Origin: Lingula anatina
Lineage: Eukaryota > Animalia > Brachiopoda
Length of the DNA: 64,000 nucleotides
Assembly (NCBI GenBank): GCA_051362555.1
Contig: CM120646.1
Span: 14,260,001-14,324,000, forward strand
Direction of reading: 5' to 3'
The notes below the pieces were generated by a model. The model did not search any database. It was given only the letters and a program-made list of their open reading frames with translations, and was not told the DNA's origin. Shown in pieces: positions 1 to 64,000 of the stretch (position 1 is its first letter; each line of letters begins with the position of its first letter). The position numbers and the translations under genes were made by a program.

Positions 1-413
1 CTGGATATTAATGGCTTCTGATATCAAAAGAAGAACTGAGTGGCTTTTACCGTAGACACAACATTTATGATCATAAAACAACTACATATATCTAACAAAA
101 TAAAGACGAAAATTGGGCAGTGTCACCTTGGGTTGAACCTGAAATAGTTAGAGCATCGTAACCGCAATTTCTACGGTCTTTAAGATATTTAAACTTCTTT
201 AACCAAAAATGTTACTGTACACGCCCGTGATAATTTGGGTTTGGTAAAAGGGGGCAGTTACCAAATGAACCAAGATGCGTATTGTCGTGCTGTTAGCATA
301 AATTTAATGCAATCAAGAATCACCTCAGTAAAATTCAGGGACCAAGGTAGGGAGGAGCGAACTCGACCCCCTCCCCCTCTCCCCCCCCCCCCCCCTTCGT
401 GATACTGCCTCCG

Positions 414-1401
414 TCAGCAATTGTAATTCTTAAAATAATTTTCACCTTTGTCTACACGAAAAAGTCTAACTTGACCTTTTCTAGGCATGTCATTTTTACA
501 GTGACTTGGCTGGTTTTGGGGGCTCTGCTCCACTGCCGTCTCCAGCTCCACGTCCGAGCTCAACGGCCCCCAGCAGTAGTTGTGCCTATCGATCCCGAAG
601 TACCGGTGGCGTACCTTCAAGGCCTTGTGGGTACATCGGCGTAATGCGTAGGAGGCGTCTTGAAAGCGGTGGCGCGCGGGGTCACTTATATAGGTCAAGG
701 TCGTGTCGTTTTCGTCACGCGCTGCTAATAAAGCTTTAAGGTCGATCTTAACTTCGTCTAGCTTTGCTGACAGCATTTTATTGGCATCGTCTATGCACCC
801 AAGGTCCAGGACTGAGTGTCTGTGGAATTCTGAATAAGGAAGAGCATATCACTTTTTGGGTATTTATATTCTTATATTAAGTTGTACGACAGCGTCTTTT
901 ATATTTAGAATTAATAAATAATGTTTTTTTCCTCAAAATTGGTATGCTCCGTTTATTACAGATATATTGTATTCATCCAAGGGGTAGTAATCTTATAAAG
1001 AAATTATAATTATTAACAAATTATTGGATAGAAGCGTATGAGGAAAACATCGAGAAAAAAACATAGACTCTGGCCGCGACTAAGAGAAACCCTAAAATTA
1101 CCCCCATACGGGTGCAAATAGTAGGTACACATTCATTCAACTTCAGTCTCCTTCAGCTTCTGTGATTTAACAGTAATAATTTTGGTTGTCATAAAAGCGA
1201 GGTCGAAACAAAGCAGCCAGTATAAACTGTTTGAATCAAAATTAAAACAAAAACGTGGTAGTATATAATGCATTAAATGTTAAACAAACATGCATTTAAA
1301 CAAAATGTACCTTTGATTTCGTCACTGATTTCAGCCGTAGCTGCAAATACCACGACGCAGAGAATGGTCAAACTCAAACTTTCCCCCAAACACCATGCCA
1401 T
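414..1401 (-). CDS. Orphan secreted protein, 2 coding exons (1401-1311, 829-414), about 168 aa if exon 2 runs to the stop
   Basis: gccATGg context at 1401. Exon 1 encodes the signal-peptide-like MAWCLGESLSLTILCVVVFAATA-EISDEIK. A phase-1 donor G|gtacat at 1310 and acceptor tcttccttattcag at 830 join in frame to EFHRHSVLDLGCIDDANKMLSAKLDEVK...NYNC* (ORF 414..776 extended upstream). Exon 2 could instead splice out before the stop. No family recognised. Confidence 0.65.
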
Positions 1402-3544
1402 GGCTGGAGTTTCGCCAAATTACGACGTGCCCCAACAAGTGAAGCAACGGACGCAAAAACGGCAAGCCCTGATGAAAAAATGAAAGGTCTCTGTCGAATC
1501 ACCCCTTCGACGCTGCGGTCGGTGGTACGTGACACACGGACACAACGCAGGTGACACTGCAGTGGTGACACGGATGGGCGTGGCAGTCTACTCAGCACAG
1601 AGAGTGACACGTGACAACTGTCTGAAGACTTGGCGTCGTTTTGTTTGTGATAACTGTTCATCTTTATCGAATGTAACACGTCCTCTGTGGCCTATTTTGC
1701 CATGTATTGCACATATACATGAAGAGTATTTGGATACTTTAATCACGGCATAACTTTAATTTTTTTCAGCCAAAAAGCATAATTTGCATAATTTGCGTTG
1801 CCGTTCATCATGACAGCAGGCTATGTTTAATATATTTATAACCCTTCGTAGTTCCAAAAAGTTAAGTCCTCTGAAATGCAACGGGACGTGTGGCCAAAGA
1901 AAAACTTTTTTGTTTGTTTTTTTTATGAAATCTCACTTTATATTTAGTAAATGTGCCGAATATTAATATTGCTCTCTCTATTGGCTGTTATAGAAACCGC
2001 ATTCAAGGTGACGCACAAATGTTTATCACGGCAGGTTTATTAATTGGAAATAATCCGAGTTACCATAAAAACGAGTCTGTCGGCACTTCATTAAGTACGT
2101 CACACGAGACTTGAAAACGAGCCAGAAGTTGGAGGTGTGTGTGGGGGGGGTAACTTTGCACAGATAAGAATGAAATTGATTGCGCAGGGAAAGTGGTCTA
2201 AGACAGCAATACAAAATGATGGCATTCGAAATGAAAAATTGACGTCTTTATTCAACAGAATTTAAGAGAAAACGAAGAAAAATATCAGCGGGGATCAAAT
2301 ATGTCGACTTTCATTCTTTGTCGCACCGCAAATGTCTCGCTTGATATCACGCTTATTCGCGAGAGGTCAGACTTCTCGTATGGTCCTCATAAAGGGTATG
2401 TTATTTGTTTGGCCTTGATAAAAATAATGGCCTAAAGGTCGCTCTGGAAAACAGTGCCTTGGATGGATTGTATTTAAAAGTGAATTTTGCACTGATCGTG
2501 GAGGAAAAATGATCAAAAAGCGTGTCCGTATTAACGGAGTTTTATCTTGTAAACAGTAAATCGTCCTTGAAAAAATGGGCTCTCAAATCAATGGAACTGT
2601 GATGCATTTATCGTTGTTTCATGTGAATTGGCAGAATCAAGTAGCAACGTTTTCCAAGTTGTGTTGTCTTCTTGCTGCTGAGTTTCGATATAAGGTCTTT
2701 TCATATGCAACTTAAAACAAAAAAATCACTTTTTATTGTGAATACGGCAGTGGTTCCTATAACAAGCCGTTTTTAATATTTATTATTATCATTATTATTT
2801 CATCAAAAAGCTTGCATTTGTCTAACAAAATTTTAACTATTATAGCATATTTCCGCGTTCAAATTAAAGCGACTGACTATAAACGAATAAAATAAATATA
2901 CAATTTTCCGCGTTTAAATCTAGGCGTTCTTGTCTAGCCAGCCAGTCTCTGGCTTTCTTCATCGGAAATTGTTCCTATTACCGGAAAGCACGCGAACTTC
3001 AAATGGTGATATCCTAGTGTCAGCCCGGGAGATGACTGGTATTCAAAACTGCTATCAAAGGCAGGTGGTTTTCTGTATGATTTGTTGTTCATTATGATCG
3101 TTATTACTTATCATCTTCAGAGTGAAAACATCCGCCCCAAAACGTTGCTATCGGTAAATCGTTTGACAATACACATGCAGTATTTAAAGACGGGTCACTT
3201 ATATTACACTGAAGACACCAGATCAGAGTGTAGTTGGAAGATCTGTTATTTGCGGACAGTGTCGATGCGGTGACTTTTTTTCAGTTTTCTTATCATCGTA
3301 ATCACATGATATTCCACAGAATCATATTTTTGAAAGGAAGTCTAATGTAGGTTATAAATATAAATGGACAAGTTTGCTCTATAAAATTTCCTGACGGTGT
3401 CTTATATCTTTTGGCAAAAGATTCAAGTGTAGCGACCGTTAAAGAGACGGGATATATGACATTTCAGTGAAGATCTAAAAAAGGTCGAAGACAAGTTAAA
3501 ACTAAAGAAGTAAGGCTCTTTTTCTTGGAATATCGCAACTGGCT

Positions 3545-5362
3545 ATGACGTCTGCTTATAGAAGTCGGTCTCTTTTTCATCATCACGTTTTGACATTCCA
3601 CCACCACATGACTCCCTGGTCAGGGAGTGTCCCAAATCCTGCAGTCAAAATCCAGAGCAATCCGGAACCATCAGACAAAACGAATTTGGCACCATCACCA
3701 GAGACCAAGGGGAGAAGTCCTACTAGCGAAAGTCAAATAAATGCCACCAAACCGGATAACTGTCTTACAATATGGTCGCCTCCAAGAATGGCCGAAACAA
3801 CGGCGCCTGCGGAGGGTTCGGATAGGCAAACAGGAACGACTGATGACAGAAATGACATCGCAAACCCGCCCCCAAGTGACTCAAGCGTGGAGATAACAAC
3901 GACAACGCCAGTAGTTTCTTCACTGGGCATTCCCTCCCGTGTACCTGACCACGCTGCGCCGTTACCGCTGTTTACGTACCCTGCGTTAATGGGGACGTAC
4001 GCGGACTTGGCGTTGGTTCAAGGGTTACCAGCTTTTAGTGAGTATCCACGTACATGATAAATGGACAATAATTTTGAGAATGGGGCGTACATGCACTATG
4101 CACAAAAAAAAAGGTATCCGCTAATTAACATTAATTTTTTATGGAGTTTTAGTAGATTCCTTTCCTGGGCATCACTTTTCTACATGTCTCTCACTTTAAA
4201 ATGTAGGCTAGACAAAGGCACTTGGGCGTCCCCCTTAACTCTAATATAATACTGGGTTAACTGTTTATTTTGTATTATTTTTGTATTGCCTTCTGAGGCG
4301 ACATTATCTGCGCATCATCTCACCCCTTATTACTAGAAAGCCATCTTTGCCCCATGCATATTAACGAACGTTTTCCCAATTTGCATGACGTCACACAGTG
4401 CCGACAGTCTCGTTTAAGGCTCAAATGGTCTCCATTCCGAAATTAGCTTTATGTTAAGGCGGTTATTACTTATCAAGCCTACTTTTTATCCCGTGCCTCT
4501 TTCAGAAATATTAACATTTTCCATTTAGTGAAATGCCTTTTCCAGATATATCGCTTCCATTTTTTCAGTGCAAAGACGACGCAGAAAAGAGAACCGTCAA
4601 AGAAGACAGAGGACGACGTTTACGAGCGAGCAGACGCTCAAGCTTGAACTCGAATACCACCGCACGGAGTACATCACGCGCCCTAGACGCTTCGAGCTAG
4701 CGGAGTTGCTGAGCCTTACTGAGACGCAGATTAAAATATGGTTTCAAAATAGACGCGCCAAAGACAAGAGAATCGAGAAAGCTCAAATGGACCAGCAGAT
4801 GAGGTAGGTGGCTATAGTTTTGTGTCGTGAAGGCGTTACGTGCGACTATTCGTCTAAGTATTAGTTTACTCATACTATATAAGCCTTAGTATACCCATGC
4901 TTATATTATGTGATTGCAGTGTAATTACATACTAATGGTAAATAGTGTATAATTATGGAAAATATTCTCTTTAAACTCAACGGACTACATATATTTTTAT
5001 ATCCATTGGTATTCTTACAAATTGTGTTTTAGACATGAATAATGTTAATGGGCTCACTATAAGTGTATACGTACACTTCAGTGATAACATGGCCAACAAG
5101 GCAATGACAGTCTGTCAATTGTTTTTTTTTTCTTCGTTATATTCATTCATTCACTTATTCATTCATTCATTCATTCATCTAGCTTCAATAAGTTGACCAG
5201 TACTATGAATGACTATGTTGTTGACTATGTCAGTGCTATGTTGTAAGACCATTTTAAAAATATTCCAGAGCTTTGGGTCTGATGAACCCAATTCATCAAC
5301 TGCCGAGTGGGCTTCAATCTGCCCATGCACTTTGTGGAGGATGCTTCTTTCCACCCTGTTGA
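3545..5362 (+). CDS. ro: Rough-class (ANTP) homeodomain transcription factor, exons 3545-4037, 4569-4803, 5269-5362 (about 273 aa)
   Basis: Homeodomain [67 protein letters not shown] closely resembles Drosophila Rough, including the [16 protein letters not shown] tail. Splice sites are frame-compatible: A|gtgagt 4038, tttttcag 4568, AG|gtaggt 4804, ttccag 5268. Exon 3 (ALGLMNP...CGGCFFPPC*) is less certain. Confidence 0.9.
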
Positions 5363-7199
5363 ATTTTGAGGTGTGCCCGGTTAAGCATCATTATTTGGAA
5401 CTTGTTTTCGCCAGGCTTAACGCCGACGTGATATAATCAATGAGTGCAAGTCCGTATAAACGCATTGCAACTATTTATTATAATTATTATGATAATAATT
5501 TTTATAATTATGGTAATGATGATGATGTATGTCTTTAGTATTTTTGATACTCCATCTTCAGTAGGTGTGGCTGTTTTATTTTGAATACTCTTGTCGTGGA
5601 AATGTTAGGTCGAAAAAGAGCTAAAATTGATGAAATGCACCGATTTTTATTTGGAAAGCTATTGTAAGCTTGTATTACTTTTTCTTATTTTTGATTCATT
5701 GGATTATTGGGAAACATGATTATCCTTCAACACATGACTTACGTATGATACTATTTGACTTAAAAGGATTTGTGAATATAATAAATGTTTCAAAGTTTAG
5801 TGTGCTACTATTGTTTTTAAATTTCCCTTTTCATTGTCAGATGCAAAAGAAGTGACAGCTCATTATCAGTGCACATATACGTAACTGCTTACAGAGTGGA
5901 AACAATGTACAGAGGAAGCCAAGATGTTCGCACCACCCCTTCGAATAAAACACGAGAGTGGCCTGGTGAAAAAATGTCCTCCCCCCCCCCCCCCCCCCCC
6001 CCCCTCCTCCCCCGTCACATTCTACCCTTTCTCTGTAAAACTTGGGTCTAACTTCATTGGCTTAGATGTGCAATTGGAAACTGAGCGACGTCCAATTTTC
6101 AAAGTCCGGAGCAGCTGGTTCTCTTTCTGAAAAGCAATATTAATATCGATATTCCGCAACGTAATTACAGGTGATCATCGCGTTGTAAGAAACTCATTTC
6201 CTTTTCATTCATGACAATTTCAATTATTCACGAATTAAATCTGTGTTGCAATGGTTTTACTTTCCTGCCGTGGGTGCGACGCAGGTGAGAGGAGCAATGA
6301 GTAACTCATTAATCCGATAATCAGCCCTCTACGTGATTTATATATAATTAATTGATAAAGGTATGTACATGTACAGGTTCCGTGAAAGGTTTATTCCTTT
6401 CCTCTTGCTCATCGGACGTCTTACGGCCGCGCATGTAAACGAGTTTGGGTATTTAAGCTATTGTCCACAATACTGAAACAATTCAACTAATTGCAATTAT
6501 ATCGCACAGTTTAAGACACATGATCGAAGTACGGGTAATAGAATTGTCAAAGGCAATCCATTTACTAGCGTAGTCGGATGGCAATTTGAGTAAATAAAGA
6601 GGATAAGAATGCAGACAATTTGCGGTTGAGTGTGCATATGTACAATGATGGTCAGTGACAAGGTCTGGTTTATGGTTCTAAGATCAAGTCTTTCAAGATT
6701 TAACGACATTAATTAAAAGCGTAAGAATAAAATTAAATAATAAACCTTCAGACACGAAGACCATTTATTACATGTACGACCTGAATGTTTTCAGCCAATA
6801 TACATGTATAATTCTTTAAGAAACGAGAACATAAAAATTAGGGAATATCATAGCTAAGCTTTTGTTCTGGTGCTCACGCTGGAAATGTGTGATAAATATA
6901 TCTTTACCCAACAAGCATGCCAGGGTCTGGGTCATCATCTAGGGCAAAATTCGGAGCCCAGACAAAATATACTATAGTAAGAGCACATGCCTTTACAAAT
7001 AAATCCACGGCGCGATTTAATATAATAATTACACCTTTATCGATGACAAAGTCATCGGAAATCTACATTTTGGTAAATTAAGACAAGAACAAATTTGATG
7101 ATTTGTCGAGTGAATGTGTTAATCTGGTTGCATTCAGCAAGAGTCTCCGGGGAATAGGATCAATCTTTGTAAAACGATAGTATCACTCGGAACGAGCCC

Positions 7200-8275
7200 A
7201 TAAACTTTGAACAGTGTTTCTTAGTCTGGGTATACATCTTTGAAGGCAATACCACAAAACAATCGTTTATAAACATAATACACTTGTAACTTTATATATC
7301 ATAATCTTACATAATGCAACATGTTTTTACTTTAAATTTAATAATAATAATGATTTGATCATTAAAGTTTGTAGACGTAGGAAAAGAGTTGCTACATGAT
7401 GATAACACACAATACACTGTTGGAAGGTGTTAGGAGCTATGAAGGTGTTAGGAGCTATGAAAAATAAAATAAAAACATTTTAATATGGCGGACATTTTTA
7501 TCAACTCAATTCAACGTATACACTTTGTGTGTGTGTGTGTGTGACATGTGTGTGTGTGTGTGTGTTTCACAAGAGCCAGAAACCTGCAAACATTTGGCAT
7601 CGAACGGTGATTAAAAAATAAGATTCATTTCAATGAATTATCTATTTCTGCTAGGAGTTGGTATACCGCAGGCGAAGAAAAAAGATCTCCTGGTATCAAA
7701 AGAATTACTGCATACAAATCTACATCTGTGTGATGTACAGATAAATATTACAGAACACCTAAAATAATGACCTAAATACAATTTTAGCTGTGACAATTTA
7801 CTTGCGAGAGAGAGAGAGGGTGGAGCAAGGAAAGCCTTGATTTTAGACAACCGACAATCGGAACACAAAAATCAAACAAACAAACAGAAATAAAAAACGT
7901 AGAACAAAAATGCATATCATACAATTTTACGATATATCTAAAAACACTAGTTAACGGGACTGAATGAACTCAAAGTACAAGTATGTATTTTTATACACTA
8001 CAGGACTATAGTTAAGGTATTAAACATGAAATACCATGTAATCTACACTGCTAAAGTATAGTTTCACAACCCGTGTATAAGATCACCTACTTGTTGTAAT
8101 ACGTGCACCTAACTGTATCTGTGCGACTATCCTGACGATCACAAGACATAGCACTGAAACAAGTAACAAAGTACACGTGCGACACACAACTCTTGCGGAG
8201 GGATGAGACGGTCAACCTAGAAAGGCAATTCTCCATCTTTCCCTCTTTTCTGCATCTGATCCTTGGTGTTTTATA
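7200..8275 (-). pseudogene. Inverted pseudogene of the Cys-rich peptide family
   Basis: On the minus strand: TATAAAA at 8275-8269; exon 1 at 8187-8091 reads (GTG)CRTCTLLLVSVLCLVIVRIVAQIQLGARITT with ATG changed to GTG and an A|gtaggt donor. The intron is homologous to copy E intron 1. Exon 2 (about 7455-7405) is degenerate, with an 18-bp duplication and no good donor. No exon 3 found. Confidence 0.85.
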
Positions 8276-9639
8276 CAGGAACAAAACAATGCACCGTATG
8301 TTATTGCAGTGATACCATCACTTGTTCCCGTTTGTGGCAGTGCGTAAATAATAGAGTTGTGATGGACCGGCACCGTTATTTAAATATCAAGTGCCTTTCA
8401 ACTTAGTGTATTAATAATTGATTCGTTATAGGTTACCATAAGTAATACTTACAAAGTTGTAGGTTAACTGTGCTGAACCACAAACGCGTATTACCTGCAC
8501 ATACCTATATGATAAATTCATTTCCTAAAAGATATGGGTGGATTCCTTTTCTCTTTAAGTACAGCTGTGTCGGTTGGTGCAGATTTAAATGCGGTATTTG
8601 GGTCAAAGGACAAGCAATTAGGAACCTAAATTTTGAAATGTACACAATGGCCATTAGAGATATCTGGGAGAAAGACTCTTCATTTTGAACCAAGCACTAT
8701 ATTTATGTAGGGTTCACTTATCGTTTTTCACTGAAAATACCGCTTGCTATCTTACGTGACAAGAAAACATCGTAAAACTAAATATATAATTTATGACTGC
8801 AACACTAATATTACTCCACACAGTTCATTTATGGTGAGAAATAGATCATTAGGTTAAGATGCCTCATTCATGGCCACGTGTCGTTTTTTTCACTTTGTGC
8901 TATTTCAAGGGTATATCTTTGGCTAATCAGTGGCAAATTTCTCCATTCGCGTTGGAGAAAAGTGATCATAATTAATCAGCGGTCCTGTTAGATGGTACAA
9001 TGAATGATCAGGAGATGTTGCACTCATGTTTGTGTATATTTCATCGGTACATCGACAACTCATCCATTTCTGTTGCAGTATACACGAAATTATTTCCCTC
9101 CAAAATGCCAATATAATAAGCAAATTACATGCCTATGAAATATGCCACTGTGCAATAAGTAAACCACATGAAATATGTCAATATACTGTGCACAAGTATA
9201 CTGATAGATGACGTGCCTTCTTAAACAAACGTACAGCCCGCGACTTGAAACAGGCCAACACAGGTGCGTCATGGTCCTGTCCAACTATTCTTTTTTTTCA
9301 GGGCCATAACCTCACCTGGGTCACCATTTGGTAAATACTGGAAGAGAATTGGATAAGCGTCGGCGATGTACAGATAAAAGACAAAAACGTGAGTGCAACA
9401 TCTCCTGATAATGGGGTTACTATTTCTATTTTTCACTTAAGGTTAATTGTATGGTGCAATATCAGTATTGTATATAAAATATATACCTTTAATTGTACGA
9501 TGTTTTCTTGTCACGTAAGAAAGCAATCAGTATTTACAGTCAAAATAATAGGTGGAGTCTATATAAATATATATAGCCAGAGACATATCGGTGAATATGT
9601 AGTGAAACATTAATCTGTGGTCCAGGCAGAGGGTATCCC

Positions 9640-10200
9640 GATCATCGGGTAACGCACTTACCAAAACTATCTATTTCTATTTCTCACCATAAATACACTT
9701 AACATGTGTGGAGTAATATTAGTGTTGCGGTCGAAAATTGTATATTTAATTTTACAATGTCTTCTTGTCATGTAAGAGAGAAAGCAGTATTTATAGTGAA
9801 AATGATAGACGAACACTACATAAATATAGTGGTGGATTCATGACATAAAGTCTTTCTCGAAAATATATCAAAGGTCCATTATTAAATGTCTAAATTAATG
9901 TTTCTTATTTTTTTTAGTTCTTTGATACAAATTACCGAATTCAAATCCTCACCAGGCGACACAGCAAAGTTAACCTGTCACTCTTAAAGTATTGCTTATG
10001 ATAACCTTTAAAGAATCAATTATTAATACTTTTATTTTAGTTGAAGGGAACTCGATATTTAAGTAACAGTATCGGTCCATCACAGCCCTATTATCTATGC
10101 ACTGGTACAAACAGGAACAAGTGATGGTATCTTGATGATAACAGATTTAGAGAAAACACAAAGTACATTGTTCCGGTCTTGTATAAAACGCCAAGGAACA
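9640..10200 (+). promoter_or_regulatory. Conserved upstream module and TATA box of peptide gene A
   Basis: TATAAAA at 10182-10188, 85 bp before the ATG. The same ~550-650 bp block precedes every family member (about 16560, 18160, 21550, 27690, and inverted at 8275-8870). Confidence 0.7.
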
Positions 10201-10266
10201 GGTGCAGAAGAGGAAAGAGCAAGAATTGTCCAGCTTGATTGATCATCACATCTCGCCGCCAGCAGT

Positions 10267-10601
10267 ATGGGTCGTACGTGTACTTTGTTACTCGCTGCAG
10301 TGCTCTGTGTTGTGGTCTTTGGGATAGGAGCGCAAGCACAGACGGGAGGATCATTGGGAAGTAGGTGAAGTGCTTCACAGGCTGGGAAGCTTGACGTTTT
10401 TTAAAATTTAGCTATCGAGTTTGCCTGATATTGTATGATTGAATTGATGATTATAGTAGTATGGGATATCAAAAATTAGTGATGCTGTTTTCAGTTCCTT
10501 CAATTCAAACGTCATCATTTTCTGATGCAGCATAAACTTGTAATTATATAAGATATACACTTTGTGCACAAAGGGGGTGTTTGTGCTCCAGTGGTTGATA
10601 A

Positions 10602-10651
<50 letters not shown>

Positions 10652-11639
10652 GCAGTTTGAGTCGTAGACAAATATGTCAATTATATATCTCCAATTTAAC
10701 GTTTAAATAAAACGACATAATTTGATTCATGTGATAATCAATATAGCAAACAATGTACGTCCTACACGTTTTTGTGTGTGATAAACCAATTTGCTAATTT
10801 TATTTTGTAAACGTATTAAACATGTATGGTTTGATTTATGCTGATGCTGTAATTCATGATACGAGAATCCACATGTTTTCGGCTATGGCGACCGAATCTC
10901 ATAACAAAGATAATTCTCTGAAATGAATGCACCTTTTTGACCACCATCCGTGTCATATATCACGGGTCTATATACCACATACTAGTAACGTAACACTTGA
11001 ACAAATCAAACTTTATTGTCGCCCATTTTTGAAATATTTACCTCAGTTTATTCTTGATCCATTGTGCACGCAGAGCTTGATTTTGTTATTGAGGGAAAAA
11101 AATAACTGGACTGAGTTGACAAAAAAAGAGAAAAAACGTCCATTATGTCAAAACGTTTCAATTTCTTTTTTTTTTTCAGATCTGATATTTCCTCCCAACC
11201 AGTGCACCAACAGCATATGGTGTTGTAAGTAATTTATATATTACATCAACTGTATCTCTCTGTCTAAAGTCTAAAATCTACATGTATAAATCTGACTTTA
11301 AAAAGTTTGAGCATGTTGTTTTAGGTTATTCTGTGCTATATGAAGTTAAATGTACCTTATGTTCATACGCAAATACCTAACTTAAAATGGGCATTAACGT
11401 TAATGATTTTGATAGCCGAATTAATAAAACCAAGATTTAATATTGCCATTGTATCAATACTGATTCCAAATACCTTTTCAGTTGTTTGCCGTGCCTTTTT
11501 TTCGGGGACCTGCAGATCCACCAGTTGCCCGTTTTTTTCTCGACCTATTGCCAATTTTCTGAGTTCTAATAACCAAGTGACATGCAGATGCTGTAGATCC
11601 TTCAGCTTTCCCCTGGCGGCTGCTACCACGACTGGATAG
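10267..11639 (+). CDS. Secreted 8-Cys cationic peptide, copy A (98 aa); exons 10267-10360, 11180-11224, 11482-11639; non-coding exon from 12262
   Basis: Spliced product MGRTCTLLLAAVLCVVVFGIGAQAQTGGSLGNLIFPPNQCTNSIWCFVCRAFFSGTCRSTSCPFFSRPIANFLSSNNQVTCRCCRSFSFPLAAATTTG*. Both coding introns are phase 1 with GT/AG (gtaggt, tttcag, gtaagt, tttcag). TAG|gtgaga donor; AATAAA near 12702 and 12714. Confidence 0.88.
10606..10647. repeat. (CT)n microsatellite in intron 1 of copy A
   Basis: Direct reading of the tandem CT run. Confidence 0.95.
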
Positions 11640-13872
11640 GTGAGAACAAAGAGATACTATAATTACAACGTACATGTGTGCACGCACGTGGCCAGCATCT
11701 GTGTTCGTTCACGTGCGCTCCGTGTAAACTTAGAGCGTGTGATTCGAACACGGAAGTGGTTTGTTAAGTGCGACGTGTGTGCGTGTACCTGTATGCGTGC
11801 GTGTGTGTTCGTGTAGGCGTGTGTCAATGTCCATAGACGCTGTATTTGCGCTAGTGGTAGAGTATGTGTGCATGAAATGACAAGGAAGATTCGTTATCCC
11901 GCCCTCAGTATGTCGTACTTAACTTGTAATTGGTAATTTTAGTCAGTGTATGTTAGAACTTCAGAATATGCTATTGGAATTTTATATCGGATGTTGTCAA
12001 ATCGTAAGTCTTTTAAAATCTTAAACAATCTGCGTAGTGCTGATAAGGACGCGCAACGCGGTTATACAGAGTTCTTTATTCCTGTTCGTATACTTATATT
12101 AGCATCAGTTTTCATTTTTATTTGTATGAGGTTTATATGTTTGAGTTTTGGCGCAGATAGATACTTTAATGTCATTATACTTGGTTAGTGTAACTTCACT
12201 AATCCACATTGATTGAACCAAGTTTCTAAAAATATACATTACCGATTGTATTAACTTTCAGATAAAGAGAAGCAAAGAAATCAACAGGAACAAGATCATG
12301 CCTCCAATTTGAAGGTCACGCTTACGTATGGAATAACCGAAACCAAATGCTTCACTAGTTATACTGTTAGACAAAATACTGTATATGCTTCGTTTTGCGA
12401 TTGTGAGAACAAGAAGATGTACCCATTGCTTCTCTTTTTAGATAATGTATTTGATCATGAATCCAACTGTTATTCATAATACTCGTTTTAGCATATACTG
12501 TTCTAAAGAGATGATTATTTTCATCATTTCGCGTTACAAAGAAAACGTATTTCTTATTTCGTTTCCAAATACGTAAATAGAAAATTTATGTCAAGTGCCA
12601 TAAACGTTAAAAGAAGTTGTGTGTTCTGGTAATGTAAAAAATCACTTTAGTAAAAAATATAGAGATATTGTACAATGTATCTACCTTGCTCTCTAAAATG
12701 CAATAAAATAAGCAATAAAGCAAATATCCAATAATCAGGATATATCTTTAACATGTACGACTGACCAGATCGAGGGCTGGTATATGTTCATCCTTTTTAT
12801 CCCCTCACGTTTCAAACATGTCTGATATGCTTCAATGGCCCCCGTTAAGCCACTGTTACATCAGTCCGGTCTTGTCACTGACAATCATAGTGAATACTCA
12901 TGCTTCCTAGCCTACTACCCTGTCTCTCTCACACCGGGCTTGAGACCACTTGAACAAGAGAATTCATTCCATTCAAAGTTGTGGTACTATGCTTTCAAAA
13001 CACTTCTCAGTCCGATGAAGGCCTTCGCTCATGATGTCAGGGATCTTCATTGATGTGTGTACAAGTAACCACCTTTGGAGCTATAAAAACATGGGCATGA
13101 ACGGTCAGGTTACGTGGCTATCACTAAACCAAAAGGATAGGGTAGGCATAGAGCGACTGACACAATTACTGCCTCGCGGCCAATTAGAATAAGGTAGACG
13201 AGAGATCTTCCGATTTTCTCATAATATATTTTGAGAGTGCGTGTTAAAATCGGCGTGTTTCCCCAAGGAAAGCATAAGCCCCAACACACACGAAAGCATA
13301 AACCCCAACACGCACGATAGTTTCAATGGGAATAAGCCCTTGGACATTGACAATTGCGCTTCAACAACATTACTTTGATCTGGATACAGGGTGACAGATT
13401 CTTTGCTTCATCGAAATTTGAGCTTAAATGAAAGATAAAAACGTCTCAAATACAGTTGCATACAACTTCAAGTGCTTCCAACTTCAGCTACAATTTCATA
13501 TTTCCAACTTTTCCTGCAGCACTATTATTTGTTACCCGTGTCTAACATACCTTTTGGCAGCTGCTCGTAGAGAAACTACTTTTTTTCGTTATATCACAGG
13601 AATTATAATACGACCAGACTCTTAAAGCACTTTCGAAACCAAAACCTCACTTTACCTCGCCCATCTTGATTAAATATAAACACAAAATCCCGTAGAATCC
13701 CATTGGGTAGCACATGTGTCTTAAAAAAACTGACAAATATTTGTTGGATATTTGTTGGCTGTTACATAATGTATCTGTACCCCCTCAGTTCAGAATTTCA
13801 TCCTGTCACGTTGGGGTGTGTGAAAGATGGGGAAACGCAGGGCAAAAAAGTGCTTTGTCATCAATATTTTCA

Positions 13873-15836
13873 CATGGCCAGAAATGCGCAGCATTCACGC
13901 GATACGCGAGGGCGCTAAAGTAGGGCTTCACGTGACTCAACTAGCCAATCACAGCACAACATTGGCATCGTACACAGACTCTGTGATAAGTGCTCAGCCC
14001 ATTGTCAAGTAGTGTTAGTTCATGGTAACAAGCGTCTGACATGAGTAGAGAAGTTTATTGTAATTTATATTCTTATTCGTTTCACTTAATCGCATATAAA
14101 TCATTTATTGTCTAATAACTCGCAACGAAAACACCAACCACCTTTTCCAATTCAAATCATTTATTTCGTTAACCCTTGCTATGAGCTGTTGTTTGCTTGG
14201 CTGCGTTACAGAATGCGTACACACCACGCATTGACTGTCCTTCACAAACTCTCCGACTATAACCATTTACAAACTTCTCTTATTTTCTCTACTTCTGCTA
14301 TTTTCTTTCCCTTCTTTTCTTTTTTCTTTTTATACACTTTTCAACCACCTTTATTGTATTTCAATAGATTCTTTCGTTCCATATTTGAACTGTTTCATTC
14401 TTATGTATATATTACCGAATGTGTAAATGTCCAGAATTCACTGCACATCGGAAACTACCATTTTCTTATGTCTTATCACAACTACTCTCGTCTTTGTTAC
14501 CAATTTTGTACATTTTACACTGATCTTTGTATTCTTCATTAATCATAATTAGTACTAAGCAAATACCCTTTAATACTGTACTCCAATTAACTTATTACAA
14601 CTTTTCCATTTTGTGCCTTCTCTGATATATTACTTTCTTGACCAACTTCTATACCATTTAAAATATTCTTTGTTTTATATTTGCGATTTACTTGGACTTG
14701 ACGCAGCAAGCTGAAACAGCCTCGAATGAAATATGCTCATCTCACATTTCCTTTTATACTATTGCGCAATGCACGATCTGCGCATGTCAAACTCCCCGCC
14801 CTATGAACTCATTTCCTCACCTGAATTGCTTCTCTAACACATTTTGCGTTGACTCGTTAAACGACAATAAATTCATATATATTGTTCTTATTGTTACATT
14901 ATTAAATTTAACTCTGTATCCAAGTAGTAACTATACTGTACCAAGTCAGGTACTGATGATGCGCAGAGGTCATATATTCCAGAATAAGCCATTACCACTA
15001 ATTTATAACTTTAATTTTGTTTCATATGTTATTCATGAAAGAGTTCATGAAATATTATTTTAATTTGTTAAATCGTGATCTTATTCTTTTTATATTCAAA
15101 TAATTGAATAATGTGGGTAAAATTGGTCTTCCACTTCTTATTTGCATTTTTCCTTTATTACAAGATTATTTTGGAACAGTTGCAGCATTAAAATTTAAAA
15201 TAAATAGCAATCTGAAAGAAGAATTTTGCATTATTATTAAATGATGATAGGAATTTTGGATTAAGAGATTAGTTAAATACTGAGTAGTGATATTGTCAGT
15301 CAATTTATGTAGAATCTGATAATATGATTGAAAATACTGATTGAATTCCTGGCCTTGCACTGGGCAGTTTCACATTTGTGCCAAGTGCTTTTTTTGGACT
15401 CCATTGTACAGTGGTAAAAGTTCTTCAATTGCCATGAAAGTTTTTAATCAGACTCTGTATGGTGCTGCTATCTGCTGGTGCTATCGGCAACGAATTAGTT
15501 TGCCTTTGTTTCTGAGTGAATCTACCGTCTAAAATCACTATTTCTGAAAATATGTGCGTTTTGCTGAGGGTAGGCTAGGCAATACACGGCAAACTTCTTA
15601 GTACGTGTGTACAACATAATTTTTTTAAAAACCCTAGCGATATTTGGTCAGGAGTTGCTTGAAGCATAGCACAGCGTTGCTGTCTATCGGCATCAGGCCG
15701 TTAGTTTGTCAATTATCACGAATTACCCACGAATCGCGAACCCATTCATTTTCCTATGGCAATCTAGCAACTCATTAAAAGTGCACGCATGCGCAGTGGG
15801 CTATGCATGACGTCATGCAGTGCATTTCTGTGGATG
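13873..15836. mobile_element. ~2 kb non-coding insertion with imperfect ~22-bp terminal inverted repeats (putative non-autonomous DNA transposon)
   Basis: Left end catggccagaaatgcgcagcat; right end reverse complement catccacagaaatgcactgcat. Absent from the paralogous spacers, where caatattttca runs straight into atccctgcaaat (about 20637) or acccttgcaaat (about 26523). Confidence 0.65.
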
Positions 15837-16015
15837 AATCCTTCCAAATAAACGATATTGTGATATAGGTGAAGAAGTTAAAAAAAATATTGTATCCAGT
15901 ACTTTAATGGTATTCAAGGTGAATAAGAGTTGAGAAAAAGTTCATTTTAATGATTTCCCCCGTTTTCATTCCGCTGACAAGGCCTTGAAGAGAGCTGTTT
16001 TTCATATAGCTGTAT

Positions 16016-16270
16016 CAGGCTTACCTAACTACCAGACTCGGCACCGAATGATCCTGTATTCATCGATAGATCGGACCACATTACCCGTTTTCAAGGTGTG
16101 TGTCAGCACGCTCTTCGAAGTATCAGTCGCGACACCGCACTTGCCTAGTACGTGATGTGATAGTGATGATTCTCAGAGGGGTTGGAAAGTAGTGCATCTT
16201 ATCTTAAATTTTGTTCCGGGGTATGATACTGTGAAATGCGTACTGACACACACCTTGAAAACGGGTAGTA
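16016..16270 (+). mobile_element. Internally deleted, right-truncated copy of the 34345-35317 element
   Basis: Starts caggcttacctaactaccagactcggcacc and shares acccgttttcaaggtgtgtgtcag and its inverted partner ctgacacacaccttgaaaacgg. Absent from the paralogous spacers at about 20840 and 26730. Confidence 0.8.
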
Positions 16271-17207
16271 AAGTTGTTTACAATGATTTGTCGAGAAGAA
16301 CCGTCAGTGATAATGGCAACGCCAATACAATACGCAAATTGTAATGAAATATGCTAGTATACACAAATATACTGGTGGATAACGTGCTTAATGAAAGAAA
16401 CGCACAAAAAAGACCGGAAGAAGGCCTAAACATGTACAACGTTGTTCTATCCTGCATTTTTTTACGGGCATCAATCTAGCCTGGGCCACAATTTCGTGAA
16501 TACTGGAAGTGGATTTGATAAACGTTGGCGGTGTACTATGTAAGACACAAACGAGTGCAATATCTCCTGACCATGGGGTTACGCACTTACCAAAATGATG
16601 CATTTCTATTTCTCACTATAAATTAACTGTATAATGTAATTTTAGTGTTACGTTATAATGTCTATATTCAATTTTACGATGTCTTTCTTGTCACGTAAGA
16701 TAGCTAACAGTATTTTCAGTGAAAATAATAGGTGTACCCTACCTAAATATAGTGCATGGTTCATAATGAAGAGTCTTATCTTAAATGTCTATTGTGTAAA
16801 TTTCTTAATTTACGTTTCTTATTTTTTGTCGTTTGATATAAATGTCGCATTTAAATCGCCACCAAGCGACACGGCATAAGTCGACATAAGTATATTTTAG
16901 GAAAAAAAATTGATCATATGGGTTCGTTTATAATAAGCATGTTTTCTACATAGAAGAATTTATCAGCCACTTAATAGCATCACTTATGATAACCTATAAC
17001 AACTCGATACTTACGTAACAGAACCGGTCTGTTACAACTCTATTATTTACACACTGGCACAAACGGGAACAAGTGATGGTATCTTTTTAATGACAAATTC
17101 GGAAAAAAAAGATAAATTGTTCCATTCCTGTATAAAACAGCAGGAACCAACTGTAGAAAAAGAAAAAGCGCGATTTGTACTTTTTGTCACATCTCACCGC
17201 CAGCGTC

Positions 17208-19804
17208 ATGGGTCGTGTGCGTACTTTGTTATTTGGTGCGTTGCTCTGTCTTGTGGTCGTCGGGATAGACGGACAATTTACAAGTAGGTGATCCTCTACA
17301 CGGGCCGTGAAACTGTATTTTTTCGCAATGTAGTTTTCATGATACTTCATGTTTAGGATCATAACTATAATACAGTGTTGCATCAAAATACAGACGTGTA
17401 TTTTGGTTTTTTTTTTCAGTTATGTCAGTATTTTAGATACAGCGAAACATTGTACAATATGCACTAATTGTTCTCCGGGGCTTTTTGTGCCCTAATTGTT
17501 GGTTGTCTATAGACTTAAGGGTTCCCTTTCTCTCTTTCACCATTATTTAGCTTGTAGAAAACCATGTACATATAAAAAGTAACATATCTAAATCGTTGGG
17601 TTGATCGATATAGCAAATAATCATTGGACATGGCATACAAAATAGGCTTTGAATGGCAAGTCCCCTTCAAAGTGTAAATACCTTTGTTTCCGTGTGTGGT
17701 TGCCTTGTTGATATAGAACCATCGGATCAGCGCTGTATCCAATGTGTGCAATTAAATGTTACAGGTAAAATCACAATTAGTTCGTTATTTTAGGTGGACA
17801 TTCGAATTATTTGGGAGAAAGACTCTTCATTATGAGTCAAGCGCTATATTTATGTAGGGTTCACCTGTCATTTTTCACTGAAAATACTACTTGACAAGAC
17901 GCGACAAGAAAACATCGGGAAATTAAATATATAATTTATGACCGCAAAACTAATTTTACTCCAGACAGTTCATTTATGGTGAGAAATAGATCATTTGGTT
18001 AAGATGCCTCATTCACGGCCACGTGTAGTTCGTGGCAAATTTCTCCAGTCGCGTTGAATAAAAGTGATCATAATTGGTAGATGGAAAGGTAGATGGTGCA
18101 ATGTGTACAATGTGAATATCTAGCGAAAAATTAATCTGTGGCCCAGGCAGAGAGTACGTGTCCTGACCATGGGGTGGCGCACTTACCAAAACTATCAATT
18201 TCTTTTCTCACCATAAATGCAGTGTGGAGTAATATTAGTGTTGCGATCGAAAATTATATATTTAATTTTACAATGTCTTCTTGTCACGTAAGATAGCAAG
18301 CAGTATTTACATTGAAAATGATAGGTGAACCCTACATAAATATAGTGGTGGATTCATGTCGAAGAGTCTTTCTCGAAAATATACCAAATGTCCATTATTG
18401 AAATGTCTAAATCTATGCTTATAATTTTTTTAGTTCTTTGACCCTAATGTCGAATTCAATACGCACCAGGCGACACAGCAGAGTCAACCTGTCACTCTTT
18501 AAATATCACTTATGATAACCTTTAAAGAATTCAATTATTAATACTTTTATTTTAGTTGAAGGGAACTCGATATTTAAGTAACAGTATCGGTCCTTCGCAG
18601 CCCTATTATCTATGCACTGGTACAAATTGGAACATGTAATGGTATCATGATTATAACAGATTAAGAGAAAGCACAAAGTGCATTGTTCCGGCCTTGTGTA
18701 AAATGCCAAGGATCAGGTGAAGAGGAAAGAGCAAGAATTGTCCAGCTTGATTGATCGTCACATCTCACCGCCAGTGGTAAGGGTCGTACGTGTACGTGTA
18801 AATATATCAGCGAGCATGTTTTTGAATGTTGAAGAAATTTCTATTAGCCCTTGCTTATACACATAAGCCCTCTCCCTAAATTCCCCAAAACCATAAACTG
18901 TACGTTCTACATGTTTTTTGTGTGATACACCAATTTGCAAATTTCATTTTGTAAAAATTGTAAACATACGTATGTGGTTTTGATGTATGCTGATGCTGTA
19001 ATAATTTCGATACGTTATGAGAATTCGTATGTTTTCGGCTATGGCGACCGAACCTCATAACAAAGATAATTCTCTGAAATGAATGAGCCTTTTTGACCAC
19101 CATCCGTGTCGTATATCACGGCTCTATATACCACATACATGTACTAGTGACGTAACACTTGAACAAATTTAAACTTTATTTTCGCCCATTATTGAAATAT
19201 TTACCTCAGTTAATTCTTGACCCATTATGCACGCAGAGCTTGATTTTGTAATTGAGGGGCGAAGATAATTGAATTGATTTGATAAAAAAAGGGAAAAAAA
19301 ACGTCCATCATGTCAAAACGTTTCAATTTCTTTTTTTTTTTTCAGATCTGATATTTCCTCCCAACCAGTGCACCAACAGCATATGGTGTTGTAAGTAATT
19401 TAAATATTACATCAACTGTATCTCTCTGTCTAAAGTCTAAAAACTACATGTATAAATCTGACTTTAAAAAGTTTGAGCATGTTGTTTTATGTGAAGTTGT
19501 TCAATATGAAGTTAAATGTACCTCATGTTCATAGCAAATACCTTATTCGAAATAGACATTAACGTTAGCGATTTTGATAGCCGAATTCATGAAACCACGA
19601 TTTAATATTGCCATAGTATTAATACTGATTCCAAACACCTTTTCAGTTGTTTGCCGTACCTTTTTTTCCGTGACTTGCAGATCCACCAATTGTCCGTTTT
19701 TTACTCGAACGATTGCCACTTTTCTGAGTTCTAATAACCAAGTGACATGCAGATGCTGTAGATCCTTCAGCCTTCCCCTGGCGGCTGCTACCACGGCTGG
19801 CTAG
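17208..19804 (+). CDS. Secreted 8-Cys cationic peptide, chimeric copy B (92 aa); exons 17208-17283, 19346-19390, 19647-19804
   Basis: TATAAAA at 17131. Predicted product MGRVRTLLFGALLCLVVVGIDGQFTNLIFPPNQCTNSIWCFVCRTFFSVTCRSTNCPFFTRTIATFLSSNNQVTCRCCRSFSLPLAAATTAG*. Exon 1 is D/E-type and exons 2-3 are A-type; all junctions are phase 1. The exon 1 to exon 2 join is inferred. Confidence 0.72.
18690..18796 (+). pseudogene. Dead A-type promoter and exon-1 remnant inside intron 1 of copy B
   Basis: Aligns to 10175-10283 but the TATA box is gtgtaaaa (was gtataaaa), the start codon is AAG (ggtAAGggtcgtacgtgtac versus agtATGggtcgtacgtgtac), and the rest of the exon and its donor are deleted. Confidence 0.85.
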
Positions 19805-22238
19805 GTGAGAACAAAGAGATTGGACAAGTTCGCACACACACTCGGTGTAAAAAAAAACGCATAGAACTAAATAAAAAACGTATAATAAAGTAAAAAAAAA
19901 CAACAAAACACAGTTAAAACGTATTAGCACTAACAAATTATGACAATTAAGTGCAGCTGCATGTAATTAAATGTCAGTCAGTTGCTCGAGGTTGCTCGCT
20001 AGTTGCTCGAGGAGACGTGTCTTTTAGTCAATCTGATTGCATTCAGCGATAGTCCCCGCGGAGTTGGATCAATCTATGTAGAACGATAGATTCAATGGGA
20101 ATAAGCCCTTGGACATTGGCAATCGCGCTTCAACAACGTTACTTTGATCTGGATACTGGGTGACAGATTCTTAACTTCGTTGAAATTTGAGCTTAAAAAA
20201 ACGAAACGTCTCAAATACAGCTGCATACAAATTCGAGTGCTTCCGATTTCAGGTATAATTTCATATTTTCCAACTTTTCCTGCAGCACTATTATTTGTTA
20301 CCTGTTTCTAACATACCTTTTGCCAGCTGTTCGAAGCGAAACTACATTTTTCGTGATATCACAGGAATTGTAACAGGACCACACTTTTAAAGCACATCCA
20401 AACCCGACACCACAATTTGCCTCGCCTATCTTGTTTAAATATGAACACAAAATCCCGTAGAATGCCATTGGGTAGCACGTGTGTCTTAAAATAGCTGTCA
20501 TATGTGATTTGATATTTGTTGGCTGTTACATGATGAATCTGTACCCCCTCAGTCCAGTATTACATCCTGTATTAAATTGGGGATGTGAAAGATGGGGAAA
20601 CGTAGGACGAATAAGTGCTTTGTCATCAATATTTTCAATCCCTGCAAATTAATGCTGAATAGGGAATAAAAGGCCAAACAACATTGTGATAGAGGTGAAA
20701 AAGTTCAAGAAAATTATTGTATACAGTACTTTAATGATATTCAAGATGAATAAGAGTTGAGAAGAAGGTCATTGTCATGATTTCCCCCATTTTTATCCCG
20801 CCAACAAGGCCTTGGAGAGAGCGGTTTTCATATAGTTGTATGGCAAGGTCAATTCGGTCCGTGAAGCTGCTGTATACTAAAAAAGTATCACAACTTCATA
20901 CTAACACGAGTAAATAATGAGGGTTTTTATTTACAGCATTTAGTCTGTTGTCTGACGAATCCGCCATTTAAATGCATGTACAGTACTTGGTTGCTAACGA
21001 CTTAAAAGATAATAAAGCTTCCTGTCAACCTTGTGCCTCGATAAAAGTCTGTGTACCGACCGGCAGTGGCTTCAAACTATTCACAGTTGTGCAACGCTGA
21101 GTCCGTCACTAATATCACTGTGTATTACATGTGATCTCTGTTTCAATGTAAGTTCCAGTATAAGTTGGATTTTCTTAAATATCTCAGTATAATATAACTG
21201 AAAGGATCAACATTTCACTTTTATACCTCATAGCTAAAATTTAAATGACAGAAGTAGACATTGGCTATTATTTTTTAAGAAAATGCTAGTAATACGGCCA
21301 ACACTACTATAGCATCAGTTAAGTTCTATGGTATTTGCAATGATGTGTCGTGAAGAAGCGTCAGTAATTATGACAACGCCAAAAAAAAAAAAAAAAAAAC
21401 GCAAATTATATGAAATATGCTAGTATACAAAAATATACTGGTTGATAACGTGCTTAATGAAACAAACGTATAAAAAAAGGTTTACACATATACGTCATGG
21501 TTCTTTCCAACTATATTTGTTTTGAGGGCAATAACCTAGCCTGGGCCCCGATCATGGGGTTACGCACTTACCAAAAATGATGCATTTCTCTTTCTCACTA
21601 TAAATTAACTGTATGGTGTAATTTTAGTGTTGCGGTTATAATGAATATATTCAATTTTACGATATCTTTTTGTCACGTAAGATAGCTAACAGTTTTTTCT
21701 GTGAAAATGATAGGTGTACCCTACCTAAATATTGTGCTTTGCTCATAATGAAGAGTCCAACTCGAAAATATTAAATGTGTATTGTGTACATTTCTTTATT
21801 TATGTTTCTTATTTTTTGTACTTTGACATAAATGTCGAATTAAATTCCGCACCGAGCGACACGGCTTTACTTATGAGGGTTCATAAGTATCTGTTAGGAA
21901 AAATTGATCATATGGGTACGTTTGGTAATAAGCATGATTTCTACTTAGAAGAATTTATCAACCACTTATTAGCATCACTTATGAAAACTTGATAACAAAT
22001 CACTATTTAGCCCTTTTTGTTTAAGGGAACTCGATACATAAGTAGCAGTTCTGGACTAGCAGAACTCTATTATTTACACACTGGCACAAATGGGAACAAG
22101 TGATTGTATCGTTATAATGGCTATTTCAGAGAAAACATAAGATGCATTGTTCCATTCCTGTATAAAACACCAGGAACCAACTGTAGTAAAAGAAAAAGCG
22201 AGATTTGTACTTCTTTGTCACATCTCACCGCCAGCGTC

Positions 22239-23784
22239 ATGGGTCGTGTGCGTACTTTGTTATTCGCTGCGTTGCTCTGTCTTGTGGTCGTCGGGATAGA
22301 CGCACAGATTACACGTAGGTGAAACTATATTTTTTCGCAATGTAGTTTTCATGAGATTTTCATGTTTAGGATTATAACAATAGTACAGTGTTGCATCAAA
22401 ATACAGACGTGTATTTTGGTGTTTTTTTCAGTTATGTCAGCTTAGTTACAGCGTGAAATTGTACATGTACAACGTGCACTATTTGTTCTCCAGGGCTCTT
22501 TACAACTTTTTACATTGAACTTGAGAGGGGGAAATAATAGAAAGTACACCTTATAGAAATGTGTTCATTCCATTTTTTTTCATAGTACCAGTACCTAACA
22601 GTTGTACCAACAGCATATGGTGTTGTAAGTATCAACTCTTTTCCTATACGTCTAAAAGCTATTTTTGTCAGATAAATAAGAATTAAGATAATTAATTATA
22701 TTTATGTAGGAAATGGTTTGTTTTTAGTGGTGGTAATAACTTTATTAATAAAACATCAACATTTGTTGATAGGAAATAGTCTTAGTTTGGGTCTTGTGTC
22801 TGCACATTTTGACCTTAAGTAGTTGACCCAGGCAAGGTGATAACAGGGTTATGAAATGTCTTAGCTGCTGTGTAACTAGGCACATGCATTTATTTTTTAT
22901 GAAAGATGTTTTGGGAACTATTTCTAACGAGCTGCATCAGTGAGAAGTCATTTAGCGGCTTTTGAGCTGCTGAGATATTTACCGCAGTTTTACCAGCTAC
23001 GCTGTATTATTACTTACGTTTCTTTATTTTTATGTGTACATTGGTAAAAAATGAGAAATCACAACAGCTATAGGAGAAAAAAGTTGGCACAAATGAAAAA
23101 AGACCATAAGATGTGAGAGAAGATCACATCTGTGCCAAGCCTTTTATTTTCATTTGCACCAACTTTTAGCTCCTATAGCTGTTGTGATTTCTCATATTTT
23201 TGTTAATTAATCTTGGTTACACTCATACTTTATTATTTTTATATTATGGCACTTATATAGTTTGGGGGATGTTATATTATCTCCCCAGTTTTGTAACTTT
23301 GTATCTTATTAGTTTTCGTCATAAACAAATGACAATTTTCAGTCATATGGACTTAATTATCTTACTTTTGAGCGAAAACAGAGCTTCGTTGTGCTTATGA
23401 ACATTTGGCTATATAAATATATTGAATTAAAAGTAAAAACAAATATGCCATATGTTAGATTATGATTATAAAATAGCACATGTATTATGTTCTTTAGCAA
23501 TTGCCTCTGGTGGGATTGCTTTCAAAGGGGTACATAAATCTTGGAAACACTGAAGTTTATGATATCACAGATAATTGAAATGCATCGGCTTACGTGCAAC
23601 TTCTATGTATTACATAAATAACATCTTAAGCCTCATCTTTTCAGTGGTTTGCCGTCTCTTTTTTGGAGCAACTTGCAGCACTAACCAGTGCACGCCTTCG
23701 AATAGCGCACTTGCCGCTTTTCTGGGCACCAATAACCAGCAGGTTTGCTATTGCTGCAGGGCTTCCCTTCCTGGCCTAGGCTAG
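22239..23784 (+). CDS. Secreted 8-Cys peptide, copy D (84 aa); exons 22239-22314, 22586-22624, 23645-23784; non-coding exon from 24365
   Basis: TATAAAA at 22161. Product MGRVRTLLFAALLCLVVVGIDAQITLPVPNSCTNSIWCLVCRLFFGATCSTNQCTPSNSALAAFLGTNNQQVCYCCRASLPGLG*. Phase-1 GT/AG introns, TAG|gtgaga donor, AATAAA at 24701. Confidence 0.88.
23051..23195. repeat. ~145-bp imperfect palindrome (MITE-like) inside a ~730-bp insertion in intron 2 of copy D
   Basis: atgagaaatcacaacagctataggag at 23051 pairs with ctcctatagctgttgtgatttctcat ending at 23195. Intron 2 is 1020 nt in D and 285 nt in E. Confidence 0.8.
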
Positions 23785-26700
23785 GTGAGAACAAGAAGAA
23801 ACTATTTTCTCCGTGCGTCTTGAGTCTGTTCATTCATATGAACACATTGTGTACGCATTGCTTAGGATATTAAACACAAAATGTGCATGTATGTGTGCAC
23901 GCGCATGTGCACAAGTGTGTGTTATATAAAGTTGATTGCCACAGCCGAAATCACCGAATTCATTTCTTAAATTAATAATACTTAAGAATACTGCGGGTGT
24001 TGTATTTACTGTAGTAGAAAGGACATAAATACATATAATGATAATGAAGTTTCTTTTTCCTTGTGTCAAGTATTCCCATATTTTACATTCATTTATATTT
24101 CTAATTAGTATGTGCTTTAATTTTATAATGTGTAACTAGTGATTTTAATTCATTCATTACATTTAATTCATTACTTCGTGTTCTTTAATAGGGATAGTAT
24201 GCAATTGTGCTTTTAAAGAACTCTTTATTGTTACGTATTTGTGATTGTAAGAAATTTCTTTTCATTTATTTTTACTTATTTTAGCACTGTTGAAACGCCA
24301 TTGAACCATGAACACGGAACGTACCGCCTTTCTCAAAAATACACGATATTTTATTACCTTTCAGACAAATCAAAGCAACGAAAAAAGAAGAGCAAGCGCC
24401 CAAGTTTATATCATGTCCGGAATAACCGAAATCAAATTCTTCCTTTAGCTACACTTTGAGACTAAATGCTATATTCCGTAATGGCGATGACAAAGGCACG
24501 TTTTCTTTGCCACTGTTGTATTTTTTGGGCTGAACTGCCAAATTTACATGGTATATAATGTTACAAAGGCAAGAATGTCGTCTCCTTTTCTTACGAAAAA
24601 GTTCTAGAAAATGTATATGAAATGCCAATAATGTTCTAGTAATGTGAACATCAATACATCAAAGATTGTCATAAATTTTACTTGTTCTTTGAAATGCACC
24701 AATAAATTGCTTTGCAAAACCAAACTATTTCCGTTTACATTGTTTTGTGTTGAAACTAATAATATCAAAATAAACATAAATACTTACAAATTCGGAGGTC
24801 GTCTTGAACATTCTAAGACACATCCCAGTCAGACGGCCTTCGTCCAATTTGCCGTAAATAAACTTCACTGCTGTCTTCCCTGTTTACAATTACCATCTTT
24901 ATGTCCCTCAAATCATCAACTTGTTTTTTTTAATTTCATTTCCGTCTAGAAATAGATTTCCAAAAAGACAATGGACATTTCTGATTATATCAGACGAATT
25001 TAAAGAATACGCATTGAATTTCATTCTACCAAATGGAAAAGATTATAGGGGCGTTCAGTCTTTACTTAAAACGTAATCTAAACACACTGTAATCGACTAC
25101 AGTATCCAATTATTTTAATATCAGAAGAAATAATTGAATGGATAATCTTTAAAAATATATGATATTTTAAAGAAAATTGAAAAAAAGCGACCAATTTTAC
25201 ATTTAATACTGAAATTAGACATATACTATGCCTTATTGAAATATAACTAATGTAATTAAAATAATCTTAATATTTTAAATGAAAAGTGTACAAAACATAT
25301 TTTTTATGGGTTTTATACTCCAAATAAAAATATTAGTGTTCACTGTTCATTATATTCGACAATCCAGTCATAACCTTGGTTGCCGTTAGTGGGTAATAAT
25401 CGTCGGACCCACAGATCGGTGCTTTGCATAATGCTAATAGATAAATCTGTGCTAACTTAAATTTTCCACGCTCATTCTATTGGTGGGGAAGTTCGTCCGG
25501 GCTATAAGTCAGCTTTCCACTAGTGCACCTGCACGTTTTGCGGAAATGTTGATTTTCCTGTTTATTGATAAAGAAGAAGTATGCGGTAAACATATATATA
25601 CATGAAAAACTACTCTCCATCGTTGCATATGTACGCTTTGCTAAAATGTTGATGTTTCTGTTTCCTGTTTTCTTTTTTCGTTTTTTTTTAATAAAAAAGA
25701 ACTCCATTTTTAAACATAAATACATAAAAAAGGGTGCATAGAACAAAATGAAAAACGTATAATAAAGTAAAAAAAGTAAAAAAAAAACAATGTTAAAAGA
25801 GATTAGCACTAACAAATTATGACAATTAAGGAAAAACTGCAAGTGCAGCTCCATGTAATTAGATGTCATTCAGAGCTGTGCACTCATGCACTAATGACCC
25901 GCTAGTTGCTGAAGATGACGTGTCCTTTGGTCAATTTGATTTCATTCAGAAAGAGTCCCCGCGGAGTTGGATCAATCTATGTAGAACGATAGTTTCAATG
26001 GGAATAAGCCCTTGGACATTGGCAATTGCCCTTCATCAACGTTACTTTGATCTGGATACTGGGTGACAGATGCTTTGCTTCATCAAAATTTGAGCTTAAA
26101 AAAACAAAAACAAAACGTCTTCAATACAGTTGCATACAACTTCGAGTGCTTCCGACTTCAGGTATAATTTCATATTTTCAAACTTTTCCTGCAGCACTAT
26201 TATTTGTTAACATACCTTTTGCCACCTGCTCTTAGAGAAACTACACTTTTCGTGATATCACAAGAATTGTAACAGGACCAGACTTTTTAAACACTTTCAA
26301 TCCCGACACCACACTTTGCCTCGCCTATCTTGTTTACATATAAACACACAATCCCGTAGAATGCCATTGGGTCCTCGTGTGTCTCAAAATAGCTGACATA
26401 TGTAATTGGATATTTGTTGGCCGTTACATGATGTATGTGTACCCCCTCTGTCCAAAATTTCATCCTGTGTCAAGTTGGGGGTGTGAAAGATGGGAAAAAA
26501 GTGCCTTGTCATCAATATTTTCAACCCTTGCAAATTAATGGCACATGGGGAATAAAAGGCCAAACGATATTGTGATAGAGGTGAAGACGTTTTAGAAAAT
26601 TATTGTACCCAGTACTTTATGGTATTCAAGATGGATAAGAGTTGAGAAAAAAAGTTCATTTTAATGATTTTCCCCGTTTTCATTCAGCTGACAAGGCCTT

Positions 26701-26961
26701 GAAGAGAGCTGTTTTTCATATAGTTGTATGTCAGGGCCAATTCAGTCCGTCTGGCTGCTGTATACTTCAAATAAATATTACAACTTCATATTAACGCGAG
26801 TAAATAATGAGCATTGTATTTATTTACATCAATTATTCTGTTGTCTGACGATCCGCCATTATCATTCATGTACAGTATTTGGTTGCTAAGAACTTTGAAA
26901 ATATTTAACTTCGCGTAAACCTTGGACTTAGATAAAAGTCTGTGTACCGGTCCCCGACCGG

Positions 26962-27126
26962 TGTAAACGGCAGACACGTCCGCCCGCTTCCTTAGGAATA
27001 GTAGTCCTTATGGGACCTGTATTCCTGACGTAAAAATGGATAGGATTTCTATTCCTGACGGTCCTGCATTCCGTTTATCTAGGACTTGCATTCCCAGGAG
27101 TTACTAGGACTACCATTCCTTCCACA
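26962..27126. mobile_element. Ginger1-like MITE (TGT...ACA termini, CCGG target duplication)
   Basis: Flanked by CCGG at 26958-26961 and 27127-27130. The paralogous empty site at about 21060 (accgaCCGGcagtggc) has a single CCGG. The right end ctaccattcc..cacaccgg matches the 40013 element. Confidence 0.75.
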
Positions 27127-28380
27127 CCGGCAGTGGCTTCAAACTATTCACGGTTCTGCAACGCTGAGTCCGACGCTAATATCACTGTGTATTACATGTA
27201 ATCTCCGTTCCAACGTAAGATCCAGTATAAGATGTAATTTTCTAATTATCTCAGTATAATATAACTGGATGAATCAAAATTTCACTTTGAAACCTAGTTG
27301 TTAAGATTTAAATGAAACACGTAGACACTGTTTTTTTCTTTCTTTTTTCTTTTTTTTTTTAAGAAAACGATAGTAGTAAGGCCAATACTAGTATCAGTTG
27401 TTTACAAGGGATTGCCGAGAAAAAGCGTCAGTGATAATGAAAACACCAAAACAATACACAAATTATATCAAATATGCTAGTATACACAAATATACTGGTG
27501 GATAACGTGCTTAATGAAACAAACGTACAAAAAGACCAAAAAAAAAAGACTTACATGTGTACAACGTTGTTCTATCCTGCATATTTTTACGAGCATCAAT
27601 CTCGCCTGGGCCACAATTTTGTGAATACTGGAAGTGGATTTGATAAACGTTGGCGGTGTACTATATATGGCACAAACAAGTGCGTTATCTCCTGATCACG
27701 GGGTTACGAACTTACCAAATGATGCATTTTAATTTTTCACTATAAATTAACTGTATGGTGTAATTTTAGTGTTGCGGTTATAATGTCTATATTCAATTTT
27801 ACGATTTGTTCTGGTCACGTAAGATAGCTAACAGTATTTTCAGTGAAAATGATAGGTGTACCTTTCCTAAATATAGTGCTTGGTTCATAATGAAGAGTCT
27901 TACTCGAAAATATCTTAAATGTCCATTGTGTAAATTTCTTAATTTATTTTTCTTATTTTTTGTCCTTTGGCATAAATGTCGCATTTAAATCCGCACGATG
28001 CGACACGGGTTTACTTATAAGGATTCATAAGTATCTGTTAGGAAAAAATTGATCATATGGGTATGTTCGGCAACAAGCGTGTTTTCTACTTAGAAGAATT
28101 AACCAACCACTTAATAGCATCGCTAATGATTACCTATAACAAATCACCTTTTGGCATGTTTAGTTTAAGGGAACTCGATACTTATGTAACAGTACCCGTC
28201 TGTCACAACTCTATTACCTACCACTGGCACAAACGGGAACAAGTGATTGTATCGTTGTAATGGCAAATTCAGAAAAACATAAGATGCATTGTTCCATTCC
28301 TGTATAAAACACCAGGAATCAACTGTAGAAAGAGAAAAAGCGAGATTTGTACTTCTTTGTCACATCTCACCGCCAGCGTC

Positions 28381-29155
28381 ATGGGTCGTGTGCGTGCTTT
28401 GTTATTCGCTGCGTTGCTCTGTCTTGTGGTCGTCGGGATAGACGCACAGTTTACAAGTAGGTGATCCTCTACACGGGCTATGAAACTATTTTCTCAATGT
28501 AGTTTACATCATGCTTCACGTTTAAAATCATAACTATAGTACAATGTTGCATCAAAATACAGACGTGTATTTTGGCGTTTTTTTTAGCCATGTCGTAAAA
28601 TTGTACAATAAGCACTATTTGTTCTCCGGGGCTTTTTGTGCCCTAATTGTTGGTTGTCTATAGACTAAAGGGTTCCCTCTCTCTCTCTCTCTCTCTCACC
28701 ATTATTTTAGCTTGTAGAAAACCATGTACATATAAAAAGTAACATATTTAGATCGTTGGGTTGATCGATATAGCAAATAATCATTGGACATGGCATACAA
28801 AATAGGCTTTGAATGGCAAGTCCCCTTCAAAGTGTAAATACCTTTGTTTCTGTGTGTGGTTGCCTTGTTGATATAGAACCATCGGATCAGCGCTGCATCC
28901 AATGTGTGCAATTAAATGTTACAGGTAAAATCACATGTAGTTCGTTATTTTAGGTGGTCTGTAAAATTTGTCCATACCACATGTAGATACACATCTGCAT
29001 GCACTAATTCTTTTGGTAAAAGGATATTTTTCCTCGCCTGCGGTGTTCCAACTCCATGCAAACATAGCTAATTCATTGAAATGAATTTAACATTTAACCG
29101 CCGCTCGATACCAAATATTTCCCAAACACACGCACACACAGACACACACAAGCCC

Positions 29156-29240
<85 letters not shown>

Positions 29241-29782
29241 CTTGAGAGGGGGAAATAAATGAATTGAGTTGATAAATAATAGAAAGCCCACCTTACTGAA
29301 ATGTGTTCATTTCATTTTTTATAGCTCCTAACAGTTGTACCAGAAGCATATGGTGTTGTAAGTATTTTTAGTAATAACTCTTTTCCCATACGTCTAAAAA
29401 CTATTTATGTCAAACAATATATTGAATTTAAAGAAAAACAAGTTGCCATATGTAAGATTATGATTATAAAATAACACGTGTATGATGTTCTTTAGCAATT
29501 GTCTCTGGTGGTATTGCTTTCAAAGAGGTAAACAAATTTAGGAAACACTGAGGTTTATGATATCCCAGGCAATCGAAATGCATCGCCCTACATGTAACTT
29601 GTATGTATTACATAAATAATATTTTAATCCACATCTTTTCAGTTGTTTGCCGTATCTTTTTTGGGGGAACTTGCACAACTCAATGCGTTTTTCCGAGTAG
29701 CAGGATTGCCATTTTTCGGGGCACCAATAACCAGCTCTCTTGCAATTGCTGCAGAAGGTTTTCCTTTCCTGTCATAGGCTAG
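28381..29782 (+). CDS. Secreted 8-Cys cationic peptide, copy E (82 aa); exons 28381-28456, 29325-29357, 29643-29782; non-coding exon from 30259
   Basis: TATAAAA at 28303. Product MGRVRALLFAALLCLVVVGIDAQFTTPNSCTRSIWCFVCRIFFGGTCTTQCVFPSSRIAIFRGTNNQLSCNCCRRFSFPVIG*. Phase-1 GT/AG introns, TAG|gtgaga donor, AATAAA at 30596. Entirely absent from the ORF track. Confidence 0.88.
29159..29238. repeat. (TA)n microsatellite in intron 1 of copy E
   Basis: About 80 bp of pure TA. Confidence 0.95.
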
Positions 29783-32148
29783 GTGAGAACAAAGAGAAAC
29801 TGTTTTATACGCGCATGTTCGTGTCTTGAGTCTGTTTGTTCATTCATGTGAACGCAGTGTATACGCAGTGCTTGGGATATTAAACACAAAATGTGCCTGT
29901 ATGTGCGCGCGCGCACGCGCACGAGTATGTGTTATATCAAGTTGATTGTCACAGCCAAAATCACCCTTACCACTTCTTTAATTTATAATACTTCTAATCA
30001 GTATATGCCTCAAATTTTATAATGTGTAACAAGTGATTTTAATTCATTATGTATATCTTACTTCATGTTTATTAATAGGGGTATTATGCAATTGTAAACC
30101 GCGTTTTTAAAGAACTCTTTATTGTTACGTATTTGTGATTAAAAGAGATTTCTATTCATTTATTTTTACTTATTTTAGCACTGTTGAACCGCCATTGAAC
30201 CATGAACACTGAACGTACAGCCTTTCTCAAAAATACACCATATTTTATTACCTTTCAGACAAATCGAAGCAATGAAAAAAGAAGAGCTAGCGTCCAAGTT
30301 TATATCATGTTCGGAATAACCGATATCAAATTCTTCCTTTAGCTACACTTTGAGAGTAAAAGCTATATTCCGTAGTGGCGATGACAAAGGCACGTTTTCA
30401 TTGCCACTCTTGTATTTCTTTGGCTGAACTGCCAAATTTATATGGTATATAATGTTACAAAGGCAAGAATGACGCCTCCTTTTCTTACCAAAAAAGTTCT
30501 AGAAAACTTATATGAAATGCCAACTATAATCTAGTAATGTGAACATCCATACATCAAAGATTGTAATGAATTTTACTTGCTCTTTAAAGTGCATCAATAA
30601 ATTGCTTTGCAAAACCTTTGTTTTGTTTTTATATTAATAATATCAAAAGAAACATAAATACTTAAAATATCGGAGTTCGTCTTGAAGACACATCCCAGTT
30701 TGAAGGACTTCGTCAAATTTGCTGTAAACTTCACTGTTGTCTTCCATGCTTACATTTACCATCTTCATGCCCCTCAAATTGAGATGAACAGTCAGATAGA
30801 TTGGTTTCCACCATGGAAGAATATCTAGATTAACCTCCACGTTTTCCACTGAACACAATGGATGTGACATGAATAGCTCACCTAACACACTCGTCCCGCG
30901 GTAAATAGTCTTCTAATCATGATAGAATCTGGGATTGTAAGTAAAAGCCGGCGTGTTTCTCTAAAAACATAGGTTTTCCTAAGACGACAAAGTTCACAGT
31001 ACTGACAAATAACATTCAAGAGCTCGTATAACGGAAAGAGTGCTCTTCGCAATAAATTAATCCATATGCGCGTGATCAAAATAATCTTGAATACAATAAT
31101 AAAGCAGGTCCATACCATCCATGAAATATATCCTGCACTGAAAAGTTAAGGTATCCTACACGGGATTTCCGCCCACAATCTAATTTTCCTTGCGATATAA
31201 GCAGTTTTCTTCTACTCATGATTCATTAATCAAAGTTATTGGTTTATGGTTTCCGATTCAACAATTCAGTTCTAAACGAATCGTGATCCCTTTTAGACCG
31301 CCATAGTCTTCTTGGCACTTTTAGAAGGAAATAATGACAGCATGACATCATGTAGATACTTTAATTTAATGAGTTTCATCGTTTTTCAATTCTGACGTAG
31401 GATTTGCACGATATGTTGACATCAACATGCGCCATTGGCATATCAAACGCATATGATATACCTTAACATTTAATTTCTTAAAGGAAATTAATTGAGACAA
31501 TTGTCTGCTTTGGTGATACAAATCATTTTAAGGGTGAAGGGGGTAAATGTATGCATTTTACATGTTTATGAATTTATAATATTCAAAAATGTATCGTATC
31601 TAACGTTGCACAGAACCGTAAGTGACTGACTCGGGTTATCGGACCAATTACAGAGAAAGCGGCCAACAATATTATTTACTATGGTATCGTTTTTTAATCT
31701 GCCTGTCAGCCATTTTCTACGTTTATACACATTTCTAGCTTTCTATCTAACCAACTAATGGCTACGAATGTCCACTACACATGTTAGATAATGGCTCCAA
31801 TTATTTTTGCTCACTGGATGCTGGGAAAACGAACAGACGAATTGAACCGATACAATATCTTTGCCAGAGCTTAATTTCTGCTGAGGCTGATCGGACTTTG
31901 ACGTCGTAGCTTTTAATCAGATAATTCCATAACCGCCAGGCTTTTCTTTTGTTCGCTTCCTTTTACGCAGTCCTTTCGTAAACGAATCGCATGTAGGGGT
32001 TTTATTGCATGTGACCACCTTTTCCAATATCAACATCTATAGTCAACCTGTATAAGAAGCCACCTTAGAATGATCAATAACTCATTCGTGTCTTTGGTCT
32101 CTGAAACACAAACACAGTTATACACGTGTGTCCAGAACTCCGTCCTGT

Positions 32149-34177
32149 ATGTATACAGCACGTTTCTGTGTCCTTTGGAGCGTTCTAACCAATGTCCTGA
32201 GCGTCATATCCAACGGTCCAATATCTATCCGTTGGACAACGCAAGCATTAGGTGACAATAATAACGAGGGCGACAAAACTACTCCTGGAAGTCACCAGGT
32301 ACATACCACCTGGTTGGACGGCTTTGGTGTTCAAGGAACAGATTTGGTACCGCCTCAGGCTGGTTCTGTCGCCGTTTTTGAACCCAACGTTACCACACCC
32401 GTTGGCTCTACCATCCAGAAAAATGGAAGCACAACTGTTACGTCACAGACAGTGGCAAGTTCAAACTTTTTGTCTCCGACCGAAGCAGCAACAACTAACA
32501 CTACGTCGTCAGACTTGACAATGATGCCCGAGGCTGAAAGAGCGACGAATGCTTTCACAGAGAGTAACTGGGAGCAGAATGGATGGCACAGTAGCGGAAA
32601 TCCTAATGAAAGTGATATTACTTTCAAACTAAATGCTACTGATTTTAACAACAGCTTGAGCGGTAGAAACCAGACCGAATTATACATCGCAATTGATTAC
32701 GTAGGTTACGTTGTAGTTCCTTTTCTCCTCCTAATTGGTATCCCAGGGAACCTGTTCACAGTGATCATAATGTCAAGTCGTGAGTTTCGGAGGATGTCGT
32801 CCAGCGTACTTCTGATTGCCCTGTCTTGCTCAGATACCACGTTGATTCTTATGCTGCCGTTCAACAAGACCTTTGCCAAAGATATCCTGGGCGTAGACAT
32901 ACGGTCTCTGTCACAAGTCAACTGTAAAGTATTCTATTACGTGTGGAAAACGGCCAAAATGACTTCCTCTTGGTTCGTTGTATTGTTGACCTGTGAAAGG
33001 TAAGTTAAAGATCATATTAGCGAAAAACATATTTTCTATTTGAAGTGCCACAATTATGGTATTTTTCATACTGTTGCAAAGCCGACAAAATGCATTCTAC
33101 CTGAAGCTTTTGCAGAGCCGATCGGCATTCTCATTCTACTGGTTACTGTCCGGCTGATTTTTCAGCGTGTTCAGTAAAAATGGAGCTACATTCGCCATTT
33201 TCTAGTATCACAACAAAGTGACTTTTCGCAATTTTATATGACATCATTAAAGTGTCTGTTATCTCATATTGTTCTGTGGTACCGTTACTCTGATTGCACC
33301 CTTTGGCACTTAACTTTAAAAATGCAGTGTAATGATTTTTTTTCCTTTTTGAAATCCTAAGTAATTTTGCTATTCTAATCCAGCAATTTAACAAATCACA
33401 TTTTGATTCATTCAAGGCTTGTCTTTCCTATTTCCTTCAGGAAATGCATCAACAGCAAATATGATGTTCTTCTTACAAATGATTAAATAAATCAAATATG
33501 CCCCAACACATTTTGCCTCGAGGCCCAGCAGATTCTAATAAATATGATTAACATCAAAGTGCTAGCACAGGGCAACCGTGACCGCCTTTGTATCCAACCG
33601 TCAATTTACCAAAAGACCGCGTTTGTTCTGCAATGAACGGAAATTGGTTTAAAAAAACAGCACATTTCGAAATGTGTGTCGTCTTTTGAAGCTATGCCGT
33701 TTGGTCCTCGGTTTAATCAGAATAACCTTTAGAAAGCGAAGTGATTTTTATGATAGACAGCATTCAAAGTGAGCTTTCCTGGAGATGTTTTAAGAGATCT
33801 ATAGAAAAAGTTTTGTTTTGTTATCAACATGGAAGCCTGAGTGGGAAGCGAACCCACTGAGTGATGACAGGTTAAGCACCCAAGGACGTTCCCATTCGGC
33901 CAACAAATCAAGATATCTGATATAGTGTTATTGACAATAAATGAGTCCTGTCACACACACCGAAGCTTTACAGAAATAGCCAAAGGCTAGCAAACTACCG
34001 CTACTATATTTCCACTCACCTAAGGTATTGCTAACACCTGTCAGTTGTCAACAGATCGTTGCAGTTTGGGAAAAAACATGAAAAGGATATCTCGGCTGAT
34101 ATCCTGTTACTATATAGATGAAATAATAATATAATATCATGAAAATAGCATTAATAATTCATATTCAAGATATACTC

Positions 34178-34217
<40 letters not shown>

Positions 34218-37200
34218 TATCATTTATATCAGGTATTACATGATAATATCTGCAAAAGTATATAATGAAATTAAAGATATTATTATATTATTACTGTTAT
34301 ATTGAGAACATGTAACGTGAAAACAAACGGGCGTTTTCAAGTATCAGGCCTACCCAACTACCAGACTCGGCACCTACGGATCCAGAATTAACCGGTATAT
34401 CAGACCACACTACCCGTTTTCAAGGTGTGTGTCAGTTCGCATTACAGAGTATCAGCCACCACACCGATTTTGCCTGGTGCGCGATGTGATAGCAATGATC
34501 CTAAGCGGGGCTGGAAAGTAGTGCATCTCATCTATATTCATGCGCTGCCGCAATTTTCCCTGTTTATGCTAAAAATCTGACAATACCGCAAGTTTTAATA
34601 TAAAATTTAGGTTCGAACATAGCCAATGATGTTTTGTAAATAAGAACTTGCAAACTTATATATTAATTTAGAAAAATAGACCTAATTTTGATAGCGGAAG
34701 CATATTCTGTCGGGGTGGAATATTTTCATGACTAGCGGGATGGACGAGATCAGGGGTAATCCTAGAGAGGGGTGAGAAATGTCCATTGTTCTCGTCAGCG
34801 AGGCTGGCTTTTTTCGAGGTATGTACGCACAGACAGAAAACTAAGTATTGTGGGAACGTTACTAATGAAGCCACTGGTAGTACTAGTATTTATCAGCCTG
34901 TAGTCTTGAACAAGCGCCTCGATGACGAGTGAACAGCTGTCAAAAACAAAAGACCCAGGTGTGGTAGTTCAACTACTGTTCATGCGTGCCGCAACGACCA
35001 AACCAAATTGCTCCTCAAGGTCACAATATCCGGTACTGACGGCTAGGCTCGTCTTAATCATATAAGTAGCGCGTTTCCACCCCCTGACGAGATTGAGGGA
35101 GTCGTCTGTCGCCATGCAATGTTGTTGTATTCATACGACTCCTACTTGACGAAAACGAGACGCCATACCCGGATGACAGGTGGGCTTACAAAATTTGTGA
35201 TGGGGTATGATACTCTGTAATGCGATCTGACACACACCTTGAAAACGGTTAGTGTGGTCTGATATACCGGTTTATTCTGGATCCGTAGGTGCCGAGTCTG
35301 GTAGGTAGGTAGGCCTGAGTATTAAGACGCCATGTTCTGCTTTCAGACTACTGGCAGTGTGGGCACCGCTGAAAATCAGATCAATCCATGGCCGGAAGCA
35401 GGCGTTCGTCATGGTTCTATTCAACTACATTTGCATTGGGGGCTATAACCTCGTCTGGGCCATATTTTCGGATACACTGTTAGAGAACGGAGTATGCGTG
35501 GCCAATGCGCCGGTCAGACCTGAGTATAAAAGGCACAGCGAAGTTTTCCTTTTTGCTGGGATAATGATTCTGTCGTTTATTCCAACCGGTAAGTTATGAC
35601 TGGGTAGATGTTACATCCCAGCGTCTTTTATTGAGTGTTTTCAGTGTATTTTAGCTGCATTTCACTCTATTGCAAATATGGTAATGAACAAGGGTCGGGA
35701 GGGTTGACATAAACCTTGGTAACGGGTGAAAATAACTGAAAACCGGGAGGATCTTAACTAAATAATGGGAGTGCCGTTATACTGAAACTGTTCAAGTTGC
35801 ACTTTTACGGAAATATCTCTATGTGAATAAAAGAACCTCAGGGATAGCTACGTGAAAAGCGTATAATATAAGCTCCGTGCGTAAGAGAGTTAAAAGAGTA
35901 TTAACTTTATAAGAATCTTTGCGTACAAAAGAACGGTGAAAATGGGTTTAATTGACTACCATGGATTTGTGACTTGCTACTGACGAGGAATCAATAAAAT
36001 GGTAATGGATAGTTACCCACTCACTGAGACAAGTGAATACTTTTTTAAGATTTATTCAATCTAATAATCGATAAATTCACAAAATATATGTAGTATCTTA
36101 CCAGATTCTCGTGCAGCGTTTCTAGTTTCAATCTTCCGTGCTGCTGACAATGCAATCAAAACAACTGAAAAATGATCGCCTGTCAAAGCTTTTCCATATT
36201 TGATACGGCCGTGATTTACGATTATTTGCTTAATAGGATTACTGACAGGGTTTATGATGATCAGAATACCGAAAATCATTTGTGCATCTAATTAATCAAA
36301 AATACATATACCATTTTGCTGATTAAAAAAAATCGATAATATAAAATATCGGCGATTATGTTTCTTGCTAAGCATGAGCATAAGCACCTCGAACCGGGAT
36401 TACTTCATCCCCGAACAAGATCGTATGACAAAAAGTTGGCATAGGCGACGACACGTGTGTGGGCTTAAATTCAGTGCCGTCACTTTGGTTTAAATGCTTT
36501 TGTCGTGGAGTTGCAATGCTTCATTGAACAAAGGCATTATTTTGCCTTTTTTAACCATTTAGCTTTTAAGAAAAATCACGAGCAGTATTTAAAGTACTCA
36601 ATAATGTCATTAAACAGGTGTTATAACGGGGTTCGTGGGTGGTCAAATAAAGGAAAAATTCGAAAAACTGATTTTGCAATTTTTATCCCAAAATCGCAAT
36701 TATGACGTCATCGGTAAAATGACATTTAGGTAAATACAAAGAAATCTAGTCAATAAACACTGAACATTAATTTATTATCCAAAACAATTGGTTTTTGTCT
36801 AAGAGTGTCCATACCCTTAAGAGAAGATATCCGTAAGACTCAAGTATGTTTTACTACAGCTCAAAAATTTTTTTTCAACTTTTTTGCCCAAACCACCCAA
36901 ACTGATTTACGTCAAAAGCTTTTCTTGTGCTAATCTTAATTTTTAATCGGATGTTCGATGTCCAACCTCCATGCAAAAACATTTTAGAATCTTTGCATGG
37001 ACACGATGTGTCGTCTTTTGAGACCAAAGTCCATCGCTGAACAAAAAAGGAAGGAAATTATTTTGAGCAGTGGCCACCCATAATTGATTCTTACATTAAG
37101 CACACTTGCTGACAGCAATCCTATACTGAAATTGATTCTAATTAAATTGCTCATTAGTTCGCCTCTTATTTTATTAACTGGCGCCATTATCATTCAATTA

Positions 37201-38106
37201 ATCTCTTCGCAATTGGCCAATCACATTTTGAACGGTCTAAACAAATACTGTAAAAAGGCAAGGCACAAAGGTCTTACATATCTCTGCATGAGATGAGGTA
37301 GGTATGGGATAGGTTTGAAAATTTTAACAAAGACACTTTATAGAAAAATTTAATAATAGAAAATAAAACTACGTTGAATACAGTATCATATAATTAAATT
37401 TCTTACTTAACTCTTTCTTACTTTCTTACTCTAACTGAACTGTAAGTTAGATTTTGTATTATTACTATTATTGTCTCCGCACAAGGGATACATATATCGT
37501 TGTATATTTATCCATTTCGTGTTTTGGAACATAAAATTTCTGTTGGCACCTTTGAGTATAATTGTACGAATGTTCACATACACATTTGAACATTTAACCA
37601 CATAGATATTATTTCATAATGACGTTTTGTATATCTTCAAAATTAACACTGTCTTCAAACCCTACATACACACTTGGATGTTATTACAGCATACCTAGCT
37701 AATCTCAGTCATCTTCTGTTAATGTCTTGGAATATATAACACGGCACTTACAAATGATCCTGCTAATCTAAACGAACTACCGGAATTTTAAGTAGATAAT
37801 GAACCTCTCAGCGTTTAAGGCATGTCAAATTAATTAGAGCAGCCCCTTATGAAACGCACAAGGTAATCAATATCCAATCAATCATCATATCTTTCACGTA
37901 TGAGTCTGATTAGTGTTTTAGGCACCGTTTTCCAGAGAAATTTTAGACAAATAAATCCTGCTGCATACTGCATAAGTTTAGAATATAGCACTCCCACAAC
38001 GTTTAGTCTTGTTCTTCAACCAGTCTTTCGGATCTTTTAATGACTAAGTATATACGTTTTTCCTTCACTATTTTCGTATTTATGTAACTTCAAACTTGTG
38101 ATTGCG

Positions 38107-38162
<56 letters not shown>

Positions 38163-39024
38163 CCAGTTCAATTGACTGGTGGTTTCGTCATATATTCTCT
38201 TGCAGCATTAGACTCTTGTATACGCTAAGAATTGATATAGCACATTTGATTACTTTAGTTTTACAAATACAAACATGAACAAGGATTTGTTCAAGAAGTA
38301 CAAAATATATTTGGAAAAAATCATTTTATTTGCATCACATTCCTTGGATGATCTCTAGCTGTTATGTTTGAACACGTTTAACTGTTCATAGTAGCATAAT
38401 AGTCATTTACAGGGAGCCTTAACTTGTAATATTATCATATAACTGCTATCTTGGCTTCCATATCGGCAGCATTTTTCAGACCGAATATAGTGTGCACATC
38501 AGTAGCTGTACTTGTTCATATTGCCACGTCTTATAATTTCAGTCATCTTGCTGATTGCGACGCCAATGATCATCTACAAGATCTACGTTCACCGCCGAAC
38601 GCGTCGGGACCTAATCCAAGCGCAGGCGCTGAAATTGCAGCACGTGACCAAGGACAGAACCATCAAGTCCGCTGCTATGGTCCTCTCGGTGGCCGTGGCT
38701 TTCATCGTGTTGGTCAACCCCATTGGCATCGCTCACATCGTCTCTAAGGTCACCAATCACGACTTCTTTCGCTCCACCGACACAACCATTAAGGTTGTTC
38801 GGGAAACCACGCAGATATGCGAACAGTTGAATTATTCAATCAACTTCTTTCTGTTCGTAATTTGGAACGACAATTTCAGGGCTAGATTTCTCAGACTATG
38901 GTGGTGCCGTAGTGGCTTAGGCAGTACCTCTAATTCCGTGATGCGCAATGGTCTCCCAGGGAGCTTATCAAATATAAATATCTCAGAGAGGTGTGAATAC
39001 CCTACAGATATGGAAATGGCTTAG
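32149..39024 (+). CDS. Class A (rhodopsin-like) orphan peptide-type GPCR, FMRFamide/sex-peptide-receptor-like group; exons 32149-32999, 35347-35588, 38543-39024 (about 524 aa)
   Basis: TM1 GIPGN, TM2 LSCSD, TM3 SSWFVVLLTCER|LLAVWAPL, TM7 QLNYSINFFLF. Junctions AG|gtaagt (phase 2) and G|gtaagt (phase 1) with tttcag acceptors keep the frame. Long Ser/Thr/Asn-rich N-terminus. Confidence 0.88.
34179..34216. repeat. (AAT)n microsatellite
   Basis: Direct reading. Confidence 0.9.
34345..35317. mobile_element. 973-bp non-autonomous DNA transposon with ~110-bp TIRs (CAGG...CCTG) and a 5-bp TSD (AGTAT)
   Basis: caggcctacccaactaccagactcggcacctacggatccagaat...cattacagagtatca is mirrored by tgatactctgtaatg...attctggatccgtaggtgccgagtctggtaggtaggtaggcctg. 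AGTAT occurs at 34340-34344 and 35318-35322. Confidence 0.9.
38108..38161. repeat. (ATT)n microsatellite
   Basis: Direct reading. Confidence 0.9.
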
Positions 39025-39045
39025 AGATAAGCGTTTGCTATTCAT

Positions 39046-39090
39046 TCTCTCTCTCTCTCTCTCTAAATATGTGTGTGTGCGTGTGTGTGC

Positions 39091-39133
<43 letters not shown>
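39046..39133. repeat. Compound (CT)n/(GT)n microsatellite just after the GPCR stop codon
   Basis: Direct reading. Confidence 0.9.
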
Positions 39134-39136
<3 letters not shown>

Positions 39137-40012
39137 GGAGACAGAGAGAGAGTTAATAAAAACATTTCCCCTCTCTCACTTATTGATAAACTCCTTCCTT
39201 TCCATAACACCCGATATTAGGAAGTACAACCAAATACCATGATTTAATTAAACATATATATGAAAGCATTATAGAAATATAATCACCATAACTGCACAAT
39301 GTGTGACCCCCTTTACCCCATCCGCAGCATAATTGTATCCCTAATATCGCATTCAAGATTAATGCCCCCGCTCAACCCACGTTTTCCGTTGCGCACACGT
39401 TGTACATGGAGATACACGCCATCTGTTGATGAAAATAGACTGTATGTTGTGTATTACTGTAATTAGTATAGGCCTAGAATGGCAAACACTGATGTAACTT
39501 CCCGAGGCAGCCACCTTATCTCGGACTAATAATAATGAAAGTAATACGTGTTCCTTTTATAATTCACGCACACAAAAGTAAAACCCAATAAATTTGTATA
39601 TATTGAAATGCTACAAGTTTTGTACGGAAGAAATAAACATGTAACTATTGAAACACATCGATTCCGATACATATTTTCATTTTAACAGCATACTTAAATG
39701 ACCCCTACCATTTGTTTGTCTCCAGATTGCGTACCCGGCTTTCGATTACTTGATCGACTTCGATCGACTTGAAACTAGATTTATCATCTATTTCGAACAA
39801 ACTTTATGAAATAGTTTTCATATTAGCTAAAATACTCAGTTCCATGAACATAATGTTGACGTTTCATTAACAGATGTATGGTCCAAAGATGGAGCTACTG
39901 GTATGCGAAGTTAACAGTCTACCAAACCTCCTCACGATAAAATGTTTTTTTTTTTATTCCAAATAATGGCTTATGTACACCATTGGCATCAACTGCACCG
40001 GCTTTGTGCCGG

Positions 40013-40176
40013 TGTGACAGGAATGGTAGTCCACTAGGAACAGTGGTCCTTTCCTAATTACTTTGCAAAGGTGACATTCGTCCCATACAGTAACCCCAAT
40101 ACTCTGACTAACGCAAACCTGTACTTATCATATGCTACCCCGGACTTCCATTCCTTGGGCTACCATTCCTGTCACA
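40013..40176. mobile_element. Ginger1-like MITE, 164 bp
   Basis: CCGG|tgtgacaggaatggtag ... ctaccattcctgtcaca|CCGG: perfect 17-bp TIR, TGT/ACA termini and a 4-bp CCGG duplication. Confidence 0.82.
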
Positions 40177-40261
40177 CCGGTGTTATGTAGCTGAGGTTCC
40201 ATGTTACATCAGGTACGCCCTCCATTATATACATGAAGGTAATAGTGACAAATGTGGTTTA

Positions 40262-40479
40262 AGCTGCCTTTACACTGGACGACGTCTTTTCTGGGTCCCA
40301 AAGTACGGCCCCGTTTGAGAGTAAAAAAAGTATACTTGACGTGCCGACAACTGGACGATCATTTAGCATTCATTCTACAACCAAAGCGATGCTTGTGCCT
40401 CCTTTCTACTACTACAGCGAAGCTAGATTCATGGTCGCACAAAGAAGCAGAAAGGGCGTCGTCCAGTGTATAGGGAGTT
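40262..40479. mobile_element. ~215-bp MITE (PIF/Harbinger-like or TA-targeting; superfamily uncertain)
   Basis: tacactggacgacgtcttttctg (40271) is inverted as cagaaagggcgtcgtccagtgta (40448-40470). The imperfect repeat extends about 9 bp further out. Confidence 0.7.
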
Positions 40480-41877
40480 ATACAATTAGTACGGAAAGCA
40501 CCTGTTTAAACCAATTGGAACCGAACCTTGCGTCACGGGGGTTTCTCTCGGTACAAGTCACCGGGTATAATGGCGTATGGCAATGACCTGTAAAAAACCA
40601 TCAACGGTGCACAACTTACAAACTCCCTCATTAACCTTTGAAGAATAATCGCCTGTGTCACGTTATCCACAACTCGGCTGTGATGGATTGCCCTTCCTCG
40701 ACGTCTTTAGTGCGAAGAGGTCGAATAACGCATCACCCTCTAATCTGTATCTGTCTCTATCCTATTAGTTGTTTAAAACTGACAATTCAATTGACAATAA
40801 AGTCTATAGTTTGCTACCTGTAAGCTAGCTTGCTGCTAATTTCCGCTTACGAGCATTATGTGTCGTTTGGTTGAATCTCTCCATGATGCCGTGGCATTAA
40901 CCACTCTATAGATAGAATTGCAATGGGATTTTTTTATTTGTATATCTAACACATCACGTATGTCAGTGAATCTTTGACAAAAACAAATAAAACCCATGGA
41001 TATTTAAGTAAATAAAAATATATCTTTGAGTACAGTTATGCTTTATTTTCTATACCACTAACTGCACATGTTCTTGTTATTTACAAAAATTGAAGGATTA
41101 AATTAGACACGTGCCTTCCTCCACCCCGGGCTCTTTACAAAGGCTTCGTATTTGTAGACACCGAAAGTATGTAAGTTAGCGGTAAATGCATGAGCACTGC
41201 AACACTACCGTGGTCATGCAAGTGGGATCAAAGAGGGATATTCGTTTTGATCAAATATTTAGTAAAATAATGACAGAAGCATTGTCTGGAAAAAAGTGGT
41301 CCTCTCCCTTTCATATGGGTATTAGCATTCGACCTTAATGCTCCTACCACAATGCGATCTTTTAAGCCATACAGACTTGGAGTAAGATTATAGTGTCGAG
41401 GAAGATATTTAGAACAATGCAGTAAACAGTGCTCTCAGTAAATGGTTTTGGTTAAAATAAATACAAGTTCGGGATAATAAGCACCGAAAATAGGTATTCT
41501 ATACGGAGAGCGTGCTGTAATTGACTAATGCTGTCACGTACATATAAGACGACGAAGAAGATTAGCCAGTTGAAGAAAGTATATATAAATATCCACTGGA
41601 CGTGAATGAAGAAAGGTTACGGTAGGAAGTAGTACCATACAACATTTCTGAAACAATGGCAGACAGGCGAATGAGGTATGTGGCAAAGAGTACAAAAGTC
41701 TCCTTTTTATCTTGGCACGAAAATTAAAAATGGTATGGGGAAAATTACTAATGCCTGGTGCCATCACAGTGACATTATAGATGCCTCTATCTTGAGGGGT
41801 GCTTTTATTAAAAGAGGTTATGTCAAATAATGTGACATTAATGTATACAACTGAAAAGAGACAATCCTCTTACGAAC

Positions 41878-42990
41878 ATGACAAACGGTTCATTGACTGC
41901 GTTTTCACTTGACGACGATTTAATTTTAAACAGTGCTTCCAACGGTAGTAAGGCCACAGGAACAACGTTGAAACAACTACCAAGTTACATCTGGGCATAT
42001 TTTACTATTGTAGTGATAGTCATTAGTTTGGCTGGCAATGTATTGGTCGTTTTGTCAATCACCCTCACTCCTAACTTGCGCAAGGGGAGACATGCGCTAA
42101 TAGCCAGTCTGAGTATTACAAACGGTCCGTTGAATTTACCAGTGTTTTGTGTGGACGTTTATTCTATGTGGTCGTGCGAGTGGAACCTCGGCCCAGAGGC
42201 TTGTGCATTCATTGGGTATTACTCTTGGGTTATATTCAGTGTATCGAGCTTGAACCTTTGTTTTGTTGCCGTGCAGAAATACATAACCATCTGCATGGAG
42301 AGCTGTATAAAGAAAATCACGTGGAGACAACTAAACATAATGTTGATATCGGCTTCATTTGGTCTACCAGCTGCATTTCACGTCCCACTCCTTTTTGGGT
42401 CTGGAGGGAAGTTGGGATTTGATGAACTACAGTGTCGTTGTGGAATAATGTACGATCCATCCTTCCTATTCCGACACATCAGTAAATTAGTGTGGCACGG
42501 CATCCCGACTGTGGTCTCCATTATATGCTTTATTTCAATTATTAAGAAATTCGGCAAAATGTCTAACAGCCAGTCGCTACAAGCTGGGGAGAGTGTGACA
42601 TTGGACGTGGAAATGGAAGAGAATGTGAGGTCCGCCAGAATGATTGGACTGTGCTTTGTTTTAGTTAATTTATTACTCGTTCCAAGCTCTGTCGTGGATC
42701 TGATTCACCTACGAGGCAACCGTCGTGACACCCATGGGCTGGCGTACGTATTGGGTTGCATGACTACGTCTGTAAATCCGTTCGTATATGGTTTCATAGA
42801 CAAAAACTACAGGAGAGCGTACAGGCAACTTCTCTGCACTTCCAGAGCATTTACACAACAGGCGCGCAGCAGACAAATCGCGCGCATGCGTACCACAAAC
42901 GGAAGCACCGTGCCGTCCAACACCAGGGGGCGCCTGGCAAGTAACAGAAAGTTCCGCCGTGATCAACATTGTCAGACAACTAACCTATAA
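41878..42990 (+). CDS. Intronless class A GPCR, moody/Tre1/GPR84/melatonin-receptor-like (370 aa)
   Basis: Seven hydrophobic segments, TM1 LAGN, ECL1 WNLGPEAC, ECL2 GFDELQCRC, TM7 NPFVYG, helix 8 KNYRRAY, N-terminal glycosylation sequons. Subfamily assignment is tentative. Confidence 0.88.
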   Translation: MTNGSLTAFSLDDDLILNSASNGSKATGTTLKQLPSYIWAYFTIVVIVISLAGNVLVVLSITLTPNLRKGRHALIASLSITNGPLNLPVFCVDVYSMWSCEWNLGPEACAFIGYYSWVIFSVSSLNLCFVAVQKYITICMESCIKKITWRQLNIMLISASFGLPAAFHVPLLFGSGGKLGFDELQCRCGIMYDPSFLFRHISKLVWHGIPTVVSIICFISIIKKFGKMSNSQSLQAGESVTLDVEMEENVRSARMIGLCFVLVNLLLVPSSVVDLIHLRGNRRDTHGLAYVLGCMTTSVNPFVYGFIDKNYRRAYRQLLCTSRAFTQQARSRQIARMRTTNGSTVPSNTRGRLASNRKFRRDQHCQTTNL

Positions 42991-45900
42991 AGAAGAAAAC
43001 TTTATATACCTGTTATAGGCCTACTGATATCAATATTTATTCGTACTAAATCTGTGATTTTCAAACATCGCTTCTGAAGAAGGTTATGGTAATGGCATGT
43101 TTTATACTAATGCATTCATATGTTTAATGCATTGCTTCATTTATTTCTTTATGCTTTTATCTAGCCGTTATTGAAAACGTTATATATCCAGCTAATCATT
43201 GTGTATGGCAGTGTGTATGATGCGTCCAGACACAGCTAACACATTTCTTTATTGTGTCCATGATTGATATCAAATTTTTTTCTAACGTAGCCTACACTGT
43301 AGACGTGCCTTGTGATTTTCAAAGGTTTTAATTTTCTGTATGTCATTATTTTTCTGTCGTAACCATTACTTAAGATGAACCCGTTTTAAATGTGATAAAA
43401 CGTTAAAGAAAAAATATAAAGATATAATTGCAAGGTAAATTCTAGTGACATTGCAGATGCTCTTTGTCAAGTCTGTGCTTTTGAATAAAATTTTAGAATA
43501 AGAAGTCGTGTAATAATCTAGTGTACATGAGAGAAGCAGTGCGAGCCCCATATTACGCCAAAAAAGATATAGGTTTTGCTGTATGGAATCTTTTTGCTTA
43601 TGAACCCATTTATTTTTCCGTGGATTTTATATAGAATACAGCACGCCATTCCTCCCATGTTATTTAAATCCCAATTATAAAATAAAAGGGGATAATATTT
43701 TTTAATGTTTTTCTGCACGGATTTCACACTTTATCAATAACGAATACATCTGGTAATCATATACATACGTGTGTAAGTCTGTTTTTGTTTAGTACGTGAA
43801 ACACAAACACATGCGTAACAGCAGTTTAAAGGCCACAGCGATTTTCATTCGAGATATGAACGTTCGCAACCGCCTATTACACATCATAATACTATTTCAG
43901 AACTAATCACTTTGTCAAACACGAAATCATTTCCATGGCTGCTTGAGACAGTCAAGGAAGTTATTTGAAATTGAATATATTTGAGAATTAACTTTTTACG
44001 TCATGTTGCATGTGCAGTGTTACTCCTGAGGGAATTGGCAGATCTCGTTACAATCCAATAATAACCGGTTCCGATATGGCGTTGGCATGTGTATATGGTC
44101 TGAAGGTGTAAGAATGATTAGTGCTGACAGACGGGGAAATCAAACATCCCCAAGCACCGAGAATTTATTTTTTCATCAATCTTCCTATTTATTGTGATCC
44201 CAAACGCAATGTGCGTACGATTTATATAAGATACAGAGAAAAAACATTATTGACAGGTTGCTGTGTTGTTGGGGAAGTACAAATGGTAATGCATTCTTGG
44301 AGGACTTTGTTAATAAAAGAACTTTAAAAGGTATCAGATAAGAAGCAGTAAGGGCGTTTGGAGGTTAAATATTTCATTTATATTTTGTCGATGCACTTTT
44401 TCGTGCACGAGGATAATTGTCGATGCCTTTGCAAGGAATTAAAAAGTTTAAAGAATGGCTCTTCTTTTCAATAAATTTACTAAATACCTTGAATGTCGTC
44501 ATTTGTGTTTTTGAACTTATATATAGCCCTTTATCAGAGACTGATGAAAGACAAACTAGGAGCAGAAGGAAAACTCAATCACTTCCATTTACCGCTTTTC
44601 CATGGGTAAATACGTTGAAATACAAGTCCAAAACGTTTAATCATCTTTTCATTCTTTTAATTGATTTTAAGAAAAAGTAATTTCTTTACCTGGAAAAAAT
44701 CATTAGCTCATTCGTAGCATTTTAAGAAGCTGTGATATACATGTAAATTATGAGTTAAGGTTGACAGCATGATACTTAAAAAGTTTTTTATAAAACTTTT
44801 TAATTCGTAGAGACACAGAAAAATAATAAAATGTTCATTCCTTGCACTAAGCCTCCAATAATTGGCGGTTTCTGCGTTTTGCCGTTCGAGGTGAGGGTTG
44901 GTGCCATTTAGTACAGGCTACCGTGTCTCCAAGCAGTAAACAATGAGCATGCAGCATTCCTCCGATAACCCCCTGAGTCACCGTCTGATGGCCACCGCAT
45001 GCAACTGCCGCGATGTCATGCTGCGCTTCTCTATCTGTGCCAGAAGTGATTCCATTACCGATTGGATTCCGTCGGTTTCGGGTGTTGGACAGTGCTGGCG
45101 ATGTACATTGCTTGCTAAGCAAGCTGCTGTTTCTCCAGTTAGGTGTCTTCTCTAGCTAGCTCTTTGTCGGTCGGCGAAATTGATAATGGGCTCGGAGCCG
45201 ACTGAATGAATATGTACGCCGAGGTCAGCCCGTAGCCCAAGTCGCAACCGACCTCAGACATCGGGCACAGTTCATGCCTACGGTGAGCTCTCCTGGCCTT
45301 CTTCTGTCGCGCAGCCCACGTGCTTGTTGGTGGTGACCGTGCCTATTATCCGTATTAGTATTGGGGGCATATAAAAAGTATATGAGTTAGGATACACGTT
45401 CGTCCGAGTAACGTCTACTGTGCTGATCAGCCTGTCAAAGTCAAATTCGTTCTCGTTTAAGATTCGTTACATTTCGTAGTTTAAAGTAATCAGGAAAGAG
45501 GAAAATAAAGAAAAAATATACTTAAGAAAGAAATCCCCATCAATATCATAGACCCAAGGGCTTTTTTGTGAAATGTAATGTTAGTGAATCCGTTCGCTGA
45601 TAAGTGTTTTGAACGTTAAATCTGGATGTGTGGGTGATGCCCATGAGATGTGAGACTGGTAAGGTTCCACTTCGAAAATATATCTTACTTTTGAAAAGTG
45701 GTAGCACAAAACCATGTGTACAAGGCTGCCCTGCGTACGTCACTTCCGGCTAAGAATGGCCGGACTCGGTAGCAACGGTGAGATGCTCATGTAATGCATA
45801 TACAATAAAGCGGAGAAAACCTATAACACGTACAGTATTGGCTCCTAAATGTCGTAAAAACCTTTTTTTTGGCAGTAAAGGTATGCATAAAGGATCATTT

Positions 45901-47537
45901 CTGTTACGACGAAATGTTGTTGCCTGTGCCAAGAATAATAGGCTATTTTCGGAATTTCACACCATTTCCCATTGCGATGCACATTTTTCTTTACACCAAG
46001 CCTATTTTACCCTCCAGTTGTGTCGAGCTACTTCCTTATAGTAGACATTTAAACTGCTGGTACCGGAGAAATGATCCAGAAAAAAGCTGTCCGGCATAAG
46101 AATATACTTTCTCTGTATGGGGTATCATTTGCCTGCCAAGGATGAATGTTTTTAGATTTGAAGTTTTCTCCAAATATTTAGCATCCGTCTTTCATTGTAA
46201 ATACCTTTACCAGGGCATTAAATCAATATTTAATGACTGCGAAATGGACCGTACTGATTGGCATTGCGCATTACTAAACAGTCCCTTTTCTAAAAACAAA
46301 ATGATGGGCGTAGGGCTTGAGTGGAGTGTTCTAATGGGTTGTTCTTAATGTACAGGTACGTGTATCTCAGTTCTTCCCATCATTATATGAAACAATACTT
46401 CAACACGCTCACATAACAAGGATACACGCCTTTCAAACCGAACCCATTTTGTGAAACAAATGTGGTTTTGAGAAAACGGCATATAAATATTAATTGGCAT
46501 TTATTTAGAGAGAATGGATTAAAAAAACTAATTGCCATTCCAAATAAAAACGGTTGTATCAGTTCGGCATTGACTTATCCCAATTCCTGGCAGTGATTAA
46601 CGATGGATCAGTATTGGCAAACAAGCCAACGCCTAGCTCTGCCAGGAGCCCCATCTTGTCTGGTGTTGATCAGAGTTGATTGCACTCCAGTAGCTGGTTA
46701 CACGGACTAGATTGATACGGTTTCTCAGTTTGGCAGGCAATGGGTTTTTTTGCAGGTCATTTGAGGGGAGATATTTAATTTGCCTTGGAATTGGTAGAGA
46801 TATGGTTGAGACGAGGTGGCGAGTGCTGTGTCCTTTTTATGGCAGGTTATTGATGTATAACTACTAAGTGTAAGGAAATAGTTGAAACTGGCGAAATTGG
46901 CTAAACACGAAGTGTGTTTGGTGCAAAATGGCAATCGGACAAAAGTTACCTGTTTTAAAGATGACTTTAGTTTTGCGGTTAATTAAGGTGTAAGGTGGCT
47001 AGAGTGGAATAACTGACTGCGTAATGTCGACTTTGCGATATCGGTCAAAGATGGCTTCACAAAACGCCGCGATTGCAAAACGTCAGTTGGCTGCATAACC
47101 ATGGATAGCCGAGAACTGTTACATGACAACACCTTTCCTGTCATAATAAACATCGCAATTGATAACTTGATGGCGTGTTCATAAGACATTAAATGGATGA
47201 AAATAAAACATTAAATACCTTATTATTTTTCAAAGATGTAGTATGCTGACATTAATTCATTTTTATACGGTCATCGTTACCGTCTCGGGGGCGGGGAGGG
47301 GCGGGGGGAGCAAGGAACCGTCCCTCTGGTGGTTAATATATAAAACAAGTCTTATTATAAGAATGCTAAAATGAAGATTTTGGAGTAAAACTCAATTGAT
47401 CTAACTGACTCCACTGACTGACTTTGAGTGATAAAATTAAATAATGTCTTCTAAGAAACAGTTATGTTTAATCTCAGTTCCCATGTTTAAGCGAACAACT
47501 GAAGGTTAGACTAGTCTTGAAATAATGCTTTTCAAAC

Positions 47538-47538
<1 letters not shown>

Positions 47539-47588
<50 letters not shown>
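47539..47588. repeat. (TATC)n microsatellite
   Basis: Direct reading. Confidence 0.9.
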
Positions 47589-47589
<1 letters not shown>

Positions 47590-49969
47590 TCATTTATTTA
47601 TTAAAACTTGATATAAAGACAAACGGCTTTTCTGTTTTTTTTTTCGACTTGTATTTATATATTGACACCAAATCCTGTTGTGAAGCATTGCATATTCATT
47701 CACATCACCCCAATTTGAAATCGAGAGATGATGAGCACAATTATCTACAAAACTAATTTTGAGTTATGCACGTAGAAACAGTATTGGGTAACATTAATTC
47801 AAACATTTGCTATCAGTCAAAAGACTTTTTCCCAAATATCAAGGGCGGTGTATATATACTGCCATAAATGTTTGATAGCAGTGATGACGGCTCATTTCAA
47901 ACGTTGTCAGGGTAGAAGTGTTAATTCTAGGCGTCGGTAATTGATGACTGATTGTCAAATATGACACGTATCGCGGCATTAGTAGTGCCATAGTTTGAAA
48001 TTAAACAATACAGATTATCTGGTAATTAGGTAACACGTGTCGAGTTAATGCGGCAAGAGTGCTCTCAAGTGCAAATATGAGATACACTGATGAACGTAGC
48101 AAGGTAATCTCAGGCAACATTGAAATAATTAATGGTATCATTAACAAATGCTAGTATGCGGGTTAAAATAATGCCGTTTTGACGCGTATGTATTTAACGA
48201 AAACATTGTCTGTGCAACTATCGACCTTCAGATTTGATAGTTTATGGTAACAACACTACTGACAGTTACTATTCTTTTTTCTATGAAATTTTCAAACGTC
48301 CATTTTTCTGAGCACAGATGTCACTTCGTTACTTAAAATCCAGGCTGATACCAATGCTTTATTACTATCAAATCACCATCTTGTACATGTGCGACCTCAT
48401 GCAGAACAGTTCTCCGCCTGTTGTATTATTTCGCGAAAGTGTGTCCCTTTGCAATTTGAAATTAGGGTTTCGTGCGTTACAACGTGATGCATTTCTGTAC
48501 AAGTCGATTTGAAATTCCCATGGCTTACCATTCGATACTGCCACTTAGCGTTTGAGATAGAAGTTTTGAGCTTGTTTTTATCTTATCAAGTTTTATATTA
48601 TGAAAAAGGAGTAAGTTGAATATACCCTTCGAAGAGTTTTCAATGCGAGCAGATTTGAAGAAAAGTAACATTACTTGACTGGTAAGGCACACGTAAACTG
48701 GCAATTATTGAAAGTGCCCAGATCATTAATACATATTATCAAATAGGTCCGTAATGATATACAGTGTATATAGATTCCAGTTTATAATCAGCCACACTAT
48801 TTTCCAAAGCTTCTGCCATATTGCAACTACTTAATCACTACAAAATAAAAAGCACAATTCAATTTGAATTCTACCGTTCATCATTAAAAAGAAATGATTA
48901 AAACCAGAATCAATCACTTCGATTTTCATTAGACGATGCAAAATGTCCGTTCATAATCGGTGTAATGCATGATCCCAAACATTTGTCGTTTGCACCAGAA
49001 ACCTCGAAATAAAACGACATTTTACAATCTATCAAAAAAACAAGAACTCTTTACATAAAACATCACCTTCATCAACTCTTAATCCCAGTATATCGCGCCT
49101 TCAACTTTGATTGATATTTTTTCAAAAATGTATTACTCGAACGATTCTTATTAATTTCCCTCCGAGCAATTAGGATTATTTGTTCGCGCTGTAATAGGAA
49201 TGTCATGTAAATCGTCATTTATTGGAGACGTATGGAGTCATTAATTAACATGGTCGTGTTCTTGGAATACACGGCGCTAATAGGTCTATTAATACTGGAA
49301 TCCCTGCAGAGTACAAAACACGTTAATGCAAATCAATATCCGCCGTGTGCTTTTATTATTATTATTTTTTCCGAAATATACGTGGATTTGTAAAATCGCG
49401 TACGGACCACGATAAACTGTCAGCGTGAATTGCCTGCGCAGAAATTGGCACAGCTTTTAGGATTTTTTTCGTGGCAAATCTGCATTTTTAGCGACACGTG
49501 GTATTATGTTACTATTTTCTACAAGTGGCAACGGCGGCCGAAAATGTCATATGCACCAATACGCATGTCCCATAATTATGCAAATAGGTGTTAATTATCA
49601 AGAATTTACCTATTTCCAGTCAGGGCTGATGCGCCTACCTTTCCTTGCCCTGTGAGAAGTCATTTCATTTCCGTATTCCATGACCTATGAACTAGAAGTC
49701 TGTTTTTTTAAATAGTACCTTTATTAAAGAAGCAACATATTCAACGACAATACCATACATAAGTGAAATAATAATAATAATGTGTTTTCCAATATAATAA
49801 CCACAAACAGCTTTTCGTAAATAGCACTTCATTCAACACCTAGTATTTTTCACGTTCACGCGCTATCATACAAAGTTTGAGTCCTGATTTGCGAATAGTT
49901 CGACTTCAGATAGCAAGTCTGTATATGTACAACCACACATACACAACACAGTGTGCATTGGCATATACC

Positions 49970-51178
49970 TTAACTGACCCTCTCAGAACAATCGAGAGTG
50001 GTTAAATGATGGACGTGGTTCAGGGGATAGCGTTCGTCTTTGGCCATCTGCCGCAGGGAGTTACCTCTTGAACTGCCCCTCCACCGGCGCACAGTTGTCT
50101 CAACGTTAAAATTAAACTGCGCTCCTCGACGGCAACAGAGAAGTTTCTGAAAGCCTCGCCTGAATTTAGAATACACGAAAGCATACAGTATAGGGTTCAT
50201 ACAACTGTTCATGTACGCTAAACACTGAGCGGAGATTTGGAAATAGATAAAAGCGCTCACAGCGTCCTGTGGAACTCCCCAGTAAACCTTCAGAATAAAA
50301 GCAATATGGATCGGAAGCCAACAAATCGCAAAGGCGGCGGTCACTATAACTACTACATGGGTCAGTTGCCGCCTAGCTCTGCTCATCTGACCGGAGCCAG
50401 TCCGTTCTGGTGAATTGGAGACGTATAGTTTACGTACTATCAGAAGGTACAGAACAATGGTCAAAGTTAATGGTAGGGCATAGCCAAACAGGCAGAAACA
50501 GGTATAGAATACTTGCGCGTCAAACTCTCGATTGTGTGCAAGGTTGATGTCTAAACAGCGTTGCCGCGTGGCGTTTTCATAAACATAAATACCATGTTCG
50601 TTATACGCCGGTATATTGATAAGTAATATCACCACCCATAAGACATTGATCACAATGTAAGTGTTCCTCTCCGTTTTCAGGGTAAGTGAACGGAACACAA
50701 GTACCAATGTCAGAAACCTATCCAGGGCCATCAGAACCATGGTATAAATGCTAGCCCAGGCGCTCACGTATATAATGTAGTACACGAAATGACACCAAAA
50801 GTCGCCAAAGGGCCAGTATTTCAAGATAAACATGGCTGCCGTAAACGGCACGCATATGATGATAAAAATAAGGTCCGCTATTGCCAAATTAGCGATGAGA
50901 ATGTTCGTCGTGTTCCGCATGGGTTTGTTGGTAAAAATCACTAACAAAACCAACAGGTTTCCCAAAAATCCAACTGCAACAATTATGGAAAACAATACAG
51001 CCACGACAAGGTTGCTGATATCTTCTGTGTCATACCCCTCTGTGCCATTGCCGGTGGACGAACCTTCGGTTACTAACTTGGTGTCATTAATATGCGACAC
51101 GTATACCACGTCCTCGAGAACGGCGTATGCGGCAGGTATAGAAACATTAAAACGAATAGCCATGTTCGTGGGTCGCAT
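49970..51178 (-). CDS. Allatostatin-A/galanin receptor-like GPCR (402 aa, single coding exon)
   Basis: MRNTTNILIANLAIADLIFIIICVPFTA, WPFGDFWC, ASIYTMVLMALDRF, FAICWLPIH and AQCLAYMNSCMNPILYAF are characteristic of AstA-R/GALR-family receptors. Confidence 0.92.
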   Translation of the reverse strand: MRPTNMAIRFNVSIPAAYAVLEDVVYVSHINDTKLVTEGSSTGNGTEGYDTEDISNLVVAVLFSIIVAVGFLGNLLVLLVIFTNKPMRNTTNILIANLAIADLIFIIICVPFTAAMFILKYWPFGDFWCHFVYYIIYVSAWASIYTMVLMALDRFLTLVLVFRSLTLKTERNTYIVINVLWVVILLINIPAYNEHGIYVYENATRQRCLDINLAHNREFDAQVFYTCFCLFGYALPLTLTIVLYLLIVRKLYVSNSPERTGSGQMSRARRQLTHVVVIVTAAFAICWLPIHIAFILKVYWGVPQDAVSAFIYFQISAQCLAYMNSCMNPILYAFVYSKFRRGFQKLLCCRRGAQFNFNVETTVRRWRGSSRGNSLRQMAKDERYPLNHVHHLTTLDCSERVS

Positions 51179-54100
51179 TAATGAGAAGATGAACCAATGC
51201 AGCCTATTTTTTAGTAACGAGTCACATAAATATTTATTTACAGACAGTCAAGCACAATTTTCCTAATGATCAAAATGAATAGAACCGCCTTGCATGTTAC
51301 TGCAACTCTAATGATGTTTGCCCACAGACAGTTTAAATTTTGGTTCTGTAAACTTGTCCTCGGTAATTGTCCTGAAGAACGTATGTTTCACAAAGACCAA
51401 CGCAATATGTCATAAAAGTCCTTTAGTGACACACTCATACGTGTAACATGTATCTTCTTCTTAATTGTGTTTTAGGCCTGTAAATGGTTCGTCTTCAAAG
51501 TCTCCTTGGAGAGGACTGCATTAACACACGTCACAATACTTCGGGTGTTACGAGCAAGTGCTTGGTCTGCCTGCTTTACGCCGAATCAATGTGCTTTGAC
51601 ACCATACCGTTCTCAGCTAAAGGCTATATCCTTAATGATTTAAGATGCGATGAATTCCATTCGACAGTTTAACGGATAACACTTAGTCGCTGTCACTTGT
51701 AAACAAAAATAACCAATCAAGCCTCTCTTGAAGAGAAAGCGTCTCAAGATATGAAGGCTGAGGGTGCTTCACGGATGAAAGTCAGCGCTTTTTTTACAAC
51801 CCAACGTCCAGCTGTGAAACTACTTCTTTCAGTTGAAATATTTGATAGTGTTAAGAGGTTTACCTTGTATCTTCATTAGGAAAAACATAGGCATGCCGAG
51901 GTCAAAGTTGGGGCAAACTCTGAAGCTATACCTGCATTCTTAGTGCAGCAATAGAGATTTGCTTACAATAATGTTTCTGCTTTTCTGCTTCAGTTTTGTT
52001 TACGAACACGTAAGCGCTCTTGATAAATCATTTAATCTCCGGGGCTGGAGTCCACAATATCAGTTGCATCGCACCTGTATAGTTACACAGCGATTTTGCG
52101 CCAGGGGAGATCCCTTAACGATATAATTAACCTTCTGAATGATCCCTATCAACTGGACTATCAGTAACTAACTGAGTATTTCTGGCTGCTGATGGCTCTG
52201 TATCTCAACAAATCTGCTGAAATCCTACTAGATAGATTGGTAAGAATAACCTTCGCAACAAAAAAAAGCTGGTTTGGTCTTGTTCGTACCTTAGCGCACC
52301 CTTAAGGAGCAGCAAGAACCGTCTACTGTCTTTATGCTGCTACTAGTTCGATAAAACTGTTCTGTGGCCGGAGAATTACTCAATCGACTGTGAGGCACGT
52401 TCAAATATGTTCCCGGAGTCCACCACCCTCAGCAAAGATAATTTCTTCTCCAAGCTTCATGGTAATCGCTGATTCCAGCTTCTTCAAACAATAAGGATGA
52501 CATTTGCACATGGAATTGGCCTTTCCAGGGAATTACACCCTCATAATTCGTCATCTTAAATGGGACTGTTAGGTTAATATGCATATAATCACATGATAGA
52601 TGTAATTTCCGATGCAAACATCATGGCGTTTTGTCAAGCGAGAACACTGCTTTTATTTCTTCAGTATTCCTCTTTTCCTTCACGCTAAAATTCTTTTTGT
52701 GCATTGACCGTTGCATTGGACTGAGGAAGGTAATTGGAATCGAAGGAATGGATCCTTGTTCGCCTCCTGAATTTAGCACGAGGGGTTTTTTTAGGTTTCG
52801 CTGTCACTGACATTAAATGAAAACTTGTATAAGGGCAATAATAGCAAGAAGCATTTTCCTTTCCGATCGCCCAGTCTACTTTCACTGACAGTCTCTCCTG
52901 TTCCTTGGTGATTTGGGGGGTCTGTTATTAGCGACACTTATTCAGAAGGGCGCTTGAAGATAGTTTCGTTGAATTATCCTTACTTTTCGGGGGCTTTATT
53001 TCCAGAAAAGTACACAAAATCCACTTTGGACACCAACAGACGTTCCAACAGTCCGATACTAGATAGACTTCGCCTTGATTTCCTTGTTATACACTGGTTC
53101 TTTAGTATTTCCCCTGGAGACTCGCCCCTTAGTATTAACCGAGAAATGGACCCCTTCAACACAATTACTTAATCCATTTAGAGACCTGCTGTTCACTTCG
53201 AATGTCCAGCGCCGTGATTAGTTAGCGATGAGGATCGGCCGCAGCGCTCCCTGAAGAATCGATACACGGTTCCTACCGAGCGTCGTTAGCCGGGCAATGC
53301 CAATTTGAAGCGGACGTTGTGGTCAATGAACCCCGTGCAGCCTGGCCCTTAAGGCTGAGATGCCTCCTGTAAATAAGATAATATTATACATTGAGAATTT
53401 TCTGAACAAACTTCTTGTCTAATCCAGCAGTCTCATTACTTTCCCTGTGTAACATCTGAACTGATCGAACAGTAAACGACCCTTTGTTTACAGTTTACGC
53501 TCGGGTTGGTTTGTGGTCAGAGAAAAGGGTCTACGTCTTAACAAATGGTTGGGTATACGGAAGAAAACCAAACAGAATTTCACTTAATTTTGATTTAATT
53601 TTGATCTAATTAATATTCTTTAATTCAATTTTAATTAATTAGTTGAAATGCCTGCTCAGGGAGCAGGACTGTGTGTTTGTGTGTGTGTGTGTGTGTATGT
53701 GTGTGGTGGAGCGGGGCAAAAATTGTCTTCATGAATCATAATTTGTCGGCATATTTCTTCCTCTCGACCCATCAAAATTTGTTTAGTTTTCCTTCTGTTT
53801 GCGTTTAGGAAAGTACAATTAAGGGTAAAAACAACATGCTTACATGTGCCATAATCATGCAAATGTATTGCAGTCCTTCAACAACCCTTCCTAAACCTAC
53901 GGCCTTGGAGAAGTTAAAAAAATAATGTACATGACCAAAGAGCTGGTATTATTGTCAGTCACGGCAACGTCAGATGTACACAACATGTAGTACCCTTATT
54001 CTAGCACCACACAACCTACTATCACTGCTTACATTTTACGACAAATACCCATTGTTAATGGGGGAGCATCACACACTGATAAGTGAAATTCTCAAACTCA

Positions 54101-57100
54101 AACGCTATACACTGGATGCACCATGGTTCCAAGGCCAGTGATGATGCAAAGTCCTCGGGTTCCTTTAATGTCATTTCTTAATGAGAACTGTTAACGACAG
54201 AAATATGTAATTGTCTTGATCTTGCCCGTATGTTGGACTTTCGTAACTTCAGTTCTTAGAAAAGATAATTATAATGGTTAAGATATTGTCCAAGGCAGAA
54301 TCCGGGCACTCTAATCACGTTAATCAGGCTAAATGATTGCCCGCATTTTCAAGAATCTGCGCTTACTTTTTGTAGGAAGGATTTTGCACTTACTTTTGGA
54401 AAGGAATCGTTGTTGCAACTGAAAGCTGATAAGAAAGGAGAACGCGAGAGGGACTGGTCTGCTTGGCCAAACCTGCTATTATTTTCGGCGATGTTTTTCA
54501 AGATATAGTGCACTAGTAGATGCACTGTATATGTAATTGGGTCATTCCACAAAAAAAATGAACATTTGAGTCACGCACACATTTTGTGTATCATTTGCAC
54601 AACTGTTTCATATTACTTTTTAAATACTGCTTATTTAGTGCCATGGTGGACGGTACTCTTCTATAAAACAGTGAAAATAATATTAAAAGTCAAAATTATG
54701 GAAATACTGCACAGGACGGGTTTGTGTCACTGACATGCATCAAATAATAACTTTTTTGGAATGAACTTTAAGACTGCCACTGTCTCTCTGCCATTGTCCC
54801 TTGCACTCTCCTTGGACTATCTACTTACTGCTGCCTGTATGTATTTTCGGAAGTTGCAATTGGTGAAAACGTTTTGGAAAATTCCATAACAGATTGTGCA
54901 AGTTTACAAGTATTGCCTCTATAATCATAATTGATTGTCATAATTTCAGAGAGAGAGAGAGTGAGAGAGAGATGGGGGGGGGGACCATTCATGATACTTA
55001 ACATACAGTACGAACCAGAACTCTCATTCCTTCTACGTCCCCAAGTACATGTACCTACCCGATCAAGTTGCTGGCACTGGAGTCGAGTGAACCATGGTGC
55101 CTATACTCCCATAATGTTTAAACACATTATTTAAAAATCTCTCACACGTCTACAAAAGTCATCCCACCGAGAGACCGTCACCTCTATTAACTGTACCTAC
55201 CAAATACACCGCACTTGTTTACCTATGTAGTCAAAAGTGTAACGAATTACCTGGATCACGTGCTGGGTCGCACATTAGGGTATATCTGTCTAAAAATCTG
55301 CGATTTTGTGGAAGTTGTGCAATCGTAAGCATTAGGCCGCAATTTGACTCGCGCCGGAAGCGTTTCAGCTAATCAAGCAAGATCAACTTGACTGGTCTTC
55401 ATTACCCGGAAACCTATCACTTACCTGTAAACACGTTGCCTTTCGCTCGAGGGTTGGTGTCTTTAGAGCGAAAACGATGATCTAGTCTACACTATTTGCT
55501 AAACGCTTCTGTTTTTCATTGAAAAAATTAAAGCGGGGGCAAGAGGGCCCGTATGGGTGCACAGCCTTGCTCGCCGACAAAAATAAAAACCCTGTCAAGT
55601 GACAGTGCGCAAATGAAGAAAAGCCCTGTTACCGTGCCAACCAAGTAACCTCTCACAAAAGTTCATTTTGATAACCCATATAAACATCTGGGTACATTTA
55701 CAAGCAGTTTATCTGTAAACGCGTACAGTAATGAGTGCTTGCCTGACCAATTCTAAATTACTAAGGACTGAACGAAAAAGAAATACAACGCTATTTTAAA
55801 AACATTAAGTATACCCGTTGATAGAAGTATGTGACACGCGTCTTATCAAGCAAAAGCGTCGTGTTATTGTCCAGTCACAAATGTCCTTCGCGGTATTAAT
55901 TCGAACGTGCACGCGATACTCTTTTTCTCTCGGCGATGGAATGACACGCAAATGTAATAAACCCACTGCACAGAGTTCATGCCTGGATAGTGTTAATATA
56001 GCGACGTGTTGGCGATTAACACCAAAGAGAGGAAATTTGAAAGAAACGCTGTGTATGGATGACAGAACTACTGGTAATTAAGTCGAACAATCAGAAGGCA
56101 CATAATGCAGTGTAATCACCCGTCGACGACAGTAGTTCGATTGTCATTAATTACTGTAAGGACATTTTGTTCATTTATTGGATTTGCTATATATGTGCGC
56201 TAACAGCGCATCTTGAAAACCTGTTTTTATTACAGTTGGTCGCTGAACAAGAACAATTATGAAATACATATGTAGGAGATTATCCCAAGAACAAGACTAT
56301 GACCCTGGGGTTTAGGGGAACTTCATTGACTGAAGTCCTTGCTATGTTCTACTGTCAGCGGGCAGCGTCCATTCCTTTTTCACCCGCGACGTAGCCTTCA
56401 GGCCTGTAAGGCGTAGATTTAATTTTCTTCATAGCCTTCTAACATGTAAACCGAGGCTATTTTCACCACAGTTTTATAAGGTCCGAATCTTTCTAAAAAC
56501 CTATTAAAATAAGATTGTTCACTTGTGCAAAACTAGGAGTCAGGATGTGTTGGGTCTTAATGTAAAGATAGCGACCGACTAGGGTCAGCACAACAAGTTA
56601 TTTATTTATTTATTTATTTGGTTGCTTATTTATCTTTCGTCACATCTGATTTCCTATGTTATTTTTATAAACAGTTGCCTTAGGCCTGCATTAGATGCAA
56701 TAAGGGTGTTTTTTGGTTTTGTGCGCTACCTTCCTACTCAAACACCATACCTGCAGCAACTACTGTAATTTATGGGAAAATGAACTTCAGTATGTTTAAA
56801 TCCCTCTCACTCTTTTTCTTTCTGTCTGTCTTTTTTTTCCTTTCTGTGTGTGTCTGTGCGTGCATGTCTGTGCGTGTGTTCGTGTGTGTGTGTGTGTGTG
56901 TGTGTGTGTTTCATGACCCGACTTCCCATCCTCCTTACCGTGCCTATAGACTCAATTAAAGAAACCCATCCCAAATGTCACCGACCCTAAGCCACCAACG
57001 CACCCGTGTGCCAGCTTAGGAATGTGGATCAATTATCCACCAGTGCCGGTGGCAATACTGCTCTGTTTTTTGTTTACCTGGTTCACTGTTGTTTTTTCTC

Positions 57101-57708
57101 GCGGATATTTACATTATATATATGGTATTTGCTGCTATGATACAATGACAAACTAAACTGTTGAGACAGTAGAAAAAATTTCCGATTCGGGTAAGTTACT
57201 ACTTAACGTAGCTCTAAGGCTGATGAGGCCTAAGTTCCAATTAATAATTTTCTAGTAAAACTACACAAAGGAAAATTAATCTCATTATAAAGAATAAATG
57301 CTTAATGACGTCCTTCAATTTGTAGGGGACAATGACAGCAGTCGAAGTTCATATGCCTACATGCGCCTCTGGATCAGTCTCGAATTATAATTAATTGAAT
57401 GATAGGTCAGTGACATCGTGGCATTAGTGTATTAATTCATTGGCGTTTTCCAATTAACATTCAGAACTGCGTCATTAAAACAAATGTTTGGTCATTAACG
57501 ACTTAGAGATGATTATGAAACAAATGTAATGAATACCAAGGTTCAAAAGACCGAATGTCTGCATGTTAAATAGGCCAATGATGATATTTTCAATGGGAAC
57601 CCTGTGCGTGTGTCTTCTAGCTGTTTATCATTAAAATTGCCGGGCAGAGCGGTATCTTTTGAGCTTGTTATGAAAAAGGGAAATTGCTGAATCAATCGAA
57701 TTTTCGAA

Positions 57709-57710
<2 letters not shown>

Positions 57711-57748
<38 letters not shown>
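57711..57748. repeat. (GA)n microsatellite
   Basis: Direct reading. Confidence 0.9.
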
Positions 57749-57752
<4 letters not shown>

Positions 57753-60700
57753 GGTGGGGGGAAAGAAACTTTTGCAGGTCTCGCGTTCATTCAATCACTC
57801 ACCACTAACATTCTGGTTTACGAATTGAATAAATGAAGTCGCACTAGTGAGAGAATAAGTTCTTCTGTTTAATCACCCCACCACTAAATTGAACTCACAT
57901 TAGCAATCCATCAACTTTTTATTGATTTCTGTTGCCATGAATCACCGCAAACATTTTTTACGTGAACATCATACTGAGTACTTTATTACGCAAAGCAAAA
58001 ACGTTGATGAGGATGGAGCTTTGGGCATGCATGTCACTTCCTTTGTAAAATCATTGGTTAGATGGGGACTGGGGTTAACAAAGAACTTAAGCCAGAAAAA
58101 AGGTACGGTATAAATTAAATTTTAAGTCCAAAATGTTGGTTTACGTGAGTTTAAGGATGCCGTTAGCCTTTTCCAAAAACTACATTCTTTTGGATAACAG
58201 CTAAATTTTCAGTATTCAGTGACTAAATTAATTGACATTTACACATGTCAACTTATGGGTGATAAATTATTTTGGGGTAAAAATTATCATAATTATGGGG
58301 TAAAAATTGAAAAATTGGATTCCCATATTTCTCCTTTACCTGTGCACCCACGAACACCGTTTTAATGCCAATAATGACACCATTTAGTACCGCAAAAACC
58401 TGTCAGCGATTTTTCTTTAAAGCCTTTGAACTAGACCTTCTTATCTTTCAATATACATATCAAGTGAGATTTAATTCCCTGCAACATTCGCGTATAGAAA
58501 TTATTAGCTGCAGTTGCTTACACAACACAAATAAAATCCAAATGCCAAAAAAAAAGCCGAAACTAACCTGTCAGGCAGGAGAAAAAAACACCTCTGCACT
58601 TTCTCAAATTTCTGGTCATAAATTTGACCTTCCAGTCTGTAAAGCGTAGAGAGTAAGTAAAAATTTACGTGTAAATATCATTTTTCGGAAAATAATGTAA
58701 CGAAACTTAAAATTTGTGGTAATTCCTTTCACTATGTGAAATACTATGGTGGCTTATGATCGGGTTTATGGAATGATCTGACATAAGTACTCGCTTAATA
58801 TGCACCTTTAAACAAAATGAGAAATAGACCAGTAAGATAAGGGCGATAAGAGGAAAGCGAGTTTGAATTTAATGTGTGCAGATCGACTTTTGACCTTCCT
58901 GGTTCTTATCATTTCAAATACACGTTTAAGACAAAGATATCAAGAAGAACTTAGGTTCAAATCACGATTTTTAGAAATAAGGAATAAATACCATTATTTA
59001 ATTAAACTACCACAAAAATACTTGAAAGTTTACTTTGGAGTGAGAAACAGATATAATATATATTTTCCAGTTTTTAGTATCGTGCGAGATGGAAAAAATG
59101 ATATATGTATATCAAATTTCCTGTGCACTTTGATTCAGCTTTATGGTATTTCTATTCATTTCATTTCAAGTTATTTTATTTCTTTGCATCTTCCTGAACT
59201 CTACTTTAGCTTGCATTTTAGTTCACAAATGAAGAACTAAAATTCGTATTTGCATGCAAAGAAGGGACCGGGGGAAAAGAAAAATTGAGACAACAATTTG
59301 TTTATTATTTTTGCAGTAGCACTGCACAGTGAAGAAGCACCTATACTGCCCTTAATAGAAATGTCAAATATACATTATATTATCTGTGTAAAACCGGGAA
59401 TGAACAAAGTTGACATAAGGTATAAAAGAAGCGTAAGTTCTTCTACACAACCCAGTGCTCCTGAAATCCTAGGCGAATCTTTAGTAAGTTTGGCATTCTA
59501 ATTATTTTCTAATTGCGACTCTGATACATACGAGTAAACAAAAATCTGCTCACTATTTCAGTGGCCACGCTCTATCCATTGGCTTTGAACCGTACTACCC
59601 AAAGGCTGTAACCCGTGAAGTACAGAACCAAACAACACAGAGCCCGTTCTAGCCCATTCCAGCGTCGTCTCACCTTAAGATTGCACGTTAATTTCTTGCC
59701 AGAAATGCCAGAAGCCTTTACAGGTAGCTTTAAGGAAATCGGGCAGCACTTCGACAGCGCAGACCCTTACTTTTTGTTTTTTTTTTATAAGTTAACATTC
59801 AATCAAACTAATAAGACTTAAAAGAACTAACATTTAACTTAAACCAACCATGCTCCCTCCGTCACATTTAATTTCTCAGAAATAAAATACATCTTAAAAG
59901 CCCGTAGCATTAAGCCAAAATGTTACAATTCCGTTTATAACTGTCAGCTGGATTAGGAAAGTGTGTGTTACTGTATTCCAATGGAAACGCAACCTTTTGA
60001 TTTTATTCAACGTTATCAGTGTACGCCTTTTACCAAAATAAGCACTTCGAAATGATAAAATCTTCCACCAGGAAGAAATGCTATGACTAAGGTATATTCA
60101 AACTAAATTTATCAAAAACTAATAGCGTGATTTATACGAAAATAAAGTTACCGTTGCGATAGCGTTTACTCTAACCATTCCCGTAGCCAGTATTTTACGT
60201 CTTTTACTGAAAATCTTTTACCTCCTAAGACTACCCAACTTAAGAAATGATAAAGAATAACGAGCACATTATGATTCAAAGTGGTCATTTTCTGATCAAA
60301 AGAGCGGTTATTTCGCACACCCCAAAGCCTCTGCCTTCAGTCTTCTGAACTATACATTATAAATGTATCTATGCTCTATCTAACAAACAGTATATATGGT
60401 GCAAATAAATAACGGCTGTGCAATGCACGGCATGCCTTTAAAATGATGACCACTGGTCGACGAACACGACCATAAGAATGAATGACTCCGTCAAATGGTC
60501 AATTTTCTGAAGTTTTATCCATTATTAAACTCACCTTATTATATTCTGATTCGAAAACGCCTGATATCTGTGAGCAGTTTCGATGAGGGCCTGGAGGGAT
60601 AAGCCAGCACTGCTCAAATAATGAGAAATATGATGGTTTTATGAATTAGTGGCTACCTCATCTTTCCTTAATCGAAAAGTGCGTTGTCCAGACGACGCCC

Positions 60701-63700
60701 CCGGCTGTGTATCGATTTCAGCAAAAAAAAGGAGTCCCGACATTTCATGGCGCTTTGACATGTTAATGTATCACCAAGTAGAGGATTTTTTTTTTTTTGC
60801 CAATTCCAAACGTTAATGACGTGCCCGCTTAATGGAAATGAGAGGCATTTTTGACAGAAAGAAATCCATGGATGTCACAAGCGATATTATGAAAACGAAA
60901 TTGAAAATCTTAGCACATGGCCTATACTGATTGATATCTCTAATATTGAATGTGATCCTAAAAAAGGGGGGTGGGGTAAAGCCGTAAAATCTGCTACCTT
61001 CCACTTCCTCCCTCACTGACCCCCCTCTCCCCCCCCCCCCCCCCCCCAATAAAAAAATCGGTAGGGGAAAGCATGCATACTATTCCTTACCTCTTCCAAA
61101 AGTATTTTTTCAGTGATCGCTATATTCTATTCACTTCATTGCATTCTCGAAATTTTTTTTTTTTTACTCCATCCCTGTTTTTACAGACTCTACTTTACTG
61201 AGTTATAACAGTCTTATTATAGCTAAATTCAACTCTTTCTCTCCACGCACACAAACACATACAGAGAGAGAGAGAGAGAGAGAGGCTTCCAAGTCCTGAA
61301 CCCTGCACATTTATGAATCCACATGCCTATCAAAATATTGCCCAAAAGGCAAAAACTGATTGAAATGCGTACAAATAAACAATGACATACTTGCATCTGG
61401 TCAATATTTCATCAATGCCTTGGGTACAACCAGTGCGGCCACATATTAGATTAGCCTGCACTTGACTTCTCTGTCCCTTGGTCATTATTAGCATCGCGTT
61501 CATACTTCATTAACCATGCACACGCGAGTGGGTCATTAAATCTCGCTGATTTTGAGTATGTCTTAGCATCACGATTATTGCGAAGAGGTGATGGACTGAT
61601 ACGTCGAGTATTCTGGTCAATTGACTCCGGCGTTTCTGATGGCTGCTTAAGTGACAGACGTCCACAAAGACATCTTTGATGTTAATAGCAATTTTTGTTG
61701 AAGTAAAAGGAAAAAGAGGGGGATTTAGATTTTTAAAAAGTAGAAGCAGTTCCATAAAATTCGCGGCCAGGCTTTAGTTCATGTTGAACTAATATTGCAG
61801 TGTACCCGCGAGAACAAAATACAGGCGGTTCCAGTTCTCCTAGAAATGAAGCAGATTTCCGCTGTATATTCTCAGAAAGCTGGTTTCTTGACAAACGAAT
61901 ACATAAAAGCGAGACTCTTTAGCCCTGGGCTACAAGCATCCTTGGAAATGTTTTATTGGATACCACAGAGAGTGGAAGAATTTTCTTTAATGATAAACTT
62001 GTGGCACTCAAGAGACTAAAACCATTTGCTGTTTTCCCGTTAATTGAAAAATGCGTTGGTATTGCGTGATCAATTAAGTAAGCTTTCTTGGCACCAGTTA
62101 CAATGTAACTGGAAACCAGTGACTATGATTTTAATGAACCACTATAGCTTTGGCAGGGAGAGAACAGCGACACGCCTTTTTCATTTCCCTCCAATCGATT
62201 TTTTTTCGTAAACAACCAAACATCACCGCCTAAGGATACCATTTTCAATTAGACTGTAACAAAGGAAGGCATTCTTGTAACTCGCAATAAATTCTTTAAT
62301 AAATTCCGTTAAAAAATCACACTGTCGATCGTCTCGCTTATTTTTTTTCGCTAGGACACTCTTTCTATCCCAGAGGGTCGAACTTCACTGTATCAACAAA
62401 AGTGACTTTTGACAAAGATGACCTTTGACCTGACGGATTTATAGGCCATCATTTCGGACTTACCTGAGTGACTGGTAGTAAGTATGGACCTAATGTGGGG
62501 TGTCAGCTAGCTTATCACTCATCAGACCGTGTACGGGGCAGCAATCTACAGCATATACTTAAAGCCTCAATCTGAACATATCTACATCTTCAAATAATTA
62601 TACACAAGTACATACTATATATTTTATATACTTCTTTACCATATCGGTTTGATCCCTGAATCTAAGAAACATTATGTTGGATTCATGTTGTACCGCCTAG
62701 TGGACAGCGACAATCTCGAGAGTAAGCACACAACTTAATCCAATACAATCACCTACGTCTTGTTTTATTTACTTTAACGTCAGTTTGAACACTTAACGTT
62801 GAGAACAAGAGTGTAAATCATGAGGAAAGGTGACTAAAACGCCTCCTTTTACACTAAAACCTGAGGAGGTTGCGCCTTTGGTATTCCAATGCGTCACAAA
62901 CACACGAGTACAATTTCACCTTGCTATAGATTGATTCCTATAAGAAGTCCATTGATTCAGGTTTCTTCACTATTTGTAGAAATAAAGTGAAAAATAAATA
63001 AAGTTGTAGAAATAAAGTTTGTTTTTTCCTTCGCTGATAACCCACAGCTGGATTGCACAACTATTAACGTGTTCATTATCGCATTTCTTTTATTCTCTCG
63101 ATTATTTTTTACTAATTAATCTAACTTTCTCTCGTTGAGTCACGTTCGTTTGAATTCCTGAATGAATTATGTGCGCCAGGTTAGTTTTTTTTAAACAAAC
63201 TTTTGCTTTCGTGAATAAATGGACGAAAAAAAAAGTAGAAAACTACATTAAAGAGGGTCGTTTGTAGACGGACAAAAGCTTACCTTTTCGCTCGGGAGTA
63301 CTTGAAAAGTTGACTTGACGACAATTCAATCAGACATTGACTTCTTAACTGTGTCTCGGTCACTTGCTTTTCACTTCACAGCCTCAACGTTCTAGTGGCT
63401 GAAAAATCCAAGAATGGTAGTATCGTCAGGAATAACTAGTCACCTCTTCTTGTACAAGATGCCGCTTAGGTATGTTCTTTGCGCCTAAGTTTAAAAAGTC
63501 GCTATATAACTTCCCGCATGCCATGCCCTGTCAGACAAACGTTGCATTATGTGTACCCACCGCATCGCTGAAATGGATGGCATCAGATATCCACGCTTGG
63601 GGCACGGCGACTGCAGATGGCGCCACTAGCGAGCTCCGGCCCACTCAAATGATCCTGATCTAATCCCAAGCGATTTTTCATTTTATTTTTTTGAGAATTT

Positions 63701-64000
63701 TCTCGAGGGATATTAGGTGTTTTGATGCGGCGACTAAGTCCAAATGTGTTTGCCAGGTGCAACTTCAAACAAACGCAAGAAGATAAATATTAGCATGGTG
63801 CTTATGGCCAAAGTTAAACACGTTATGGGTCATTCTCACATCAACTGACCGTGTTTGTTTATGGCTGTTTGACCGTTATTTCCATGTTTAGCATTCACGG
63901 GCCAAGTAAGCTCGCCCGCCAGCGCAGGTGTACTTCAACAGTACGTAATTATTGATATCCCAGCTACATAACAACATTTAACCCCCCACCCCTCCCCTTT

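Follow-up and report, generated by a model that had tools for sequence, protein, structure and literature searches.

A tandem array of genes for eight-cysteine, probably secreted peptides in Lingula anatina with a possible likeness to beta-defensins

The window analysed here, a stretch of 64,000 nucleotides from the brachiopod Lingula anatina (assembly GCA_051362555.1, contig CM120646.1, positions 14,260,001 to 14,324,000), contains a cluster of tandem genes for eight-cysteine peptides that are likely to be secreted; four (A, B, D, and E) are intact, and two further copies (Z and C) are broken. There is about an even chance that the genes encode a lineage-specific, beta-defensin-like family of host-defence peptides with an added micro-exon carrying two cysteines. 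A trans-defensin variant that has diverged far is a more likely reading of the family than a wholly new kind, since exon 3 resembles the beta-defensin module in cysteine layout, in its phase-1 intron, and, weakly, in predicted fold. Host defence is our best guess for the function.

The following features were read from the sequence (coordinates within the window, strand, description).

7200..8275, minus: copy Z, pseudogene (TATA box at 8275; tblastn)
10182..10188, plus: copy A TATA box
10267..10360, plus: copy A exon 1, coding part; signal peptide (22-24 aa, judged by eye) and start of the mature peptide
11180..11224, plus: copy A exon 2, 45 nt micro-exon with Cys1 and Cys2 (5 reads, run X7)
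11482..11639, plus: copy A exon 3; six Cys, CC last, terminal Gly, stop
12262..12720, plus: copy A exon 4, predicted non-coding; AATAAA at 12702 and 12714, 3' end approximate
17131..17283, plus: copy B TATA box (17131) and E-type exon 1, coding part (17208-17283)
17795..18030, minus: inverted promoter fragment within copy B intron 1; 87% to 8648-8885
18112..18795, plus: copy C, remnant within copy B intron 1; 88% to 9591-10283
19346..19390, plus: copy B exon 2, A-type micro-exon
19647..19804, plus: copy B exon 3, A-type; no exon 4 after it, AATAAA at 19870 and 19884
22161..22314, plus: copy D TATA box (22161) and exon 1, coding part (22239-22314)
22586..22624, plus: copy D exon 2; in-frame alternative acceptor at 22592
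23645..23784, plus: copy D exon 3, the most diverged copy; mature peptide with 2 Arg
24365..24720, plus: copy D exon 4, predicted non-coding; AATAAA at 24701, 3' end approximate
28303..28456, plus: copy E TATA box (28303) and exon 1, coding part (28381-28456)
29325..29357, plus: copy E exon 2, 33 nt micro-exon
29643..29782, plus: copy E exon 3; its product yielded the three-stranded model
30259..30615, plus: copy E exon 4, predicted non-coding; AATAAA at 30596, 3' end approximate

The architecture described in the original prediction (TATA box, signal-peptide exon, micro-exon of 33-45 nt, exon of 140-158 nt, and phase-1 introns) was found in full in A, B, D, and E, and the non-coding fourth exon predicted in A, D, and E, with its AATAAA, is an addition to those gene models. 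TATAAAA lies 77-85 nt upstream of the ATG in each gene. The coding exons measure 94/45/158 nt in A, 76/45/158 in B, 76/39 (or 33)/140 in D, and 76/33/140 in E, giving precursors of 98, 92, 84 (82), and 82 aa, respectively, without internal stops. All eight coding introns are phase 1, as is common in genes of secreted proteins generally; their donors are GTAGGT or GTAAGT and their acceptors pyrimidine-AG, and in all four copies a donor directly abuts the stop codon. No strict kappaB site occurs in any of the six upstream regions.

Copy Z keeps an exon-1 remnant without a start codon (donor at 8090), a degenerate micro-exon from about 7454 with a short internal duplication and no donor, and part of intron 2; its exon 3 is absent, tblastn matching exon 1 there and not exon 3. 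Copy C consists of an A-type promoter and 5' UTR with an altered TATA box, no start codon, and a truncated exon 1. Copy B is a mosaic, E-type in its 5' half (16272-17797 matches 27396-28957 at 86% identity) and A-type in its 3' half, without a fourth exon, and the inverted promoter fragment sits where the two halves meet. The earlier view of a secreted-type peptide family in a birth-and-death array is supported. The array would expand and decay through unequal crossing-over, with signal exons conserved and the mature exon changing fast.

The gene models exceed chance: a single open frame of 82 codons has a probability of about 0.009, estimated from the flank stop frequency and not multiplied across copies since these are related, and purifying selection acts on exon 3 in the pairs A-E (pN 0.30, pS 0.63, Fisher p<0.01) and B-E (p=0.01); the remaining four of the six copy pairs gave no significance. 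Non-coding DNA between copies differs by 9-20%, yet splice sites, frames, and cysteines are all kept. Between D and E, 1 of 66 nt differs in the signal, 32 of 132 in exon 3, and 223 of 1829 in non-coding DNA (p=0.003 and 0.0002), and 65 of 422 in the immediate flanks (p=0.025 for the comparison against flanks). These counts suggest a conserved signal and a mature region that is diverging fast, while dN/dS in exon 3 of this pair is not significantly above 1 (pN 0.25, pS 0.21, p=0.82); alternatively, gene conversion could be the source of this divergence mosaic.

A recount of the peptides returned the cysteine array and composition claimed earlier: the spacing is 5,2,7,4,18,1,0 in A, B, and D and 5,2,7,3,18,1,0 in E, Asp, Glu, Lys, and His are absent, Arg numbers 5, 5, 2, and 6 in A, B, D, and E, and A has 9 Phe. 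The products are Phe-rich, of 6.4-8.2 kDa, with a net charge of +2 to +6 from Arg alone. Exon lengths place 18-32 residues, two of them Cys, between the signal and exon 3, which by itself holds six Cys with CC last and a phase-1 intron 5' of it. A gamma-core (GXC-x3-9-C) is found in A and E and not in B and D. Gln is the first mature residue in all four copies, with signal cleavage placed by eye, and the terminal Gly is invariant although the tail varies; from these residues, a pyroglutamate at one end and an amide at the other are likely.

Searches with exon 3 as query found no sequence relative in the databases covered. Pfam defensin, macin, and toxin families gave no significant match to any of the four exon-3 products, the sole row being a RING finger (E 0.26), and the PDB sequence search with exon 3 returned nothing relevant. 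The peptides are apparently absent from the public protein sets searched with exon 3, whereas the neighbouring GPCR gene is present there, with 100% identity to a Lingula anatina entry. The earlier suggestion of an undescribed family stands in that the full eight-cysteine array fits no named family, but not fully in the sense of being unlike any defensin, as exon 3 resembles the beta-defensin module. No indication specific to a toxin was seen among the results.

Mapping of RNA-seq, proposed earlier as a check, gave a few exon reads but no row for a splice junction on these genes in any of four runs (X3 and X7 among them, source tissues not given). Run X7 contains a few A/B-type transcript reads, located over exons 2 and 3 and in the exon-4 bin; RNA depth in the copy A exon-4 region (bin 12052-12685) comes from X7 only. 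Over copy B exon 3, reads from a divergent allele or paralogue number 6 in X7 and 2 in X3. The bins with A exon 1, D exon 3, and E exon 1 have zero depth in all four runs.

AlphaFold models were built for exon 3 only (six of the eight Cys) from a four-sequence alignment, in E-first and A-first versions. The E-first model has three strands (pLDDT 69.6), whereas the same four sequences in the A-first version gave a helical model (pLDDT 52) that had no Foldseek match; the structure check proposed earlier yielded a weak defensin likeness from one version and none from the other. In a search independent of Foldseek, 14 of 48,161 chains matched the E-first model at Z>=2, and ranks 1-9 were all alpha- or beta-defensins; the best, human beta-defensin 4, aligned over 36 of 43 residues (rmsd 1.8) at a Z of 3.7, which falls under the tool's own threshold for meaningful matches. 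With Foldseek, defensins made up 8 of the top 10 rows at E 2.4 or worse, and helianthamide, an amylase inhibitor, ranked fifth (E 3.1); all 23 entries listed on re-alignment were defensins, a result not independent of the first Foldseek listing. The CC is invariant in the four copies and lies within the last predicted strand of the E-first model; an adjacent CC on the final strand is the sequence sign of the trans-defensins' two opposed disulfides. Overall, it appears that exon 3 weakly resembles the beta-defensin module in predicted fold.

A possible course of events can be described as follows. After removal of the signal peptide, the exposed Gln would cyclise to pyroglutamate, the terminal Gly would give rise to an amide, and four disulfides would form, leaving a product that would resist exopeptidases. 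Exon 3 would fold as a three-stranded sheet with Cys3-Cys7 and Cys5-Cys8 paired as in beta-defensins, whose pattern is Cys1-5, Cys2-4, and Cys3-6; the remaining putative disulfides are Cys4-Cys6 and Cys1-Cys2, or Cys1-Cys4 and Cys2-Cys6. The micro-exon would supply a short hydrophobic N-terminal element at the position of the large hydrophobic domain of big defensins. The peptides, whose release from coelomic cells or epithelia would be restricted or inducible, would attach by Arg to anionic microbial surfaces and use Phe/Ile to insert or aggregate.

A bolder scheme, which we regard as somewhat unlikely, is that exon shuffling joined a beta-defensin exon to the two-cysteine micro-exon, creating a new trans-defensin branch and the first defence-peptide family of the linguliform brachiopods, in which the C-x-C-C strand would tie a short N-terminal helix to the sheet. 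That final strand would bear the trans-defensin CC and the cis-defensin C-x-C together, and, if true, the four-disulfide scaffold would join signatures of two defensin superfamilies held to be unrelated. It is unlikely that the peptides serve host defence with an independent fold, CS-alpha-beta-like or new, with the beta-defensin likeness due to modelling artefact or convergence. A helix would then begin in the micro-exon, continue into exon 3 (C-x2-C), and be tied to the final C-x-C strand; the start of the array, C-x5-C-x2-C-x7-(G)xC, and its C-x-C end come near Tarr's CS-alpha-beta reference order (PMC5116183), GXC occurs in A and E, and the two models, both without the helix-forming N-terminus, conflict. 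However, two residues rather than three separate the helix-motif cysteines, the CC is adjacent, the GXC cysteine and C-x-C are 23-24 residues apart, and the better (E-first) model matches trans-defensins.

The function may also differ from defence. Signalling or reproductive peptides, such as a hormone-like ligand or a gamete or spawning factor, are an improbable alternative: blocking signals at both termini are usual for neuropeptides, D has only 2 Arg, and the near-zero reads in the four runs suit a narrow cell type or season, but the precursor lacks a dibasic-flanked layout, the GPCRs in the window are mere neighbours with no link, and rapid duplication, loss, and mature-exon divergence are unusual for conserved hormones. 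Other roles are, on the other hand, frequent among beta-defensin-like peptides (PMC7203481). That the peptides are deterrent toxins or enzyme inhibitors of mucus or tissue, comparable to the cnidarian defensin-fold peptides, seems quite improbable; the rank of helianthamide, the blocked termini, the four disulfides, and the fast-changing mature exon would suit them, and brachiopod unpalatability is a topic of the literature, whereas no toxin family was matched with exon 3 and the Lys-free, strongly hydrophobic make-up would fit membranes better than a channel-binding surface. Lingula is a filter feeder and is not known to have a venom apparatus, which also counts against a toxin. A structural, cross-linking role in shell, chaetae, or burrow mucus is very unlikely. 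Its appeal is that the peptides are probably secreted, Cys-rich, and lineage-specific and that Lingula has novel low-molecular-weight shell proteins; these, however, are Gly- or Ala-rich and of 100-200 aa (PMC4595640), as opposed to the peptides here, which are non-repetitive, have an even Cys count and no acidic residues, and are covered by reads at very low depth. Least of all do we expect a decaying array with little or no expression, its frames open only through the youth of the copies. It is favoured by the broken state of Z and C, two of the six copies, by the mosaic make-up of B and its missing exon 4, and by the near absence of reads, but the intact features amid divergent non-coding DNA, the purifying selection in A-E and B-E, and the A/B-type transcript reads oppose it.

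Orphan Cys-rich families are common among marine invertebrates, and if the beta-defensin-like fold fails, one more such family, of moderate interest, remains. In a library of 390 lophotrochozoan antimicrobial peptides, brachiopods are represented solely by four big defensins, and Lingula contributes none of these; the eight-cysteine genes would therefore supply a missing part of what is known of brachiopod immunity. It has been proposed that beta-defensin-like peptides arise when a Cys-rich exon joins new leader exons (PMC7203481), and the array, if the fold is true, would be a natural test of this proposal. The eight-cysteine, doubly blocked, Arg/Phe-rich scaffold of a marine burrower would then also be a candidate salt-tolerant antimicrobial.

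Among known systems, the CS-alpha-beta defensins (MGD-type, myticins, mytilins, and macins) share eight Cys, the C-x5-C start, GXC (in A and E), and C-x-C near the end. Their helix motif has C-x3-C spacing and is linked to C-x-C; here C-x2-C replaces it, the segment from GXC to C-x-C is long, and CC is adjacent. Membership was rejected on the defining array, as C-x3-C is absent from A, B, and D and occurs in E only at Cys4-Cys5, after GXC. Myticins and mytilins carry a C-terminal acidic prodomain, and the present peptides have none. Mussel CRP-I is reported to be likewise an orphan (PMC4558851), secreted and Cys-rich with a conserved signal and a fast-changing mature peptide, but has six Cys, a pro region, and a different array.

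Big defensins occur in rhynchonelliform brachiopods and phoronids, and in bivalves they typically form tandem clusters with pseudogenes. They resemble the Lingula peptides in their birth-and-death arrays, in Arg often following CC, in amidation, which is reported for big defensins (PMC7203481) and likely here, and in the span from the third Cys to CC, which is 20 in all four copies, 18-21 in big defensins, and 18, 18, 20, and 20, counted by eye, in the four listed brachiopod ones. Unlike them, the Lingula peptides lack an N-terminal hydrophobic globular domain; most big defensins have a prodomain ending in Lys-Arg or Arg-Arg, whereas here there is no Lys and no such site before the cysteines; and exon 3, without the RGWC motif, reads 7,3/4,18,1,0 compared with 6,3,13/15,4,0 in brachiopod big defensins. 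Membership was rejected, hydrophobic domain, prodomain, and six-cysteine array all being absent.

Trans-defensins (alpha-, beta-, and big defensins) are defined by six Cys (PMC7203481); the peptides here have eight, six of them in exon 3 and two from the separate micro-exon of 33-45 nt. The fourth Cys of the module stands 1 residue before CC (C-x-C-C) rather than 4-6, the hydrophobic tail ends in Gly, Lys is absent, and no sequence similarity is detectable. By the defining array, beta-defensin membership was rejected, and the count of eight Cys departs from the trans-defensin definition. In both big defensins and beta-defensins, a phase-1 intron precedes the Cys-rich region (PMC7203481), and intron 2, two residues ahead of the first Cys of exon 3, is phase 1 in all four copies; this match carries little weight because intron 1 is phase 1 too. 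Like those of vertebrate beta-defensins and of the invertebrate beta-defensin-like peptides, namely panusins and the non-canonical big defensins of Ruditapes and Dreissena, the genes encode a small cationic Cys-rich peptide directly after the signal. With beta-defensins and beta-defensin-like peptides they share a six-cysteine exon after a phase-1 intron, a terminal CC, tandem clusters, and, in A and E, G-x-C at the second Cys of the module.

The four intact eight-Cys peptide genes of the tandem array (A, B, D, and E) are as the original prediction described them. Their open frames were confirmed and encode precursors of 98, 92, 84 (or 82), and 82 amino acids, respectively, and all eight coding introns are in phase 1 and have consensus splice sites at both ends. 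The claimed spacing of the eight Cys, the Arg counts of 5, 5, 2, and 6, the nine Phe in A, and the complete absence of Asp, Glu, Lys, and His are exact. Pairwise identity among the four precursors is 55-79%. When exon translations were compared with the window by tblastn, exon 1 was matched at no fewer than five places, one of them on the minus strand, and exon 2 (the micro-exon with Cys1-Cys2) and exon 3 (six Cys ending in CC) were matched at at least four places each. A splice donor lies directly 3' of the stop codon in all four copies. A fourth, non-coding exon, overlooked originally, is predicted for A, D, and E:

12262, plus strand: acceptor of non-coding exon 4 of A, matching the donor, then AATAAA
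24365, plus strand: acceptor of non-coding exon 4 of D, matching the donor, then AATAAA
30259, plus strand: acceptor of non-coding exon 4 of E, matching the donor, then AATAAA

A signal peptide was recognised by eye, with its putative cleavage site just before Gln; cut there, the mature peptide would start with Gln in each copy. The Gly directly before the stop codon is invariant, despite a tail that varies in length and sequence. N-terminal Gln and C-terminal Gly are signals for pyroglutamate and C-terminal amide, respectively.

Judged by its segments, copy B is a mosaic, in which the promoter side and the Cys-rich exons have different affinities:

16272-17797, plus strand: E-type half of B, 86% identical to the promoter, exon 1, and intron start of E
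17795-18030, minus strand: inverted promoter fragment, next after the E-type half
18112-18795, plus strand: copy C, a dead A-type promoter and truncated exon 1, 88% to A

Exons 2-3 of B are A-type (89% to A), and its exon 4 is missing. In copy C, a broken copy inside intron 1 of B, the start-codon position now resembles a splice donor (18770-18785, plus strand), which could create a non-coding first exon or disturb the splicing of that intron. The other broken copy, Z (minus strand, 7200-8275), has a TATA box and a degenerate micro-exon, and lacks both the start codon and exon 3. Across the upstream regions of all six copies (9960-10290 and equivalents), 134 of 355 aligned columns are invariant, and the invariant blocks include some that lie 60-130 nt before the TATA box. 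Non-coding divergence between near copies is 7-20%, well above the heterozygosity of 1.6% reported for Lingula anatina in PMC4595640. Therefore, the copies are paralogues in a birth-and-death array, and allelic duplication as an assembly artefact is ruled out.

The duplication unit is marked by a spacer block that recurs behind A, B, and D (13314-13872, 20083-20637, and 25986-26523; 84-87% alike); part of this block is also present in unrelated transcripts, as loose read ends. An insertion of approximately 175 nt with apparent inverted ends lies upstream of E (26950-27125), whereas the corresponding segment at 21058 lacks it; by eye, a similar element is found at about 39995-40185. About 2.4 kb from the array is a homeobox exon (4532-4804, plus strand; Pfam Homeodomain E 1.7e-21), which we take to resemble the rough (Ro) family, with a possible upstream exon within 3506-4054. 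On the other side are pieces of a multi-exon rhodopsin-type GPCR (32074-33000 and 38506-39021, plus strand) with a long Ser/Thr-rich N-terminus and weak 7tm_1 and Srw matches, and a single-exon rhodopsin-type GPCR (41842-42987, plus strand; 7tm_1 E 7e-19), in which QKY apparently occupies the usual DRY position (by eye). Another single-exon GPCR (49976-51175, minus strand) is 100% identical to a Lingula anatina protein named allatostatin-A receptor, which assigns the window to this linguliform brachiopod, and has a 53% paralogue in the species.

In exon 3, pN is lower than pS in five of the six copy pairs, with significance in A-E (0.30 vs 0.63, p<0.01) and B-E (p=0.01); D-E has a pN of 0.25 and a pS of 0.21 (p=0.82). 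D and E differ at 1 of 66 nt in the signal, 32 of 132 in exon 3, and 223 of 1829 in non-coding sequence, the last being five pooled segments with the nested exon-4 row excluded (p=0.003 and 0.0002; p=0.025 vs two flanks alone). Such a pairing of a conserved signal with a fast-changing mature region is the pattern seen in defence peptides and toxins, but gene conversion could be an alternative source of it.

Four of nine raw-read RNA runs labelled as Lingula anatina were mapped to 10150-29150 at 92% likeness, with 6-25% of each run read and 145-189 reads placed per run. Most placed reads fit only partially and lie on dispersed repeats. Low-level A/B-type reads were found, and no splice joint was listed on the peptide genes in the four runs across this range. 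Run X7 has five reads on exon 2 of A, about 178 bases in that bin; since each contributes roughly the length of the micro-exon, these fit spliced transcripts. The same run has six reads on exon 3 of B and five at 12323, in the predicted exon 4 of A, where the remaining three runs have no reads in the bin. Among the seven differences listed for the B exon 3 reads, four match copy A and two are synonymous, and every Cys is retained: there is low-level transcription of another A/B-type allele or paralogue. No reads fall in the bins with the first exons of A and E or with exon 3 of D in any of the four runs. No strict kappaB site was found in the six upstream regions, and GATA sites number 2-6 per region vs a background of 2.2; the copies are not independent, and this promoter scan is uninformative. 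In three of the four runs, RNA depth peaks on a short repeat dispersed in both orientations (16012-16270, 34341-34533, and 35190-35318; 81-92% alike), which is probably a small non-autonomous element.

The suspicion that the family has no sequence relative was supported with exon 3 across proteins, Pfam, PDB, and metagenomes. Protein searches were conducted with exon 3 alone (six of the eight Cys). Among 5.8 billion proteins, in length windows that span the four precursors (57-182 and 24-90 amino acids), no relative was found: exon 3 of A gave no candidate in the former window, and the four-copy alignment gave one in the latter, none at E<=10. Three matches at E<=0.001, all called weak, were obtained among 1.84 billion representatives; two are long CCCH-zinc-finger-like repeat proteins aligned over query residues 1-19 and 1-17 only, and were rejected, and the third has 2974 amino acids, with no aligned stretch given. 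Pfam and PDB sequence searches with exon 3 gave chance rows only (dionain and lipid-transfer protein), and none of 57 pattern matches in metagenome contigs was confirmed. ESM Atlas had no usable match for E or A, which says nothing on absence or novelty. The gene family is real and apparently unannotated; an identical protein in the searched annotations would have every word in common with the query, so the genes seem absent from them. The literature searches gave no account of the family, although a 2018 Lingula immunity study could mention such peptides, and the Cys-spacing pattern led to plant SRS zinc fingers only. In the portions available, supplement 1 of PMC10414684 has four brachiopod rows, all big defensins, and none for Lingula; the supplement of PMC4595640 has no hit for defensin or antimicrobial, and PMC11767717 has none for brachiopod.

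Two AlphaFold runs on the same four-sequence exon-3 alignment, with either A or E as the leading sequence, disagree. The A-first model is helical (pLDDT 52) and has no Foldseek match. The E-first model has strands at 9-11, 18-25, and 32-38 (pLDDT 69.6); for this model, Foldseek gave 68 matches at E<=10, none of which reaches E<=0.001, and the top ten include eight alpha- or beta-defensins and one helianthamide. On re-alignment, 27 of the 68 have Z>=2, and all 23 among the entries listed are defensins. A Foldseek-independent search with the E-first model covered 48,161 chains, of which 14 have Z>=2; defensins occupy each of the first nine ranks, with human beta-defensin 4 at the top (Z 3.7, rmsd 1.8, 36 of 43 aligned); the best defensin Z is just 1.4 above the first unrelated row. 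Such low scores may reflect a common small sheet and no more. They carry weight since two independent features agree, namely the exon-3 Cys layout and the phase-1 intron. Big defensins and CS-alpha-beta entries are both missing from the fold-match lists, which tells against neither family.

Beyond the observed genes, array history, composition, and selection, one possible scheme suggests that the peptides would be secreted with both termini blocked and four disulfides formed. Exon 3 would form a beta-defensin-like sheet, the micro-exon would supply a short hydrophobic element tethered by Cys, and Arg with Phe/Ile would act on microbial surfaces. The chances that this whole reading, i.e. secreted, end-blocked, four-disulfide, beta-defensin-like peptides acting on microbial surfaces, is correct appear about even; counted against it are the weak and inconsistent models, the lack of sequence support and of kappaB sites, and the small amount of RNA. 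A defence peptide of new or CS-alpha-beta-like fold is unlikely, and a signalling or reproductive peptide equally so. The D-E contrast is one that toxins share, and a deterrent toxin or enzyme inhibitor is considered rather improbable. A structural peptide would be very surprising, and an array that is altogether silent, to be set beside the low-level A/B-type reads, even more so.

The beta-defensin-like reading can be compared with known families. The Cys array of exon 3 is C-x7-C-x3/4-C-x18-C-x-CC, with 20 residues from the third Cys to CC. By eye, four brachiopod big defensins in the PMC10414684 supplement have a spacing of 6,3,13 or 15,4,0 and a corresponding span of 18-20, and a phoronid big defensin there has a span of 21. 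Big defensins and beta-defensins have in common a phase-1 intron on the 5' side of their Cys-rich exon, and one proposed origin of beta-defensin-like peptides is that this exon became joined to new leaders (PMC7203481). In contrast to big defensins, the Lingula peptides have no hydrophobic domain, no prodomain, and another Cys array, and on these features they are not big defensins. Unlike beta-defensins, they have eight Cys with the fourth shifted; they are not beta-defensins by definition, although they may still work like one. CS-alpha-beta peptides have a helix motif with a three-residue spacing between Cys. The Lingula peptides differ from them in the helix motif, and by this motif are not members of that family (PMC5116183). 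By the definitions in PMC7203481, the final C-x-C-C holds signatures of both the cis-type (CS-alpha-beta) and the trans-type (alpha, beta, and big) defensins at once. A more novel but rather unlikely reading, a scaffold that unites the marks of both types, builds on this feature. Overall, the proposed novelty holds at the sequence level, and a wholly new kind is less likely; from the weak fold match, the Cys layout, and the intron phase, the eight-Cys family is most likely a new, far-diverged form of the trans-defensin kind.
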